IMG/VR virus record: IMGVR_UViG_3300011989_000257
Coordinates: 96,001-160,000 of that record
Length of the DNA stretch: 64,000 bases
Strand: one strand, 5' to 3'
Source: a virus
Taxonomy: Duplodnaviria; Caudoviricetes
Part shown: in pieces, positions 1-64,000 of the stretch
Numbering within the stretch: position 1 is the first letter of the stretch
How the letters are laid out: each line of letters opens with the position of its first letter
Position numbers and translations under genes: made by a program
The notes under the pieces: generated by a model
The model's database searches: none
The model's input: only the letters and a program-made list of their open reading frames with translations
Told to the model about the DNA's origin: nothing

Positions 1-71
1 AGCCATATCCTTCATACATGTAATCTAAAATATTACTATTCATAATTTTTTAAAATATTTTGTAATTGAAA

Positions 72-761
72 TTATTTATCCCATCCCTTTCCTTTGGTAT
101 ATTTGGATTTACCTTTATAGTAATCTTCCATATCTTTACTCATACCATCCAAAGATTTCATATAGTCTTTATCTCGATAGTCAGCCATATAATCAGCATT
201 TGAAGATAATTCTGGACTAAATTTAACGCCATTACCATCAATTATATCTGTACGATGCCCGTTAAAATCGCCACTCCAAGCATCATTTTCATTGCCATAT
301 GCATAATCATATTGGTCATCATGAATTCTTCCGCTATTTCTTAAAGGAAAACCTTCGCCACGTCTATAATGCCTTATACCGTCAGCCTTTTCTCCTTCCC
401 ACCATCCTTGCTTGGTTGGTGCTTTAGTTTCAAAATCATCATCACTATAGGTGTTCCCTCTTGTATATCTACCTTTATAATCTGGAGAACCTTCCCATTG
501 ATATGGATAACCATCCTTGCCATGTTTTTTGTTAAACATGGTTTGGGCATGTTTTTCTAATTCATCAGCTTTATCATCATAACCATTCCTACCACCCAAT
601 ATAGTTTTGTGATATTTAGCCCTAAGTTCGTCACCTTGCAGTTTTCTCTTTCTAGAAGCATTCATATATGTCTTCCAATCCATCTCATTTAATGCTCTAT
701 TAACAGATTCCTTTACAATATTATGCAAATCTGATTCAGTTAATCTTATAATCTTCTTCAT
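72..761 (-). CDS. hypothetical protein with N-terminal 'IRLTESDL..IVKESV..ALNE' motif; probable virion internal/cargo protein
   Basis: 229-aa ORF; motif recurs in other ORFs here; TATTTATA motif 21 nt upstream. Confidence 0.75.
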   Translation of the reverse strand: MKKIIRLTESDLHNIVKESVNRALNEMDWKTYMNASRKRKLQGDELRAKYHKTILGGRNGYDDKADELEKHAQTMFNKKHGKDGYPYQWEGSPDYKGRYTRGNTYSDDDFETKAPTKQGWWEGEKADGIRHYRRGEGFPLRNSGRIHDDQYDYAYGNENDAWSGDFNGHRTDIIDGNGVKFSPELSSNADYMADYRDKDYMKSLDGMSKDMEDYYKGKSKYTKGKGWDK

Positions 762-804
762 ATCGAAATATTTCTTTTTCTCTATAAATATTAGCCATAA
801 AAAA

Positions 805-832
805 AAAAGGTATCAAACATTTGATACCTTTT
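805..832. terminator. intrinsic terminator hairpin
   Basis: AAAAGGTATCAAA-CA-TTTGATACCTTTT inverted repeat with A/T tracts. Confidence 0.75.
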
Positions 833-935
833 ATCTATTTGTATAAAAATTTTCAATTTCTTCCCTATTCATTCTTATTCTAAAAACTTTAGCAATAAAT
901 ATTTATTGAAAATAAAAATAGAAAAGAAAAATCAA

Positions 936-1676
936 ATGACAAAAATCAATATAAACGAGGCACAATTTGTTTCATTGTTTGGTGGGAAACCATCAGTAGG
1001 TGATAACTTCTATCAAGACAAAGAATATCCTGACTTCACAATTTCAAACGAAAGGATGAATAAAAGCCGTGACGTTTGGTATCCATTCTATAGAGACAGA
1101 TATAATGAGGACAAGTCAGAAATCATGCACCACATAGCATTCTATACAACTATGCGTATGCTTGATAATGGCAAGAAAATACCGTATTCAGGTGGAGCTA
1201 AGATATATCACTCAATAAAAAACATACCATTTTCGAGAGACCAAGTTGAGTGGGTTGAGAAGAAAATACAAAAAAAATACGGTAATTATAGTTTAGAAGA
1301 ATTATATGACCAAATGATTATTGACAGTGAAAAGGGTTTTTATGAAAGTGATATGAATTCAAAAAATGCAGTTTTAAAACTTTTGAAAGATGGCTTCTTT
1401 GACCAATACCTTAATGGTTCGTTGAAAGATGTTGCCCTATGGTCTGTAGGGAGACTGAATGACACGTCTGATATGTTGTCTTGGTTATATAGTAAGAACA
1501 AGTTTACAAAAAAACTAAATTATAATACAGTAATGGATTATTTGAAGAAGAACTGTGATGAGATTGCGGATTCAAACAACAGCTTTATGGGCGATGACAT
1601 TTTTATTGCCCTTTCTTGGATTGAAAATTCACTATCAAAATTAAATAGAGTTCCAACAAATAAAGGTACTGACTGA
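936..1676 (+). CDS. hypothetical protein (start moved to ATG 936, MTKININEAQF)
   Basis: Long ORF; the TTG at 906 lies inside the TATTTATT promoter-like motif. Confidence 0.75.
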   Translation: MTKININEAQFVSLFGGKPSVGDNFYQDKEYPDFTISNERMNKSRDVWYPFYRDRYNEDKSEIMHHIAFYTTMRMLDNGKKIPYSGGAKIYHSIKNIPFSRDQVEWVEKKIQKKYGNYSLEELYDQMIIDSEKGFYESDMNSKNAVLKLLKDGFFDQYLNGSLKDVALWSVGRLNDTSDMLSWLYSKNKFTKKLNYNTVMDYLKKNCDEIADSNNSFMGDDIFIALSWIENSLSKLNRVPTNKGTD

Positions 1677-1688
1677 ATCAGTACCTTT
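1662..1688. terminator. bidirectional terminator between convergent genes
   Basis: AAAGGTACTGA-CTGAA-TCAGTACCTTT hairpin overlapping both gene ends. Confidence 0.75.
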
Positions 1689-2235
1689 AATCATACTCTA
1701 TGCAGAAATCTGCAAGTTTCTCCAAATCACTGTTAAAAACCTTTAACGACAAATCATCCCTACCCCATTTCTTTCGTTTGTAAGGCACGTAGCACTCCTT
1801 TGGCGTATCATATACCACATCCTTGTCTTTAATGGATTCTAAGGCAAAAGAAAGTAATTTTTTACGATTTACAAAAATTATCTTGCTTAACGTTCTAAAT
1901 GCAATGTACTCAGCCTTGCCGTACAACCATCCAGGATACCCAGTAATACCTTGTACTTCTAACCAATGTATTGTATCATCATATTTCTTATCATTTCTAT
2001 TAGCTTTATTTAGTCCCTTCACATCCACCCCAATTCTTCCTTTCTTTGGACTGTTCCACCAGAAGTCAATATGGTCATATTTATCCTCCTGTTTTGAAGC
2101 CTTCTCACAAGTTCCTCCAAGTGTTTTCTCAACTGCCTCAGTTACCAATTCCTCATCGATAAGCCCACGATAATAGAAATCACGTACAGTCTTGTTTAAT
2201 TTCCTTGTTACCATCCATAATTTGTTTCTGAACAA
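1687..2235 (-). CDS. putative PD-(D/E)xK-fold nuclease
   Basis: E...EDKYDHIDFW...GVDVK...WLE spacing typical of restriction-endonuclease-like phage proteins; start uncertain. Confidence 0.5.
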   Translation of the reverse strand: MFRNKLWMVTRKLNKTVRDFYYRGLIDEELVTEAVEKTLGGTCEKASKQEDKYDHIDFWWNSPKKGRIGVDVKGLNKANRNDKKYDDTIHWLEVQGITGYPGWLYGKAEYIAFRTLSKIIFVNRKKLLSFALESIKDKDVVYDTPKECYVPYKRKKWGRDDLSLKVFNSDLEKLADFCIEYD

Positions 2236-2884
2236 TTATTTTTCCGTGATAATCAGATATATCCATATATGTTTGTTTTCTCAACAATATATTAATTGGT
2301 TTCTCAACGTATCTATCACTATATCTAAATGATAAGTCATCCACGAAATCCTTCGTCTTGACATATCCTCTCTGTCTTATGTTATCATCTTGTTTTGCCA
2401 ACTTATCAAGTGTCCACCCTTTCTTTTCAAGGAACTTTGCAATCTTTTGCCTTGATACAAGACACCATTCAAGTTCTCTTATGTTGTCCCTTGTAATGGT
2501 ATCTGTATCATATCGTTTATTTTCCTCATCATATTCAATATCAGCCTTTATAATCCAACCAAGAAGGTAATATTGTGTTGTCTTTGAATAATCAAGGAAC
2601 CAGCCACAACGTTTCTTTCCACCTTTTCCAATAAACGACAATTCAAGAGAAAATGTATCAAGGCTTGTATTGGCGTATCTTGCAGCGACCTTCTCATCTA
2701 CCACGACTCTATATAACTTCTTGTCAGAAGTACTTAAAATAAGGTCTGAACCACTTATTTGTTCATCTATCCCATCTGTTCTTGCAAACTCAGAGAATAG
2801 TTCCTTATTGGAATATAGATTCTTGTCAATGAATGCTGCAATTTCACGTTCAACATTCATATCTTTTTCCCTATTATTTTCCAT
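2180..2884 (-). CDS. putative PD-(D/E)xK-fold nuclease
   Basis: E...EQISGSDLI...VDEK...SLELS motif spacing. Confidence 0.45.
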   Translation of the reverse strand: MENNREKDMNVEREIAAFIDKNLYSNKELFSEFARTDGIDEQISGSDLILSTSDKKLYRVVVDEKVAARYANTSLDTFSLELSFIGKGGKKRCGWFLDYSKTTQYYLLGWIIKADIEYDEENKRYDTDTITRDNIRELEWCLVSRQKIAKFLEKKGWTLDKLAKQDDNIRQRGYVKTKDFVDDLSFRYSDRYVEKPINILLRKQTYMDISDYHGKIIVQKQIMDGNKEIKQDCT

Positions 2885-4114
2885 TTATCCAACACTTAAA
2901 GGAAATTTTATTATTGGGTCTGGGTGATAGTCAACTATTTCAAAATCTTCAAACTTGAAATCTTCGATTGTTTTTTGATTTCCGTGAATAACCAACTTTG
3001 GAACTATATCAGAGCCATTTCTTGATAGTTGCTCCATTACACCATTCATTTGATTTTTATAGATATGACAATCTCCAAAAGAACCTATTACTTCATCTGG
3101 AACCATGTTAACTAACTTTGCAATCATATGAGTTAGAAGGCTATATGAAAATATATTTATAGGTATTCCCAATGGTATATCACAACTTCTCTGTACCCAC
3201 ATACAGCTCAACCCGTATTTAGGTATATCAGCAATATCATAATCACTCCCATCATTAGGCATTAATACATCAGCATCATTATTAATATATTCCATTGAAT
3301 ATTCCTCGAACCAATCATGGTATTTCTGTGGTATTTCGCCCTTCATGTATCTTTCGTTAAAGATTTTCATTCTCTCAGCATTTGTTAGTTCCCTTGTATA
3401 AAATTGGAACATTACGTGACAAGGCGGCAACGCCATATCATCCAATTGGTCTGGGTTAAATGCCACACACAACATCCTCCTATCATTTGGATTTGTTTTA
3501 AGGGTATTGATGATTTCATGTATCTGGTCTAATGAAGTATCACCAAAATGTCTCCATTGTGCCCCATAAACTGGGCCTAAATCGCCAAATCTATATCGTG
3601 ACATATATGAGCCACATATTTCAACCCTTTGTAATGTAAGGTCTAAGAACTCTTCCTTGGTAATGTTTTGAAACCAAGTTTCATCTTTCAGCCTTGCCTC
3701 GTTCTCAATCCAATATTCAAAATTGGTTTTTCTCTTTACTATATTATGTGTGAACTCATCGTCATTATCGTCCAAGCAAACTAGATATTTTGTTGGTTTT
3801 ATTTCCTTTGCTATCTTATTCTTGAACCAACGATATGCATCATCATCCCAGATATGTACACCATTCCTTACAAGGTACTCGATATTCATACTTCCGTGTG
3901 AATTATACGGTCTCTGCAAAAACCATAACAACTCATGGATTGCACCTTTTGTGAATACCTTTTTCGTTGTTAGTATTGGAAAACCTTCCTTTAGGTCAAA
4001 TCTCATTTGTCTACCGAATACTGAATAGACATCACCAGCCCTTGTAGTCTTTTCAACACCATGCTCAAGTATATCGTTTAATAAGTCCAAATATGTTTTA
4101 TCCGTTCTTGTCAT
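2885..4114 (-). CDS. thyA: thymidylate synthase with two insertions
   Basis: GFPILTTKK, ELLWF, DLGPVYGAQWR, PNDRRM, LPPCH, QRSCD..LG.P.N, GDCHIYKN motifs. Confidence 0.95.
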   Translation of the reverse strand: MTRTDKTYLDLLNDILEHGVEKTTRAGDVYSVFGRQMRFDLKEGFPILTTKKVFTKGAIHELLWFLQRPYNSHGSMNIEYLVRNGVHIWDDDAYRWFKNKIAKEIKPTKYLVCLDDNDDEFTHNIVKRKTNFEYWIENEARLKDETWFQNITKEEFLDLTLQRVEICGSYMSRYRFGDLGPVYGAQWRHFGDTSLDQIHEIINTLKTNPNDRRMLCVAFNPDQLDDMALPPCHVMFQFYTRELTNAERMKIFNERYMKGEIPQKYHDWFEEYSMEYINNDADVLMPNDGSDYDIADIPKYGLSCMWVQRSCDIPLGIPINIFSYSLLTHMIAKLVNMVPDEVIGSFGDCHIYKNQMNGVMEQLSRNGSDIVPKLVIHGNQKTIEDFKFEDFEIVDYHPDPIIKFPLSVG

Positions 4115-4589
4115 GTTCTAAACTATTAATATATTGCATTATTATTGGCGAATTGCCTATAAACTCCCCTTTATTGCTTAACTTATGCTTGTAACAATTT
4201 TGGGATTCATCATTATCAATGTCATCAACCCATTCTTCAAAATTCTTATCAAGTTCTCTAATAACTTTTGGATTTGTTCTTTTAATTACTTGATTTTCTA
4301 TGAATTCGCCTCTCCTTTCAGACGATGGGTAGAAAATATCATAATCAGTATTATGCTCATTGAAAATACCTCTCATATCACTAGATGAAGGAATGAATAC
4401 AATATCGTAATTATCAACAACAGACATTACCTTATTATAACATTCTTCCAATAAATCTTGATTGATTGTGCCATCAACATCAGTTAATGGTATTTTTTCT
4501 ACTGCATCGAATATCTTTGCCTTCTTGCCATAAATATTCTTAAAATATTCTCTACCACAACCAATAAAACTACTAATTATTATTCCCAT
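4098..4589 (-). CDS. degenerate P-loop kinase-like protein
   Basis: N-terminal IISSFIGCGREY resembles the phage 'IISAFPGxGKT' family but lacks the Walker A Lys. Confidence 0.45.
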   Translation of the reverse strand: MGIIISSFIGCGREYFKNIYGKKAKIFDAVEKIPLTDVDGTINQDLLEECYNKVMSVVDNYDIVFIPSSSDMRGIFNEHNTDYDIFYPSSERRGEFIENQVIKRTNPKVIRELDKNFEEWVDDIDNDESQNCYKHKLSNKGEFIGNSPIIMQYINSLEHDKNG

Positions 4590-4590
4590 T

Positions 4591-4836
4591 TCATTTATTA
4601 TATTCCTTAAAACATTCTATGCAAAAGAAAATGTTACCAATTGCAAATATTAAAGTTATTATTCCAAAAACTATGTTTCCACTTATTATATGATATAAAA
4701 ACAAAAGAAACATACCTACAGATGCTAAAGCCCATCCTATTGTTCTTCCTAAAGCCATCCTAGTGCCTATAGTTGGTATTGTAAGTATCAATCCAACTAA
4801 TACTAGCATTAAGCCTATTATACTAATCGTTATCAT
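4591..4836 (-). CDS. small membrane protein (~3 TM)
   Basis: 81 aa, almost entirely hydrophobic, packed in the operon. Confidence 0.7.
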   Translation of the reverse strand: MITISIIGLMLVLVGLILTIPTIGTRMALGRTIGWALASVGMFLLFLYHIISGNIVFGIITLIFAIGNIFFCIECFKEYNK

Positions 4837-5107
4837 TTCTCAATTTATCGTCTCTTAATCTAATTAGTTTTCTTTCAAGTTCCTTCTCGAAATCATCGTA
4901 GTTCATCATAGTGGCAATCTGTTCAACCATGATGAATACGTCAGCAAGCTCTGTCATAACATCGTGGTGACTAGTCCTACCCCTTTTGAACTGGGCTACT
5001 GCCGTAATTAGTTCACCAAGCTCCTCATTGAGCATATTCACCTGTGCTTCCTCGCCCCACTTCTCAAGAGCTTCCTTGTACAAATCAATTCTGTTTTGTT
5101 TCTCCAT
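4823..5107 (-). CDS. MazG-like NTP pyrophosphohydrolase
   Basis: EELGELI...ELADV motif pair. Confidence 0.85.
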   Translation of the reverse strand: MEKQNRIDLYKEALEKWGEEAQVNMLNEELGELITAVAQFKRGRTSHHDVMTELADVFIMVEQIATMMNYDDFEKELERKLIRLRDDKLRNDND

Positions 5108-5119
5108 ATATTATTTTTT

Positions 5120-5617
5120 TTAGAAATTATTTTCAAAATCCTTTCCTTCAGTATAAAGTTGTTTACCAACTGCCTCAAGTGCTGCGCAAACAGCATCAAA
5201 TGCATCGGATGTAAGTTTTACTTCCCTTTCACATATGACTTTATCCTTGTTATCCTTAATCGTAAGTTTTCCATCTTCGTAGAATACAAAGATTCCATCT
5301 TCCATCCTGAACGTCAATTCACCATCAAGTGTTGCAAGGTCAGCGTTCTCAAGTTTTTCATACTCATATCCCTTAGACTTGATATATTCATTCAAAGCTT
5401 TACCTTGAGATGGTGCATCACGAAACAACAAATATTGATTCACGTTAACATCCTTATACTCATACTGAGTACCATTATTAAAAACAATCCTTAGTGTTTT
5501 TAAACTATTATCTTTATCATCGCATTCAGAGTACTTGATATTAGATGACTGATACCAAACACGGTCTACATCATTACCGTTTTTGCTTTTCGTGTACAAA
5601 CTAAAAATTTTACTCAT
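5120..5617 (-). CDS. KTSC-domain protein (start moved to ATG 5617)
   Basis: SSNI...LRIVFNNGTQYEYKDV...APSQGKALNEYIK; the TTG at 5638 lies in the promoter. Confidence 0.8.
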   Translation of the reverse strand: MSKIFSLYTKSKNGNDVDRVWYQSSNIKYSECDDKDNSLKTLRIVFNNGTQYEYKDVNVNQYLLFRDAPSQGKALNEYIKSKGYEYEKLENADLATLDGELTFRMEDGIFVFYEDGKLTIKDNKDKVICEREVKLTSDAFDAVCAALEAVGKQLYTEGKDFENNF

Positions 5618-5635
5618 ATCTTTAACTATTTTTTG

Positions 5636-5643
5636 CAAAGATA
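5636..5643 (-). promoter_or_regulatory. Bacteroidota-type -7 element (TATCTTTG) driving the KTSC-MazG-thyA operon
   Basis: CAAAGATA on + strand; TTTG (-33-like) further upstream on the minus strand. Confidence 0.75.
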
Positions 5644-5752
5644 TGTAAAAAAAGTTAAAATTCCAAATAATCCCAGATAATTTTCTTCAATTACCTATTG
5701 ATTTTTTTAAGGAAAGATATTATTTTTTAAGTATAAAAATATTTTTCAAATT

Positions 5753-8263
5753 ATGAGTAAGAAGAACGAAATTAACTACACAATCGAACTAAATGGGGTA
5801 TTAGACTATATGTCAACAGTGTTGTTAAATGAATTTCCAACAGATGTATTAACCCCAGAGTATTTGATACTTGCTATCCTAGATACAAGGGATTCTCATG
5901 CGAATCTTATTTTGGACAATTGTTTGATGTCTAATAACATTGATGAGTTAAGGAAAGTATATGTTGAAGTGATAAACTCGCATATAAACCCACAGTTAAA
6001 GGATGGAAACGTTAGATTTAACGATGAATTGATACGAATATTGGATTGTGCGAGGATAGAATCTGAGAAACTTAATAATTCACAAGTTGGGAGCGAGCAT
6101 GTTTTGCTTGCAATATTAAACAAAGAAAACAATTTTAAGGAAGAAAATGTATTTAGTAAATTCATGTTACAATATGAATTCATATTTAATAAATGTGATG
6201 TAAATACTGCAAATCAAGAAAAAGAAACTAAAACTAATAAATTGAAGCCAAAGAAAATAACCAAGACAAAACCAAAAAACGATATACCATTGAAGAGTCA
6301 AGTTAATACAAAAACAATTACAACAGACTTATCTTCCAATTCAGTAATTGAACAGTTTACCACTAGTTTGAACAAAATGGCGAATAACGGACAGATTGAT
6401 GATATAATTGGAAGAAGAGATGAAATAGAAGAAATCATACAAGTTCTATCAAGGCGAAAGAAGAATAATGCAATATTAGTCGGTAAAGGGGGTGTAGGAA
6501 AAACCCAAATTGTCTACGGTATTGCCAAGATGATTGAGGAGAACAAAGTTCCAAATGTACTTGAAGATAAAGAGATTGTAATGCTTAACCCAATGGCACT
6601 TGTAAGTGGCACACATTTCAGGGGAATGTTTGAAGAGAGGATGAAAAACCTAATTGATGCACTTCAGTCTTCAAATAGATATATTTTATTCATTGATGAT
6701 ATCCATACTGTTTTAAAGAGTGGTAGCAAGGAAAAGGATGGCGATATAAGTGGTATGATTGGAGATTTACTTTCGGAGGGAACTGTAAAAGTAATTGCAA
6801 CTACTACATTCAAAGAATACAGAAATGCAATCGAATCAAACACACAGATTTCTAGAAAATTCCAAAAAATTGTAATAGAATCTGCAACAATTGAGGAATC
6901 CATTAATATCTTGAAACAAAACAAGCGATATTATGAAGACTACCATAATGTGTCTTACAGTGATGAAGCAATTGAAAAAGCAGTTAAACTAGCAGATAGA
7001 TATATTACAGATAGAAGTTTGCCAGATTCAGCATTTGACCTCATTGACCTTGCAGGAGCAAAGACAACACTTATTGACAGAGAGCCAATTGAGATACAAA
7101 ATACAAAGAAAAGAATGAGACAAATCGAAGAAGATAAGAATGAAGCTCTTAATAATGGAGACTTTGAAAAAATAGATTCATTGACCATTGAAGAAAATGT
7201 TCTTGCATCAGACCTTGCAGATTATAAGAGAGATATCAATAATCTTAAGTTAGCAAAAATTAATATCACAGAAAGCGATATTGCAGATGTTGTATCTGAG
7301 GTTACAAAAATACCTGTAAGTAAACTAAACACCAATGAAAAGAGCAAAATTGCGCATATTGATGAAGTACTGAAGAAGAGTGTGATTGGGCAAGATGAAG
7401 CAGTCGATGCTGTATGTAGGGTTATTAAAAGAAATAAAGTAGGACTTGGAGATAAAGCAAAAACTATGGCTAACCTATTATTCGTAGGTCCTACTGGTTC
7501 TGGAAAAACTCTAATAGCAAAGAAATTAGCAGAAGAAATCTTTGGTGATGAAAATGCTTTAATCAGAATAGACATGTCTGAATATTCAGAAAAGAACTCA
7601 GTTGCAAAATTAACTGGTGCTGCACCAGGATATATTGGATACGAGAATGGTGGGCAACTTACCGAAGCCATTAAGCATAAACAGCATTGCGTATTATTGC
7701 TTGATGAAATTGAAAAGGCTGACCAAGAAGTATATAATATATTTCTACAATTATTTGACGAAGGAAGACTTACAGATAGTTCAGGACAAATTGTTAATTT
7801 TAAAAACGTAATTGTTCTTATGACATCAAATATCGGTGCTAGAAAGGCAGCAGAACTAGGAAATGGAGTAGGATTTGTCAACAATGAGGATTCTAATAAA
7901 AAGTCAATTATAGACAAAGAACTTAAAAAGAAGTTTACTCCAGAATTTCTTAATAGATTGGACCAAATAATATATTTTAATAATTTATCTAATGATAATT
8001 TAAAAAATATAGTTAAATTAGAAATAAATAAATTTAATAATAGATTAAATAATATTAATTATAATATAGTATATAGCGATGACGTAGTAGACTATATACA
8101 TGTAGAGGCTGTAAAGAAAAAGGAATTTGGAGCAAGACCAATAATAAGACTAATCCAAGATAACATTGAGGACAAGATAACTGACTTAATGCTTGAAAAT
8201 GATTATCAACCTAATTATACGTTCAGTGCCTCTTGCGAAAATGATAAGATAGTTATAAAATGA
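5753..8263 (+). CDS. clpC: ClpC/ClpA-like double AAA+ ATPase
   Basis: Clp N-domain (PEYLILAIL, SEHVLLAIL), GKGGVGKT, LFIDDIH, UVR-like coil, GPTGSGKT, LLDEIEKA, GRLTD, VGF loop, GARP. Confidence 0.92.
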   Translation: MSKKNEINYTIELNGVLDYMSTVLLNEFPTDVLTPEYLILAILDTRDSHANLILDNCLMSNNIDELRKVYVEVINSHINPQLKDGNVRFNDELIRILDCARIESEKLNNSQVGSEHVLLAILNKENNFKEENVFSKFMLQYEFIFNKCDVNTANQEKETKTNKLKPKKITKTKPKNDIPLKSQVNTKTITTDLSSNSVIEQFTTSLNKMANNGQIDDIIGRRDEIEEIIQVLSRRKKNNAILVGKGGVGKTQIVYGIAKMIEENKVPNVLEDKEIVMLNPMALVSGTHFRGMFEERMKNLIDALQSSNRYILFIDDIHTVLKSGSKEKDGDISGMIGDLLSEGTVKVIATTTFKEYRNAIESNTQISRKFQKIVIESATIEESINILKQNKRYYEDYHNVSYSDEAIEKAVKLADRYITDRSLPDSAFDLIDLAGAKTTLIDREPIEIQNTKKRMRQIEEDKNEALNNGDFEKIDSLTIEENVLASDLADYKRDINNLKLAKINITESDIADVVSEVTKIPVSKLNTNEKSKIAHIDEVLKKSVIGQDEAVDAVCRVIKRNKVGLGDKAKTMANLLFVGPTGSGKTLIAKKLAEEIFGDENALIRIDMSEYSEKNSVAKLTGAAPGYIGYENGGQLTEAIKHKQHCVLLLDEIEKADQEVYNIFLQLFDEGRLTDSSGQIVNFKNVIVLMTSNIGARKAAELGNGVGFVNNEDSNKKSIIDKELKKKFTPEFLNRLDQIIYFNNLSNDNLKNIVKLEINKFNNRLNNINYNIVYSDDVVDYIHVEAVKKKEFGARPIIRLIQDNIEDKITDLMLENDYQPNYTFSASCENDKIVIK

Positions 8264-8306
8264 TAGTTCTGTCATAATTTTTTAAATATTTTTGTAGTTA
8301 ATTAAT

Positions 8307-8344
8307 GAAGGGGGATTCAAACGAGATTTAAATTCCCCTTTTTT
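8307..8344 (+). terminator. intrinsic terminator after clpC
   Basis: AAGGGG...CCCCTT imperfect stem followed by a T tract. Confidence 0.65.
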
Positions 8345-8373
8345 GTAAAATAAGCAAAAAATCACTAAAAAAT

Positions 8374-8404
8374 TTGGTTATCTCAATTTTTTTTAGTATC
8401 TTTG
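8374..8404 (+). promoter_or_regulatory. Bacteroidota primary-sigma promoter (TTTG...TATCTTTG); representative of + strand -7 copies at 8397, 9963, 10368, 10898, 11622, 13093, 17307, 18261, 21278, 23516, 50728, 52851, 60159, 63861
   Basis: TA(T/C)(C/A)TTTGC recurs just upstream of start codons, often with AAATTTGG about 20 nt upstream; matches the Bacteroides -33/-7 consensus. Confidence 0.85.
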
Positions 8405-8426
8405 CATTCGTAAATCAAAAATCGTT

Positions 8427-9002
8427 ATGGCGATAGATTTATGCAACAAACTCATAGACAATGATTTGACAAGAAATGAGTTGTTGGAAAGGGTCGAAAT
8501 AAAAAAGACCTCAATTGAAGATTTGGTAGAAATATGTAAAATATTGGCTAAAGCATTTAATTTGCCGAGTAATGCTGAAGCATATTACCAATTATGTAAT
8601 TCAAAAGTATTAATAGATGAGTCAGTAAAACTAATAGATAAAGAAAGCGGTGAAATATATGGACTATTAATGTTCTGTGAATACCCCATAAAAATAGGTT
8701 CTCCAATTTGTTTTTTAGAAAAGGAATTGTCAGAGTATCTCGATAAATATACTCAAGTCAATGGACATTCGTTTGTTATTGATGAGAGACTTCGTGGAAC
8801 TAATCTTGACAAAAAAATGTTATTCTACAATATTGAATTTCTTAGAGATAATTTTGACTTTATTTGGATGGGAGTTGAAAAAAGTCTTAGAACTTTACCA
8901 TATTGGCATAGACTAGGGTTTGTGGATGTATTTGAAATACCAGAAGCAACTTTTTGCCTTATCCCATTGAGCGAAAAGATGATTAAAGAATATTTATTAT
9001 AA
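8427..9002 (+). CDS. GNAT-fold acetyltransferase-like protein
   Basis: FVIDERLRGTNL (motif A) and YWHRLGF (motif B). Confidence 0.7.
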   Translation: MAIDLCNKLIDNDLTRNELLERVEIKKTSIEDLVEICKILAKAFNLPSNAEAYYQLCNSKVLIDESVKLIDKESGEIYGLLMFCEYPIKIGSPICFLEKELSEYLDKYTQVNGHSFVIDERLRGTNLDKKMLFYNIEFLRDNFDFIWMGVEKSLRTLPYWHRLGFVDVFEIPEATFCLIPLSEKMIKEYLL

Positions 9003-9023
9003 TAGAAAAAATATTTTTTTATT

Positions 9024-9383
9024 ATGAAAAGATTCATATTATCTGAAAATGGCTTAGAGAGGTTAAAACAGAACTTAATAAGGGAAGCATGTTATGAGGA
9101 ACATGTAAGTCATGGTTCTAAATTCCTTACCGCAAATTATAAGGCAATTCCTTATGATGATGGCAAGGGGAAGATTGTTGGTGTGTTTATGAAATTGGAT
9201 AATGGACAGCCTACAAAGATGACATGTTGGAAACAAGATGTACTAGATGCATTAGATAAAGAATTTTATAATAGAATAACAAACGATACCGAAAGAAAAG
9301 GCTTCATAAGCCAATTGCTAGACGATTGGTATAATGGTGGAATTAGTAAATATGGAAGTCTGTCAAAGTACAATTTTAACTAA
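9024..9383 (+). CDS. hypothetical protein with 'FILSENGLERLKQNLIRE' leader
   Basis: 119-aa ORF; TATTTATT at 8991. Confidence 0.7.
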   Translation: MKRFILSENGLERLKQNLIREACYEEHVSHGSKFLTANYKAIPYDDGKGKIVGVFMKLDNGQPTKMTCWKQDVLDALDKEFYNRITNDTERKGFISQLLDDWYNGGISKYGSLSKYNFN

Positions 9384-9471
9384 GAGGAAAAAGTGTGACG
9401 TAACTCGCTCTCACATATCGTCACCAAATCGAATATAGCATACTATGTTCGAGCCTCACAATAAATTTTAA

Positions 9472-9903
9472 GTGATGAGAATAATTAAACAAACCATTTT
9501 AGTGTGCGCTATGCTGATGGCATCATTAGCAGTTAATGCGCAAAAGAAAAGTGAATCATACGATTGGAATAAAGTAATTAATGCAATCGCTATGGTGGAA
9601 AGTAAGGGAAATGCTAGTGCAAAAAGTAAGGATTGTGTTGGTTTATTACAAATCAGACCAGTGTTAGTAAATGATTGTAATGAATATCTTAAATTGAAGA
9701 AAGGTAATAAACGTTATACTTTAAAGGATAGACTTAATCCAAACAAATCAAAGGAAATGTTTATACTATATCAAAAACGTTATAACCCAACAAACAACAT
9801 TGAAAAAGCAATAAGACTTTGGAATGGTGGATGTGGGTATAGTAAGGCTAAAACGGAAGATTATTATCGTAAAGTTATGAAATATTATAATGGGGGTAGT
9901 TGA
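9472..9903 (+). CDS. secreted lysozyme-like/lytic transglycosylase (SLT fold)
   Basis: Signal peptide (..LAVNA-QK), AIAMVESKGN catalytic Glu, GLLQI, WNGG. Confidence 0.8.
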   Translation: MMRIIKQTILVCAMLMASLAVNAQKKSESYDWNKVINAIAMVESKGNASAKSKDCVGLLQIRPVLVNDCNEYLKLKKGNKRYTLKDRLNPNKSKEMFILYQKRYNPTNNIEKAIRLWNGGCGYSKAKTEDYYRKVMKYYNGGS

Positions 9904-9974
9904 GCCTCCATTTTTTTGTTTTTTTTTAACTTAAAATATTTTGAAAATAAAAATATGTTACATATCTTTGCTTC

Positions 9975-10301
9975 ATGGAAACAAAACAATTGGAATTATT
10001 CACTGAAAGTGATTTTGAGCAACAAAAGACTTATTTTAGAAAAGTGAACGACGAGTGGATTATCGTGGATAACATCAATAAATTTGGTCGTGGTAGGGAG
10101 ACTCATTATAAATTGGTAGTTCAAATGAGGAGTGGAGATATATGTGATGAAAATTCAACCCAAACAACTCCATTAAGTTGCGATGAAAAAGGTGAAAAAA
10201 TATCTGTTTCAGATTATTTTGCCTTGACCAACACTATTAAAAAACATGGAAAATATGTTTTTAACAAGAAATTAGGGAAACTCATATCGAAAAAAGGATA
10301 A
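9975..10301 (+). CDS. hypothetical protein
   Basis: 108-aa ORF starting 4 nt after a -7 element. Confidence 0.7.
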   Translation: METKQLELFTESDFEQQKTYFRKVNDEWIIVDNINKFGRGRETHYKLVVQMRSGDICDENSTQTTPLSCDEKGEKISVSDYFALTNTIKKHGKYVFNKKLGKLISKKG

Positions 10302-10403
10302 TTCCTATTTCTCTTTGGGAAATCCCTAAATCTGCTCCATATAGTTGCAATTCCAAAAATTTATATATATCTTTGCAATAGTTATTAAAAAAAAAAATTA
10401 ATT

Positions 10404-10850
10404 ATGAAAAAGATTATCGTATTTTTAACAACATTGATAATGTGTGTTACATTATCTTCTTGTGTAACAACAGTACATACACAAGACGATGCATACTTTG
10501 ATGGCGAAGTTGATGCAACAATAGTCATGTCATATGGCAAGCCGTATGTAGTAAATAACATGATTGAATACTATTTCTATAGAGGATGGTATTATTATCC
10601 ACGTTGGACTGATAATTCTTATTACTTCCATAGATATAGGAGACCTCTACCAAGTGGTGTGTTCTATGATTGGTACAGACCAATACCAACACAAAGACTA
10701 AAATACCATCGTCCAGGACACGGATACTATCACAAGTATGTGCCAAGGCATAATAATATAGGTACGCACGTAAGAAGACCACACGGACATGCTAACATAA
10801 GTCCTAGAGTTAGCAGTCATAGCAAACCAAGATTAGGCGGTATACGTTAA
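10404..10850 (+). CDS. lipoprotein with Tyr/Arg/His-rich tail
   Basis: MKK-hydrophobic stretch-LSSC lipobox. Confidence 0.7.
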   Translation: MKKIIVFLTTLIMCVTLSSCVTTVHTQDDAYFDGEVDATIVMSYGKPYVVNNMIEYYFYRGWYYYPRWTDNSYYFHRYRRPLPSGVFYDWYRPIPTQRLKYHRPGHGYYHKYVPRHNNIGTHVRRPHGHANISPRVSSHSKPRLGGIR

Positions 10851-10964
10851 TTTTTAAAAAAAATCTCTAAAAATTTGGAATTCTCAAAAATTGTCTATAT
10901 CTTTGCAATGTCAAACACTTAGTTGACACATGTGATATAATATAAAGTAATTTTAATTAAGATT

Positions 10965-11483
10965 ATGGAAAAGAAAATTAATGTTTTTGTAGTCGCATTC
11001 CCAAGCATGGAAGATGTTGTGAACAAGATTAAAGATGCTATTGAGGATGTATTCGAAAAGCCAAAGGCAAAATGTTGCGATTACGACGATGAGGAAGATG
11101 ATGTACCAGAGGATTTGACACCTCCAAGATTCAGAAATCATTCGTTTATGCCACCAGCACCTATTCCACAATGGGGAATTGGAGGAAAACCAGCAGATGA
11201 GAACCTAAGATTTGGTGCAGAATTTGCCATCGATGAGCCAAGAAGGTCAGATTATGACAATCGTGAAGATTTTGAGTATGACCATCAGTTGTATGACGAG
11301 TTCGTTAGTGCTGGCGAGGATTGTGTTGAACGTGGTCTTGCGAGACCAGAAGGTGTAACAGCTCACAGATGCAATGCTATCCGTAAGAAGCTGAATGAAG
11401 CACCCCCAATGAGAGACGAGATTCCAGGAGGAGAACTAATTGGAGAAACGGACTGGTGGAACGAAGACGATTGGGACTTCTAA
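10965..11483 (+). CDS. acidic, Pro-rich hypothetical protein
   Basis: 172-aa ORF with its own promoter and terminator (11494-11529). Confidence 0.7.
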   Translation: MEKKINVFVVAFPSMEDVVNKIKDAIEDVFEKPKAKCCDYDDEEDDVPEDLTPPRFRNHSFMPPAPIPQWGIGGKPADENLRFGAEFAIDEPRRSDYDNREDFEYDHQLYDEFVSAGEDCVERGLARPEGVTAHRCNAIRKKLNEAPPMRDEIPGGELIGETDWWNEDDWDF

Positions 11484-11644
11484 ACAAAAAAAAAATAAGA
11501 GATACATTAGCGTGTATCTCTTATTTTTTGTATCACACTGTCAGTAGATGTAAATAATACATTGTTGAGAAGAATATTAATATTTAATAACATTTTTTTT
11601 GGTTTTTACAAAATTTTTCTATATATTTGCAAAAAAATAATGCT

Positions 11645-11854
11645 ATGGAAGAATTAATATTTGACAAAATATTAGATGGAGAATCTTTAGTTAAAGAAAT
11701 ACTAAAATCTCATGGATATATCTCAGATGAAAATGGAAATGAATATTGGTGGAATACCATTGATAAGACAAAGAAGTACCAAGTGAGGAAATATGAGTAT
11801 GATAGAGCACTTCAAGATTATTCAGTTATTTCTTACAAGATAAAAGAGTTATAA
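11645..11854 (+). CDS. hypothetical protein (start moved to ATG 11645)
   Basis: ORF downstream of the -7 element at 11622. Confidence 0.65.
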   Translation: MEELIFDKILDGESLVKEILKSHGYISDENGNEYWWNTIDKTKKYQVRKYEYDRALQDYSVISYKIKEL

Positions 11855-11858
11855 TGTT

Positions 11859-12686
11859 ATGGCTAAGAAAGATAGTTTAGGAGATAGAATGAAAGAGTAT
11901 TACGAGAATAGGGCTAAGACTTATCTCGTAAGAAGGATGCCAGTTATTATCAGATTAGATGGATGTCATTTTCATACATTCACAAGAGGTTTTGTGAAAC
12001 CATTTGACAAACGACTATTAGAAACAATGCAAGAAACAACACTTGCATTATGTGAAAGTATCCAAGGTTGTGTTTTTGGGTATACACAATCTGATGAAAT
12101 AACACTTGTGCTAGTTGATTATAACACGATTATCACAAATGCTTGGTACGATTATCAAGTTGAAAAAATGTGCTCAGTATCTGCTGCAATGGCTACATTA
12201 TATTTTAACAAAATATTTCGTAGAAAAATTCATGAATTCACCAATAAGCATTATGGTGTATTAACTGATGTAAAAACATATGGTGAAGAATTAGTGAATT
12301 CTGTGGACAAATTATTAAAATCATATAATAGGGCTATTGAACAAGGTGCATTATTCGATTCAAGATGCTTCAATATTCCAATTTCAGAAGTTTGCAATTG
12401 TATCCTTTGGCGTGAAAAAGATGCTGAAAGAAATAGCATAAACGGTTTAGGCCAATCAATGTTTTCCCATAAAGAACTTCAAAATAAGAATACAAGACAA
12501 GTTCAAGATATGCTATTTGAAAAATATGGCATTAATTGGAATAATCTAACAACAGTTGAAAAACGTGGAACTGCGGTTGTTAAAGATGAAAATGGTAAAT
12601 GGACTATTGATGAGGAAATGCCAATACTAACTGGAGAAGGGCGTACATACGTTGAATCTAGAATTATTTTTGATGACAAAGAATGA
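11859..12686 (+). CDS. tRNA-His guanylyltransferase (Thg1-like 3'-5' polymerase)
   Basis: RMKEYYE, IIRLDGCHFHTFT, YTQSDEI, FDSR, WREKDAERNS motifs. Confidence 0.92.
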   Translation: MAKKDSLGDRMKEYYENRAKTYLVRRMPVIIRLDGCHFHTFTRGFVKPFDKRLLETMQETTLALCESIQGCVFGYTQSDEITLVLVDYNTIITNAWYDYQVEKMCSVSAAMATLYFNKIFRRKIHEFTNKHYGVLTDVKTYGEELVNSVDKLLKSYNRAIEQGALFDSRCFNIPISEVCNCILWREKDAERNSINGLGQSMFSHKELQNKNTRQVQDMLFEKYGINWNNLTTVEKRGTAVVKDENGKWTIDEEMPILTGEGRTYVESRIIFDDKE

Positions 12687-12889
12687 AGTATAAGGAAATA
12701 AATGGGGTTGTGCATGTAATGGACGGTGATACAGTACTTGCAAGATATGAGGTTGATTATCATTGGACTGAAAAGAATGTGTCAGTTAAAGATGGGCAAC
12801 TATGTATACGCTTGTACAATAGAATGAAAGGGTATCTTGACTGCAAGATACCTTTAACTAACGATACTATTCAAAAAATACCACAATGA
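12683..12889 (+). CDS. hypothetical protein
   Basis: ATGA overlap with upstream stop. Confidence 0.65.
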   Translation: MKYKEINGVVHVMDGDTVLARYEVDYHWTEKNVSVKDGQLCIRLYNRMKGYLDCKIPLTNDTIQKIPQ

Positions 12890-13044
12890 AAATGAAGTTG
12901 GTCAGTAAACCTAGTTGCTTTGGAGACATGCTGTCATTCTGCGAATGCACATGGACGCATTCATATTGTCCATTCATGGAAAAATGTGAGGAAAAAGCTG
13001 AAATAGCTGAAGAGGAATATAGGTATTGGCATCGTATTCCTTAA
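12886..13044 (+). CDS. small Cys-rich hypothetical protein (52 aa, not in ORF track)
   Basis: MKMKLVSKPSCFGDMLSFCECTWTHSYCPFMEKC...; ATGA-coupled and followed by a terminator. Confidence 0.55.
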   Translation: MKMKLVSKPSCFGDMLSFCECTWTHSYCPFMEKCEEKAEIAEEEYRYWHRIP

Positions 13045-13125
13045 ATAATGTTAAAAATTGGGTTAGTTTTTGGCTAATCCAATTTTTTTTCATATATTTG
13101 CATCATAATTTAATAACATTTTATT

Positions 13126-13395
13126 ATGAATATTGAACAATTAGACAGAGGTAACAAAATTCTTAGACAAATTAAAGAATTAAAAGAAAGTAAAGAAGAT
13201 TTGTTAAATAACTATTGTACATATGTTAAGAATGATTGTGATAACGGTATTTCAATTTCATTTAGACGAAATGAAAGTTATCGTGTTGTCACATTTAGAC
13301 TTAGTAATGAAGAAATAAAAGAGGTATATGACCTTTTAAATGGTCTTTTTGATAAAAAGATAAGGGCTGCACAAAAAGAATTTGATGAAATATGA
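13126..13395 (+). CDS. hypothetical protein
   Basis: 89-aa ORF after the -7 element at 13093. Confidence 0.7.
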   Translation: MNIEQLDRGNKILRQIKELKESKEDLLNNYCTYVKNDCDNGISISFRRNESYRVVTFRLSNEEIKEVYDLLNGLFDKKIRAAQKEFDEI

Positions 13396-13898
13396 TGGAA
13401 AAAATTGACAATTCATTAATGGTTGAATGTCCCAAATGTGGCCATTTTTTCAACGAAAAAGAAGCAAAGCCTCTGAAAGGAAAAGATAGATTTAAGGGAA
13501 AATATAAAGAAGCAAATGAATATTGGGGGTATTGCCCACATTGTGGCGGTACATTATCACTTGCACAATTAACATCAGTTAAGGATTATTTCAAAGGGTT
13601 TGAGGAAGATAACCCAAATTGGAAGGAACATTTAACTGATTCAACATATCATGAAATAGCTGATTGGTTTGCAAGGGATGAGGGATATGAGTTTGATGAT
13701 GAAAAGGGGTATCCAGAACAAGTGGAAGAATTTGTAACTTGCGTATGGAAAGAAATATGTCCGCAAGCATATGATACCACCGAATATGTTAAAATTCCAA
13801 AGAATTTCGTTGAGGAATTGATATCATTTGTAAAAGATACCGCATTTGAAGGAAATTCGTTTGCAGAACAGTTGATTAAAAAATACGATTTAAAGTGA
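13392..13898 (+). CDS. zinc-ribbon protein
   Basis: CPKCG and CPHCG pairs. Confidence 0.7.
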   Translation: MMEKIDNSLMVECPKCGHFFNEKEAKPLKGKDRFKGKYKEANEYWGYCPHCGGTLSLAQLTSVKDYFKGFEEDNPNWKEHLTDSTYHEIADWFARDEGYEFDDEKGYPEQVEEFVTCVWKEICPQAYDTTEYVKIPKNFVEELISFVKDTAFEGNSFAEQLIKKYDLK

Positions 13899-13999
13899 AA
13901 GATACATTTCAAACAATTACAGATGACAAGAATAGAGGTAAATAAATATATGGTTATATTTTTACTAATATAGTTATATTTATATTAAAATAGTATATT

Positions 14000-14956
14000 A
14001 TGGTAAAAAGAAAACCTATTAAATGGAATAGAAAAAATTGTGAAGAAGTAGCAAAGACATGCAAAAGTAAATCTGAATTTAATAAAAAATATCCAGGTGC
14101 ATATAAAGAATCCAAATTATGTGGATGGTTTGATGAAATAACAAAACATCTCACACCAATTGGAAATAGATATAAAAGATGTATATATGCATATGAATTC
14201 TCAGACAAATGTGTATATGTTGGCTTAACGTGTAATTTAAAAAAAAGAAATGTACAGCATAAAACAAAAACAGATAGCGCAGTATACCAACATATAAAAG
14301 AAACAAATGAACACCCAAATCCAAAACAGCTAACCGATTATATTGATTATTTGGAAGCATCTAAAAAAGAGGGAGAAATATTAAATGAATACATTAATAA
14401 TGGGTGGAAAAGTCTAAATAGAAGAGATACTGGAGGACTTGGTTCTTCATTTGAAAGAAAAGAAAAAATAAGGAAAAAACGTATCAATGGCTATTGGACA
14501 TTAGATAAATGTAAAGAAGAAGCATTAAAATATGATTTTAGGATTGACTTTATCAATAACTCCCCAACAGCATATAGCATAGCCCATAAAAATGGGTGGT
14601 TAGATGAAGTAACAAAACATATGAACTATAAATCTAGACAGATTTGGACAAAAGAAGAGGCGTTTAGAGAAGCATTAAAGTATAATACCAAAACAGATTT
14701 TATAAATAGTTCAAATGGATGCTATCAAGTTTGTCTTAAAAATGGGTGGCTAGATGAAGTTTCTTCTCATATGATTTCTTTGGTAGAAAAAAGAAAAATA
14801 TACAATGAAGATATTGTAAAAAAAGAGGTTTCTAAACATAGAATAATGGAAGAACTAAAAAAATCTAATGACAAATTTACTAGAGGATGTTATTGGTGGT
14901 TAAAGAAAAATAAATTATTAGCGGAATACAAGAAATATTTAAATGGAAACATTTGA
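14000..14956 (+). mobile_element. free-standing GIY-YIG homing endonuclease with repeated DNA-binding modules
   Basis: CIYAYEF..VYVGLT..R..QH, catalytic E, LN; repeats of W....C..EA.KY....F......AY......GWLDEV..HM. Confidence 0.8.
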
Positions 14957-16229
14957 TAAAATCATAAAAGAAAAAAGATTGCTTTATGAGTACATCAGGG
15001 GTAGCCATCTGTACAATTTACAAATGGAAGATGGGTCTTCAGATGTTGATACTAGTGCAGTATTTATTGCACCAAAAGAAACAATTATGGGTCTTGGATT
15101 GGATTACTCAGACCAAGTATCAGATGAAAAAAATGATAACACTTGGTATGAGATTGGCAAATTCTGCAATATGCTGTTAAAATCAAACCCAACAGTATTA
15201 GAGGCTTTGTTTGTTCCAGAGGATAAAATCGTTACGCCCCCTTCAGACATTATTATGCCTTTGATTGAGAATAGAGACCAATTCATAACAAAGGAATGCT
15301 TCAAACCTTTTGTGTCATATGCAATCGAACAAATTCATAAAGCAAGAGGGTTGAATAAGAAGATTGTTAATCCAGTCACAGAAAGACTCACACCATTTGA
15401 CTTTGCTTATACATTCTATAAACAAGGTAGCACTAAGATTGCTAATTGGCTAAATAATCGTGGTCTTGATAAGGATTTCTGTGGGTTAGTACATATCCCA
15501 AATATGCATGATACATATGGAGTATATTATGATTGGGGAGCACACTTTCAACATTATGGAATTGGGTATGATAAACTTGAACTTGCTACATTTGGCGCTA
15601 ATCCATTTGGTTTAATCCTTTTTGGATGGTTCGGTTATGGAAGAACTACTGAAATGGAACGAAACTGTGCATCTTTCATTAAAGAGTTTTATGGCATTAA
15701 GAATAAACAAGAACTAAGACAATGGTACGAAAAGCATAATGAAGTTATACATTATCGTGGAATGTGCCTTGAGAATTCTACTGATATGCGTGGTTCATCA
15801 GTTTCAAAAGGCGAAAAGCCGTTATGCCACATGGTATATAATGAAAGCGGATTTAAAGACCATTGTAAAAAATATAAAGAGTATAAGGATTGGGAGAAAA
15901 ATCGTAATCCAAAACGATATGAATCAAATCTCAACAAGAATTATGATAGCAAGAACATGTGCCACACTATGAGACTCATACACATGGGTTATGAGATTGC
16001 TAATGGGCAAGGTATTATTCTTGACAGAAATATTGCTGGTGACAAAGACTTGCTAATGAAAATTAGAAATCATAGTTTTGAATATGATGAACTAATTAAA
16101 ATGGTTGATGCTGATAAAGAAAAGCTTGATAAGGCTATTGCTGAGTCAACAATCAAGGAAAAGATTGATGTTAATTTCGTGAATGATTTATTAATCGATA
16201 TTAGGAAAAAAGCATATGGGTTGTTTTAA
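14943..16229 (+). CDS. pol-beta-superfamily nucleotidyltransferase (RNA-repair-associated family)
   Basis: GSHLYNL....SDVD, KSNPTVLE, YDSKNMCHTMRL motifs. Confidence 0.85.
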   Translation: METFDKIIKEKRLLYEYIRGSHLYNLQMEDGSSDVDTSAVFIAPKETIMGLGLDYSDQVSDEKNDNTWYEIGKFCNMLLKSNPTVLEALFVPEDKIVTPPSDIIMPLIENRDQFITKECFKPFVSYAIEQIHKARGLNKKIVNPVTERLTPFDFAYTFYKQGSTKIANWLNNRGLDKDFCGLVHIPNMHDTYGVYYDWGAHFQHYGIGYDKLELATFGANPFGLILFGWFGYGRTTEMERNCASFIKEFYGIKNKQELRQWYEKHNEVIHYRGMCLENSTDMRGSSVSKGEKPLCHMVYNESGFKDHCKKYKEYKDWEKNRNPKRYESNLNKNYDSKNMCHTMRLIHMGYEIANGQGIILDRNIAGDKDLLMKIRNHSFEYDELIKMVDADKEKLDKAIAESTIKEKIDVNFVNDLLIDIRKKAYGLF

Positions 16230-17259
16230 TAAAACGGGGTTTTTCAGCCACCTTCCAATCACTTGTGGTGATGAGATTGTATTGTTTGTGTGCGCTGACA
16301 CATATACTGGTAAATATAGAAAGGATGATACACCAATCGGTATAACATCTAGTGGTCTAGTACCAGTTGCTATGCCATTCTTTGGAAAATATAACGACTA
16401 TGGCGGTATTGAAAACGTTGTTGATGATGCCAACCATCAGTATTTTAGAGAGAAAGTCGGTATGGGAATTGATGAGTTCTGTGATATTATGGCAGACCAG
16501 AGTGGGCTTTCGATTGAATCTATGACAAAAGCCATTTTTCAAATCTCATATGGTGATGATGACGAAAACAAGTATCACCACGAAACCGTAGAAGATTATG
16601 AGAAAGGAATCAATATGCTGAAAACGGTTTTTGGATTTGAGCCAAAGAAAATGACAATGCACAACAGTGAGAACAATAATGAAGTTCAAGTGTTTTTGGA
16701 GAGAATGTATCAAGATGATTTGTATAAATTCAACAACGCATCACTTGTTTGCATTATGGAGCACAAATCCATATATGATAAAATGGTAGAGGTAGGCAAA
16801 AAAACATATTCAGAGGATTGGGTTTGGTATAGACCAGTTAAGCCAGAGGAAGCATTCGATTTCACTGTGAACTTCATAAAAGGAAATAATGAAGAACTTG
16901 CTGATGTGAATCCGTTACAGTTTGGTGTTGGGGCTTTACATAAGGTTGACCTTCCTGATAACGGAGAGAATGCTAGGAAGAATATGTACTTGATATTTGG
17001 TAACCATTGTATCTTATATGACACAGTATATGTAGATGACTTTGACCATTGTTTATATAATGGTATAGGTGCTAATATAGAGCCTATGAAAGAACTCGCT
17101 TGCAACTACGTGTATTTCCTAAGTGCATTTAAAAGTACGTGTACCACATTTAATTTGTCTCCTTATCACCATCAGTCAGTTGCATATGATATGCTTATCC
17201 CAATCTTTGAGGAGATTCTTGACACATTAAAGAAGCAAGCACACAAATATGATGAATAA
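16216..17259 (+). CDS. hypothetical phage protein
   Basis: 347-aa ORF; MGCFN..S.LPI..GD and GKYNDYG motifs. Confidence 0.75.
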   Translation: MGCFNKTGFFSHLPITCGDEIVLFVCADTYTGKYRKDDTPIGITSSGLVPVAMPFFGKYNDYGGIENVVDDANHQYFREKVGMGIDEFCDIMADQSGLSIESMTKAIFQISYGDDDENKYHHETVEDYEKGINMLKTVFGFEPKKMTMHNSENNNEVQVFLERMYQDDLYKFNNASLVCIMEHKSIYDKMVEVGKKTYSEDWVWYRPVKPEEAFDFTVNFIKGNNEELADVNPLQFGVGALHKVDLPDNGENARKNMYLIFGNHCILYDTVYVDDFDHCLYNGIGANIEPMKELACNYVYFLSAFKSTCTTFNLSPYHHQSVAYDMLIPIFEEILDTLKKQAHKYDE

Positions 17260-17344
17260 TAGTGAAAAAAAATGCTAAAAAATTTGGTTATTCCAATTTT
17301 TTTTCATATCTTTGCATTGAAATATAATTTTAAACAGATAAATA

Positions 17345-18181
17345 ATGGATAAAGAATTTGAATTTGCAGCCAAGAATTGGATTAACCAATATAGTGCTGA
17401 CATTAACAGTAAGGTAGAGAACCTTTTAAACGAGAACGATGCAACGCCAGAAGAGCTTGCTGAAGAGATTAATGTCGATGTTGAGGAAATCTACGACATT
17501 CTTGACGGTAATGCTGAAGATATTAGTGTTTATACATTAATTAAAATCTTCATGGTATTGGGTTTTGCAATTGAGATTAAGCCAATTGAAGACACACCAC
17601 TTGAGGCATACGATAATGTGAACCCTCATGTGTTGCGTGAGCCTCAGCCAAGTCCATTCACTAAGCCAATGGGCTGTTGCGGAAGACATGAGCATTGCGG
17701 TATGCCAATGCCTCCTCATGGCTTTGACCCACAAAATATTCCACCTCATATTCGTGAGAAGATTGAGCGTGAGTTGGGCATTAATCATGAAGAGCCTCAT
17801 GCACGTCCTCAGCGTCCAATGCATTCTGAACGTCCAATGCCAAGACAAGAGGAGAGACCTTCTTCTCCGTTTGCAGTGATGGGACGTGATGAATTGACTA
17901 AAATCATCACTAAGCACTTGTGGGATAGTGAGATTGACATCGAGAATGCGCCAAAGACTGCGCTTGTACGTTTCCTCGAAGAAAAGGATAAGAGAATGCA
18001 AGCCATTAAACGTGAGGCAAACTCGCCACGTGTCGAGAGAAGTGACGAGAAAAGAATTGAAGAACTTGAGAATGACCCAAAGGTAATGGATTTCATTAAC
18101 AAGATGAAGGGTACTTATAAGAACAACCCTCAGTTCCGTTCTTATGTCAATAGTTTCTTGGGCAAACTTGCTGAAGAATAA
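17345..18181 (+). CDS. XRE-like HTH protein with Pro-rich linker
   Basis: TPEELAEEINV..EEIYDILDG....ISVYTLIKIF..LG; own promoter and terminator. Confidence 0.6.
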   Translation: MDKEFEFAAKNWINQYSADINSKVENLLNENDATPEELAEEINVDVEEIYDILDGNAEDISVYTLIKIFMVLGFAIEIKPIEDTPLEAYDNVNPHVLREPQPSPFTKPMGCCGRHEHCGMPMPPHGFDPQNIPPHIREKIERELGINHEEPHARPQRPMHSERPMPRQEERPSSPFAVMGRDELTKIITKHLWDSEIDIENAPKTALVRFLEEKDKRMQAIKREANSPRVERSDEKRIEELENDPKVMDFINKMKGTYKNNPQFRSYVNSFLGKLAEE

Positions 18182-18283
18182 TAAGAAAATAAGATGGAGT
18201 AGAAACGATTTCTACTCCATTTTTTTTGCGCTATAATTTGGAATTTTAACATTTTTTATATATCTTTGCAAAAAGAAATAAAA

Positions 18284-20071
18284 ATGTCAAGAAAAAAGAA
18301 AGAAACTGAAAAAATAGAATACAAATGGAGTAAATTTCAAGAAGATATCTTTTCATGGATTGAACATGACCAAGGGCATCTTGTAGTGGAAGCCGTAGCT
18401 GGAAGTGGAAAAACAACCACTCTTGTAAAATGCTTGGACTTTATTAGTGATAAATGTAAAGTATTAATGAGCGCTTTCAATACTGACATTGTGACTGAAC
18501 TTAAAAAAAGAACAAAGGATAAAGATAATGTCGAAGTAAGAACCCTTCATGGGCTTGGGCTTCTTTTCATAAAAAGAAACATACCACAAGTTAGTGCGAT
18601 TCCAGAACCATTTAAATATGATTCATATATCAAAAATAATATTAAAGAATTAACATCAATAAATACATATACTTTAAAGGGAAGAGAATATTTCAGATAC
18701 ATTGAGAATATTAAGAAATATGTTGATTTTGGCAGATTTTATCTCTGTCAAACAGTTAAGGATTTGGAATTTATTGAGAACAGATATGCAATCGAGACAA
18801 TTGCAGATGAGAAGGAAGTTGCGCTAAAGGTTATGGAATGGGGCAAAAATACCCTAGAAACGATTGATTATACTGATATGGTATGGTTGCCCAATGTGCT
18901 GTTTTTAAAGCCTCTAGGACTGTTATATGACTTCATATTTATTGATGAGTGCCAAGATATGAACAAAGCAGAAAGGGAGTTAGTACTTAAATGTTTTAAA
19001 ATGGGTACTAGGATGGTATCAACTGGAGACAGGAGTCAAATGCTATATGCATTTAGTGGGGGTGACCCAGAATCATTCAACGCTCTTAAATCCATACCAA
19101 ATACGAAGTGCCTCCCATTGAGCATATCATATAGATGCGGTAAAAATATCGTAGATTTTGCCAAAAAAATAGTACCTACAATTGAGTCTGCCGACAATGC
19201 AGTAGATGGACAAATTATAAGAAATGTGCCGTTGGATGCTGTTAAAGATGGTGACATGATTCTATGTAGAAATAATGCTCCATTGGTACAAATTTACAAT
19301 GAATTCCTAAAGTTGGGTAAGAAAGCATTTATAAGAGGAAAAGATATTGGTAATAACTTAAAGGCGATTGTCAAAAGTACGAAACAAGATAAACTCAATG
19401 TAGATTGTAGAGAAGATGGAGTATTTGTGAGGCTGTATGATGATTTATTTGTTTCTAGGAATAAGTTAATGGAAAAATTTGGAATAGATGCTGAAACTGC
19501 CATGAACTCACCCCAATTGCAGAATAAGATTGATATGATTAATGCCCTCGAAATACTTGCAGAAGGAATCAATACCTCTGAGGAGATTATTGATAAGATT
19601 GATGAAATTTTTCCAAAGAGGGATAAAAAAGACGGAATCTCTCTATCAACCATACATAAGGCAAAAGGCTTGGAAGCAAATAACGTATATATTGCTTGTG
19701 AATCATTAATGCCAAGCAAGTCTGCCAAAAAAGACTGGGAAATACGTCAAGAATACAATCTTATGTATGTGGCTTATACAAGGGCAAAGAATACATTAGG
19801 TTTCATTGATGAAAAAGATTTTGAAAAATTTGATACGTCAAATGTGAATAGCATTGCTACGTTAAGAAGGATTGAATATCAAGTAAATAAGGTACTTGGT
19901 AAAACAACAAAAGTTATAATCAATGAAGAAACTGCAAAGGCAATAGTAGCTAACGCAAAAGATATAGATAAAACAATATTTACAAGTTCAACAATTGACT
20001 TTAACACAAAGAAAAATAATAAGAGAAGGATTAATTCTTTCTCAAGTATATTAAAAAATAAGAGAAAATGA
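18284..20071 (+). CDS. SF1 (UvrD/Rep-like) helicase (start moved to ATG 18284)
   Basis: AVAGSGKTT, IDECQD, GDRSQMLYAF, SYRC, STIHKAKGLE, YVAYTRAK. Confidence 0.92.
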   Translation: MSRKKKETEKIEYKWSKFQEDIFSWIEHDQGHLVVEAVAGSGKTTTLVKCLDFISDKCKVLMSAFNTDIVTELKKRTKDKDNVEVRTLHGLGLLFIKRNIPQVSAIPEPFKYDSYIKNNIKELTSINTYTLKGREYFRYIENIKKYVDFGRFYLCQTVKDLEFIENRYAIETIADEKEVALKVMEWGKNTLETIDYTDMVWLPNVLFLKPLGLLYDFIFIDECQDMNKAERELVLKCFKMGTRMVSTGDRSQMLYAFSGGDPESFNALKSIPNTKCLPLSISYRCGKNIVDFAKKIVPTIESADNAVDGQIIRNVPLDAVKDGDMILCRNNAPLVQIYNEFLKLGKKAFIRGKDIGNNLKAIVKSTKQDKLNVDCREDGVFVRLYDDLFVSRNKLMEKFGIDAETAMNSPQLQNKIDMINALEILAEGINTSEEIIDKIDEIFPKRDKKDGISLSTIHKAKGLEANNVYIACESLMPSKSAKKDWEIRQEYNLMYVAYTRAKNTLGFIDEKDFEKFDTSNVNSIATLRRIEYQVNKVLGKTTKVIINEETAKAIVANAKDIDKTIFTSSTIDFNTKKNNKRRINSFSSILKNKRK

Positions 20072-20370
20072 ATAACAATAAAGTAGTAAAAATTATTGAC
20101 TTCAGTGCTAGTTGGTGTGGGCCTTGCCGTGCCTTCGCTAGCACATTCAAGAGAGTATCCGAAATGGATGAGTATAAAGGTATTGAATTTAAAAGCATAG
20201 ACATTGAAAATGATGAAGATGGAGAACTAATGGTTGAAAAATACCAGATTAGGTCAGTCCCTACAATTGTATTATTAGACGAAAACAATGATGTAATTTA
20301 TAAACTTATGGGGAATGTCTCGTTAAAAGATTTCATTGAAATCATAAATAAAGCATTAGAAGATAGGTAA
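20068..20370 (+). CDS. trxA: thioredoxin
   Basis: DFSASWCGPC active site, cis-Pro VPT. Confidence 0.92.
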   Translation: MNNNKVVKIIDFSASWCGPCRAFASTFKRVSEMDEYKGIEFKSIDIENDEDGELMVEKYQIRSVPTIVLLDENNDVIYKLMGNVSLKDFIEIINKALEDR

Positions 20371-20372
20371 AT

Positions 20373-21233
20373 ATGATTATTGGATTCTGCGGTAGGATGC
20401 GTTCAGGAAAAACTGAGTTAGCCAAAATATGCGAGAGGTATGGTTATCAAAAACTATATTTTGCATTACCATTAAAGCAATTATGTGCAAGTTTAATAGA
20501 TGTTTCTGTTGAAGAACTTAATCGTTTGAAAAATGATAATGTTGAAATTTCATTACAATTAGGCGATGACATATGTACTATTTTATCAGAAGAGACAGAA
20601 ATACCATTGGAAGAAGTAGAGAAGATTTGCTATGGTAAAACAATGCATACAGTTAGGGAAATGCTGCAATTTATTGGTACTGACTTAATAAGGAAGTATA
20701 ATATGGATTGGCATGTGAACAGAATACGTCAAATGATTAATAAGGATATGAATTATGTTATTGATGATGTAAGATTCCCAAATGAGAAAGCACTCATCGA
20801 GGAACTTGGTGGCGATTGTTGGTTCATTACACGTACCACATTGGACAATATATCAAATCACGAATCCGAAACATCTATAACATGGAATGATTGTTGGAAT
20901 AAAATTATAATAAATGACTCTACGTTACCTATTCTACAGTTTAAGTGGGAAACTTTCATGGATAATTACATACAGTCTTGCGCCATTAGGGATAAAGAGT
21001 TTGAAAGAATATTGGAAGATGGTTCTGAGAATGAAATAACACCATTATCCATATATGATATGATGCTTTTATCAAAAGACTTCTTTACATATTCCCACAA
21101 AGATATTGATAAAGATAAAGTTAGCAAGATTGTACTGAATGAAGATAAGACAGTGTTCATAACATATAAAGATGGTTCGATGGAAGTTATAGATAACGCA
21201 CTTCAGATAGAAGACCTAAAAATATTGTGCTAA
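20373..21233 (+). CDS. deoxynucleoside monophosphate kinase (T4 gp1-like)
   Basis: GRMRSGKT, FALPLK, REMLQFIGTD, DDVRFPNE. Confidence 0.85.
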   Translation: MIIGFCGRMRSGKTELAKICERYGYQKLYFALPLKQLCASLIDVSVEELNRLKNDNVEISLQLGDDICTILSEETEIPLEEVEKICYGKTMHTVREMLQFIGTDLIRKYNMDWHVNRIRQMINKDMNYVIDDVRFPNEKALIEELGGDCWFITRTTLDNISNHESETSITWNDCWNKIIINDSTLPILQFKWETFMDNYIQSCAIRDKEFERILEDGSENEITPLSIYDMMLLSKDFFTYSHKDIDKDKVSKIVLNEDKTVFITYKDGSMEVIDNALQIEDLKILC

Positions 21234-21302
21234 CATTTTTTTAACATCAAATATTTGGAATATTAAAAAATTATCTATATATTTGCCAAAATATGATAAA
21301 TT

Positions 21303-21926
21303 ATGTCAGTAAAAGTAGATTTTAAATATGAAAAAGGAGATAAAATATTCTTTGTGAGTGATACGCATTACGGGCATTCAAACATTCTTAAGTTCTGTGA
21401 CCGTCCATTCAAGGATGTTGAGGAAATGAATCAGAAACTCATCGAGAATTGGAACAAAAAAGTGCCTCAAGATGGATTAGTTTTCCACCTTGGGGACTTT
21501 GCATGGGGAGGATATGAGTTCTGGAAAAAAATAAGAGAACAACTTAACGGTGACATCATACTTATTAAAGGGAATCATGACCAACGTAATATGTCTACAA
21601 AAGCCGAAGAAGAATTATTCAAGTATGTGTCATGGCAGATGTTGATAGAGATAGAAGGTAGGAAAGTATGGCTTAACCATTATCCTTTCCTTTGTTATGC
21701 TGGAGTTTATCGTGAGCCAAATAAACTATCATTTCAAGCATACGGTCATTGCCATTCTGGACCAAATAAACAAGGACAAGACATACCTAGATTGGTCAAC
21801 TGTTTCCCAACCCAATATGATGTTGGTGTGGATAATAATGATTATGAACCGATATCATGGGCTGAATTTAATGAAAAAATACAAACGCAATTATTAAAAA
21901 GCAAATATAATGTCAAAGAGGGCTAA
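21303..21926 (+). CDS. calcineurin-like metallophosphoesterase
   Basis: SDTHYGH, HLGDF, KGNHD, NHYP, GHCH. Confidence 0.9.
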   Translation: MSVKVDFKYEKGDKIFFVSDTHYGHSNILKFCDRPFKDVEEMNQKLIENWNKKVPQDGLVFHLGDFAWGGYEFWKKIREQLNGDIILIKGNHDQRNMSTKAEEELFKYVSWQMLIEIEGRKVWLNHYPFLCYAGVYREPNKLSFQAYGHCHSGPNKQGQDIPRLVNCFPTQYDVGVDNNDYEPISWAEFNEKIQTQLLKSKYNVKEG

Positions 21927-22293
21927 AGTAATCTATATTGATACTGTCACACGTGAATTCATTAAATTTGCGAAAACAATGGGAATATTCCCAAATATTT
22001 GCAAATTGTTCTTTAATGTGGTCAGAGGGACTAGTGCTCACTACTACTTCCTAGAACAAGATAAAGATGCAACAAATAATATTTCGTATTATTTCACGAA
22101 TGGTTCTTTCTACGAATACGCAAGAGATAATGGAATGTACTTTTATACATTGAATGATGGCTTTATCAAGAGAGTATATTTATTTGAAGGTTATTATTTA
22201 AAACCGTTTGAAAACTCTGATATACTTGCTGACTTATTTTTGTCTCATTTGAAAGATAAGGGATACTTAAGATACATAAAATTAATACATTAA
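21910..22293 (+). CDS. hypothetical protein, paralogue of 22323-22703
   Basis: EFIKFAKTMG ... LFLSHLKDK. Confidence 0.65.
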   Translation: MSKRAKVIYIDTVTREFIKFAKTMGIFPNICKLFFNVVRGTSAHYYFLEQDKDATNNISYYFTNGSFYEYARDNGMYFYTLNDGFIKRVYLFEGYYLKPFENSDILADLFLSHLKDKGYLRYIKLIH

Positions 22294-22322
22294 TAGATTT
22301 AAAACCCCCCAGATATGAAAAC

Positions 22323-22703
22323 ATGAGATGGATTGATAAACCTAGGAAAAAAACTAGGAGGGAAATTGTACTAGAGTACATCAAATTTATGAAGATTATG
22401 GGTTACTACAATAAACTAGTTGCCCACATGTATACGGTTGCAAAAGATGAAAGGCTACATGTGTATGTAAAGGGAAAGTATTGTGAAGCAAAGGTACTTT
22501 GTCACAAACAATGTATGATTAGCTATTTTGAAACTGAACTAAGGAATCATAACAGAAACACCAAACTTCTTGAATGGGTTGTTAGGGATTACTTTATCAG
22601 ATATCCGTTGGCAATGAATATAAATGAGGGATATAACTTGACAGCCCTTCTATTCTCTTACTTCAAGGATAAGCATATTGATAATTGTATAATAGTTGAT
22701 TAA
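22323..22703 (+). CDS. hypothetical protein, paralogue of 21910-22293
   Basis: EYIKFMKIMG ... LLFSYFKDK. Confidence 0.65.
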   Translation: MRWIDKPRKKTRREIVLEYIKFMKIMGYYNKLVAHMYTVAKDERLHVYVKGKYCEAKVLCHKQCMISYFETELRNHNRNTKLLEWVVRDYFIRYPLAMNINEGYNLTALLFSYFKDKHIDNCIIVD

Positions 22704-22706
22704 AAA

Positions 22707-23456
22707 ATGACTAAACTACTACTAATACCAGACGTTCATGGCCGCAAGTTTTGGAAGGATGCCATTGAAAAACACTTTGATGAATGCAACAAGGTGATAT
22801 TTCTTGGAGATTATTTGGATGCATATCCAGATGAAGAGATAACAAGAAAACAAGAAAAAAATAACTTTGCAGAGATATTAAAGTTAAAGGAAAATAATAA
22901 AGATAAGGTGATACTTCTTCTAGGGAATCACTGTTATCATTATATCCATAGAGATTTCACAAGGTCAACAAGATTTTCATCTAGTAATGCATACAGTTAC
23001 AAGGAAATGTTCTTATCCCATGAATCATTTTTCAAAATTGCGCATGAGGAAATGATAAATGACAAAAAATACCTTTTCACACATGCTGGAGTTATGAAAT
23101 CTTGGTATGAGAGGAATAAGGAAATAATAGGAAAACTTAATGCTGATAATTTAAATAAACTGCAAGGGTTTAAAAGAGGTGTTGCGGCATTGGCTGAAGT
23201 GTCAAAATACCGTTTTTGGCTTGGGGAAAAAAGTGGAAGTCCATTATGGTCAGATGTAAGAGAAAAAATTGATGATAATAAATCTGAAATTGACCACGTT
23301 GTTGAAAATGAGGATTCTTACGTTGACGAATTCGACTATCAAATATTCGGACATACGCAATTGACGGAAAATCCAATAATAACAGATAAATGGGCTTGCA
23401 TTGATTGCAGACGTGCATTCATACTAAATGATGAAGGAAACTTAGAAGAGGTTTAA
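22707..23456 (+). CDS. calcineurin-like metallophosphoesterase
   Basis: PDVHG, LGDYLD, LGNH, THAG, GHT. Confidence 0.9.
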   Translation: MTKLLLIPDVHGRKFWKDAIEKHFDECNKVIFLGDYLDAYPDEEITRKQEKNNFAEILKLKENNKDKVILLLGNHCYHYIHRDFTRSTRFSSSNAYSYKEMFLSHESFFKIAHEEMINDKKYLFTHAGVMKSWYERNKEIIGKLNADNLNKLQGFKRGVAALAEVSKYRFWLGEKSGSPLWSDVREKIDDNKSEIDHVVENEDSYVDEFDYQIFGHTQLTENPIITDKWACIDCRRAFILNDEGNLEEV

Positions 23457-23537
23457 GATTAATTTCTTAAACCTTTTTTTATACCCAAAAATTTGGAATT
23501 TTAACTTTTTTTACATATCTTTGCAAAAAATTAAAAT

Positions 23538-23717
23538 ATGAGATTGCAAATACCAAAAAGAGTTAATATAACAAGTATCACACTACCACCTTTTTTTCAA
23601 AACTGCCTTGTTACAAATACAAGAGTTGATGGCAATCAATTAATAATCACCTACCTAGTTGTTGATACATTGCAAGAAATAACTTTAGACTTAACAGATA
23701 TAATAACAAATGAGTAA
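23538..23717 (+). CDS. 59-aa hypothetical protein (not in ORF track), likely paralogue of 24423-24698
   Basis: MRLQIPKR...CLVTNTRVD; follows the -7 element at 23516 and overlaps the next start. Confidence 0.6.
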   Translation: MRLQIPKRVNITSITLPPFFQNCLVTNTRVDGNQLIITYLVVDTLQEITLDLTDIITNE

Positions 23718-24426
23718 AATTACACTAGAAAGCAAAATTGTCAACGACAACTATACGAATTTCTTGTATGAATCGTATGATATCCAAGACAAAGAAAAAA
23801 CTGTGACAGAAGTACCAATCCCTTCAAAGGAAGATATGGAAGAAATGAATAAGGATAATTGGAATATCCTTTTAATCTGCGGAAAGAGTGGTAGCGGAAA
23901 ATCTACCATATTGAGAGAAATATATGGTGATGTAAAACCAATTGAATATGACCATGATAAATGTGTTATAAGCCAATTCCCAAGGCTATCTGAAGAGGAA
24001 GCATGCGACTTGTTATCAAGTATGGGTCTTGCATCTGTTCCCACATGGCTCAGAAAGCCCCAAGAACTCTCCAATGGTGAAAGAGCAAGGTTGGACATTG
24101 CAAAGGCAATATATGACGCAAATGGAGGCATTGTAGTCCTAGATGAATATACGTCAGTTGTAAACCGTAGTGCAGCAAAGAGTATGAGTTTCGCATTACA
24201 GAGATACGCAAGGCAGAAAGGTCTTAAAATAATAATAGCCTCTTGCCACTTTGATATTATAGAATGGCTGCAACCAGATTATGTATTCAATTTGGAGCAT
24301 AGAGATGAGAATGGAGAAGTTGAAATGGAAAAAATGATATACAATGATGATACTAATTACAATGTATATCAGTCACCAAGAGAAATAGATATACTAACTG
24401 AAGCAATAGAAATACCGCAATCATGA
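23710..24426 (+). CDS. soluble ABC-type ATPase (family usually fused to a GNAT domain)
   Basis: GKSGSGKS, LSNGERAR, VLDEYTSVVNR, ASCHFDIIEWLQPD. Confidence 0.85.
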   Translation: MSKITLESKIVNDNYTNFLYESYDIQDKEKTVTEVPIPSKEDMEEMNKDNWNILLICGKSGSGKSTILREIYGDVKPIEYDHDKCVISQFPRLSEEEACDLLSSMGLASVPTWLRKPQELSNGERARLDIAKAIYDANGGIVVLDEYTSVVNRSAAKSMSFALQRYARQKGLKIIIASCHFDIIEWLQPDYVFNLEHRDENGEVEMEKMIYNDDTNYNVYQSPREIDILTEAIEIPQS

Positions 24427-24698
24427 GATTAGAGATACCAAAAAAATACAAGAGTTTTAAAGATTACTGTACAGTTACTAGAGTTGAAAATCTTTTGTTT
24501 GATTATGATGCGTCATTTGGGGATTATGCAACATATTCAGACAATGTTCTATATCAAACAAGAATCGACGAGATGCTTGAATATATCAATAGTATCAATG
24601 AAACCATATACACTCATGCTAGTATACCTGGTTCGTATTATGTTGTCTCTCAACCAGTAGCAAATTACTTTACAACAGCAGCAACATCGGCGTATTAA
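24423..24698 (+). CDS. hypothetical protein
   Basis: MRLEIPKK...CTVTRVE; ATGA-coupled. Confidence 0.65.
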   Translation: MRLEIPKKYKSFKDYCTVTRVENLLFDYDASFGDYATYSDNVLYQTRIDEMLEYINSINETIYTHASIPGSYYVVSQPVANYFTTAATSAY

Positions 24699-24722
24699 AT
24701 AATAAGGAAAAAATTATGGAAA

Positions 24723-25316
24723 GTGAAGATTATAAAGGTTAATCACAAGAAAGGTCAAAGACCAGAAATTAAGTTAACAGTTAGGAGAGTAGAACCTACT
24801 GTATTTTGGAGTGGAGGCTTTGCCAAAGAGCATTATTTGAGGGCTGATATTAATAAATCTTGCAAATGTTTATTATTTGAATGGAATGGTGTTCCAGTTG
24901 CATTTGTCGGAATCCTCAATACGCCAAGAAAGGGAATACCATATGGATGCTCAATATCTAGAATAGTGATACTGCCAGATTTTCAAGGGATAGGACTTAG
25001 TACACAGATATTCAATTTCTGTGGAGGCATCGTTAAATCATTGTCAGATGATGAACATGACTATAGATTATACATTAAGACAGCGCATAGGAAATTCGGT
25101 GAGGCCTTGGGTAGAAATCCGAACGTAAGAGCCACAATGTTTGATGGTAAAGGCAGAGATAAAAAGGCAATTGAGCATGACAATCACAGATACCGCAACA
25201 GATTGCAAAGAGTTAGTTATTGCAAGGAATTTATCGGTGATAAGATAGATGGATTCCAAGATATGTTGAAACCTATTAATGAATTAAGAAAAGAGAAATC
25301 AAAAAATAGACCTTGA
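24723..25316 (+). CDS. GNAT acetyltransferase partner of the ABC ATPase
   Basis: FAKEHYL, ISRIVILPDFQGIGL, IKTAH; start uncertain (GTG, with an out-of-frame ATG at 24716). Confidence 0.8.
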   Translation: MKIIKVNHKKGQRPEIKLTVRRVEPTVFWSGGFAKEHYLRADINKSCKCLLFEWNGVPVAFVGILNTPRKGIPYGCSISRIVILPDFQGIGLSTQIFNFCGGIVKSLSDDEHDYRLYIKTAHRKFGEALGRNPNVRATMFDGKGRDKKAIEHDNHRYRNRLQRVSYCKEFIGDKIDGFQDMLKPINELRKEKSKNRP

Positions 25317-25339
25317 TAATTTAAGGAGAGTGATTGATA

Positions 25340-25525
25340 TCATTCTCCTTTTTTCTTTAATTCCTCTATCAGTTTATTAGCATATTCAACAGCGATGTCT
25401 GCCACTTGTCTTTTAAATATGAACTGAAATATAAACACCATTATGCTACTACTTAGTATTGCATTCATAATATTGATGGATGCATTTATCCTCACTTCTT
25501 CCCAATTAACTGTTGAATTATCCAT
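25340..25525 (-). CDS. small hydrophobic protein
   Basis: 61 aa; TATTTATA motif 20 nt upstream. Confidence 0.55.
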   Translation of the reverse strand: MDNSTVNWEEVRINASINIMNAILSSSIMVFIFQFIFKRQVADIAVEYANKLIEELKKKGE

Positions 25526-25564
25526 ATTAAATCTTATTATTTGTATATAAATATATTAAAGATT

Positions 25565-26659
25565 ATGGATTTAAATATTACGTCAACACCGAAGATTAAG
25601 GTTTTATTTGACTCACAAATATATGATGGTCAAGAATTCGGTGGAATATCAAGAATGTTTGTTGATATAAACAATGAGTTCAATAAAAGCGATGACATAG
25701 AATCTAGATTCTCTGTATCAAAGACAAAGAACTTATACTTGAGCCGCATTGAACCATATGAATACGGGGAATGTGACAATTGGGTATTGTCTGTAGATAT
25801 GCTAATGAAAGGAGATTATGATGTGTTTTATCCAACTTTATTCTCGCCATATTTCCTTAAGTTTCTCAATGGAAAGCCGTTTGTAATGTCAGTACACGAT
25901 ATGCTGACTGAGATATATTTCCCTAGCAAGCACGACCCGCAGATTAAGGGAAAGCGTGAGTTGGTAAAGTATGCGTCTGCTATAGAAGTGCCGACTGAGG
26001 TGGTTAAAAAAGACTTGATTAGATTTCTTGATGTTGACCCATCCAAGATATACGTTGTTGGAAGAGGGCTTAATGAGAATTTTGGTAATGATGTATTAAG
26101 CGAAAGCGTTGTTGAAGGCAAATACGTCTTGTTTGTTGGCAAAAGGCAAGGATATAAAAGGTTCGACTGGTTCATCAAACATTCAGCGCCATTTTTCAAG
26201 AATCATCCTGATATCAAGTTAGTGTGTACTGGGTATGATTTCAATAATGGGGAAAAACAATTGTTGAATGAATATGATATGGCTGACAGAGCGATTGCAA
26301 TGAAGGTCAATGATATTGAACTTGCAACGCTTTATAAGGATGCATTGTTTTTCGTATTCCCATCAGAATGTGAGGGCTTTGGTTATCCTGTGCTTGAAGC
26401 GTACAAGATGGGCTGTATTGCCCTTCTGAACAATAATGAATGTTTTAAGGAAATCACATTTGGGAAGGGTACTTTTTTTGATTTGAAGGAAGATGAGTCT
26501 AACATAGTTGATGTAATGGAAAAAACGCTTAACCTTACTGAAGATGAAAAAGAAGAAGTATTAAAGGTACAATATGATATATTGTCGAATTACTCTGCTG
26601 AAAAGATGACATCTAAAATAAAAGATATGATAATGGAAGTATTATCAAGGAGAAAGTAA
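25565..26659 (+). CDS. GT4 (GT-B) glycosyltransferase (start moved to ATG 25565)
   Basis: FGGISR, VHDM, LFVGKRQGYK, FPSECEGFGYPVLEAY (Ex7E). Confidence 0.9.
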   Translation: MDLNITSTPKIKVLFDSQIYDGQEFGGISRMFVDINNEFNKSDDIESRFSVSKTKNLYLSRIEPYEYGECDNWVLSVDMLMKGDYDVFYPTLFSPYFLKFLNGKPFVMSVHDMLTEIYFPSKHDPQIKGKRELVKYASAIEVPTEVVKKDLIRFLDVDPSKIYVVGRGLNENFGNDVLSESVVEGKYVLFVGKRQGYKRFDWFIKHSAPFFKNHPDIKLVCTGYDFNNGEKQLLNEYDMADRAIAMKVNDIELATLYKDALFFVFPSECEGFGYPVLEAYKMGCIALLNNNECFKEITFGKGTFFDLKEDESNIVDVMEKTLNLTEDEKEEVLKVQYDILSNYSAEKMTSKIKDMIMEVLSRRK

Positions 26660-26673
26660 ATATTAAATTAAAT

Positions 26674-28101
26674 ATGGCTGATAAAACTATTAATGTATTA
26701 ATTGTAAATTACAATACGCAGAAACTAACCGAAGCCTGCATAAAAAGTATAAACAAGCATACACCAAATGTTAATATATATGTATTTGACAATAGCGATA
26801 ATGGAAAATTTATAAACAATTTTACAAACGTGACTGTGATTGATAATACCGATGGACAAATTATCAACTTTAATGAATGGCTTAAAAATTTTCCAGAGCA
26901 CGAGAAATCTCCAATAGGCAGTGGTAATAACTATGCATCATCAAAACATTGTGTGTCAATACAAAAAGCCATTGATATAATAGATGATAATATCATATTA
27001 ATGGATTCTGATGTACTTGTTAAGAAAGATATAAGCGAGCTATGGGATGAAGAATGCATATATGTTGGTGGGTATGAGCATAATATATGGCACGACAAGA
27101 GGTTAATGCCGTTTATATGTTTTATAAATGTAAAGATGTGTAAAAAATATGGCATAAAATACTTCGATGAAAATAGAATAGTCGGTCTTACTGCTAATGG
27201 CGAGAAGTATGATACTGGTTGCTCATTTTATGTTGACAGCGAAAAATATAAACATAAAGAAATTAATATATTTGGCTATATTAAACACTTTGCACAAGGT
27301 AGTTGGAAAAGAAAAAATCTTAACTTTGAAAAATGGCTAGAAACTAATAAAAATCTATGGGCAGAAAATTACAATTGCAATATAAATATATTCATTTGCA
27401 CCCACAAAGAATTTGAACCAGTTGTGCATAACGAAATATATAAAATAATTAACGCAAGGCAAATAGAGCTGAAACTACCATTGAAGGATGCTTTCTATTC
27501 AGAACTGTACCAATTCAAATACGTTGCTGATAATTTGGAATTGCCTAAATATATTGGATTCTGCCATTACAGAAGATATTTCTCTTTCCTTGACGATGTA
27601 CCAAATATGGATGAAATATTTTCTAATTATGATGCAATATGCTCAAAGCCTAAAGTATTCAATAATAGTATAAAGTCACAATATTTATCTTGCCATAATA
27701 TTGAGGACCTGTACATCATCGGTGGAATCATCGCTGAGAAATATCCAGAACAAGCAAATATGTGGAAGAATTTCATAAACGGCAACATATTGATTCCATA
27801 TAATATGTTCATTATGAAAAGGGAAGATTTCAAGGAATATATCGATTTCATATTCTCAATCCTTGACGAATACCTTAAAATAGTTGGAACGGATATTAAT
27901 AAGAGAATATATGACAATTATGAAAAGTATATCAAAAGATTCTATCCAAATAACACCGTCGAATATCAATATAGAATAGGCGGTTATATTGCAGAGAGAT
28001 TAACAAATCTGTTTATGATGCATAAATTCAAGAAAATAAAGACATATCCCGTAATTGTTACGGAAGATAAATATAAACAAAGCAAAAAGGATAACCCATA
28101 A
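26674..28101 (+). CDS. two-domain glycosyltransferase: GT2-like + DUF4422-like
   Basis: IVNYN, VFDNSD, LMDSDV; then IFICTHK, YSEL, IGFCHYRRYF, YNMFIMK, GYIAERL. Confidence 0.85.
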   Translation: MADKTINVLIVNYNTQKLTEACIKSINKHTPNVNIYVFDNSDNGKFINNFTNVTVIDNTDGQIINFNEWLKNFPEHEKSPIGSGNNYASSKHCVSIQKAIDIIDDNIILMDSDVLVKKDISELWDEECIYVGGYEHNIWHDKRLMPFICFINVKMCKKYGIKYFDENRIVGLTANGEKYDTGCSFYVDSEKYKHKEINIFGYIKHFAQGSWKRKNLNFEKWLETNKNLWAENYNCNINIFICTHKEFEPVVHNEIYKIINARQIELKLPLKDAFYSELYQFKYVADNLELPKYIGFCHYRRYFSFLDDVPNMDEIFSNYDAICSKPKVFNNSIKSQYLSCHNIEDLYIIGGIIAEKYPEQANMWKNFINGNILIPYNMFIMKREDFKEYIDFIFSILDEYLKIVGTDINKRIYDNYEKYIKRFYPNNTVEYQYRIGGYIAERLTNLFMMHKFKKIKTYPVIVTEDKYKQSKKDNP

Positions 28102-28136
28102 TGCTTGGGCTATCCTTCTTTATTTATCTAATGTTA

Positions 28137-30203
28137 TTATTGTTCTACCTTTCTCCAATTATAGTAGCCTAAGTAGTAACTACTTGTGCTCATCCATACA
28201 CCATAACCACTACTGCCACTTGGCACTGTTAATGTACCACCTGTCTTAACATTATTGAATGTGAAATTTTCTATTGTAGGCGCTGTTGCAGCGTTGGATA
28301 TTATACTTGTAAGGCCTCTACAACTTTGGAAAGCACCACGGCCAATACTTGTAACACTATTACCTATTGTAACATTTGTAAGACTAGTACAATTATCGAA
28401 AGCGCCATTACCGATTGTTGTAACACTATCAGGGATATCTATACTTGTGAGATTAGTACAACCGCCTAAAGCAGACTCACCAATGCTTGTAACACTATCA
28501 GGTATATCTATACTTGTAAGGCCAGTACAACCATCGAAAGCATAATCGCCAATGCTTGTAATACTATCTAACATAATTGTCGTTTTGCAACCCTGAACTA
28601 ATGTATTCGTTTCCGTATTAATTATTGCATTGCAGTTGTTACGTGAATCATATACTGTATTATTGCTATCAACCGTTATGCTTGTAAGATTATAACAATA
28701 TCCGAAAGCCCAACCGCCAATACTTGTAAGACCACTACCAATGGTTATGCTTGTAAAACCACTACAAGATTGGAAAACTCCTTCACCAATACTTGTAACA
28801 CTATTTGGTATAACTATACTTGTAAGACCATTACAACCATTGAAAGCATAATTACCAATTCTTGTAACGCCACTACCTATCGTACAACTTGTAAGACCAC
28901 TACAAGATTGGAAAGCATTATTACCAATAGATGGAGTAGAATCACCAATAATTACTGTTTCAAGATTAGACCAAACACCTCTACCTGTGCCTTTAAAAGA
29001 AGTACTTAACTCACATTTTGCATTGTAATTTAGAACCTTTAATGCGTTAGTACCTACGAAAGCACTACCGCCAATACTTGTAACACCACTACCTATTGTA
29101 CAACTTGTAAGACTACTACAATAATAGAAAGCCCAACTTCCAATACTTGTAACACCACTTGGTATAACTATACTTGTAAGACTACTACAATAATAGAAAG
29201 CATAACTACCAATACTTGTAACACCACCACCTATTGTACAGCTTGTAAGACTACTACAACTACTGAAAGTACTATTACTAATACTTGTAACACCACTACC
29301 TATTGTACAACTTGTAAGACTACTACAACTATTGAAAGCACTATTACCAACACTTGTAACACTATCAGGTATATCTACACTTGTAAGACTACTACAATTT
29401 TGGAAAGCATAATTACCAACACTTGTAACACTATCAGGTATAACTATACTTGTAAGGCCAGTACAAGTACTGAAAGCATAATCTCCAATGCTTGTAACAC
29501 TGTTAGGTATGTCTATACTTGTAAGGCTAGTACAATTTTGGAAAGCATAATTACTAATACTTGTAACGCCACTCGGTATATCTATGCTTGTAAGACCACT
29601 ACAATTATAGAAAGCACTAATGCCAATACTTGTAACACCACTTGGAATGTCTATACTTGCAAGACTACTACAATTTGCGAAAACACCATTACCAATGCTT
29701 GTAACGCCATCAGGTATAGTTATACTTGTAAGACCTCTACAACTTTGGAAAGCAGCATCGCCGATACTTGTAACACTATCAGGGATAACTATGTTTGTAA
29801 GACCACTACAATATTGGAAAGTATAGTCGCTAATATTTGTTTGGTCGTTTAATGGAAATTCAACAGTATGTTCCCCACTTGATAATTGATACTTACCTTG
29901 TGCTGCATCAATGCTTTCAATGGATACTTTAGTTCCATCAATAATAGCCTTGGTAAAAATGTCAGCACCATAGTTTTCTATTGGATAACTACCACTTCCA
30001 TCGGAATAAAAGTATAATTGTGTTGGTTCAGAATCATCTTCAACATTATATTTAACAATAATAGCGGGTTTTTCAAACGTACTATAATAGACCTTATATA
30101 CATCATCATTACAAACACTTATGTTTGGCAAGATGAAGTTCTCAGTATCCGCACTGTATGCTGTATAATCAGCAGTTGTTTCAAATTCTTTTAAATATTT
30201 CAT
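28137..30203 (-). CDS. BspA/LRR_5 repeat protein with shared N-terminal module
   Basis: About 20 repeats of 23 aa (VTSIG..AF..C..LTSI.IP.S). Confidence 0.9.
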   Translation of the reverse strand: MKYLKEFETTADYTAYSADTENFILPNISVCNDDVYKVYYSTFEKPAIIVKYNVEDDSEPTQLYFYSDGSGSYPIENYGADIFTKAIIDGTKVSIESIDAAQGKYQLSSGEHTVEFPLNDQTNISDYTFQYCSGLTNIVIPDSVTSIGDAAFQSCRGLTSITIPDGVTSIGNGVFANCSSLASIDIPSGVTSIGISAFYNCSGLTSIDIPSGVTSISNYAFQNCTSLTSIDIPNSVTSIGDYAFSTCTGLTSIVIPDSVTSVGNYAFQNCSSLTSVDIPDSVTSVGNSAFNSCSSLTSCTIGSGVTSISNSTFSSCSSLTSCTIGGGVTSIGSYAFYYCSSLTSIVIPSGVTSIGSWAFYYCSSLTSCTIGSGVTSIGGSAFVGTNALKVLNYNAKCELSTSFKGTGRGVWSNLETVIIGDSTPSIGNNAFQSCSGLTSCTIGSGVTRIGNYAFNGCNGLTSIVIPNSVTSIGEGVFQSCSGFTSITIGSGLTSIGGWAFGYCYNLTSITVDSNNTVYDSRNNCNAIINTETNTLVQGCKTTIMLDSITSIGDYAFDGCTGLTSIDIPDSVTSIGESALGGCTNLTSIDIPDSVTTIGNGAFDNCTSLTNVTIGNSVTSIGRGAFQSCRGLTSIISNAATAPTIENFTFNNVKTGGTLTVPSGSSGYGVWMSTSSYYLGYYNWRKVEQ

Positions 30204-30220
30204 AATGTATATCTTTTCTA

Positions 30221-30228
30221 TATAAATA
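30221..30228 (-). promoter_or_regulatory. putative phage late promoter TATTTATA; representative of copies at 783, 25546, 32151, 36849, 37680, 42684, 45555, 50657, 58559, 60108 (minus) and 13977 (plus)
   Basis: Same 8-mer in the same orientation relative to the gene, mostly 15-35 nt before structural-type starts. Confidence 0.7.
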
Positions 30229-30294
30229 TCTTAACTGATATGAAAAATGCAGCCATCGCTGACTGCATTTTATAAATTATGATTTTAATTTCGC

Positions 30295-32115
30295 TTATGC
30301 AAAATTCAATGTCAAGCCATTTGCAACTGGGTCTGTGATTCCACCTGTCTTGTTAATGTTGTAAAGGTAGAATACCTGGTTCTTCTCACCGAAGTTATTT
30401 GCAGTTACCTTAACGCCATTGTACTTACAGTTCTTGAAGTTGAATTTCCAAGTCTGAATCTTTGACAAGTCACCGCCAAGTGCAACGTCAGTAGTGGCTG
30501 GCTGATAGATAACCAATCCTGCCCATCCCCAATCTGCTGCATCCTTATTTGGCGTGTTCTCATATGTCCAAGAAACGTTCTCGAAGTTAACTGTAACACC
30601 AGTAGCGTTCTTGTAGTTTGCAAGCCTCAATGCGTTTGAGTTGTTAACATTCAAGTTAAGGTTAACGTCTGAAATGTTGATTACAGCATCGTCATTTGGT
30701 CTGTAGATGTTAAATACATTGTGTGCTAGTGCAACGTCATTAACCTTCACGTTTGAAGCGTTAAATGAATCGGTACCAGTGCCAACTTCCTCAAATACGT
30801 TATATGGTTTTGCACCATCTGCAATAGTGATGTTTGAAACATCAACCTTTGGAGCATCTACCAAGAAATATCCGTTTGAAGAACCCTTGTCACCAGTTAC
30901 CTCAACACCATCAAGTGCTATTGACTCAACTGCTGCAATGTTAACTTGCTGTGCTGCCTCAACGTTTGCAATTTCAAGGTTTTTGAATGTCTTCTTTGCT
31001 GCAAGTGCATTCAATGCCTCTTCTCCACCGATGAACACGTCAGTATTCTGTGGGTCTGTGATTGCATTTATTTCCTCTGCTGTATTTGCAACCTCTGTCT
31101 CGTCATCGAAGAATCCGCAATCCAATACATTTGCGAACTTGATGCCATCCTTATCAACTGTTATTGGGTTCTTGATTGCTGGAGCTGAATATCCTGCTGC
31201 AACAGCCTTAACCTTGTTTGAAGCGATTGAAATACCATCACTTGCCTCAAGTCTTTCTTCGTCAGCCTTCTTGTCGATTGCTGCCTGTATACCCTCAACT
31301 CTGATACCATCCTCGTCTACAACAAGGAATCTCTCACTGTGGGTATTATATTTGATTGAAATAGTATTGTGAGTGTTATCAACATCAATACCATTACCAC
31401 CAGTATAGAAGTCTACAAGGTCTTTTGTATTGATATAGATTGTATCAGCATTTGCGAATTCAATCTTGATGGCAGTATCAGGCCCTTCTGGGTCTTCAGT
31501 GAACACGTCACCATCCCAAGTACCGTGAACAAGTGAGCCACCACTTACAACCATATCCTTTGGAATGTCAATCTTACCTATCTCTTCCTTGTCATCTCCC
31601 AAGCCTTGTGAAAGAATGTAGGTCTTGAGATAACCAGATGTAGGGGTTTGAGCAACTTCCAATGAAATCTTAAGTTTGTTCTCAAGGGCTGATTCAAGTT
31701 CGTTCAATGCATCAGCTACCGTGTGTTCTGCTGAAAAACCTTCGCCAAGTTTTGCATTAACCTCTTCTATTGCTTCGGTTAATGTCTTATCAGAAAAACC
31801 GCTACCAATTGTCTGATTGATTGCTGAAACGGCTTCTTTCAATGCATCAATATCTGCTGCACTTCCTTCAACGTCAAGGATGGTGTAGTATGACTGACCA
31901 CCACCATTGTCTTCCATCTCATTTGCGTTTGCATAGAAACCAACCAATGTGCGGATGATTGGCTCTCCACCCACAACAGGAACCAAATAACGTGCCAATT
32001 TTGCAACACCGTCATTTGTTGCTGATTGTGTCAAACCTTGAGCTGCGGTTTGCTTGTCTGGATAGACCTTACCATTACGTAAGAGTCCCAATGAATAAAG
32101 ATTTTTTACTGCCAT
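30295..32115 (-). CDS. virion fibre/structural protein with probable beta-helix C-terminus
   Basis: N-terminus resembles 42770-44548 (LARY...TLVG...LTIIDVEG.S.D..AL); shared LDCG[FY] motif. Confidence 0.65.
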   Translation of the reverse strand: MAVKNLYSLGLLRNGKVYPDKQTAAQGLTQSATNDGVAKLARYLVPVVGGEPIIRTLVGFYANANEMEDNGGGQSYYTILDVEGSAADIDALKEAVSAINQTIGSGFSDKTLTEAIEEVNAKLGEGFSAEHTVADALNELESALENKLKISLEVAQTPTSGYLKTYILSQGLGDDKEEIGKIDIPKDMVVSGGSLVHGTWDGDVFTEDPEGPDTAIKIEFANADTIYINTKDLVDFYTGGNGIDVDNTHNTISIKYNTHSERFLVVDEDGIRVEGIQAAIDKKADEERLEASDGISIASNKVKAVAAGYSAPAIKNPITVDKDGIKFANVLDCGFFDDETEVANTAEEINAITDPQNTDVFIGGEEALNALAAKKTFKNLEIANVEAAQQVNIAAVESIALDGVEVTGDKGSSNGYFLVDAPKVDVSNITIADGAKPYNVFEEVGTGTDSFNASNVKVNDVALAHNVFNIYRPNDDAVINISDVNLNLNVNNSNALRLANYKNATGVTVNFENVSWTYENTPNKDAADWGWAGLVIYQPATTDVALGGDLSKIQTWKFNFKNCKYNGVKVTANNFGEKNQVFYLYNINKTGGITDPVANGLTLNFA

Positions 32116-32173
32116 ATTTTTATATATTTAATTTGTCTTATTATCTAATATATAAATATTTTATATAGCATAA

Positions 32174-32212
32174 AAATTTGCCCCAGGCACAAGCCCAAGG
32201 CAAACTTTTTTT
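32174..32212 (-). terminator. intrinsic terminator after lectin-like gene
   Basis: Minus strand TTTGCCTTGGGC-TTGT-GCCTGGGGCAAA then T tract; G:U pairs fix the strand. Confidence 0.75.
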
Positions 32213-32247
32213 GCAATTTAATCTTGTTTGATTTTATTAAGATTAAT

Positions 32248-32973
32248 TTATTCACTAAGAACACCACGCACAGAGAAGCCGTTGGAGCGATAGGTGTTTT
32301 CCTGCCATTTCACACTTCCATCTCTGAATTCAAAGTAGTAGGCCCACTGAACATAATAGTTGAAAAGCGAACTCGACAAATATAAGTCCCAACTGCCTAC
32401 ACTGAGAACCCTACCATTGTAGCAGTAGCCACAAGCAGGAAAGAACAGTACCTTTGAACTGTCAGTCTTATCAGTACATACAAGACCCGCAACGCCACTT
32501 CCTTGATAATCAGTAGTCCACGCTGTATTCACAGCATTGCCCAATGCAACATACTCTTCAGTTGTTGGCATTCTCCAACTACCACCCCAATCAGCAGTCA
32601 CAGCATCATCTTCTGCATCCAATACAGTCTTACCATCAGTTGAGTTATACTTGGTCATTCCTGTATTACCAGGTGAACTTGTACCATTACCGTACTTATA
32701 GTCTGCCCAACCAAAGTACTTCTGTCCACTACCACTACCTACTTGTGAAGCAGTATAGCCTTGGGTGTCACCCCATTGGAAATAAAGTCCCGTGTCAGTA
32801 ATACCTGTTGCGCCGACGTTCATTGTTGCCCATTTAACACCGCCTATCTCAACATATTCGTGCGATGGGGTTTGTGGGTACAACTTAACGTCTCCAAGGT
32901 AGACCTTGCAATCGCTAGAGCCTACCTTGAATGCGCTAATATCTAGATTTCCTATTCTAATTCCGTCTGCCAT
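32248..32973 (-). CDS. C-type-lectin-like (FISUMP/DUF1566-like) receptor-binding protein A (start moved to ATG 32973)
   Basis: KWATMNVGA, YFQWG, DDAV...WGGSWRMPT, LFFPA.G, SVRGV; N-terminal IRIG..DI....VYLGDVKLYP fibre-docking-type motif. Confidence 0.8.
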   Translation of the reverse strand: MADGIRIGNLDISAFKVGSSDCKVYLGDVKLYPQTPSHEYVEIGGVKWATMNVGATGITDTGLYFQWGDTQGYTASQVGSGSGQKYFGWADYKYGNGTSSPGNTGMTKYNSTDGKTVLDAEDDAVTADWGGSWRMPTTEEYVALGNAVNTAWTTDYQGSGVAGLVCTDKTDSSKVLFFPACGYCYNGRVLSVGSWDLYLSSSLFNYYVQWAYYFEFRDGSVKWQENTYRSNGFSVRGVLSE

Positions 32974-32974
32974 A

Positions 32975-35900
32975 TTAATTAACAATTACGTATAATGTAT
33001 TAGGGTCTTTTGTTGTCAAAGCATCATATGCGGCTTGTGTAATCTTCTTGAGCTTAAGTCCATCAAGGTCTGACTTATCAGCCTTATTTGTGTTCAAATC
33101 ATTCAATGCATTTGATACAGTCAATTCATTCTCAGCTACAACCTTCGTTGCAATTGGGTCTGTTGAACCACTATTTGAAGGAGTGATTGCAGTTACCGTC
33201 TCAACCTTTCCGATGTTATCTTGCAACTTGATGTCAGTACCACCACTGGTTATGTAGATGTCACCATTCTGCCTAATCTCAAAGGCATTGTGCCTTGCAT
33301 TATATTCGCCATTACCAACACTAAATAATGTATTACCACTATCACCAAATGTAGTTGAAGCTCTATTGCTTGCGTTATACTGTCCACTTGCGTGTTCATA
33401 GGAATTGGTTGTTAACGTATTTTGGCCTTCTGTGTGAGAATAATCACCATTTGCTATTGTATACGCTCCTTCAGCGTGAGAAGACTGACCACTTGCTACT
33501 GTACCTTGTCCTTCAGCATGAGAATAATTACCATTTGCCTTTGCATTCCATCCTTCAGCGTGACTACTATTACTGCTTGCAGTAGTACTCTGTCCTTCAG
33601 CGTGAGAATAATAACCACTTGCTAATGCATACTTTCCTTCAGCATGAGAAGAGTGACCACTTGCTGTTGTACTCCATCCTTCTGCGTGTGAATACTCACC
33701 ATTTGCCTTTGTACCGCATCCTTCAGCGTGAGAAGAGCGGCCACTTGCTGTTGTCTCATAACCTTCAGCATGAGATGACTCACCACTCGCCGTTGTACTA
33801 TTTCCTTCAGCGTGTGAACGTAGTCCACTTGCTACTGTACTATTTCCTTCAGCGTGAGAATAATCGCCATTTGCTTTTGTATTATAGCCTTCTGCGTGAG
33901 ATGACTCACCACTTGCTACTGTACTATTTCCTTCAGCGTGAGAATAATCGTCACTTGCAGTTGTATAATTACCTTCAGCGTGAGATTTATTACCACTTGC
34001 AATTGTACTACTGCCCTCAGCGTGAGAATAGTTACCACTTGCAGTTGTGCTATCTCCTTCAGCGTGTGAAGTCATTCCATTTGCTTGCGTATTATTTCCT
34101 TCAGCGTGAGAAAATTGACCATTTGCCTTTGTACTCAATCCTTCAGTGTGAGAAGCAAAACCACTTGCTACTGTACTATTTCCTTCTGCGTGAGAAAAAT
34201 AGCCACTTGCTACTGTACTATTTCCTTCAGCGTGAGAAACAAATGATGTTGCACTAGTACTTAGTCCTTCTGTCACAGAATAGTCACCACTTGCTGTGCC
34301 ACTTGAACCCTTTAATATAACAGAGTTCAATCCTGTTCCACTTTCCCAAAGTTCAACTGATGGCGTATATGCTGATGCATCAAGTTTCTTTTCGTCAAGG
34401 TTGTTCAATGCAGCAGATATAATCCTCTCATTCTCAATGATTACCTCAGTGATTGAAGATGATGTAAATCCGCTTCCAACAAGGCTATCAATTGCTGCCT
34501 TATTATAATAGTTTGAAGCATCAAATATATCAGTCAATGGAATATTGATATCCTGCTTTCCAGCATCGGTGTTGAATGATATAACAAGACAAGTAACTTG
34601 GCTTCCACCGCTTGTTACATCCTTGATTTCAACATTTGACACCATTCCATCCTTGATGAAATCAGTCGCATCAATATGACAAATAGATGTTGCAGTATCT
34701 GTATCGTTCTTATAGAAATTAATCTTCTTGTCGTTTGAATCATATGCAGCATAGCCAATCTTATTGGCCCAAGATGCCTTATCAGCAGCAGTTACGTGTA
34801 TCTCCGTATTTGCAGTATGCGCACTTACAGTACCACTCAATGCAACAAATGCATTAGCCCATACAAGTTCATTTTCAGTTACTGCACTGTACACAGCCTT
34901 TGTAGATATAGGATTTGTACTAGCTGTATTACTGAAATCTTGGTCAATTTCTATATTCCCGCCAAGATTATCTTGAAGCAATATATCAGTGCCGCCACTT
35001 ACAATATAAATGTCACCATTCTGCCTAATCTCAAATGCGTTGTGCCTTGCATTATCAGCAGTACCGTTACCAACACTGAATAGCGTATTACCACTATCAC
35101 CAAATGTAGTAGTAGCACTGCTACTTACATTTAACTGTCCACTTGCGTGTTCATACATATTATTTGCTTGTGTTCCTGCGCCTTCAGTGTGAGAATAATT
35201 TCCATTTGCTTGTGTTCCTATACCTTCAGCGTGCGAATTACTACCGTTTGCTTGTGTTCCTGTACCTTCAGCGTGAGATGACTCACCACTTGCTGTTGTA
35301 TGATATCCTTCAGCGTGAGAATAACTACCGCTTGCCGTTGTATTACTGCCTTCAGCGTGAGAATCACTCCCACTTGCCATTGTATAGCTACCTTCAGCGT
35401 GAGAATATTGAGTATTTGCTGTTGTATAACCACCTTCAGCGTGAGATGACTCACCGCTTGCTATTGTACTATAACCTTCAGCGTGAGAACGTGAACCATT
35501 TGCAGTTGTATAATTACCTTCAGCGTGAGAAGAACTACCATTTGCTTTAGTATAATATCCTTCAGTGTGAGAATAATACCCACTTGCAGTTGTACTATAT
35601 CCTTCAGCGTGAGAAGACTGGCCACTTGCAGTTGTACTATATCCTTCAGCGTGCGAATAGTAACCTATTGATTTAGACCAAGAACCTTCAGCAACAGAAG
35701 ATGTTCCTCTTGCTGTGTTGTTTCCTCCTTTCAATACGACAGAATTCACACCACTTCCGCTAACCCAAAGTTCTACGCTTGGTGTGTATGCGCTTGCATC
35801 GAGTTTTCTTTCATCAAGGTCAACAAGTGCTGATGATACGATTTCTTCATTCTCAATGATTACGTCAGTAATGGATGAAGGTGAAAATCCGCTACCAATA

Positions 35901-36742
35901 TAGTCTTGCAGCTTAAACGCTGGACTTGTTGTTGTACCGCCACTTGTTATGTAAATGTCACCGTTCTGTCTAACCTCAAATGCATTATGACGTGCATAGT
36001 AATTACCATTACCAACACTGAATAATGTGTTGCCACTATCGCCAAAATAAGTTGAAGCACTGCTGCTTACATTATATTGGCCACTTGCGTGCTCTGATGT
36101 GTTATTCGCTATTGTAGATTGCCCTTCAGCGTGGCTATAATTACCACTTGCAGTTGCATAATATCCTTCAGCGTGAGAATAACTACCATTTGCTTTAGTA
36201 TAATATCCTTCAGTGTGAGAAGCATATCCACTTGCAGTTGTATTATATCCTTCAGCGTGAGAATAATAACCACTTGCTATTGTATAACGTCCTTCAGCAA
36301 CAGAAGACGTTCCGCTAGCTTCATTGTATCCACCTTTCAATACAGCAGAATTCATACCACTTCCGCTTACCCACAAATCCCTAGCGTCTATCTCTGCCTT
36401 TGTGTATGTCGGTTTATATGCGCTTTTATTAAGTTTCCTTTCATCAAGGTCAGCCAATGCAAGTGCTGTGACCTTTTCGTTTGATTCAATGACACTTGTA
36501 ACCGTATTTGCACTGTTCTCACCAGTGAATCCACTTCCAAGTTTTTTCTCAGTGTAATAGTTGTCAGATGAGAATGTAACGACATCCCCGCTCTCATTCT
36601 TGATTGACAATGTTTCAACATCCTTACCGAAGTTGATGGCTATCTCACCTTCAACAAGGTCATCAGCCAACGGTAGTTTTGGCCCACCGTTCTCCTTTAA
36701 TTTGCTCTTCTTATGAGAGACAAAATAAGCGTTTTTGCCCAT
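32975..36742 (-). CDS. fibre protein with three YadA-head-like blocks of 14-aa repeats
   Basis: 36 SH[A/T]EG..T.A[S/N]G.. repeats in three blocks; C-terminal ITQAAYDALTTKDPNTLYVI motif. Confidence 0.85.
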   Translation of the reverse strand: MGKNAYFVSHKKSKLKENGGPKLPLADDLVEGEIAINFGKDVETLSIKNESGDVVTFSSDNYYTEKKLGSGFTGENSANTVTSVIESNEKVTALALADLDERKLNKSAYKPTYTKAEIDARDLWVSGSGMNSAVLKGGYNEASGTSSVAEGRYTIASGYYSHAEGYNTTASGYASHTEGYYTKANGSYSHAEGYYATASGNYSHAEGQSTIANNTSEHASGQYNVSSSASTYFGDSGNTLFSVGNGNYYARHNAFEVRQNGDIYITSGGTTTSPAFKLQDYIGSGFSPSSITDVIIENEEIVSSALVDLDERKLDASAYTPSVELWVSGSGVNSVVLKGGNNTARGTSSVAEGSWSKSIGYYSHAEGYSTTASGQSSHAEGYSTTASGYYSHTEGYYTKANGSSSHAEGNYTTANGSRSHAEGYSTIASGESSHAEGGYTTANTQYSHAEGSYTMASGSDSHAEGSNTTASGSYSHAEGYHTTASGESSHAEGTGTQANGSNSHAEGIGTQANGNYSHTEGAGTQANNMYEHASGQLNVSSSATTTFGDSGNTLFSVGNGTADNARHNAFEIRQNGDIYIVSGGTDILLQDNLGGNIEIDQDFSNTASTNPISTKAVYSAVTENELVWANAFVALSGTVSAHTANTEIHVTAADKASWANKIGYAAYDSNDKKINFYKNDTDTATSICHIDATDFIKDGMVSNVEIKDVTSGGSQVTCLVISFNTDAGKQDINIPLTDIFDASNYYNKAAIDSLVGSGFTSSSITEVIIENERIISAALNNLDEKKLDASAYTPSVELWESGTGLNSVILKGSSGTASGDYSVTEGLSTSATSFVSHAEGNSTVASGYFSHAEGNSTVASGFASHTEGLSTKANGQFSHAEGNNTQANGMTSHAEGDSTTASGNYSHAEGSSTIASGNKSHAEGNYTTASDDYSHAEGNSTVASGESSHAEGYNTKANGDYSHAEGNSTVASGLRSHAEGNSTTASGESSHAEGYETTASGRSSHAEGCGTKANGEYSHAEGWSTTASGHSSHAEGKYALASGYYSHAEGQSTTASSNSSHAEGWNAKANGNYSHAEGQGTVASGQSSHAEGAYTIANGDYSHTEGQNTLTTNSYEHASGQYNASNRASTTFGDSGNTLFSVGNGEYNARHNAFEIRQNGDIYITSGGTDIKLQDNIGKVETVTAITPSNSGSTDPIATKVVAENELTVSNALNDLNTNKADKSDLDGLKLKKITQAAYDALTTKDPNTLYVIVN

Positions 36743-36848
36743 AAATTTAATTCTTTTTTTTTAATAGCTTTTATTATTAGAAATATAGATTTCAAAAATT
36801 GGTAAGAATACCAGCTTGTTTAAAAATCTATTAAAATATATCTTTCTA

Positions 36849-36913
36849 TATAAATATCATAAGGAATATAAAAAAAGAGCAACCAACTTAATGATTGCCC
36901 TTGATATATTATT
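36849..36913. repeat. ~65-bp intergenic unit (terminator hairpin + TATTTATA), copy 1; copy 2 at 45555-45617
   Basis: TATAAATATCATAAGGAATATAAAAAA-GAGCAA...GATTGC.CTTGATATATTATT in both places. Confidence 0.85.
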
Positions 36914-37664
36914 AATCAGCAACCCCACGCACAAGATGGCCGTCCTTGCGCCCAGTGCTGCTCTCCCAACTCACGTGTTCAGTTCCGAAACCCAAGTGGC
37001 AAGCGTTCATAAACCAACTGCTTTGAGTGATGTCTATAAAATGTGAACTCGACCAATACTCGCCGTTTCTACCTACATTCCACATTTTATTATTGCTACA
37101 GTAGCCACCAGCAGGGAAGAATAATACCTTGGAACTGTCTTCCTTATCAGTACATACCATACCCGAAACGCCAGTGCCTTGATAATCAGCAGTCCAAGCC
37201 GTATTCACAGCCCATCCCAATGCAGCATATTCATCGTTTGTTGGCATTCTCCATTTACCACCCCAATTGGCTATCACGGCATCATCAGATGCATCCAATA
37301 CTGTCTTACCATCAGTTTCATTATACTTGGTCATATCATCAGCAGATGGTGATGTACCCCCACTATTATACTTATAGTCTGACCAACCAAACCCCTTCTG
37401 TCCAGTACCTGTATAGCCACTTATATCACCCCATTGGAAATAAAGACCTGTATCAGTAATTGAGTTTGCCCCAACGTTCATCGTTGCCCACTTAAGGCCA
37501 GCAATTTCAACATAATCATGTCCTCTATATGGGTCAACCCAAGGACTATAATGTACATCATCTTCAGTTTTACAGATTGATACATTTGGTAGTATTGCAC
37601 CACTATCATTAATGTAATTCTCATACTGTGTATGATTCTTGAATTTCTTTAAATATATTGCCAT
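36912..37664 (-). CDS. C-type-lectin-like protein B with shared N-terminal module
   Basis: KWATMNVGA...WRMPT...YWSSS...LVRGV. Confidence 0.8.
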   Translation of the reverse strand: MAIYLKKFKNHTQYENYINDSGAILPNVSICKTEDDVHYSPWVDPYRGHDYVEIAGLKWATMNVGANSITDTGLYFQWGDISGYTGTGQKGFGWSDYKYNSGGTSPSADDMTKYNETDGKTVLDASDDAVIANWGGKWRMPTNDEYAALGWAVNTAWTADYQGTGVSGMVCTDKEDSSKVLFFPAGGYCSNNKMWNVGRNGEYWSSSHFIDITQSSWFMNACHLGFGTEHVSWESSTGRKDGHLVRGVAD

Positions 37665-37739
37665 AATTATTGTTTTCTATATAAATATCTTATGGGAAAG
37701 AAAAATGAGGAACTGTATTGAAACAATTCCTCATTAATA

Positions 37740-40700
37740 TTATTCAAATGTAAACGTATCACTAATATTGCCACTCTCAACGGTTACTACATCACCACTA
37801 CTGAATGTATGCCCTGTAAACGTAAGAATATTATCAGTTGCTGCCTTTGTTTCAACAGTTGTTCCGTTTACCTTTAATGCAAAATCAGTTGTTTGGTTTG
37901 TGTAACACTTGATAACCCTATCAGTCATCTTTGTATAGTTCTTCTGACATATATGCACGAACTTGTCTGTCTGATTCCACCAAGCCTTGTACAGATAGAA
38001 CGTATCCTTCTTGGTAACGTGGTCTCTCTCAACAAGACCCTTATTATTCAACCTTCTCAATTCATCGTCAATAGATGTGTTCTCACCATCAAGACATACT
38101 GTATATCCCTCATTTCTGTTTGCCACAGCAATGTCGAACAACTGCCATTGAGATGTGAACATCAACTGCGGATATTGCTTGATTGTCGCAATATGTCCTT
38201 CATGTAGCCACATCATATATTCAATATCGTGTCTTTCGTGATTGCCCCTTGTGGTTGTATTCATAAAGTCATCTGAGTGACAACGTTGTGTACCACCACA
38301 TCCATACTCAGAGTATGCCATTGGTTTTCCAACCCTGTTAATGGTGTTGTTAAGACGTGTGTTAATCTGTGACACAGGAGTATTTGAGTTTGGACTGTCA
38401 TACCATCCCACATATATATTACATCCGAACCAGTCAACATTAGATGGGTCATTATAGTATGCACTTGGACTTGTGCCAGGACTTTGTGCAAGCACATATC
38501 CTACCATTCTCTCAGAATCAAGTCTCTTGATTAATGCTGTGTATTCCTCTACCTTCTGCTTACCAAATGCCTTGTCATCAGTCGTTGTCTCATTGCTAAG
38601 ACCCCAGAAGAATATACAAGGGTGGTTATAGTGCTGATTGACCATATCTGTATACTGACCAGTTAAGTGTGTATAATAGTCTTCTGGCATTGTTGACTGT
38701 AACTTGTTAACACAAGGACCTTCAGTCTGCACAACTATACCCAATGCATCACATCTGTCATATACCTCCTTCGGATGAGGATAATGAGCTAAACGTAAGA
38801 AGTTAAGTCCAAGTTCTTGAATTGTTGCAAATGTATTGTTATAATCGGTTTCAGTCAATGCATTTGCCCTTCCTTCTATATCATCATGCATACAGCATCC
38901 TCTAAGAAGATATGGAGAACCATTGAGCAAGAATCCAGTATACGGATTTTCATCAGTGCCAACCTTTTCAGTATCATTGATTACATACTCATAGTATCTC
39001 AATCCATAAGGTCTTACAAACCTATGATACAAATCGTTTCCACCATATATCTCAAGTGTTACTGTGTATAGATATGGGTCTGGTTTACCATTCCATAGAT
39101 GAGGGTTTGCAATAACCTTTGTAAATGTCATTTCCTCACCAGTACTTGCACTTGTTGCAGAATAAATATTGGTATTACCATCATCAATCTTACAAACCAA
39201 CGTAGCACCAGTTGGAACACTTGTCATTATATTGACAGTTGCCTCTGCATCAGACACCGTTGACGTAATATGGAAGCCATCATAGCCATATTTCATTGCT
39301 GGAACATATGGGCTTGTAAGCAACCTTACATTACCAAGAGTCGCATTGAAGTTGAAGTCGCCAGCTGCTGGCGCAACATAGTTTCCTTCATTGTTCTTGA
39401 TTACAACCTTTACAGTATTTGAGCCACTATGTACATAATTTGATATGTCAGTGGTAAACGCTGCATAACCTCCCCAGTGCTTTTCCACAAGTGTATCATC
39501 AACATATATTGATGCTGAATGGTCAGCATGCTGGAACCACAAATACGTTGGTTGCGCTCCACTCAATGCAAAACTTGTCTCAAAGTTAAATGTTCCCTTT
39601 GCATAATTTGATGAATGACCGTCAATTGCATTGACTGAATATGGAGTGGTAATTTCGTTACCACCATAGTTCCACTTCTTTAAGTCTCTATTTGAATATT
39701 CAATAGGTACATCACTTACATATTGACAAGTTTGAGACACTGTACGACTTTCTTGACCATTCAATTCAGAATATGTTTGTATAATAGTGTCTGCTGTTAT
39801 TGTTATAGCAGTTGTATACGCACTATATTCTCCAGTATTGTTTAATCTATAATATATGTCAGCACCTTGAGTTTCACAAGTTAATGTTATCTCACTGAAT
39901 CCATCATATGTGATTGTAGGTGGAACTACTGGAACGTCATCATACACTAACCAATTTTTTGGAATACCGTTTGCTCCCCTAGTCCAAGTATCTACAGAAA
40001 CTCCGCTATCCTTTACGAATGTACCACTTGATGCAACGCCACTAGTCCAATTCTGCTTACAGTTGGTTGTGTTAAATCCATCAATTGCCATACATTTAAT
40101 ATAATTAAGGCTTGTACAGCCAGTAAACATATTACCATAACATTCAGCAACCAAATGTTCTGCAAGTAATTCTGGTGCTTCAACTATTGCACAATTTTCA
40201 AACATATACCAATAAACACCCTTTGCCAATGTTGTCGCTGGTAATTGTGGTGCTTTTGTCAAATATGTACACCAACTAAATAAAGCACGATAGCAATATT
40301 CAGTTAATGTTAATGCTGGTAGCACAAGGTTCTCAGCAGATTCTATATTTGTACGCTTAAATAATGAACAGAAATTGTATGTTCTTGTCATTGCTGTATT
40401 TCCAATGAAATTATCGCCATAAATGAGTGACATTACATTACCTTCAGCGACAAAATGAGCCGTTGAGCCTATGTCTGTAGACCCACTAGTATCTTTTCCG
40501 AATGAAGCATAATTTGATTTACTTCCAGCATATGTAGTATTAGTACCCTTAAATCTTATAACATCATCAGCTACAACATTTATTGCAGTAGGAGACGATG
40601 CTGCTGTTATAGAAGTCCATTCTCCACCGTTAAGGCTATACTCAATTGTTTTCGCATATCCGCTTCCAACAGATTTCCAACAAATTGTTCCTGCACTTGT

Positions 40701-42665
40701 TATTCTAAATGTCAAATAGTCATTTTCATAATGGTGTACTGGACTATATTCACAGTTTTGCGTTACAACAGAACTTACACGTCCTCTATATGATGAATAT
40801 GTTTCAACAAGAGTATCAGCAGTAATTACTATTGGAGTAGTATAAACTTGATAAGTTCCTTCTTGGTTTAATCTATAATTTATGGTTGCACTTGCTGTTG
40901 CACAAGCCAAAGATATTTCCTCTCCATTGAAGATAACAGTTGGGGCTACCAATACAACAGGGCTATAAGTACACGTTTCCTTTGCAGTATGTCCAACCTC
41001 AGTTCCAACTTGGGCATATGCCTCAACAACTGTTGTTGCTGTTATCTCAAACGAATCTGTATATGCACTATATGTTCCAGTTTCGTTCATTCTATAATAA
41101 AGTTCAGCATCTGTTGTTGCACAAGCAATTGACACATATTCTCCATCACAAGTGATAACTGGTGTTGCGATACCATTATCATATAAGCAGTTCTTACTTA
41201 CAGTATTACTTTTGTCACCATCAACTTCAGCATATGTTTGAACAAGTGTGTCAGCAGTAATCGCTATTGGCTCTGTATACTTAGCATATACGCCAACCTC
41301 ATTAAGCCTATAATAAATGTCAGCACCTACAGTTTCACAAGTTATTGTAACATACTGACCGTTACAATCTATTGTTGGCTCATTAACGTTGGTAAGCTTC
41401 TTAATTGAGAAACTGAATACATCAATATTTGAGAATCTGAATGGGTCTCCGTTTGCATCCAACGCACAGCCAACTGTTGTCTTAATATATTTCAAATCCT
41501 CAATGTCTGGGAATGTATTGTTTGATATATAATTGAACGCATTACCGATTAGTTCATCACAAGTAAACTTATTGGTACTAGCAGTTGGGTCATACACTAT
41601 GTGCAAATTATATTCATATATATTTGATGAACCATTATATTTGTTTGCATTTGTTGTTGTAATTGTTGTGTTCGCATTACTGCCAGTTGAGAACTGTGTA
41701 CCAAGTTGTATATACTTGTTTGCTTGAGATTGTCTTACTTGGAAGCCATACCAAGGCTCTGGTGCTGCCCTCTTTGAATTGATTATGTTATGATGATTAT
41801 CACTTTGATTTGGCGGCTGATTTGTAAAATCTATTGTAAAGTGAATATCCATCACAAAGCCTTGTGTAACATCAAGAGCATAGTATTCAGTATTAACACC
41901 ATCTGACCTAAACTCCTTCACTCCATCTGGATTTCCGCTTGTATCAATATCATATCCAGTGACAATTGTATTGCCGCTTTCATCATACTTGACATCTTGT
42001 GTGCTTACGTTGCCATCAGTATCTCCAGTCATGTTAGTACCATCAGTTGCATTACCATTGGCATCATAGTTTGTCTCATTACTTGTATATGAGCCATCTG
42101 AATTTGTTTCCTTGCTTTTCTCTGTGCTACCAATGACATTTCCTTCACTGTCTGTCACAACTGACTCTACAACCTCAGTTGAAGAACCGTCTTCATTCTC
42201 TGTCACTGTTGTGACAACTGTTGTGGTGTTTCCGCTTTCATCAGTTACAACCTCAGTTGTTGTTTCAGCAGAAGAACCACTTTGATATGTCAATGTTATT
42301 TCCTTCGTTGCAGTTTGACCATTATATGCCGCTTGTATTGTAACAGGAGATTCACTTGCTGTAGATGAAATTGTAATCTTACCGTTTGTTGCATCTATCG
42401 TTGCATAATCAGAACCACTTATAATGCTCCATACGGCAGATGATGTGACATCATTACCACCGCACATTGCGTTATATTTACAGGTTTCAGCAATTATTTC
42501 TGACGCTCCTTCTATAACCAAAGTGCATGTTGGAGATGGTTTACCAGCTGTTATATACGTCTTACTATCTCCAGAACAATATGATATATTTGGAACTACA
42601 GCACCTTCTTGTGCCATATATTCAATGTAATCATTTGTGTAATTAAATATCCTAAAATATTTCAT
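37740..42665 (-). CDS. 1641-aa multidomain protein: shared N-terminal module, Ig-like, Thr-rich region, Fn3/chitobiase-like repeats, LRR-like, C-terminal GH2 glycoside hydrolase
   Basis: PHLWNG.PDPYLY, FLLNG.PY.LRG..MHDD, LRLAHYPH, YNHP.IFFWGLSNE (acid/base), SEYG (nucleophile), NNKGLV.RD..TKKD.FY.YKA.W. Confidence 0.88.
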   Translation of the reverse strand: MKYFRIFNYTNDYIEYMAQEGAVVPNISYCSGDSKTYITAGKPSPTCTLVIEGASEIIAETCKYNAMCGGNDVTSSAVWSIISGSDYATIDATNGKITISSTASESPVTIQAAYNGQTATKEITLTYQSGSSAETTTEVVTDESGNTTTVVTTVTENEDGSSTEVVESVVTDSEGNVIGSTEKSKETNSDGSYTSNETNYDANGNATDGTNMTGDTDGNVSTQDVKYDESGNTIVTGYDIDTSGNPDGVKEFRSDGVNTEYYALDVTQGFVMDIHFTIDFTNQPPNQSDNHHNIINSKRAAPEPWYGFQVRQSQANKYIQLGTQFSTGSNANTTITTTNANKYNGSSNIYEYNLHIVYDPTASTNKFTCDELIGNAFNYISNNTFPDIEDLKYIKTTVGCALDANGDPFRFSNIDVFSFSIKKLTNVNEPTIDCNGQYVTITCETVGADIYYRLNEVGVYAKYTEPIAITADTLVQTYAEVDGDKSNTVSKNCLYDNGIATPVITCDGEYVSIACATTDAELYYRMNETGTYSAYTDSFEITATTVVEAYAQVGTEVGHTAKETCTYSPVVLVAPTVIFNGEEISLACATASATINYRLNQEGTYQVYTTPIVITADTLVETYSSYRGRVSSVVTQNCEYSPVHHYENDYLTFRITSAGTICWKSVGSGYAKTIEYSLNGGEWTSITAASSPTAINVVADDVIRFKGTNTTYAGSKSNYASFGKDTSGSTDIGSTAHFVAEGNVMSLIYGDNFIGNTAMTRTYNFCSLFKRTNIESAENLVLPALTLTEYCYRALFSWCTYLTKAPQLPATTLAKGVYWYMFENCAIVEAPELLAEHLVAECYGNMFTGCTSLNYIKCMAIDGFNTTNCKQNWTSGVASSGTFVKDSGVSVDTWTRGANGIPKNWLVYDDVPVVPPTITYDGFSEITLTCETQGADIYYRLNNTGEYSAYTTAITITADTIIQTYSELNGQESRTVSQTCQYVSDVPIEYSNRDLKKWNYGGNEITTPYSVNAIDGHSSNYAKGTFNFETSFALSGAQPTYLWFQHADHSASIYVDDTLVEKHWGGYAAFTTDISNYVHSGSNTVKVVIKNNEGNYVAPAAGDFNFNATLGNVRLLTSPYVPAMKYGYDGFHITSTVSDAEATVNIMTSVPTGATLVCKIDDGNTNIYSATSASTGEEMTFTKVIANPHLWNGKPDPYLYTVTLEIYGGNDLYHRFVRPYGLRYYEYVINDTEKVGTDENPYTGFLLNGSPYLLRGCCMHDDIEGRANALTETDYNNTFATIQELGLNFLRLAHYPHPKEVYDRCDALGIVVQTEGPCVNKLQSTMPEDYYTHLTGQYTDMVNQHYNHPCIFFWGLSNETTTDDKAFGKQKVEEYTALIKRLDSERMVGYVLAQSPGTSPSAYYNDPSNVDWFGCNIYVGWYDSPNSNTPVSQINTRLNNTINRVGKPMAYSEYGCGGTQRCHSDDFMNTTTRGNHERHDIEYMMWLHEGHIATIKQYPQLMFTSQWQLFDIAVANRNEGYTVCLDGENTSIDDELRRLNNKGLVERDHVTKKDTFYLYKAWWNQTDKFVHICQKNYTKMTDRVIKCYTNQTTDFALKVNGTTVETKAATDNILTFTGHTFSSGDVVTVESGNISDTFTFE

Positions 42666-42769
42666 ATATAAAATTCATTTCTCTATAAATATTTTCCCAA
42701 GAATAAAAAAATGGATAACCCATACAGATTATCCATTTTAATATAAAGAGTTATTTAAAGAAACTTAGA

Positions 42770-44548
42770 TTATGCATAGTAGCCACAATCTAATCCGTCG
42801 AATTTAAGCGTAATGCCACCATTATTGCTTGTTTCAACTATAATTGGGGTTTCTGCTGCGCCAGTAGAAGGAGCGCTAGATAATGTTAATGCAGCAACAT
42901 TATCAGTTACTGTGACGCCACTTCCATTAACTGTAATACCACTTATATATTCATCTTCAACCTTATCAAGTCTTGTATCAAGGTCATTCAATGCCTCAGC
43001 GGTAACTCTCTCGTTCTCAGTGATAACGGCATTTGTCTTCTCAAATGCAGTTGCAATTGAATCAGATGTAGCAATACCACTCAATGCACTAGCAGAATCA
43101 GCAGAGAATCCACTCATCTGAATCTTGTCAGCATCAGTTGCAAGGTCAATTTCCTTTGTACCATCAGCAACATTTCCTGGAGTTACCGTTACACTGCCAT
43201 TGGCTGATTTAACATCTGTAATTGTCTTTGCACTAAGTGCTGCAAGGTCATCAGCGTTTGCGATGTTATCTTCCTCAACATTTACAGTTGTGATAACACC
43301 ATCTGCCTCAACTACGTTAACTTTAATATGCTCTGTAGTACCACTTACATCTGCATCAAGGCCACTAACAGCAGTATTAATTGCGTCTTGTACACCAGCA
43401 AGTTTGAAGCCATCAGCACCAACAGTCAAGAATGACTCAGAAGTTTGGTCAACAACACCGTGAGCAATACCATCTGTTACAGTTACACCACTTGCGAACT
43501 CAGTTTCAAGAACAAGTTCTGACATATCAACATATGTGGTCTGAGTGTTACCGCTTGCATCAATGTATACATACTCAAGATTCTGAGCGTGTTCACCTTC
43601 TGTAATATAAGTAATGCTTACAATGTGGCTGTCCTTGTAAATCTGAACTGGAGCACCAATTGTATTGCCGCTAGCACCAATAAGACGATATTCTTCCTTA
43701 ACTATTTCAGAAAGACCAGTAGTTACCTTCTGAATTGTCAATAGTGAACTAACCGTTTTATTGTTCTGTGCATCAGCAGCAGAAATGTGAATTGTGTCCT
43801 CATCGCCAACATACTGCGTAAGTGCAGCAGAAGCAACACTAATCACACCAGTATCAGTATCGGCAACAAGAGTTTCGCCATCGATATTAACCTTGAAGTC
43901 AACACCATTACCTTCTACCAAATCACTGATTACAACAGTCTTATCAGAAGATTCGATAGTACCCTTAGTGACAGCAATTTCACCCTTGTCCTCAGATACA
44001 CTCATTACAACCTTCTTAGACTCAACCTCGCCAGTTACAGTTGGAAGGGTTGCTGTTGTTGCAGATACAATACCATCAGACTGTGTTACGTTTGTTACAT
44101 AAACACCTGTACCAGTTGTAACACCAGTGTAATCCATCTGACTCTTTAATTCATCAGCGTATCTCTTAGCACCTTCAACAGATGTCTCAGCACTTGTTGA
44201 ACTGCCATTACCACTTAAAGCAGTAAGTTGTGCTGTAACTGTCTCTGAAGCACCAGAGCCAATGCCGTTACCAAGTTTTGCATTAATCTCTTTTCTTAAT
44301 GCCTCAACGTCCTCGCTTCCACCTTCAACGTCAATGATTGTCAAGTGGTGTGTTTCACCTACCACTGCGACATATCCAACGATTGTCTTAACCTCACCAC
44401 TTACGGTGTAACGAGCAAGCAATGAAGTACCGTCTTCTGCTATACCCTTATTGTTCTCCAAAGCGGTACGTGCGGCTTCACGTGACTCAAAAGGATTTTG
44501 GTTTCTTAAGAACTTAACGTTCTCTACATTGTTTTTAATTATAGCCAT
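42770..44548 (-). CDS. virion fibre/structural protein
   Basis: V/T/S/G-rich; shares N-terminus with 30295-32115 and the ENE.V...AL.DLD neck motif with 32975-36742. Confidence 0.65.
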   Translation of the reverse strand: MAIIKNNVENVKFLRNQNPFESREAARTALENNKGIAEDGTSLLARYTVSGEVKTIVGYVAVVGETHHLTIIDVEGGSEDVEALRKEINAKLGNGIGSGASETVTAQLTALSGNGSSTSAETSVEGAKRYADELKSQMDYTGVTTGTGVYVTNVTQSDGIVSATTATLPTVTGEVESKKVVMSVSEDKGEIAVTKGTIESSDKTVVISDLVEGNGVDFKVNIDGETLVADTDTGVISVASAALTQYVGDEDTIHISAADAQNNKTVSSLLTIQKVTTGLSEIVKEEYRLIGASGNTIGAPVQIYKDSHIVSITYITEGEHAQNLEYVYIDASGNTQTTYVDMSELVLETEFASGVTVTDGIAHGVVDQTSESFLTVGADGFKLAGVQDAINTAVSGLDADVSGTTEHIKVNVVEADGVITTVNVEEDNIANADDLAALSAKTITDVKSANGSVTVTPGNVADGTKEIDLATDADKIQMSGFSADSASALSGIATSDSIATAFEKTNAVITENERVTAEALNDLDTRLDKVEDEYISGITVNGSGVTVTDNVAALTLSSAPSTGAAETPIIVETSNNGGITLKFDGLDCGYYA

Positions 44549-44629
44549 AATTTTTTAAATGTTTATTAATTTATTCTAATTTTATGTTAATAATAAATAT
44601 TTCATTGCTATACAAAAGTATAACATTTA

Positions 44630-45379
44630 TTATTGTTCTACCTTAGTCCAATTGTACTTGCCTAAGTAATAATCATCTGTACTCATCCATGTATCATAAC
44701 CACTGCTACCACTTGGTACTGTTAATGTACCACCTGTCTTAACATTTAGGAATGTATTACTTTGTATTGTAGGAGCAGTCATAGCATTAGACACTATATT
44801 TGTAAGGCTACCGTTACTATCGAAAGCGCTAGAGCCAATGCTTGTAACGCTATCAGGTATAGTTATACTTGTTAAATTATAACAGCCACTGAAAGCAGCC
44901 TCACCAATATTTGTAACACTATCAGGTATATCTATACTTATTAAACCACTACAACTAATGAAAACAGCTTTACTAATATTTATAACACCATTTGGTATAA
45001 TAACTTCTATCAAATTACCATTACTAAACACAGGCGTTTGATTACCTAATTTGGTTTTATCATATAATTCATACTTAACTGTATGAACACCTGTTGTGTC
45101 AAATGTATACTCAGTCACAAGCTCATCTAACATAACACCATCAATCTCCATTGACTTAAATATATTCTGCTCAAAGTTTGTTCTTAATGCTGTTGGATTG
45201 CTTGTATCAGTCACATTATACACCGCAATCAACTTTGGGTCAGAAGGTGGTTCTGGACTTGATGGGTTATATTCCACTCCATTTGTCTCATCAATCAATG
45301 ACACATTTGGTAACATTAAGCTACTCTGTGCTGCCTCATAAGCAGCCTGTGTCGCAAATTCTCTTAAATAAACTGCCAT
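44630..45379 (-). CDS. short BspA/LRR_5 protein with shared N-terminal module; paralogue of 28137-30203
   Basis: 3-4 LRRs; near-identical cap VKTGGTLTVPSGSSGY..WMST..YYLG.YNW.KVEQ. Confidence 0.85.
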   Translation of the reverse strand: MAVYLREFATQAAYEAAQSSLMLPNVSLIDETNGVEYNPSSPEPPSDPKLIAVYNVTDTSNPTALRTNFEQNIFKSMEIDGVMLDELVTEYTFDTTGVHTVKYELYDKTKLGNQTPVFSNGNLIEVIIPNGVINISKAVFISCSGLISIDIPDSVTNIGEAAFSGCYNLTSITIPDSVTSIGSSAFDSNGSLTNIVSNAMTAPTIQSNTFLNVKTGGTLTVPSGSSGYDTWMSTDDYYLGKYNWTKVEQ

Positions 45380-45434
45380 AATTTTCTTAAATATTTAATC
45401 TGTTATTATTATTTCATTTTATAATGTCCTCATA

Positions 45435-45533
45435 TCAAAGTGGAAATACTTGCACGCTTGGAACAACGAACTCTTCTGAAGCAATATATTCCAAATATTC
45501 CTCGTGATTATTAAACAATCTTAGATATTTCAT
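45435..45533 (-). pseudogene. orphan 32-aa N-terminal module without payload
   Basis: MKYLRLFNNHEEYLEYIASEEFVVPSVQVFPL*; TATTTATA 21 nt upstream. Confidence 0.65.
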
Positions 45534-45613
45534 ACTTTAACTTTTTTCTTTCTCTATAAATATCATAAGGAATATAAAAAAGAGCAATCATTAAGTTGAT
45601 TGCTCTTGATATA

Positions 45614-46372
45614 TTATTCACCAATAACACCACGAACGGGGTAGGCGATATAGCGGCTGCTGTAGACATTACAAGTCACGTAGCCACTGTTGTTGAAGTT
45701 CAAGGTGTAAGCGTTCTTAACATTATTGCTGTAAAGTGAACTTGACCGATAGTTGCCGATACTACCTACAAACTTAACACTACCATCATTACACCTGCCA
45801 GCAGCAGGGAAGAACAATGTCTTGGAAGAGTCAGTTTTATCTGTAAACATTATACCACTAACTGTTACATTATCAATAGTGATTGAAGTCCAAGCATTAG
45901 TTGTCGCATCAATCAATGATTGAAACTCATCTTTTGTTGGCATTCTCCAACTGCCACCCAAATTGGCTATTACAGCATCATCAACAGATTCAAGCACTGT
46001 CTTGCCATCACTTGAGTTATACTTGGTTATATCACTTTCAGAACCGTTTGCAAGTTCATAATCAGCCCAACTGAATACCCTGCAACCACCAGTCACTTGG
46101 TCAGCAGTGAAACCATTAACGCCACCCCAAGAAAAATACTGACCATAGTCAGTTATTGTCTTTGCACCAACGTTCTTTGTTGCCCACTTAACACCACCAA
46201 TCTTAACCCATTCATAAGTGGTTTCGACCTTCTCACTTATGCAAGGGTCAACCCAAGGTTTATAATGTACAGCATTATTATCCAAGGTCAATGATACATT
46301 AGGTAGAATCAACCCACTTTCCGCTGCTTCATAAGCGGCTTGTGTTTCAAATTGTTTTAAATAAATTGCCAT
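45614..46372 (-). CDS. C-type-lectin-like protein C with shared N-terminal module
   Basis: KWATKNVGA...WRMPT...NYRSSS...PVRGV. Confidence 0.8.
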   Translation of the reverse strand: MAIYLKQFETQAAYEAAESGLILPNVSLTLDNNAVHYKPWVDPCISEKVETTYEWVKIGGVKWATKNVGAKTITDYGQYFSWGGVNGFTADQVTGGCRVFSWADYELANGSESDITKYNSSDGKTVLESVDDAVIANLGGSWRMPTKDEFQSLIDATTNAWTSITIDNVTVSGIMFTDKTDSSKTLFFPAAGRCNDGSVKFVGSIGNYRSSSLYSNNVKNAYTLNFNNSGYVTCNVYSSRYIAYPVRGVIGE

Positions 46373-46488
46373 AATTCTTTATTTGATATTTTTAATAAAT
46401 TATTTTCATTATAGATAAATATTTCACGCATAAACAAAAATGGGATAACCAATCAAGATTATCCCATTTATTATAGATTATGCATTCA

Positions 46489-48264
46489 TTAAGCATCCTT
46501 CTTAACTGTATATACAGTACTATCGCCATCTTGTGATATCTCAACGTGATAACCTTCAGCAACAAAGTTCGTATGCTCACCTTCAGCACTATTATCAGCA
46601 GGGTTGAAGTCATAGAACTTACCACCAGTTACAACAATCTTTGCAGTACCTGCTTTATAGTTTGCATCATAACAGTTCAATAAGAATTTCTTATCCTCAC
46701 CGTTGTTCTTGAATATACCATCTGTGATATTGATAGTTCCAAGGTAACAGTAAATCAACTCGCCACCACTTCTATCAGTAGTATATGTTGGTCTTCCAAA
46801 CATTGTTCCGCTAAGTGTAACAACACAGTCAGCGCCATCAGTCTCAACCGCAACACGTCCACCAGCATCTATTGTACCGCTACCGCCAATGTTAACCTGC
46901 TGCTTATTTCTGAACATCATAGCTGGGCTGCTTGTTGAAGAGCCAGTGAATGTTACAGTCTTACCGCCAAGATTCAACTTAACAATGTTCTTTGCTGTTA
47001 TACCTGCTGTAATAGTACCAGTAGTAATATCCTCAGTCAACTTAGCCTCACCACTCTTACTCTTCAACATAGTATCCAATGTACTGTCTGCTGGGATAGA
47101 ATAAGTAGTTGCATAGTAAAGGTCAAGTACCATATCATTCAATCTGTCATATGCTGCCTGGATTTCATCTATTTCTGCATCCTTTGTTGCAAGCAATTCA
47201 TCAACATCTTCCTTTGTATAGGTTGTTTCCTTGTCAGCCTTCAAGTCAATTGCTGCCTGCAAATCTGTTTCAGCAGATATTGCCCTTTCTTTCTCTGCTT
47301 CAATGCTTTCGGTAACTGCGCTAGCATCTGCCTTTGTTGCAATTATTGCATCTTGTGCTTCATCTGCTGCGATTCTTGCAGTTTCTTCTGTTGCGATTGC
47401 AGTCACATTTGCATCAATGCCAGCTTGCAAAGCATCATCCTTTCCGTCAACCTCACCCTTTGTATAGAAATCAGTTGGAATCTCAGATTTATCAGCCTTA
47501 AGTGCAAGTGCTGCATCAACATCTGCCGAATTAGCTTTCAAATTGATTGCATCCTGCAAACCAGTCTCAGCAGAAAGTGCCCTCTGAGCCTCGTTCTCAA
47601 CCTCAGCAGATACATTGTCCACAGCGCCTGAAATAGCCTCGTCAAAAGCCTTTAAAGCGCTTACAGAAGCATCAACTTCTGCTTTAGTTGCAAGATAAGA
47701 AACATCTTGATGCTCTGTTAAATAATTCTTACTCTCAACCCATGCTTCTGTCGCATATCCATCCAATGAAGGAATGTCTGCCTTATCCGCTTTAGTTTCT
47801 AATTTGGCATCAACATCAGCAATCTTTGCATAGTCATCCAAATCACTAACGTTTGCTTTTTCGTTTAAAAAGCCATCAACCTCATCTTTTGTATAATACA
47901 AATCTTTATTAAACAATTCTTTTAGGTCAATGTCAATTTCTTCTTTTCCACTTTCAGTATTGAAAATTATTCTTAGGGTAGTGCCATCAAGCTCAACAGA
48001 TTCAATCATTCCATCTTTGACGAAATCTATTGCGTCAATTTCTGCAACTTTATTTCCGTTTGCTGTAAAAACAATTTTTTTGGAATCGCTGTCATATTTA
48101 GCCTCATCAAATTTTGCATTTTTGAGTTCATCAATGTCTTTAAATTCCTTTTCATCATTCTTTTTACTTTCAGCTAACTCATTGTCAACTATTGTTTTCT
48201 TACTAATGTAATCGTTTTCGTCCCTGTAACCCCAAGGCTCATACATTCTAGTTCTTCTTTTCAT
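46489..48264 (-). CDS. coiled-coil fibre protein with beta-helix-like tip
   Basis: YTK.EVD, KADK, E..RA..AE repeats; IDA.DF.KDGM motif shared with 32975-36742. Confidence 0.7.
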   Translation of the reverse strand: MKRRTRMYEPWGYRDENDYISKKTIVDNELAESKKNDEKEFKDIDELKNAKFDEAKYDSDSKKIVFTANGNKVAEIDAIDFVKDGMIESVELDGTTLRIIFNTESGKEEIDIDLKELFNKDLYYTKDEVDGFLNEKANVSDLDDYAKIADVDAKLETKADKADIPSLDGYATEAWVESKNYLTEHQDVSYLATKAEVDASVSALKAFDEAISGAVDNVSAEVENEAQRALSAETGLQDAINLKANSADVDAALALKADKSEIPTDFYTKGEVDGKDDALQAGIDANVTAIATEETARIAADEAQDAIIATKADASAVTESIEAEKERAISAETDLQAAIDLKADKETTYTKEDVDELLATKDAEIDEIQAAYDRLNDMVLDLYYATTYSIPADSTLDTMLKSKSGEAKLTEDITTGTITAGITAKNIVKLNLGGKTVTFTGSSTSSPAMMFRNKQQVNIGGSGTIDAGGRVAVETDGADCVVTLSGTMFGRPTYTTDRSGGELIYCYLGTINITDGIFKNNGEDKKFLLNCYDANYKAGTAKIVVTGGKFYDFNPADNSAEGEHTNFVAEGYHVEISQDGDSTVYTVKKDA

Positions 48265-48299
48265 TGTGATATGATATTTTATAAAAATTATTATCTGAA

Positions 48300-50624
48300 T
48301 TAATCTCCGTCAAAGAAATGACTGTTATGTGCTGAATCATTGTCATATATCTCATGGGCAATCTGTCCAAGTAGTTTGTTCACGTTCATGAACTCACCCT
48401 CAACCCAAAGATACAAGTCACCATTCTTCATTATCTCAACGGCATTGTTTCTGTTGGCATCATCAGTACCTATACCTACGCTGAATACTGTTTGTCCTGA
48501 AGGGTCTTCACTTTCATGGCTTATATTATATTCACCGAATGCAACCTCATGCTCACCATTGGTAACAAGAGTTTCATTATTCTTATAACCAAGTTTCCCA
48601 ATTAGTACTGCAAGTGCTGTATCAAGGTTAAAAACATCACCGCTAATTGCCTCAATATTCTCAGTATTAGCGCTTACTCTGTCACTAATGTCGGTATATG
48701 CTGACACGTCAAGTTTTTCATCAAGAAGTGCATCAGTCTCTTCTTTCTTATAATAGTCATCAAGGATTAATATTTCACTTATTGGCACAATCGTCTGTTT
48801 CTCACCATCAACGGTCATATATGTGATGATAAGATTGCCATCCTTAATTTCTATAGACTTGATTGTTCCATGTGTCTGTTCAAATTCATGAAATTCCCTA
48901 TGAAGAACATCAAGTATGCCATTTCCACTATCATCATAATCATCGGGGTTGCTTCCCTCCCACTCAGTGATTGCGTGTATTATGGTAGCGTTATGCGCAA
49001 TGGATTCCTTGGCAATTATTAAATCATTGCGAACCTCAGCAACATCATCAGAGATAAGGTTTTCCTGTCTAGTGGCTCTTTCAGTTTCAGCGTTAATCTT
49101 CGAATTGTAATCGCTTGTTATGATGCCCTTTTCTTCAGAAATCCTATCTTCAACATATCCAGTTGTTGCATATTTCGTTAGTTTCTGATTGATTTCGTCT
49201 TCAAGTTCTGAAAGTTCGGTACTGAAACCAGCAACGGCATCATCGGTATATGTTTCTGCGCTACTGATTGCTTGGCGTCTCATTTCCTTTGCAAAGTTCT
49301 TTGCGCCCCATATGGTATCAGCATCTCTGCTATCGCTTTCATCGCCTATAAGGTCAAGGTCTCCTTGTATTCTGTCAGCAATCTCTTTTGTAAGACCTGT
49401 TTCAACGGCATTGATTCTGCCATCGAATGCATCTACCTTCTCAACAGCCTCTTGAACATCTTCTTCAAGTGAATCAATCTTTGTTTGCATTAAATTGTCA
49501 ACAGTCGTTGACCTTTCAATTTCCCGATTAAGTCTATCTTCGATGGAGTCAACCTTGCCGCTAACTGTCTCAAGGTCAGTCTTATCAGCCTTTTTCTCGT
49601 CAAGTTCATTGAACTTGCACTCCATTTCAGTATGAAGTTCTTGGAGGTCTGAAACATTGGCCTTTGTATCTAATACATCATATATGTTTGCTATATCTGC
49701 TGTATTTGCGCTGACTTTTTCTTCAAGTTCGGAAATATCATCTGTGTTTTTCTGCACATCTTCTTCAAGTGCATCTATTGCTTCGCTATTTGCGCTAACA
49801 GCCTCAGCAATGTCTGCCATATCATTTGTGATGTCATCGATTTTTTCATTTGCATCATCGATTGCATCGTTAATTTCAGACAAAGCACTTGTAACTTCCC
49901 CACTGAATGCATCAACCTTTTCATCCACTTCATTGATTTTACTAGTGGTTTCTGCTGATACAGCATCAATTTTTTCATCGATATCATTCAGTTCATCTTC
50001 GATTTGCGTGAACCCACTTTCAATGATGTCAGTAACGTCTTCAATGTCTTCTATCTTAGCGTACATTGAATCACCGCTTTCTGCTGTGAGATAGCCTTGT
50101 TCCTTTACCCATTCTTGTGTTGCGAACGTCTCGCCGCTAGGAATTCTTTCATCAATTTCAGCCTTCGTGTACACATCATTACGGTGTGCGAATTCTGCAT
50201 CCGCATACCTTGTATAAGCGTTGAATCCTTGTCTTAATTCTGCGAGGTTGAATGCGGTATATCCAGATAACTCTTCAAGGTCGTTGATGGTGTCATCAAC
50301 AGCATCTGTTATTGCGCTTAATTGCTCAGCAAATTCATCGTCAACTGCTTTAAGTTCTTCTATGTCCCCAGACATACCACTTATAGCTTCAGCAAACGCT
50401 TCATTGACTTCACTTTGTGCAGCAATTAAGTTCTCCACGGTTCCAGAAAGTTCGAGCAAGTCTTTCTTATCTGCCTTCTCGCCTTCAAGGTCTTGGATTT
50501 CTTCATCTTGTTCCTTGTTCTTCTCACGGATATCTGACAAGTCGATATCTTCGAAACCAGCATATTTGTTCTGGTCTGGGAAGCCATAGAACTCCAAATG
50601 TCTTATAAATTGCTTTTTAGCCAT
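48300..50624 (-). CDS. long acidic coiled-coil fibre protein
   Basis: Heptad-rich D/E sequence; C-terminal VFSVGIG.....RNNA.EI..NGD.Y shared with 32975-36742. Confidence 0.7.
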   Translation of the reverse strand: MAKKQFIRHLEFYGFPDQNKYAGFEDIDLSDIREKNKEQDEEIQDLEGEKADKKDLLELSGTVENLIAAQSEVNEAFAEAISGMSGDIEELKAVDDEFAEQLSAITDAVDDTINDLEELSGYTAFNLAELRQGFNAYTRYADAEFAHRNDVYTKAEIDERIPSGETFATQEWVKEQGYLTAESGDSMYAKIEDIEDVTDIIESGFTQIEDELNDIDEKIDAVSAETTSKINEVDEKVDAFSGEVTSALSEINDAIDDANEKIDDITNDMADIAEAVSANSEAIDALEEDVQKNTDDISELEEKVSANTADIANIYDVLDTKANVSDLQELHTEMECKFNELDEKKADKTDLETVSGKVDSIEDRLNREIERSTTVDNLMQTKIDSLEEDVQEAVEKVDAFDGRINAVETGLTKEIADRIQGDLDLIGDESDSRDADTIWGAKNFAKEMRRQAISSAETYTDDAVAGFSTELSELEDEINQKLTKYATTGYVEDRISEEKGIITSDYNSKINAETERATRQENLISDDVAEVRNDLIIAKESIAHNATIIHAITEWEGSNPDDYDDSGNGILDVLHREFHEFEQTHGTIKSIEIKDGNLIITYMTVDGEKQTIVPISEILILDDYYKKEETDALLDEKLDVSAYTDISDRVSANTENIEAISGDVFNLDTALAVLIGKLGYKNNETLVTNGEHEVAFGEYNISHESEDPSGQTVFSVGIGTDDANRNNAVEIMKNGDLYLWVEGEFMNVNKLLGQIAHEIYDNDSAHNSHFFDGD

Positions 50625-50755
50625 AATTCTTTAAATATTTTAATTACGTAATTTACTATAAATAGTTAAAAAATATTAAAAGGGTATTTATTACCTTAAT
50701 AAATTTGGATGTTCCAAATATTTTTCGTATATTTGCATTAGAAATCATAAATGTT

Positions 50756-50998
50756 ATGAGATTATCAAATAAAAAATTACAAGAACGTTGTTGGCAAGAT
50801 GCCCAAGCTGTTTCTGACGAAATTAATGAATCAATTGTTTACGATGACCAAAAAGACAAATTCTTTACAGAGTCAAAGTATAGGATAGAATGCGAGAAGG
50901 TTGTATTGGCTTACAAAGACAAATACACTGAAGAAGATTGGCAAAGAGATAAATCAAACAATCACTTATTTTGGTATCATCCAAGAAAAAAGGAATAG
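50756..50998 (+). CDS. hypothetical protein (start moved to ATG 50756)
   Basis: Follows the -7 element at 50728; terminator at ~50990-51025. Confidence 0.65.
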   Translation: MRLSNKKLQERCWQDAQAVSDEINESIVYDDQKDKFFTESKYRIECEKVVLAYKDKYTEEDWQRDKSNNHLFWYHPRKKE

Positions 50999-51024
50999 CA
51001 TGTCGCTACTCCTTTATTTTTTTT

Positions 51025-52389
51025 TTAATAATTCTCAAAACGTCCACTTTTTGTTGGTTTATTAATTTGATTTCCAACTCCTAAATTATATTTTATTTGC
51101 ATTTCGCCAAATGTAATTGGAATAATGTACTCTATACCCAATTGTTTAGCTTGCATGCAAATATCAGAAAGAGTTGCGCCGCCACTAATATTATCATCAA
51201 AAATAACAAACACAGTACCTTTTATTTTTTCCATTTCTTGTTTTGCTATCTCGGCATTTATTGCAAAATAATTTTTCATACCCATTCTAGCATCGTTACT
51301 AAGTTTTTTAATCTGGAAATCTTGAGGCTGTAATTTATGCATTGGAATTGATTTAGCTTTAGTGCCCCTTAGATAAGGTTTAACAGTCTTCCAAACAAAT
51401 TCTGTTTTTCTTTTTTCTACTTGAGACTTAGTACCCTTTAAAGGAGAATACACAGCATCTCTATGTATGCCACCAATAGAATTTTCTATCTCTTTAAATC
51501 TTTCATATAGCTCTATATAAAACCTAGCCAAAGCCTTACCAAAGTTATCTCCATATGCCTTTCTGTTCATTATGCATCTATCCAATTTTGCATATGCATT
51601 ATTATAAGCGTCAATCAATGGCTTAGTGGTTTCAATTTTAGTAAATCTCTCCAATTCTTTATCTATATAATCATTATGTGTAATATTATTCTCGCCATTT
51701 TTGAACATTCTACTGTTATAATAGTTCTTATTCTTATTTATAAAATCAGTATCTTTTTGTAAATTGGATAAGTTTTTTTGAAATAAATTCATATTAATTT
51801 TAATTACTGGAAGACCATTCAGTTTAACCCTATTTTGCAACTGTGTGGCAACCATATCATTAAAATTACTACTACTATACACTGGATATATAGATACGCC
51901 ACTAAATTTGATTTTTCCTTTAGATTCTTGATACAATTTGTTTGTAACGTGTGAAATAACATTGTTCACTTTTGTATAAAACTGACTAAAAAATGCATTA
52001 TACTCTGGGTCATCCATCCATAATTCATATGATTCCTTTTGTCCATCGCCATCAAGGTCTATATCCATCTTTGCAAACTTATTCTTGAAATAGTGCATTA
52101 TCTCAGTACCTCTAATAGATGTAATGTTATAAGACATAATACCACCCTTTAAAGGAACTTCATAAGTATCTGAATTGTTCTGGTCCATCTTTCCTGTGTT
52201 TAAAAGCTCTAATGGATTCAATGTGCCAAAGTTTTTAGTTGGCGCAGAAGATGCTCTTTTTTTGTAAGATAATTGTATCTTGTTTTTCCCCTTTCTTCCA
52301 CTAGCATAAACATCTTCACCCAACAAACAAACCTTGTTCTCGCTTATATAAACCTTCTTACCGCTATTCTCAATCGTATATAATATCAT
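51025..52389 (-). CDS. protein with type I phosphoribosyltransferase domain
   Basis: PRPP loop VFVIFDDNISGGATL; upstream IYPVYSSS. Confidence 0.7.
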   Translation of the reverse strand: MILYTIENSGKKVYISENKVCLLGEDVYASGRKGKNKIQLSYKKRASSAPTKNFGTLNPLELLNTGKMDQNNSDTYEVPLKGGIMSYNITSIRGTEIMHYFKNKFAKMDIDLDGDGQKESYELWMDDPEYNAFFSQFYTKVNNVISHVTNKLYQESKGKIKFSGVSIYPVYSSSNFNDMVATQLQNRVKLNGLPVIKINMNLFQKNLSNLQKDTDFINKNKNYYNSRMFKNGENNITHNDYIDKELERFTKIETTKPLIDAYNNAYAKLDRCIMNRKAYGDNFGKALARFYIELYERFKEIENSIGGIHRDAVYSPLKGTKSQVEKRKTEFVWKTVKPYLRGTKAKSIPMHKLQPQDFQIKKLSNDARMGMKNYFAINAEIAKQEMEKIKGTVFVIFDDNISGGATLSDICMQAKQLGIEYIIPITFGEMQIKYNLGVGNQINKPTKSGRFENY

Positions 52390-52760
52390 AAAACTCCCTC
52401 TCCTAACACCTTATTTATCGATTCAATGATAGCCTTCCTTATGATAAATGACTCATTTTTCTCCCAATCATAATCTACATTGTCTCTCTCACCATTATAT
52501 GTATAGTAATCACCCATAATTGGATGTTTTCTAGGCTTCTGAGACACTTTCATACCCAAACCTTTATCGTACTCCACAGCTTCGTTAAAATGCCTTGTAA
52601 TGGCTGTAATTAGACTTTGGTCATAACCTATCTTACCACCAAACTGCTTCTTCGTATATCCAAGTTTATTAGCCATATACATAATGGTTTGTGGCTTGAA
52701 CTTATAACATTGTCCCTCAGTTCTGAATCTTTTTATTATTTGATTTATAGTTAAAATCAT
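52386..52760 (-). CDS. hypothetical protein
   Basis: 124 aa; C-terminal NES.IIRKAIIESINKVLGE motif; coupled to the PRTase gene. Confidence 0.65.
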   Translation of the reverse strand: MILTINQIIKRFRTEGQCYKFKPQTIMYMANKLGYTKKQFGGKIGYDQSLITAITRHFNEAVEYDKGLGMKVSQKPRKHPIMGDYYTYNGERDNVDYDWEKNESFIIRKAIIESINKVLGEGVL

Positions 52761-52937
52761 ACCTACTAAAACTATTTATTACTGATAAATATCATATTAT
52801 TTTTAAAAACATTTTTTAACAATTTATTTGTTTTTTAATTTTTTTTAATATATCTTTGCAAAAATTATAAACTGATGACATTCAAATATGTCTCTAAGTT
52901 TAAAGAAAATAACTAAAGCAAACAATTTAAATGGAAA

Positions 52938-55900
52938 ATGAAAGAGATTACAACAGATGTTGTTAACACCTTCTTAACTGGCCATGACCCAATGGAACGA
53001 ATCATATCTATTGAATGTGCATGGGATGAAAATCAAGTCAGCATAATATATGTCGATGACAAAGGTGTTAAGAGAATCAAAAAAGATGATTTCAAACCAT
53101 TCATTTGGGTAAAACACAGTGCAGCTATAAGACTGTTTAACGGTAATAGGGCTGAACTGAGGAAACAATTGAGAATCTACGGAATCTCAATCAAGAAACT
53201 AATCACAGAGAATAATGACGGAACTGAACACGAAAGACTAGAAAGTGGCTATAAATACCTATTCTATGCCACTAGGAAAATGTCAAACCAAGTATTCCAA
53301 TCATTCTTCTCAAAAGCTGGAGTCCCTATTCACCCAAGACAGAAAAAAGGTGAACCACCAATCTCAAATAGAGAGTTCATGGGAGTCACACCAATAGAGC
53401 AATACATGATTGCTACTGGACGTAGGCTCTTTAAGGGTTATGATACATACAATGAACTCAATCGCTTTATATTCGACTTGGAAACACAAGGTCTAGACCC
53501 CAAAAGACACAGAATCGAACAGATTGGTATACGCACCAATAAAGGGTATGAAAAGATAATCGAAGTCGAAGGAAACACAAAGGAAGAACTAGAAGCAAGC
53601 GAGATTTCTGCAATAAGAGAATTCCTACAAATATTAGCCGAATTGAAACCAGATACAGTGGTAGGGCATAACTCTGAAAACTTCGACTGGAATTTTTTCA
53701 TTGTCCGTTGTGAACATTATGGTATAGACTTCTCACAGTTATCACTCGAATATTTCAAACACGCAATATATAAAAAGAAAAAAGAAGCAGTACTTAAACT
53801 TGGTGGAGAAGTAGAGTACTACTATCCAACAATTATGTGGGGACATAACGTTCTTGATTCACTTCATGCAGCACGTAGAGCGCAAGCAATAGATTCAAAC
53901 ATGAAGAAATCAAACTTGAAATATGTAACAAAATATCTTAATCTTAAAAAACCAAACAGAGTATATGTTCCAGGTGATAAGATTAGCGACACATGGAATG
54001 TTAAAGAAAAAACATATGGACTCTGTGAAGAGGATGGCGATTGGTATAAAGTAACTGATAAAAAACCTTTACTAAAAGGATATAACCTAGTAAGTGGTAG
54101 ATATATAGTCGAAAGATACCTTCTCGATGATATTTGGGAAACTGATAAGGTGGAAGATAAACTTAATGAGTCTAACTTCCTTGTCGGTAAAATGCTACCA
54201 ACAAACTTCTCAAGAACATGTACAATGGGTACAGCTGGTATTTGGAAACTTATCATGCTTGCATGGTGTTATGAAAATGACCTAGCTATTCCAGCGGCTG
54301 CACCAAATAAACGATTCACAGGAGGTCTTTCACGACTTCTTAAAACAGGCTATGTTGACCGTATCGTGAAGCTTGACTACAACTCACTTTACCCATCTGT
54401 AATCCTTACATGGCACATATCAACTCCTATTGATGTAATGAATGTCATGCTTTCATTCCTTGAATATATCTTGACACAACGTGAGAAATATAAGGGACTT
54501 AAAGCAGATGCAGGAGATAAAGTCGATTCACTTAAGGACAAACTTAAGACTGCCGAAGGTGATGAAAAGGCTGAAATCGAGGAACAAATCACATTCTGGA
54601 AGGCTGAGAAGAGTGGTAACGATAAGAAACAGTTGCCTCTTAAGATTCTTGCAAACTCATTCTTCGGTGGCTATGGTTCACCAAACGTATTCCCATTCGG
54701 AGATATTCTTGCAGCAGAGAAAACAACTTGTATTAGCAGAATGGCGTTGAGACTTATGATATCTCACTTTAAATCAATTGGTTACGAGCCAATTGTTGGT
54801 GACACGGATGGTTTCAACTTTCAAATGCCAAGAGAAGAGGACTTCAGATATACAAAGGAACATCCATATATTTCAAATGGAGCTGGTCGTAACTCAATTA
54901 AAGGTAAGGAATATACACGTGTCGATGCTGACGTAGCAGAATTCGAGGACATCTACCTATCACAAGCGTATAATGGCGGCATTAATAAGATGGGTCTTGG
55001 TATTGACGAATATTGCGATGCTTGTATCCAGTTCGCAAGAAAGAACTACGCCGACTTGATGCCAGATGGTAAAACCAAGAAAGTGGGTAATACCATCAAA
55101 TCTAGAAAAATGAGTGGATACCTTGAGAAATTCATCGATGAAGGAGTTGACCTCTTACTTAGAAATAATGGCTACAAGTTCCTATCCAATTATTATGACT
55201 ATGTTGAGAAAATATACAACTACCAAATTCCAATCAGAGACATAGCATCAAAAGGTAACATCAAGAAAACACTTGCTGAGTATGAAGCTGATTGTAAGAC
55301 ACTTACAAAGGCTGGTTCAAAGAAATCACGTCAAGCTTGGTATGAACTTGCACTTAAAGAAGGACTCACACCAAATGTAGGAGATACAGTATATTATATT
55401 AACACAGGAACGAAGAAAGGACATACAGACGTTAAACGTGTTACACATTATTATAATTACGTTGACGGAGAAAAAATTGAAATAACGAAGGAACTTGAAA
55501 AGGAATATAAACTATACACAAAGGAACTACCAAAGGGTACTAAAGATAAGAAAAATAGACTTGAGTTTGCTAGAGAAAAATATGGGGCAAAGGTGTTCGA
55601 TGAGGATGAAGTTATCCTTAACTGTAAACTAGTTCCTTCAAAAATACTTGATATGGAGGAAGATGTTCTTTGCAGTGATTATGAAGGACTTGAATATAAC
55701 GTTGAGAAATATATTGAACAGTTTAATAAAAGAATAACCCCGTTATTAGTGTGCTTCCATCCAGATATAAGGAACAAGATACTTGTAACCAATCCAAAAG
55801 AAAAGAAATTCTTCACAGAAGAAGAATCTAAACTTGTAAGCGGATATCCAAATAAGGAAGGAGACCAAGATACGTATGAGGCACTGATGACCCCAGAGAA

Positions 55901-56267
55901 GAAAGAAATCGAATATTGGCTCAAGATTAACGAAGTTCCACCATTCGTTAAGGAATGTGGAATCGATTGGGATGCCCTAGTTGAGAAGTACAAGAAAGAA
56001 AAGGAAGAAGAGAATAATGCTCTGTTCCAAGAGGAAAACCAGAAGTATCTCGATGCTCTTGAGGAAATCACCAATGATGAAGTTGAGGAATTCGAAGAGG
56101 AAGGTAAGCTGCCACAAGTACTTGAGACATTGGTAACACTTAACTCAGCAGATATGAGGCTGTATTTCAAGAAGATACCAAATCGTACACCTTCAACTGG
56201 TGGATTTGTTTTTGAAGATATACAGTATAACTACGCTGAAACTGTCGATGCACTTGCAGACTTCTAA
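52938..56267 (+). CDS. family B DNA polymerase with 3'-5' exonuclease
   Basis: FDLETQG, GHNSENFDW, YLLDD, DYNSLYPS, KILANSFFG, GDTDG, RKNYA. Confidence 0.95.
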   Translation: MKEITTDVVNTFLTGHDPMERIISIECAWDENQVSIIYVDDKGVKRIKKDDFKPFIWVKHSAAIRLFNGNRAELRKQLRIYGISIKKLITENNDGTEHERLESGYKYLFYATRKMSNQVFQSFFSKAGVPIHPRQKKGEPPISNREFMGVTPIEQYMIATGRRLFKGYDTYNELNRFIFDLETQGLDPKRHRIEQIGIRTNKGYEKIIEVEGNTKEELEASEISAIREFLQILAELKPDTVVGHNSENFDWNFFIVRCEHYGIDFSQLSLEYFKHAIYKKKKEAVLKLGGEVEYYYPTIMWGHNVLDSLHAARRAQAIDSNMKKSNLKYVTKYLNLKKPNRVYVPGDKISDTWNVKEKTYGLCEEDGDWYKVTDKKPLLKGYNLVSGRYIVERYLLDDIWETDKVEDKLNESNFLVGKMLPTNFSRTCTMGTAGIWKLIMLAWCYENDLAIPAAAPNKRFTGGLSRLLKTGYVDRIVKLDYNSLYPSVILTWHISTPIDVMNVMLSFLEYILTQREKYKGLKADAGDKVDSLKDKLKTAEGDEKAEIEEQITFWKAEKSGNDKKQLPLKILANSFFGGYGSPNVFPFGDILAAEKTTCISRMALRLMISHFKSIGYEPIVGDTDGFNFQMPREEDFRYTKEHPYISNGAGRNSIKGKEYTRVDADVAEFEDIYLSQAYNGGINKMGLGIDEYCDACIQFARKNYADLMPDGKTKKVGNTIKSRKMSGYLEKFIDEGVDLLLRNNGYKFLSNYYDYVEKIYNYQIPIRDIASKGNIKKTLAEYEADCKTLTKAGSKKSRQAWYELALKEGLTPNVGDTVYYINTGTKKGHTDVKRVTHYYNYVDGEKIEITKELEKEYKLYTKELPKGTKDKKNRLEFAREKYGAKVFDEDEVILNCKLVPSKILDMEEDVLCSDYEGLEYNVEKYIEQFNKRITPLLVCFHPDIRNKILVTNPKEKKFFTEEESKLVSGYPNKEGDQDTYEALMTPEKKEIEYWLKINEVPPFVKECGIDWDALVEKYKKEKEEENNALFQEENQKYLDALEEITNDEVEEFEEEGKLPQVLETLVTLNSADMRLYFKKIPNRTPSTGGFVFEDIQYNYAETVDALADF

Positions 56268-56272
56268 GATTA

Positions 56273-56310
56273 AAAAAAAGAGGTAAGAAACCAATCTTAC
56301 CTCTTTTTTT
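56273..56310. terminator. bidirectional terminator
   Basis: A-tract-GAGGTAAGA-loop-TCTTACCTC-T-tract between convergent genes. Confidence 0.85.
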
Positions 56311-56315
56311 AATTT

Positions 56316-58115
56316 TTATTTCTTACCGCCAAAATTCTTGGCAAAATTCGCTTTTTTAACCATTGCTGGAGAATAATTGTCCTTGTTCTTTAACACTTGA
56401 TTTGCAAAACCTTGAACAGATTTGCCATGCTTTGTTGCGGCAGCAGTAAACGTGCCTTTTTTTGATGGCTTTATCTCAATGTTACTTGATTCTCTCATTT
56501 CCTTTATGGCTCTTATTGCAGCCTCCTTTACAATTGTCTTCAATTCAGCCTCAGTAACTTTCACTGGTCTTTTTGATTCATTGTACTTATATGGGTCATA
56601 AGAAAAATCTACATCGCCCAATTCATCTGTATCTCTTTTGCCATTAATCCATTTGTTCATTAAGTTCTTACCACGTTCATTATCTCTATCAGTCCAATAA
56701 GCTGCATGGTCTCTTCTATCTTGGGCAGCATCCATTATGTCATGCTGTCTGTCAATCGGAGATTTGCCAACATTATTCATTCTATGGTATAAACCCCATG
56801 AATAATCATTCTCCATATCTTTATCGCCATCTACCCACTCATCATCATCCCAAGAGTTAGGGGGATTAAATGGATTGTCCAAATAATCACCATTTGCAGC
56901 AGAATCAGCCAATGCCAATTCCTCATCACTTGGTTCACTCTTATTCCATCTTCCACTGAAGTTGTCAACATCATAGTTTAATGGGGTTTCAGATAATATC
57001 CTAATTGCAGCTTCTTTAACAACTTGTTTAAGCTCTGCTTCAGATAACTTTATATGCCTACTTTCATTTTCAAACCCATTCTGAAAATCTTTATAATCTT
57101 CCTTCTGACTCCTCCTCTTATTCAAACTGTTCATAGCATTTTGATAAGGTTTAACATCACCTCTTAATATACCACGCAATGCAGCACGACCCATTTTATT
57201 TCTAACCTCTGGTGTGTCACCATATTCATTAATTGATTCGTTTCTCATTTCTCTATTTTCTAATACACGATTATTCTTAGGCCATAATACAATGCAAGTA
57301 TCATAACGACTAAATGGGTCACTAACGGTTCCAGCTGCCATACACTTAATGTAGCCATCAATATTCATACCGTCCTCAAACATTATCTTAATGGCATATT
57401 GCTTTGAACGTGGCATGTTATCATATGGGTCATAATCAGTATATCCACCGTCAGACTCCATACTGTCAGCGTTGCTTAAACTAGCACAAGGCTTCATCTC
57501 AACCTCACACCCCAATGACGATATTGCTCTATAATAATCGCTTATCGCTTGCCAATTCTCATCATGATATATCTTGGAATCAATACCATATTTCTTTACA
57601 ATCCTATATATCTGGTTAATTCTAGCCTTAATTGACTTGGGTTTCCTTCCCATGAACTTGTCAACCTCATCATGATTCGCTAGATTCTTTGGCATTGATT
57701 CATTAATCTTTGCCTTAAGCCTCTCCTTAAGTTCTTCCTTAAGCGTAAAGTTAACCAAATATAACTTCCTCTGCATGTCAGATAAGAAACTCTCACAATC
57801 ACTTGCCATGCCAACGTAAGTGTCACCCATATCTTTCACCTCTTTGTAAAAAGTATTGGTCTCATCCAATACATCTTGGACAAATGATTTCAAATCCTTA
57901 ATCTTATATTCAGTAGGCTTAAGAGAGTTAACCTTTAAGTTGCCAGTTATAGACTGCTCAACCTCAGATACAGTATCTTGAAACTCAGCAATGCTATCTG
58001 CAATGTCATCACATAACTCATGTTGGGACATATTCTTAGCATCCCAATGCAATTGCTTAATTGCAGTTTTATAACCCTCAAGCTTATTTACAAAATCTAG
58101 AACTTTTTTGTTCAT
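56316..58115 (-). CDS. multi-module protein: N-terminal ferritin/Dps-like domain, internal 'KLSEAELK..VKEA' linkers, basic C-terminal module
   Basis: KQLHW...HELCD...D...E four-helix-bundle ligands; repeated linker motifs. Confidence 0.65.
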   Translation of the reverse strand: MNKKVLDFVNKLEGYKTAIKQLHWDAKNMSQHELCDDIADSIAEFQDTVSEVEQSITGNLKVNSLKPTEYKIKDLKSFVQDVLDETNTFYKEVKDMGDTYVGMASDCESFLSDMQRKLYLVNFTLKEELKERLKAKINESMPKNLANHDEVDKFMGRKPKSIKARINQIYRIVKKYGIDSKIYHDENWQAISDYYRAISSLGCEVEMKPCASLSNADSMESDGGYTDYDPYDNMPRSKQYAIKIMFEDGMNIDGYIKCMAAGTVSDPFSRYDTCIVLWPKNNRVLENREMRNESINEYGDTPEVRNKMGRAALRGILRGDVKPYQNAMNSLNKRRSQKEDYKDFQNGFENESRHIKLSEAELKQVVKEAAIRILSETPLNYDVDNFSGRWNKSEPSDEELALADSAANGDYLDNPFNPPNSWDDDEWVDGDKDMENDYSWGLYHRMNNVGKSPIDRQHDIMDAAQDRRDHAAYWTDRDNERGKNLMNKWINGKRDTDELGDVDFSYDPYKYNESKRPVKVTEAELKTIVKEAAIRAIKEMRESSNIEIKPSKKGTFTAAATKHGKSVQGFANQVLKNKDNYSPAMVKKANFAKNFGGKK

Positions 58116-58135
58116 ATTTCCCTTTATTTATTCCT

Positions 58136-58552
58136 TTATTTATCTGGTGCATAATCATCATATTCATCAATTGAAACACCTTCATCTGTTTCTTTCTTGC
58201 CGCTAATTCTCCTCTTCCTTCTCCTTTCAGCTCTCATGTCCTCAATATCTTCCTCAGCCTCAGCTTGCATTTTCTCACCCTCAACCCAAGAACGAGTCTT
58301 AAGTTTTCCATCGACGAATGCCTTTGGAACGCCAGATGATAAAATATACCCGCCTCCGCATAAAAGAAAAATACCAAGGTCAGTAAGATTGGTGTCAACC
58401 TTGCCATCATATGTAACATCATATATCAATACAAAACATATTACAAAACCTATGATAACACCCATAAGAGCAGATGCCAACAACGTTATGCTATTGACAC
58501 TCATGGACGATTTATCGTCAATTGATGCTTTTATGTTTTTTATTACTCCCAT
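58136..58552 (-). CDS. two-TM membrane protein, holin-like
   Basis: Two hydrophobic segments and a charged C-tail; TATTTATA upstream. Confidence 0.45.
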   Translation of the reverse strand: MGVIKNIKASIDDKSSMSVNSITLLASALMGVIIGFVICFVLIYDVTYDGKVDTNLTDLGIFLLCGGGYILSSGVPKAFVDGKLKTRSWVEGEKMQAEAEEDIEDMRAERRRKRRISGKKETDEGVSIDEYDDYAPDK

Positions 58553-58589
58553 ATATGATATAAATAGTTTCTAAAATGGTAAAATTACC

Positions 58590-58862
58590 TTATAATTCCA
58601 TATTTCTATATTGTTGGTATGAAATACCTTTAGGCTTGTAATTCTTAACCCAATCAGCATATGTATGCAACTTGAAATCACTCCTTGGTGGCATATAATT
58701 CGCACGTGAAGCGTTGCCTGGATGCATCCTATCCATCTTGGTCTCCGCATCCCAAGGTGTCAACCCACCGTTACTCTGATTAATGCCATTGAAAAACTCC
58801 AATGCATCAACCTCTTCCCTAATAATCTCTCTAATTCTATCCTTGTTCATCATTCTCTTCAA
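58590..58862 (-). CDS. hypothetical protein with 'IREIIREEV' leader
   Basis: 90-aa ORF overlapping the upstream gene end. Confidence 0.6.
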   Translation of the reverse strand: MKRMMNKDRIREIIREEVDALEFFNGINQSNGGLTPWDAETKMDRMHPGNASRANYMPPRSDFKLHTYADWVKNYKPKGISYQQYRNMEL

Positions 58863-60075
58863 AATAATCTTCTCTTATATATTGTTTCTCATAATCAGTC
58901 AAGTCCCTTTGCATATAAGACATTAACTTATTATAATATTCTTCTTTCATTCTTCTTTCCTCGTCAGCATTAATATTCCAAGGAATATTCCATGTAAAAT
59001 TACTTAACAAATTGGTCAAAACACTACCATATGTCTTAGCCCTAGGAACATAGTTAACCCAATAATATGCGCCATATTCATCAATTAATTTTGCAAAATG
59101 CTTAGATTCATCACCCCTAACAAATTTATCCAACACTGGGTCATCCCAATATCCATTAGGATTCTTCACGAATATTAACCTCAAATATCTCTTAATTAAC
59201 TCTGGATTCAAATTCTTCACCACATAAAAATCCAATACCTTGCCACCATCAGTGTAATTCTTTAAAACCCTCATGGCCTTAACCAAAGGCATTTCATTCA
59301 ACTTGTTATACCAACCAATATATTCACCCCTTAAAGAATCTACAACCTCGTCACCATAACCATTCATGGCAACAGTATCATCATAAGGAGTGTCCTTGTA
59401 ACCAGTAAAGAGACTGTTTGGCTGAACTTCCTCCATTTCAGTGTCAGTCTTGGATAAATCATATATCACAGACCCATGTTTCGTGTTGTCATAATAATCA
59501 ACACCACTCACATTAACACCATTATAACCGTTCCATTCCATGAATACAGTGGAGAAACTCTGCATACCTTCATGCCTCTGAGCCATCCTAGTCAAATCAA
59601 AATAAGAAGGACATTTTAAACCTAAAGCTTCAGCATTCCTCTTTATAATCTGATAATTCTCAGCATTATTATAGTTGGCACTCTTTGGGTTATAATATCC
59701 TTGATAAGCAATCTTATTGTACATATTGTTAAGATTCCTCATCATTGTATATAATATGTCACCTTGCTTCTTGCTCCTAACCCTATATAAGTTCTTGTAT
59801 AAATCGAAATCAACACGGTATACATGGTCATGAATCTCAATGAAATTTGGGTTCTGATTTCTGCTCAAAACACCATATTCGTCAATGTCCTTTATGTCTC
59901 GATAAGTGGAAAAATAAGTCCCAGAACCAAAATGACCAGTCTCACGACCACCCATTTGACGCTTATTATCACTTAAGTAAGGCTCTCCGTTGTGGTTATT
60001 CCCAAAATGAAAGTTCCATTCAGATTCCTTCAACAACCCATATTGTTTAGGCGTTATATATACTTTTATATCCAT
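58837..60075 (-). CDS. putative ADP-ribosyltransferase-fold protein
   Basis: FHFG...GHFGSGTYFST...GYNGV...VIYD pattern; leader KVYITPKQYGLLKESE. Confidence 0.45.
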   Translation of the reverse strand: MDIKVYITPKQYGLLKESEWNFHFGNNHNGEPYLSDNKRQMGGRETGHFGSGTYFSTYRDIKDIDEYGVLSRNQNPNFIEIHDHVYRVDFDLYKNLYRVRSKKQGDILYTMMRNLNNMYNKIAYQGYYNPKSANYNNAENYQIIKRNAEALGLKCPSYFDLTRMAQRHEGMQSFSTVFMEWNGYNGVNVSGVDYYDNTKHGSVIYDLSKTDTEMEEVQPNSLFTGYKDTPYDDTVAMNGYGDEVVDSLRGEYIGWYNKLNEMPLVKAMRVLKNYTDGGKVLDFYVVKNLNPELIKRYLRLIFVKNPNGYWDDPVLDKFVRGDESKHFAKLIDEYGAYYWVNYVPRAKTYGSVLTNLLSNFTWNIPWNINADEERRMKEEYYNKLMSYMQRDLTDYEKQYIREDYFEENDEQG

Positions 60076-60194
60076 TACATCTTTTTCTTATTCTAATAAA
60101 TACCTCCTATAAATAGTTAATTATACTTAAAAACCTTGTATTTTCCACTTTTTTACTATATATTTGCACTAAAAATTAATAAAAAATAAAAATC

Positions 60195-60452
60195 ATGACT
60201 TTACTGTATATCATCGGCATAATATATTTCACTACAACACTTATAATGTCAATAATTGTCACAATTGAAAAAAATTGGGATGAAGAAGGCTCAGTGACTT
60301 TTGTGTTCACACCTTTGCTAAATACAATAGTTATTTGCATAGGTATTTTCTATGTGATTCCAACAGACATCATAAAAGAACATAAGGAAAAAATAATGAA
60401 AAAACACAAACATGATACAAGATGGAAAATAATGAACACAGTAATCAAATAA
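60195..60452 (+). CDS. small membrane protein
   Basis: Two hydrophobic stretches; -7 element at 60159. Confidence 0.65.
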   Translation: MTLLYIIGIIYFTTTLIMSIIVTIEKNWDEEGSVTFVFTPLLNTIVICIGIFYVIPTDIIKEHKEKIMKKHKHDTRWKIMNTVIK

Positions 60453-60814
60453 AAACAATAGGAGAACTTAAAAAATACCTCGGCAAAGTGGTAGTATCAT
60501 ATTACTGCGATATAGATGGTGAAATAAGTTTTATGTGGATGTACAAACTTGTGAAAATAAAAAGCCAACTACAAGATGATTTGCCAATCAGACACATAAT
60601 TATGATGGGACTAAACCATATATGCCTAACAAATAATACACGCTATAGCATGTCAAACAAACCACCATTCCTAATGTACACAAGTGGAAGATTGTTTGAC
60701 ATGACGATACCAATGGTGTCTTCAGCACAAGAGTTCATGAGACCGCCAACAAAAGAAGAACTTAACATATACATTAAACTAACTAGAAAAAGAAGAATAT
60801 TAGGATATGATTAA
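60422..60814 (+). CDS. paralogue family member 1
   Basis: IKTIGELKKYLGK ... SAQEFMRPPTKEE. Confidence 0.7.
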   Translation: MENNEHSNQIKTIGELKKYLGKVVVSYYCDIDGEISFMWMYKLVKIKSQLQDDLPIRHIIMMGLNHICLTNNTRYSMSNKPPFLMYTSGRLFDMTIPMVSSAQEFMRPPTKEELNIYIKLTRKRRILGYD

Positions 60815-61259
60815 AAAAATTTATACAATATTAGTACTACTCTTTAACCTCATAGTAAGACGTAAACACTATAAACTACACTTCGTAGCCGAAAATGACC
60901 CACCTATCAAACTCTGGTATTATGATTTTAAACACTGGGGATTTGATAAGCATAATCTCTTGATGATATCAGGAGCTGATAAACTGTGTGAAATGTATGC
61001 AAAAGGGAAGGATGAGGTGACTGTGGAAATAATCGCTTCAAAGAAAAAACTAAACCTTAATCCACAACTCTATGATGAATTCGTAGCTCAAGACATCATC
61101 ATAGACGGAATGACACACCAAGGAAAATTCATTGATTCACAACTAGATAAATTCCTATGCGGAAGAACATATCAAAAAGGCAATACCCAGATGTGGATTT
61201 GCCCAGTTACACTGTTCGTCCTAGGCAGATACCCTAAATATATCTATATCAAAAAATAA
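60807..61259 (+). CDS. hypothetical protein
   Basis: LLMISGADKLC ... WICPVTLFV.GRYP.YIY. Confidence 0.7.
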   Translation: MIKKIYTILVLLFNLIVRRKHYKLHFVAENDPPIKLWYYDFKHWGFDKHNLLMISGADKLCEMYAKGKDEVTVEIIASKKKLNLNPQLYDEFVAQDIIIDGMTHQGKFIDSQLDKFLCGRTYQKGNTQMWICPVTLFVLGRYPKYIYIKK

Positions 61260-61262
61260 ATT

Positions 61263-61604
61263 ATGGAACAAAATAACTGCTTTGACTCAATTGAAGAACT
61301 AAATAAAAGAATAGGAAAATTCGTAATATTAGGGTGTGATGATGGCGGTCTCTATGCTAAACTGCTCACAAAAATAGAAATAACCAAAAACAATTCAAAA
61401 ATAGAAGGACATAAAATCTGGGGAAAATTCCTTGTCGGTATTTCTTCTAGTGGTAAAGTATCCGTTTATAATTTCTCACAAAACCAAGAAACATACGGAA
61501 TATACCAATATGCTAGAGACCCTACAGAAAAAGAAATTAAACTAATTAGAAAAAAATTAAGAGAAATCAAATTTAAAAATTTTTTAATAAAAAGTAAATT
61601 ATGA
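61263..61604 (+). CDS. paralogue family member 2
   Basis: FDSIEELNKRIGK ... YARDPTEKE. Confidence 0.7.
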   Translation: MEQNNCFDSIEELNKRIGKFVILGCDDGGLYAKLLTKIEITKNNSKIEGHKIWGKFLVGISSSGKVSVYNFSQNQETYGIYQYARDPTEKEIKLIRKKLREIKFKNFLIKSKL

Positions 61605-62005
61605 TTGACTATGAATTCGATAAACCAATAAACACAGTGGGAGAACTTAAAAAATATATAGGAAAACCATTGCTGTTCTATTATAACAATGGTAAAAATA
61701 AACCACAATACGCATGGATTAAACAACTTACTGAAATACCATATTATAATTATGATAATGATATGGGAATAAAAAAAATATCAACACAAGGACACAACTC
61801 AATGCAATATATACGAAATGGACAAATCAATATAGAATTCAAACATAACGATATATTCAAAACATCACACTCCAACGCACAAGACTATATAAGAACTCTC
61901 ACAAAAGAAGAGTTTAACCTATATAAAGATAAAACTAGAATGAGAAGATGGATGCCAGAACTAGCAGAAGAAATCAGAATAAAAAATAGTAAACTCCCAT
62001 TCTAA
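61601..62005 (+). CDS. paralogue family member 3
   Basis: INTVGELKKYIGK ... NAQDYIRTLTKEE. Confidence 0.7.
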   Translation: MIDYEFDKPINTVGELKKYIGKPLLFYYNNGKNKPQYAWIKQLTEIPYYNYDNDMGIKKISTQGHNSMQYIRNGQINIEFKHNDIFKTSHSNAQDYIRTLTKEEFNLYKDKTRMRRWMPELAEEIRIKNSKLPF

Positions 62006-62018
62006 AAAAAAATAAATT

Positions 62019-62366
62019 ATGAATATTACAACAATTGAAGAACTCAAAAAACATATCGGAGAATTCTTGGTCTTTGAATCAAAAGGATTTTATCACTATC
62101 AATGGATTCAAAAACTACAACGAGTGGGAAAAAAAGTAGATTATATACCACTAGGAGAAACAGAAATCTATCACCTACCATGCTATAGCTTGTTCTCAGC
62201 AGAAATATACCCTAATCTAAAACCATATAGCGGAATACACCTAGGTGAAAGTGTATATGAACTCTATCATACAAACGCACAATGTATAATCAGAACGCCA
62301 ACAAAAGAAGAAATGAAAAAATATATGATGTTGTGGAGAAAAATTATAATACTAGGTCGATATTGA
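62019..62366 (+). CDS. paralogue family member 4
   Basis: ITTIEELKKHIGE ... NAQCIIRTPTKEE. Confidence 0.7.
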   Translation: MNITTIEELKKHIGEFLVFESKGFYHYQWIQKLQRVGKKVDYIPLGETEIYHLPCYSLFSAEIYPNLKPYSGIHLGESVYELYHTNAQCIIRTPTKEEMKKYMMLWRKIIILGRY

Positions 62367-62569
62367 AAAATTCAAGAAATTTTTTTTCCAGAATTTTTTT
62401 TCAAATACATCAATGAGAAAAATTGGGGGCCACCCCCTTCTGAAATTTATTGAAAATTTTTCCAGAATTTTATTTAGCAAACTGTTCGTGTGTTAAAAGG
62501 TGTTAAAATCCCCCAAGGGGATGGAGGGGACATAACCCACCCACCTACCTGCCACCCATATCCCCATAA

Positions 62570-62585
62570 TGTTTCACGTGAAACG
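62570..62585. promoter_or_regulatory. parS-like site (intergenic)
   Basis: TGTTTCACGTGAAACG, 15/16 match to TGTTTCACGTGAAACA. Confidence 0.75.
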
Positions 62586-62659
62586 TGTGTAAATATTTTT
62601 TACCATATAAAATGTAAAAAAAGTGGAGAATTAATCCCCACTTCTTTGTAAAGATTTTT

Positions 62660-63373
62660 CTATGCGATTTCTTTCATTTTCGCAAGGGCCTCCCACTTAA
62701 TTTGTCTTACTCTCTCTTCTGTGAGGTTGAATTTTTTTGACAATGTGTACTCTGTCTCGATGCTATCAGTCAGCCCAAACAACCCACAAACAATGGCTTT
62801 CTCGACATCTTTCAAGCCACTAAGCAAGTAATTAATCTTGACACGCATATCCTCTTTCTCGCTGAATGTGTCACACTTCATATCAGATGCGAAAGTGTCG
62901 AGTAAAGTTTTTTCGCCGTCCTCGTCACTTGCGAGAGGTGCATCCATGCTTGCAGCATTGTAAGACTTTTTCGCACGAATTTCATGCACACCCATACGCA
63001 CTACCCTGCTATCGTTGTCGATACCGATATTAATATACTTTCTCACTTGCTCTAATGCCCAAGTGCTGAACATTGTTCCACGTGAAACATCAAATGTGTC
63101 CACCGCCTTGCAGAGACCTATTGAGCCATTTTGGAACATATCCTCAAATGGCATGATTGTGCCATAACTTGCAGCGATTGACCACACAATACGCAAGTTA
63201 GCGTTAATAACCTTATTACGAGCCACCTCAGAGCCATTGTGAGCCATTGTGATAAGTTCACGCACCTCGCTATCAGATAATGGCTTGCAGCGATTAATCT
63301 GTGAGAGCATTGCATCAATAACCTCGTTTCTTACGACGTGATTGTTACCTTTGAAATTCTTTGTCTGTGCCAT
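62660..63373 (-). CDS. RNA polymerase sigma-70-family factor (regions 1.2, 2, 4)
   Basis: ARNKVINANLRIV..IA, DMFQNGSIGL.KAVD.FD..RG..FSTWA, SMDAPL, LTEERVRQIK..AL.KM. Confidence 0.9.
   Translation of the reverse strand: MAQTKNFKGNNHVVRNEVIDAMLSQINRCKPLSDSEVRELITMAHNGSEVARNKVINANLRIVWSIAASYGTIMPFEDMFQNGSIGLCKAVDTFDVSRGTMFSTWALEQVRKYINIGIDNDSRVVRMGVHEIRAKKSYNAASMDAPLASDEDGEKTLLDTFASDMKCDTFSEKEDMRVKINYLLSGLKDVEKAIVCGLFGLTDSIETEYTLSKKFNLTEERVRQIKWEALAKMKEIA
63074..63089. promoter_or_regulatory. parS site embedded in the sigma gene
   Basis: TGTTCCACGTGAAACA, exact match to the TGTTNCACGTGAAACA consensus. Confidence 0.75.
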
Positions 63374-63423
63374 AACTTTTTAATTTTTATAAGTGAATAA
63401 CTATTGTTTCTTGTTTGCGAGTG

Positions 63424-63431
63424 CAAAGGTA
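63424..63431 (-). promoter_or_regulatory. Bacteroidota-type -7 element (TACCTTTG) for the sigma gene
   Basis: CAAAGGTA on + strand, 50 nt upstream of the start. Confidence 0.7.
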
Positions 63432-63961
63432 CAACAATTTTTTGAGAAAAAAGAAGGAAATACATTTTTTAACATGAATTTAATATCCATTAACAATTTA
63501 GTAAGTTTTTGATACTCAAATCTTTATAAATGTTAAACGGCTTATTTTAAGGCTTTCTAAGGCGTTTTAAGGTAATGAAATGTAAAAGTTATCAGAGAGA
63601 TATATAAAAGGCTGTCAGAAGGCTTAAAAATGGCTTTAAAATGGATTATTCGTATTTTTATGGCTATATGCGTGCGTATGTATGTGCGTGATTACCTATA
63701 TATGATATAATGGATAATAATAAGTGTATTAAATACAATTAATATTGATTTTATTGCACAAAAATGGTATTAATGTGCAATTTTTGTAAAGAAAGTGGAA
63801 AAATTTAGGGTAAAATGAAAAAAAGTTAGTAAAATGTTTGGTGGAATGAAAAAAAAGTCGTACCTTTGCATCGTCAATCAGAAATGATACAGACAAAGTG
63901 ATTTTTTACTTATTGAGACAATTTTCAGTTATTAACTTAATCTTTTAAATCCACAACGAAT

Positions 63962-64000
63962 ATGGAGAAAATGGAGATTATGGCAATTATTGCCAACGAG
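63962..64000 (+). CDS. 5' end of a gene truncated by the window edge
   Basis: ATG after promoter TTTG...TACCTTTG (63837-63868); open to the window end. Confidence 0.5.
   Translation, partial: MEKMEIMAIIANE

What the first reader, a model, noticed from the sequence alone, without database searches (positions are those of the whole stretch)
28137..46372. Plug-and-play cassette system: one ~40-aa N-terminal module carries interchangeable LRR, lectin and glycosidase payloads
Seen: five ORFs with three unrelated body types begin with the same module, M.(I/K)Y(L/F)(K/R).F.....Y..(Y/A).......(L/V)PN(V/I)S.......(V/T).Y. They are 30203 (long BspA LRR), 37664 (lectin B), 42665 (1641-aa GH2), 45379 (short LRR) and 46372 (lectin C). 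A sixth copy (45533) has no payload. Most sit in their own promoter-gene-terminator unit between fibre genes. None has a signal peptide. Inference: the module is a dockerin-like anchor that plugs varied glycan-binding or glycan-cutting domains onto a common virion socket, giving a swappable surface toolkit. I do not recognise it as a named domain.
Basis: partly seen in the sequence, partly recalled or inferred. Interest (0 to 1): 0.9.

Follow-up and report, generated by a model that had tools for sequence, protein, structure and literature searches.

The report
Shared N-terminal tag on phage adhesins
A 40-residue N-terminal module that no domain database knows heads seven otherwise unrelated sugar-binding or sugar-cutting proteins of a 412-kb gut megaphage and about 1,800 protein clusters in metagenomes. 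Payloads are swapped behind it at fixed genome sites, so it most likely fixes them to the virion as other phage N-terminal anchors do, but no binding partner has been shown.

Summary
A seventh lies outside the window (genome 231447).

- **Significance.** A profile of the six finds the untrained seventh at E 4e-17, and nothing else in 412 kb scores above 11 bits.
- **Spread.** The module is always N-terminal. It matches 1,813 clusters among 1.84 billion representative proteins. The 13 IMG/VR loci recovered all lie in relatives of this megaphage.
- **Novelty of the sequence.** Pfam, PHROGs, PDB sequences and GenBank phages gave no hit.
- **Structure.** AlphaFold2 predicts a separate beta-alpha-beta-beta mini-domain joined to the payload by a linker that is often Pro-rich.
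- **Payloads.** BspA-type LRR dominates. Others are Lcl_C/FISUMP-like lectin folds (below family thresholds), one GH2 enzyme and Ig-like domains.
- **Cassette exchange.** Relatives carry an LRR where this genome has a lectin. Homology breaks about 39-43 codons into the gene and resumes just after the stop codon.
- **Expression.** Each unit has a hairpin terminator and the ATATTTAT motif that also precedes the capsid, sheath and portal genes.

Genetic "plug-and-play" is shown. Physical docking onto the virion is inferred (about 0.55) and no socket was identified. This is a new family within a known kind, the conserved N-terminal anchors of phage receptor-binding proteins.

The parts
28137..30203 (-). 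688-aa protein: module (30078-30203), then a BspA-type LRR array
   Evidence: ORF. LRR_5 E 3.5e-165. Module profile hit E 3.1e-19.
36912..37664 (-). 250-aa protein ('lectin B'): module (37539-37664), linker, Lcl_C/FISUMP-like domain
   Evidence: Lcl_C 22.5 bits, below cut-off. Module E 5.8e-22. Relatives L016 and L011 carry an LRR at this locus.
37740..42665 (-). 1641-aa protein: module (42540-42665), Ig-like/CHB_HEX_C spacers, GH2 glycosidase at residues 1004-1630
   Evidence: Glyco_hydro_2_C E 7.5e-24. LacZ4-type model E 1.7e-80. Module E 2.7e-19 and E 2.2e-8 with the outside profile.
44630..45379 (-). 249-aa protein: module (45254-45379), Pro-rich linker, short BspA LRR
   Evidence: LRR_5 E 9.1e-23. 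Module E 5.4e-17. No ATATTTAT motif of its own.
45438..45533 (-). 32-codon ORF: a module truncated after the VVPSV stretch, with its own ATATTTAT motif (45563-45556). Read as a remnant of an earlier cassette.
   Evidence: Sequence read. Module E 1.4e-17. The 34 nt before the short LRR start and its first 23 nt match the 5' end of a relative's LRR cassette.
45614..46372 (-). 252-aa protein ('lectin C'): module (46247-46372), linker 38-54, Lcl_C/FISUMP-like domain 55-252
   Evidence: AlphaFold2 model with pLDDT 92; module strands 5-8, 26-29, 34-37 and helix 11-18.
30222..30229 (-). ATATTTAT late-type promoter motif before the long LRR. Equivalent motifs lie at 37688-37681, 42692-42685, 45563-45556 and 46422-46415.
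   Evidence: The same motif precedes the tail sheath, major head, portal and tape-measure-like genes.
37704..37735 (-). Hairpin terminator between GH2 and lectin B. Others lie at 46469-46438, 45607-45580, 42739-42708, 36902-36875 and 28120-28084.
   Evidence: The same hairpin plus promoter joint precedes module genes in relatives L010, L011, L012, L014, L016, L019 and L023.
32248..32973 (-). Lectin A (241 aa from the ATG at 32973): the same lectin-like body without the module. Its ATG lies 1 nt after the stop codon of the 1255-aa fibre gene.
   Evidence: Serves as a contrast case, apparently coupled to a fibre gene rather than tagged.
30295..50624 (-). Fibre-like genes interleaved with the module genes: 30295-32115, 32975-36742, 42770-44548, 46489-48264, 48300-50624
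   Evidence: YadA_head and Phage_tail_C on the 1255-aa protein, PTR-like repeats on the 591-aa protein. The 606-aa and 592-aa proteins share an N-terminal 140 aa.

Best explanation
The ~40-residue module is a self-folding N-terminal adaptor. A clade of ~400-kb gut megaphages, probably infecting Bacteroidota, uses it to mount accessory glycan-binding or glycan-cutting proteins on the virion, most likely on the tail-fibre apparatus. The payloads are mostly BspA-type LRR, with some Lcl_C/FISUMP-like lectin folds, Ig-like domains and one GH2 enzyme.

Each gene is a small late transcription unit: hairpin terminator, ATATTTAT promoter motif, module, flexible linker, payload, terminator. The conserved 5' joint plus the module on one side, and the terminator on the other, give recombination a footing. 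Payloads are therefore exchanged, duplicated or lost without disturbing the attachment end.

Shown: the module, its independence from the payloads, protein-level conservation, the late-type promoter context, restriction to phage DNA, and payload swaps at fixed loci.

Inferred: physical attachment to the virion, the site of attachment, and the oligomeric state.
For: 1. Seven copies, all beginning at Met1. Profile statistics are far from chance.
2. 1,813 clusters among 1.84 billion representatives. The module sits at residues 1-42 in nearly all of the best 150.
3. AlphaFold2 gives the same beta-alpha-beta-beta unit with and without a payload, followed by a lower-confidence linker. Linkers are often Pro/Thr-rich.
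4. Near-identical module variants (80-100% identity) are fused to Lcl_C, LRR_5 or unassigned bodies. Payload families in the best 150: LRR_5 65, Lcl_C 7, Big_2 3, and SpaA, Hexapep and SusF_SusE once each.
5. Swaps at syntenic sites:
   - Against L016, homology runs from the GH2 3' end through the intergenic region and 116 nt into lectin B. It stops there and resumes 3 nt after the stop codon. L016 and L011 hold an LRR at that place.
   - L013 has one LRR where this genome has lectin C, the truncated module and the short LRR.
6. Conservation acts on the protein. At invariant F, P, S and L positions the codons differ (for example Ser AGT/TCA/TCT). 528 of 1,320 identical-residue codon pairs are synonymous changes.
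7. The genes lie among fibre-like genes. They carry the ATATTTAT motif that also precedes the sheath, major head, portal and tape-measure-like genes. 10 of 14 related loci have the motif too. The Bacteroidota-type promoters of the window (16 found, 3.2 expected) are elsewhere.
8. No signal peptide.
9. In a pattern scan of 185,579 species genomes, only two short MAG contigs and one weak hit were found. All 13 IMG/VR loci are relatives of this phage.
10. Precedent: the first 29 residues of RBP2 in Klebsiella phage KP32 are a transferable docking peptide required for incorporation into the virion (PMC13352976).
Against: - No partner protein was identified and no virion proteome or structure exists for any phage carrying the module.
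- The seventh copy here, and several copies in relatives, lie outside the fibre block among non-structural genes. One sits next to an IS1595-type transposase fragment. Gene position therefore supports virion association only for some copies.
- The ATATTTAT motif is short and AT-rich. It has 170 genome-wide hits, of which 59 lie within 80 nt upstream of a gene on the same strand. Late timing is inferred, not measured.
- LRR and lectin-like bodies on flexible linkers are unlike classical trimeric fibres or tailspikes.
- The best fold matches are weak and are to trimerisation units, not to known docking domains.
Confidence: 0.55

Rival explanations
1. The module is mainly an oligomerisation unit, for example a trimeriser. 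It bundles three payloads for avidity. Attachment to the virion, if any, is secondary or runs through another part of the protein.
For: The best structural matches of the module-only model are the collagen XVIII and XV trimerisation domains: Z 3.3-4.0, rmsd 1.8-2.0 A over 36-39 of about 41 ordered residues. Weaker rows are N-terminal segments of trimeric phage enzymes: HylP2 residues 7-46, a K1 capsule lyase residues 10-49, and Geobacillus virus E2 ORF18 residues 3-47 (Z 2.3-2.4).
Against: All Z scores are below the level the tool calls meaningful. There is no sequence relation to any such family. This reading does not exclude docking, since N-terminal trimeric caps of phage fibres commonly do both (own knowledge).
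Confidence: 0.15
2. The proteins are not virion parts. They are soluble late products released at lysis and act on host or mucosal glycans. The module serves some other common need, such as folding, stability or binding a phage chaperone or regulator.
For: Some copies lie far from structural genes. The payloads resemble bacterial surface adhesins and an exo-glycosidase rather than classical fibres. No partner was found.
Against: Five of the six full-length copies here are interleaved with fibre genes. The late-type promoter motif is shared with capsid and tail genes. A strictly N-terminal, strongly conserved tag followed by a flexible linker is the usual layout of an attachment module. A module-less lectin paralogue starts 1 nt after a fibre gene's stop codon, which ties this body type to fibres.
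Confidence: 0.15
3. The module is a capsid-targeting or propeptide signal that loads the proteins inside the head. This would resemble N-terminal targeting sequences of T4 internal proteins or the propeptides of jumbo phages (own knowledge).
For: It is strictly N-terminal. The first residues superficially recall the T4 targeting sequence (recall only, not tested).
Against: Glycan-binding and glycan-cutting payloads make sense outside the particle, not inside it. The major head protein of this genome shares a different N-terminal ~60 residues with a 212-aa protein, which is a better candidate for a head-targeting tag. No conserved cleavage motif follows the module.
Confidence: 0.05
4. The conserved stretch is only a DNA-level recombination handle, part of the mobile cassette joint, with no function as protein.
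For: The upstream hairpin and promoter joint is conserved at the DNA level across cassettes. Recombination breakpoints fall at the module edge.
Against: Invariant residues are encoded by different codons, including AGT versus TCA/TCT for Ser. About 40% of identical-residue codon pairs differ. The module folds consistently in silico. Module identity among the copies in this genome falls as low as 18-23% while the key residues stay in place.
Confidence: 0.05

Closest known systems
Conserved N-terminal docking peptide of the secondary receptor-binding protein (RBP2) in Klebsiella podophages KP32, K11 and KP34 (PMC13352976)
   Same: A short, strictly N-terminal conserved segment (29 aa there, about 40 here) sits on proteins whose distal domains differ. 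There it is transferable to a foreign enzymatic domain and required for incorporation into the virion.
   Different: No sequence relation was tested or expected. There the partner is known (the T4 gp10-like branching domain of RBP1) and binding has been shown experimentally. Here no partner is known, the payloads are LRR, lectin-like or GH2 rather than beta-helix depolymerases, and there are up to seven tagged proteins per genome.
Conserved N-terminal anchor or adapter domains of tail fibres and tailspikes (T7-like gp17, Przondovirus tailspikes, Ackermannviridae TSP1-4; PMC12692247, PMC11721090)
   Same: Constant N-terminus with a variable receptor-binding C-terminus. Horizontal exchange has its breakpoint at the domain border.
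   Different: Those anchors are 100-300 aa long and part of rigid trimers. This module is about 40 aa and is followed by a flexible linker.
Bordetella phage BPP-1 Mtd (Mtd_N, PF18454, plus a C-type-lectin fold)
   Same: A small N-terminal unit is followed by a lectin-fold receptor binder (own knowledge). Mtd (1yu4) and several Mtd_N-containing viral proteins appear among the weak fold hits.
   Different: The Mtd_N profile finds nothing in this genome at E <= 10. The genome has no reverse transcriptase, so there is no diversity-generating system.
Collagen XV/XVIII (multiplexin) trimerisation domain (PDB 3n3f, 3hon, 9bnb)
   Same: Best structural superposition of the module-only model: Z 3.3-4.0, rmsd 1.8-2.0 A over 36-39 residues.
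   Different: 6-8% identity and an animal extracellular matrix context. The scores are below the tool's level of trust, so this is a resemblance of shape only.
Cohesin-dockerin system of cellulosomes
   Same: The idea of one small address domain carrying many different glycan-active payloads.
   Different: Dockerins are about 70-aa duplicated Ca-binding segments, usually C-terminal, on secreted proteins (own knowledge). The module has none of these features and no Pfam hit.

Membership tests
Phage_tail_C (PF24243, 'phage tail tip domain') | Match to the family profile | tested here: not met
   In this genome the profile finds only the C-terminus of the 1255-aa fibre (53.5 bits) and none of the modules at E <= 10. 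hhalign of the module alignment against 22 such C-termini gives probability 0.8% over 8 columns.
Mtd_N (PF18454) | Match to the family profile | tested here: not met
   No match in the genome at E <= 10.
Mtd_N / N-terminal caps of trimeric phage fibres | Shared fold | tested here: inconclusive
   Only weak rows: HylP2 residues 7-46 at Z 2.3 and Mtd_N-containing viral models at Foldseek E 1.7-2.3.
Dockerin (type I/II) | Duplicated Ca-binding loop-helix segments and a match to the dockerin profile | tested here: not met
   No Pfam family matches any of the module segments at E <= 10. The predicted fold is beta-alpha-beta-beta.
Branched RBP system with an N-terminal docking peptide (KP32 type) | Short conserved N-terminal segment on proteins with differing distal domains | tested here: met
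Branched RBP system with an N-terminal docking peptide (KP32 type) | An identified partner domain (T4 gp10-like branching domain) and demonstrated binding | not tested
   No partner was sought by profile. The fibre-like proteins have no Pfam or PDB match that would name one.
BspA-type LRR (PF13306) payload | Profile match above the curated cut-off | tested here: met
   541.3, 81.0 and 190.4 bits against a cut-off of 27.7.
Glycoside hydrolase family 2 payload | Sugar-binding, Ig-like and TIM-barrel domains in order, above cut-offs | tested here: met
   29.0, 30.7 and 84.8 bits against cut-offs of 28, 23 and 21. Catalytic residues were not checked residue by residue.
Lcl_C (PF07603) / FISUMP (TIGR02145) payload | Profile match above the curated cut-off | tested here: inconclusive
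   Lcl_C scores 22.5-31.7 bits against a cut-off of 34.9. TIGR02145 scores 16.8-27.8 against 41.65. The best Foldseek row is the Lcl C-terminal domain, but only at E 0.09.

The most novel reading that the evidence does not exclude
The module is one of several N-terminal 'address tags' by which this megaphage clade arms its particle with a changeable set of host-like surface proteins and enzymes. A second tag is shared by two ~720-aa proteins and a 547-aa protein. A third is shared by four small proteins. This would be a display system closer to a cellulosome or to capsid decoration than to classical trimeric fibres. Flexible, monomer-type LRR, lectin and glycosidase heads would hang from a common socket, and a dedicated terminator-promoter-tag cassette would drive their exchange.
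Probability: 0.3. Interest if true: 0.75.

Novelty: new member of a known kind. Interest (0 to 1): 0.55.

Why it matters
Huge gut phages remain uncultured and how they recognise hosts or mucosal glycans is unknown. This result supplies a large protein family that no database describes (about 1,800 clusters at 50% identity). The family marks a set of likely virion-exposed glycan binders and one glycosidase. The work also shows how they are exchanged: a terminator-promoter-tag joint with breakpoints at the tag border.

If the tag docks onto the particle, it could be tried as a short, transferable handle for displaying proteins on such phages. Its partner would locate the attachment platform. The profile can also be used now to flag contigs of this phage clade and to list its adhesin repertoire in metagenomes.

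Tried and rejected
1. **Homology to Phage_tail_C.** The helix segment of the module resembles the C-terminal motif of the 1255-aa fibre (TQAAY-D/E-A, then PN). The family profile does not hit the modules and hhalign gives 0.8% probability over 8 columns. Rejected.
2. **Mtd_N.** No profile hit.
3. **PF26707 (DUF8237).** It is listed for lectin C in a precomputed table. It is only a 'faint' hit on that one protein, is absent from the other module proteins, and is not in the local library. It is not the module.
4. **Self-association of the module.** Complex prediction with three copies returned no verdict: score 0.01 against a mark of 0.42, controls not run. This is no evidence either way.
5. **Foldseek searches.** The full lectin C model against the PDB, and the module model against BFVD, gave nothing at E <= 0.001.
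6. **tblastn of the module against 50,697 GenBank phage records.** No match. megablast of the 22-kb region also found none.
7. **Search for long fused forms.** Only one hit, a 658-aa LRR.
8. **Single-linkage clustering of payloads.** Multi-domain proteins bridge the LRR and lectin groups, so cluster counts (18-20) are only rough.
9. **DGR reading of the lectins.** There is no reverse transcriptase in the 412-kb genome.
10. **Technical failures.**
    - The search for related loci failed with the divergent alignment and was repeated with a closer one.
    - No tRNA genes in the window.
Full report
**Where the window lies.** The window is bases 96001-160000 of a 412,514-bp IMG/VR virus record that CheckV rates complete. 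A near-identical contig comes from a wolf-gut assembly (ENA ERZ28660729). The genome encodes a tail sheath, a major head protein, a portal and a tape-measure-like protein, so it is a very large contractile-tailed phage. Bacteroidota-type promoters (TTTG, 18-21 nt, TAnnTTTG; this consensus is from my own knowledge) occur 16 times in the window against 3.2 expected. Most lie before + strand non-structural genes at 5.6-23.5 kb. This points to a Bacteroidota host.

**The observation.** Five long ORFs and one 32-codon ORF on the - strand begin with the same ~40 residues. A profile of the six finds a seventh copy outside the window (genome 231447-232460, a 337-aa LRR protein) at 60.9 bits, E 3.8e-17. 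Nothing else in all six frames of the genome exceeds 10.6 bits. A profile built only from 150 proteins of other samples finds all seven at E 1.7e-22 to 2.2e-8, with the next hit at E 0.05. The similarity is therefore far beyond chance.

The bodies fall into three types.
- Three proteins (688, 249 and 337 aa) carry BspA-type LRR.
- The 1641-aa protein ends in a full GH2 unit.
- The two 250-aa proteins carry a domain that scores just under the Lcl_C and FISUMP thresholds.

The module itself has no match in Pfam (E <= 10), PHROGs (E <= 1), the sequences of all PDB chains (E <= 10) or 50,697 GenBank phage records.

**How widespread it is.** A profile search of 1.84 billion representative proteins gives 1,813 clusters at E <= 0.001 and 213 at E <= 1e-10. 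The module lies at residues 1-42 in nearly all of the best 150. The few exceptions look like start codons called too far upstream. The consensus is M-x-x-YLKKF-x-TH-x-EY-x-x-YI, a variable 5-7 residues, ILPNVS-x-C, a short turn, then VHYNP, usually followed by a Pro/Thr/Ser-rich stretch.

Among those 150, 65 carry LRR_5, 7 Lcl_C and 3 Big_2, with single cases of SpaA, Hexapep and SusF_SusE. Many have no assigned family or are fragments. Module variants 80-100% identical to that of lectin C are fused to Lcl_C, to LRR_5 or to unassigned bodies. The tag and the payload therefore assort independently.

All 13 IMG/VR loci recovered belong to relatives of this phage, with neighbouring genes 35-90% identical. 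A pattern scan of one genome for each of 185,579 prokaryote species found only two contigs of 2.5 and 4.5 kb in MAGs and one weak hit. That scan finds only close variants, so the absence from cells is strong but not absolute. Relatives carry 1-5 copies per record, and a complete 412,753-bp relative has three.

**Structure.** AlphaFold2 on lectin C with 63 homologues (pLDDT 92) gives three parts:
- the module, with a strand at 5-8, a helix at 11-18 and strands at 26-29 and 34-37 (pLDDT 70-83);
- a linker at 38-54;
- a confident globular domain from residue 55.

The module alone, with 131 sequences, folds into the same elements (pLDDT 72). It is therefore a separate mini-domain and not part of a payload fold.

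Fold searches give nothing strong. The best rows are the collagen XVIII and XV trimerisation domains (Z 3.3-4.0, rmsd 1.8-2.0 A over 36-39 residues). Below them are N-terminal segments of trimeric phage enzymes at Z 2.3-2.4. These are leads only.

**Gene organisation.** Between the genes lie hairpin terminators. An ATATTTAT motif lies 24-50 nt upstream of the long LRR, lectin B, GH2, lectin C, the truncated ORF and the seventh copy. Genome-wide, 59 of 170 occurrences lie within 80 nt upstream of a same-strand gene. Those genes include the sheath, major head, portal and tape-measure-like genes and the fibre-like genes. I read it as the promoter of the structural (late) class, which is an inference.

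In 10 of 14 related loci the motif precedes the module gene. In seven of them, as before lectin B and the seventh copy here, the same hairpin sequence lies just upstream. The portable unit is thus terminator, promoter, module, payload, terminator.

**Payload exchange.** Compared with relative L016, homology (81%) runs from the 3' part of GH2 through the intergenic region and 116 nt (39 codons) into lectin B. It stops there and resumes (84%) 3 nt after the lectin B stop codon, continuing into the next fibre gene. L016 has a 465-aa LRR protein in that slot and L011 a 468-aa one.

Between the 591-aa and 592-aa fibre genes, relative L013 has a single LRR gene. This genome has lectin C, the 32-codon ORF and the short LRR there. 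The 34 nt before the short LRR start and its first 23 nt match the 5' end of the L013 cassette. The 32-codon ORF therefore looks like the stump of an earlier cassette whose payload was displaced.

**Protein or DNA constraint.** At invariant positions the codons vary: F is TTT or TTC, P is CCA, CCT or CCC, and S is AGT, TCA or TCT. 528 of 1,320 identical-residue codon pairs are synonymous differences. Selection therefore acts on the protein.

**Interpretation.** The layout is a strictly N-terminal, conserved, self-folding tag followed by a flexible linker and a variable distal domain. The genes lie among fibre genes, share a promoter motif with them, have no export signal and are restricted to phage DNA. 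This is the pattern of N-terminal anchors of phage receptor-binding proteins.

The nearest documented case is the 29-residue docking peptide of RBP2 in Klebsiella phage KP32. It is required for incorporation and can carry a foreign enzyme onto the virion (PMC13352976). I therefore rate virion attachment as the most likely function (0.55). Where it attaches (fibres, baseplate or capsid) is open.

Lectin A gives some indirect support. It has the same body without the module, and its ATG lies 1 nt after the stop codon of the 1255-aa fibre gene. That arrangement resembles a translationally coupled fibre partner.

Several points count against the reading:
- no partner is known;
- some copies lie among non-structural genes;
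- the promoter class is inferred;
- the payloads are unlike classical trimeric fibres.

The rivals are a pure oligomerisation unit, soluble lysis-released factors, a head-targeting signal and a mere recombination handle. They are listed with their evidence in the rival explanations.

**Comparison and novelty.** The genetic principle, a constant N-terminal end with swappable distal ends, is well known. The module is a new family. It is unusually short and unusually widespread within one uncultured clade, and it carries unusual payloads. It fails the tests for Phage_tail_C, Mtd_N and dockerin. I class it as a new member of a known kind.

By sequence look-up, nothing like it had been noted on other DNA in this scan.

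Noticed in passing
window 5636-23523 (+ strand mostly), against 28000-50700 (- strand): There are two promoter classes. Bacteroidota-type TTTG-N18-21-TAnnTTTG sites (16 found, 3.2 expected) precede non-structural genes. ATATTTAT precedes the capsid, sheath, portal, fibre and module genes.
   Followed up: partly
window 72-761 (-); genome 81424-81918, 390063-390539, 393888-394412: Four small proteins (158-229 aa) share a different N-terminal ~25 residues (IRLTESDLH...). Their bodies are unrelated by BLAST. Two of them carry the ATATTTAT motif.
   Followed up: partly
genome 325943-328159, 334314-336473, 336490-338133 (outside the window): Three proteins (738, 719 and 547 aa) share a third N-terminal module (MG-x-W-x-I-x-P...). 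One pair has unrelated bodies. Earlier notes call them BACON adhesins and a PAP2 phosphatase, which I did not check.
   Followed up: partly
genome 75574-77604 and 39156-39794 (outside the window): The major head protein shares its first ~60 residues with a 212-aa protein whose body is unrelated. This may be a head-targeting or scaffold-like segment.
   Followed up: no
window 30295-32115 and 42770-44548 (-): The 606-aa and 592-aa fibre-like proteins share an N-terminal ~140 residues (31% identity, E 2e-10) and differ downstream. This is a second constant-N, variable-C pair.
   Followed up: partly
window 32971-32977: The ATG of lectin A (no module) lies 1 nt after the TAA of the 1255-aa fibre gene, which ends in a Phage_tail_C motif. 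Translation is probably coupled.
   Followed up: partly
C-termini of window 28137-30203, window 44630-45379 and L004:1501-2514: The three LRR proteins also share a conserved C-terminal ~50 residues (…VKTGGTLTVPSGSSGY…KVEQ).
   Followed up: no
L004:2562-3056 (genome about 232.5 kb): A fragment of an IS1595/ISXO2-type transposase (E 9e-29, profile positions 43-153 only) lies next to the seventh module gene.
   Followed up: partly
whole genome: No reverse transcriptase (RVT_1) was found.
   Followed up: yes
window 26674-28101 (+): A DUF4422 / GT8-like glycosyltransferase gene converges on the long LRR gene. The two share a terminator region at 28084-28120.
   Followed up: no

Follow-up and report, generated by a model that had tools for sequence, protein, structure and literature searches.

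Host-type parS sites conserved at a sigma factor gene of a 412-kb phage: a putative route to partition by host ParB

Introduction

Why should a phage carry two copies of a bacterial centromere, one of them written into the coding sequence of a sigma factor gene? The question is raised by a stretch of 64,000 nucleotides (the window), which covers bases 96001-160000 in a virus record of 412,514 bp, rated as complete by CheckV. A sequence-only reading of the window had pointed to a pair of chromosome-type parS sites without a parA or parB gene, and had proposed that the phage may hijack the ParABS and SMC machinery of its host, or else titrate ParB away from the host chromosome.

The idea was taken there to be new, but a virulent phage that is devoid of ParB and carries host-type parS sites has already been published, namely phi29 (PMC2731898), which has five parS sites and whose genome is moved into the prespore with the participation of the host protein Spo0J. 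The principle is therefore known from phi29, and what is new in the present case is the host phylum and the genome size. To these the sequence comparisons would add an apparent mimic of the host site pair, a sigma-gene site whose maintenance is strongly backed by codon use, and a turnover of sites that can be followed over 67 sequences. As set out below, we consider it reasonably probable, on sequence grounds, that the phage 16-mers are functional host-type parS and that the host ParABS system partitions a non-integrating megaphage.

Results

Both 16-mers were found where they had been reported, with a distance of 504 bp between them. Site 1 (positions 62570-62585, TGTTTCACGTGAAACG) is intergenic and differs from TGTTNCACGTGAAACA by one mismatch at the outermost base; it is located about 75 nt past the stop codon of the sigma gene, just past a terminator hairpin. 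Site 2 (positions 63074-63089, TGTTCCACGTGAAACA) lies inside the sigma gene and matches TGTTNCACGTGAAACA without a mismatch. The two palindromes, to which no strand is assigned, thus agree with the 16-bp consensus of chromosome-type parS (tGTTNCACGTGAAACa) with one and zero mismatches, respectively. On the minus strand, site 2 reads as a T followed by the codons GTT, TCA, CGT, GGA and ACA, which specify V96, S97, R98, G99 and T100 in region 2.2 of the sigma factor, and this V-S-R-G-T stretch falls in the peptide FDVSRGTMFSTWA.

The pair is unique by every scan that we carried out. No further match with up to three mismatches exists in the 64-kb window, which upholds the original impression that nothing comparable occurs elsewhere in it, and a scan of the whole 412,514-bp record returns no match with up to one mismatch besides the two sites. 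Counted over both strands, the genome has 4 matches at this threshold, corresponding to the 2 palindromic sites, whereas 0.043 are expected from base composition. It had also been considered that this end of the contig might be a chimeric join to host DNA. Since the window is internal to the record, it is not a chimeric contig end, and the same locus recurs in many independent assemblies. Nor did GC skew point to an association of the sites with an origin or terminus of replication: the cumulative skew of the phage is monotonic and tracks the coding strand, with no switch near the sites, so that it places no origin in the genome and gives no origin signal at the sites, unlike at bacterial parS.

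The gene that houses site 2 (positions 62660-63373, minus strand) encodes a protein of 237 amino acids. It matches Pfam Sigma70_r2 with 37.2 bits, above the cut-off of 24, and Sigma70_r4 with 23.2 bits, slightly below the cut-off of 24.1. Both domains are present in its homologues, of which 311 were retrieved at E <= 1e-10, and the assignment of the V-S-R-G-T site to a factor of the sigma-70 family is accordingly sustained. Between its stop codon and site 1 there is a terminator-like hairpin followed by a T-run (positions 62617-62647, minus strand); in relatives the stem sequence varies while the hairpin itself is kept.

To the other side, site 1 adjoins a GC-rich block (positions 62505-62566, no strand assigned) that is hypervariable among relatives, with conserved blocks on both sides. 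Over its approximately 50-60 nt the relatives are almost wholly different (homologous blocks in L130-L143, L273 and L274), with a conserved CTATGT in the middle and a G-run and a T-run at the end. The block is probably an element separate from the downstream parS, because relatives devoid of this site have it too. A structured RNA beside site 1 was ruled out, as the block gave no Rfam match and no consensus fold. Two promoter candidates were likewise discarded: copies of the AAAAATnTTTACA motif beside site 1 are local only, which disfavors a genome-wide promoter role, and a sigma-70-type promoter over site 1 (TTTACA-16-CATTAT) matches at 9 of 12 positions, no better than shuffled sequences.

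To follow the sites in relatives we assembled 67 distinct sigma genes from viral contigs and metagenome contigs, together with three more distant homologues. The relatives were fetched partly by the peptide R[GE]T[MK]FSTW, one of two patterns, a choice that biases the amino-acid motif but not the codons or the downstream site. A downstream site was counted when it had at most one mismatch and lay within 300 nt after the stop codon, for which 64 loci had at least 120 nt of downstream sequence. The expectation that genuine sites would be conserved was borne out. The in-gene parS is present in 60 of the 67 genes and the downstream parS in 50 of the 64 loci; 47 of the 64 have both, 60 have at least one, and the 4 with none are the most distant relatives (at most 52% amino-acid identity). 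Two close relatives, as well as 14 viral contigs with sigma identities of 65-76%, all carry both sites in the same places. Three complete relatives (412.7, 412.4 and 295 kb) have no sites with up to one mismatch other than the sigma-linked pair, and a 409.5-kb relative has one such site and a second, at the homologous place, with mismatches at the two outermost positions. Few, clustered and conserved sites per replicon, at one pair per genome, are therefore the general pattern.

The exceptions to this pattern are informative in themselves. Lineages L273, L338 and L340 have the in-gene site only; L289-291 have the downstream site only, their in-gene motif being changed to T-A/T-R-N-I; L321 has its second site at 250 nt past the stop codon; and in L275 the downstream site has decayed to a remnant, TGTTTCAGTAAAACA, at the homologous place. 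Site 1 is retained although some lineages have lost its upstream flank and its downstream flank is hypervariable. A few relatives have core mismatches (CACATG, TACGTG and CGCGTG), which may weaken ParB binding. That single sites are lost while at least one is kept throughout the clade is what one would expect of a cis-element under selection.

The same pattern bears on whether host ParB might act here mainly as a regulator. ParB clamps at the two sites, which enclose the 3' two-thirds of the sigma gene, would then spread into the early region and damp its transcription, coupling phage development, dormant or lytic, to host ParB and to the state of the cell cycle. In every site-bearing lineage the site has remained linked to the sigma gene, within whose coding sequence one parS arose; this strict linkage could fit a local regulatory role equally well. 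P1 ParB is a silencer of flanking genes, and the ParB family includes a repressor, KorB. In S. pneumoniae, ParB that spreads from a parS is reported to affect a neighbouring operon (PMC4488948). Positional conservation, however, is expected from descent alone, and the one-site lineages and the displaced second site of L321 imply that bracketing is not required. Moreover, the transcriptional effects of chromosomal ParB are usually small. We therefore regard a mainly regulatory role as unlikely.

Inside the sigma gene, constraint can be read from the codons. We counted codons in the 58 sequences that have the DVSR[GE]T motif and took codon use in the same genes as background. The codons compatible with parS are almost fixed, at 57-58 of 58 against backgrounds of 0.20-0.42, which confirms the synonymous-site constraint that the sequence-only reading had put up for checking. 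Valine is GTT in 57 of 58 sequences (background 0.31), serine TCA in 57 of 58 (0.20), arginine CGT in 58 of 58 (0.35) and threonine ACA in 58 of 58 (0.42). At the remaining position, glycine is GGA in 41 of 41 (0.19) and glutamate GAA in 17 of 17 (0.51). Among nine lineage representatives, 12 of the 80 degenerate columns with an invariant amino acid use a single codon, and S97, R98 and T100, which are adjacent, account for three of them.

Residue 99, almost always glycine in the more distant sigma homologues, has changed between Gly (GGA) and Glu (GAA) several times on a quick maximum-likelihood tree; both codons yield parS variants that are present in host genomes. At this locus, then, synonymous positions are frozen and a conserved glycine toggles only between two codons that parS allows. 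The sigma gene seems to be an unusually clean candidate for a coding sequence constrained by an overlapping DNA-binding site.

These counts also bear on whether the in-gene match arose by chance or as a by-product of coding a conserved sigma motif. The arginine and glycine of region 2.2 are conserved sigma residues and do fix part of the match. They would not account for the frozen synonymous positions, for the excess of two sites over the expectation given above, or for the second, non-coding copy that is conserved nearby; in addition, the more distant sigma homologues have other residues at this place (xxKG) and no parS. Coincidence is thus extremely improbable. Judged by their sequence pattern, both sites are under selection as DNA.

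If the sites serve as centromeres, the proteins that act on them seem to come from elsewhere. The observation that the window contains no parA or parB gene extends to the whole genome by domain and profile searches. For ParB, neither ParB_N nor TIGR00180 gave a match, and a profile built from three host ParB proteins reached a best E of 0.7 against all 3,783 phage ORFs, which disposes of a hidden phage ParB of these kinds. For ParA, no gene of the AAA_31 or CbiA type was found in the genome, the sole match being a 14-bit P-loop one to CbiA in an 850-aa frame. The 412 kb thus contain no cassette in which parA and parB accompany parS as in P1, N15 and plasmids, and the lack of a phage-encoded ParB or ParA is shared with phi29. 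No integrase was found in the genome either.

The likely host was approached through promoters. The window has 16 Bacteroidota-type promoters (TTTG-N18-21-TAnnTTTG), compared with 3.2 +/- 1.8 in shuffled sequences. They span positions 5636-63868, and most are near-identical (TTTGGAATTTTAAC...TATATCTTTG). From this promoter type we infer a host among the Bacteroidota, putatively the Bacteroidaceae, and the phage itself would be a gut or rumen Bacteroidota phage, phage and host both being uncultured.

We then examined genomes of Bacteroides and Prevotella, which were reached by a 16S probe sequence. A parS with up to one mismatch is present in 5 of 5 named Bacteroidaceae genomes and, for the family around Xylanibacter ruminicola D31d, in 112 of 121 genomes. 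Most have a single site or two, and a close pair with a spacing of 0.58-0.82 kb (median about 0.7 kb) is frequent. In two genomes, X. ruminicola D31d (L266) and Prevotella sp. JUN01a (L267), the pair brackets apt between mnmG and uvrC. In two complete chromosomes the pair is more than 1 Mb from the parA-parB operon. Full-length ParB (ParB_N, HTH_ParB and ParB_C) was found in 3 of 3 host genomes searched, hosts being assigned here by promoter type. In X. ruminicola, parB sits in a parA-parB operon and its product matches solved ParB/Spo0J/Noc structures with E about 1e-49.

The comparison with host chromosomes has several consequences. Since the host has one or two sites, often as a close pair, the centromere count of the phage equals that of the likely host chromosome, in a similar layout. 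The pair spacing is 0.58-0.82 kb in the Bacteroidaceae and 0.43-0.53 kb in the phages. The gene context also differs, being apt between mnmG and uvrC in the hosts and the sigma gene in the phages, and the phage pair was therefore not copied from the host locus. For the same reason we rejected the possibility that the in-gene site was inherited with a captured host sigma gene, as the host pairs flank apt rather than a sigma gene.

The palindrome might instead be used by a binder other than ParB, either an unrecognised DNA-binding protein of the phage or, at the RNA level, a hairpin formed by the sigma transcript. The 14-nt core is able to fold in this way, and megaphages encode many proteins annotated without a function. 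On the other hand, a 16/16 match to the centromere of the host family, including the same permitted variant TGTTCCACGTGAAACA, would be very unlikely for an unrelated operator, and no ParB-like ORF was found in the phage. As to an RNA element, the downstream copy is probably outside the sigma mRNA because it lies beyond the terminator. A different binder accordingly appears quite improbable to us.

The low number of host sites is also what would make a ParB sink conceivable. Two sites on each replicating phage copy would strip ParB from the chromosome and disturb host segregation or ParA-linked replication control, as part of host takeover. In Bacteroidaceae genomes with just one or two parS, a few phage copies would already outnumber the chromosomal sites, and no partition genes were found in the phage itself. 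Such titration, however, should favor many sites, yet all complete relatives have 1-2 per 300-412 kb, and there is no evident benefit to the phage. We give the sink a low probability.

The recruitment of SMC by ParB, which was one branch of the sequence-only reading, found no support. Neither the phage nor any of four Bacteroidaceae genomes gave a match above the cut-off for canonical Smc (TIGR02168), and this branch is weakened as a consequence. A Hi-C study of two Bacteroidota species describes ParABS with parS and found no known condensin (PMC10197239).

Discussion

The results taken together leave the hijacking of host ParABS partly upheld: the sites are canonical and conserved and the putative hosts have ParA-ParB and the same parS, but the SMC branch has lost ground. 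We place the regulator, the sink and the other binder below partition by host ParB. This partition reading draws direct support from the identity and uniqueness of the sites, from DNA-level selection on them, from the absence of phage ParA, ParB and integrase, and from ParA-ParB and identical parS being present in the family inferred for the host. What we infer from these sequences is the identity of the host, the binding of ParB to the phage parS and the outcome of binding.

In the mechanism that we propose, phage DNA would enter a Bacteroidaceae cell, where the chromosomal ParB of the host, a CTP-dependent clamp, would load at the two 16-mers and form a partition complex on the phage DNA. 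Host ParA-ParB would then position or segregate the non-integrating 412-kb genome much as a second, small chromosome. The outcome could be inheritance in a carrier or pseudolysogenic state, or the placement of replicating phage genomes. Lin and Grossman reportedly found in 1998 that one chromosomal parS stabilises a plasmid in B. subtilis in a Spo0J-dependent manner.

Partition and regulation might also be combined. ParB clamps at the sigma-linked sites would in this case act as a developmental switch, silencing the phage sigma gene and the adjacent early region while partitioning the genome. We hold this rather unlikely. If true, the switch would allow a megaphage with neither repressor nor integrase to lie dormant like a plasmid, in a state that depends on ParB and is coupled to the cell cycle of the host.

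Partition by host ParB has its closest known parallel in the virulent Bacillus phages phi29 and Nf (PMC2731898). As in these phages, several sites of host consensus are found on a phage that lacks ParB, and the use of the host protein is proposed here. The differences are considerable. Phi29, a protein-primed podovirus of 19 kb, infects a spore former and ends up entrapped in the spore, whereas the present phage is a 412-kb megaphage of non-sporulating Bacteroidota; the outcome must therefore differ from that of phi29, and the pay-off is more likely to be partition or positioning. Phi29 has five parS and our phage two, one of which lies within codon-constrained coding sequence, and the megaphage case is described from sequence.

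Compared with the chromosomal parS of Bacteroidaceae, the phage sites have the same 16-mer, the same allowed variant and the same arrangement of one or two per replicon in a close pair. Plasmid prophages such as P1 and N15, and plasmids in general, also place a centromere site on an extrachromosomal replicon, a role in partition being proposed for the present sites. Those elements, however, encode their own ParA and ParB and have element-specific parS, while our phage has neither gene and carries the sequence of its host.

A conserved copy of the host centromere would provide a concrete and testable route by which huge non-integrating phages of the gut and rumen persist, namely hitch-hiking on host ParABS. 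Together with phi29, it suggests that the borrowing of host ParB may be widespread among phages of spore-forming and non-sporulating hosts alike.

Several minor features of the locus and of other contigs were noted in passing. The sequence AAAAAnnTTTAC occurs on the minus strand, in the sense of the sigma gene, at positions 62589-62600, 62648-62659 and 62902-62913, i.e. 3 copies in 313 bp, while genome-wide there are 11 copies against 9.2 expected. Across the nine lineages, no nucleotide-invariant run of the sigma gene is longer than the in-gene copy (GAAAAAACTTT, codons E154-K155-T156), which suggests that this gene is under a second constraint, acting on its DNA or RNA. Beyond the GC-rich block, positions 60422-62366 (plus strand) of the window contain five small tandem ORFs of 113-150 aa. 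Four of the five have a basic C-terminal region in common, as well as N-terminal motifs such as ELKKYIGK; the fifth (150 aa, positions 60807-61259) is without those common motifs and has the sole Pfam match of the five, to DUF6717. Finally, other IMG/VR contigs (L016, L030, L031, L070 and L082) have 3-5 perfect TGTTTCACGTGAAACA sites within about 1-3 kb, and these clusters could be further phage centromeres, or plasmid or host DNA.
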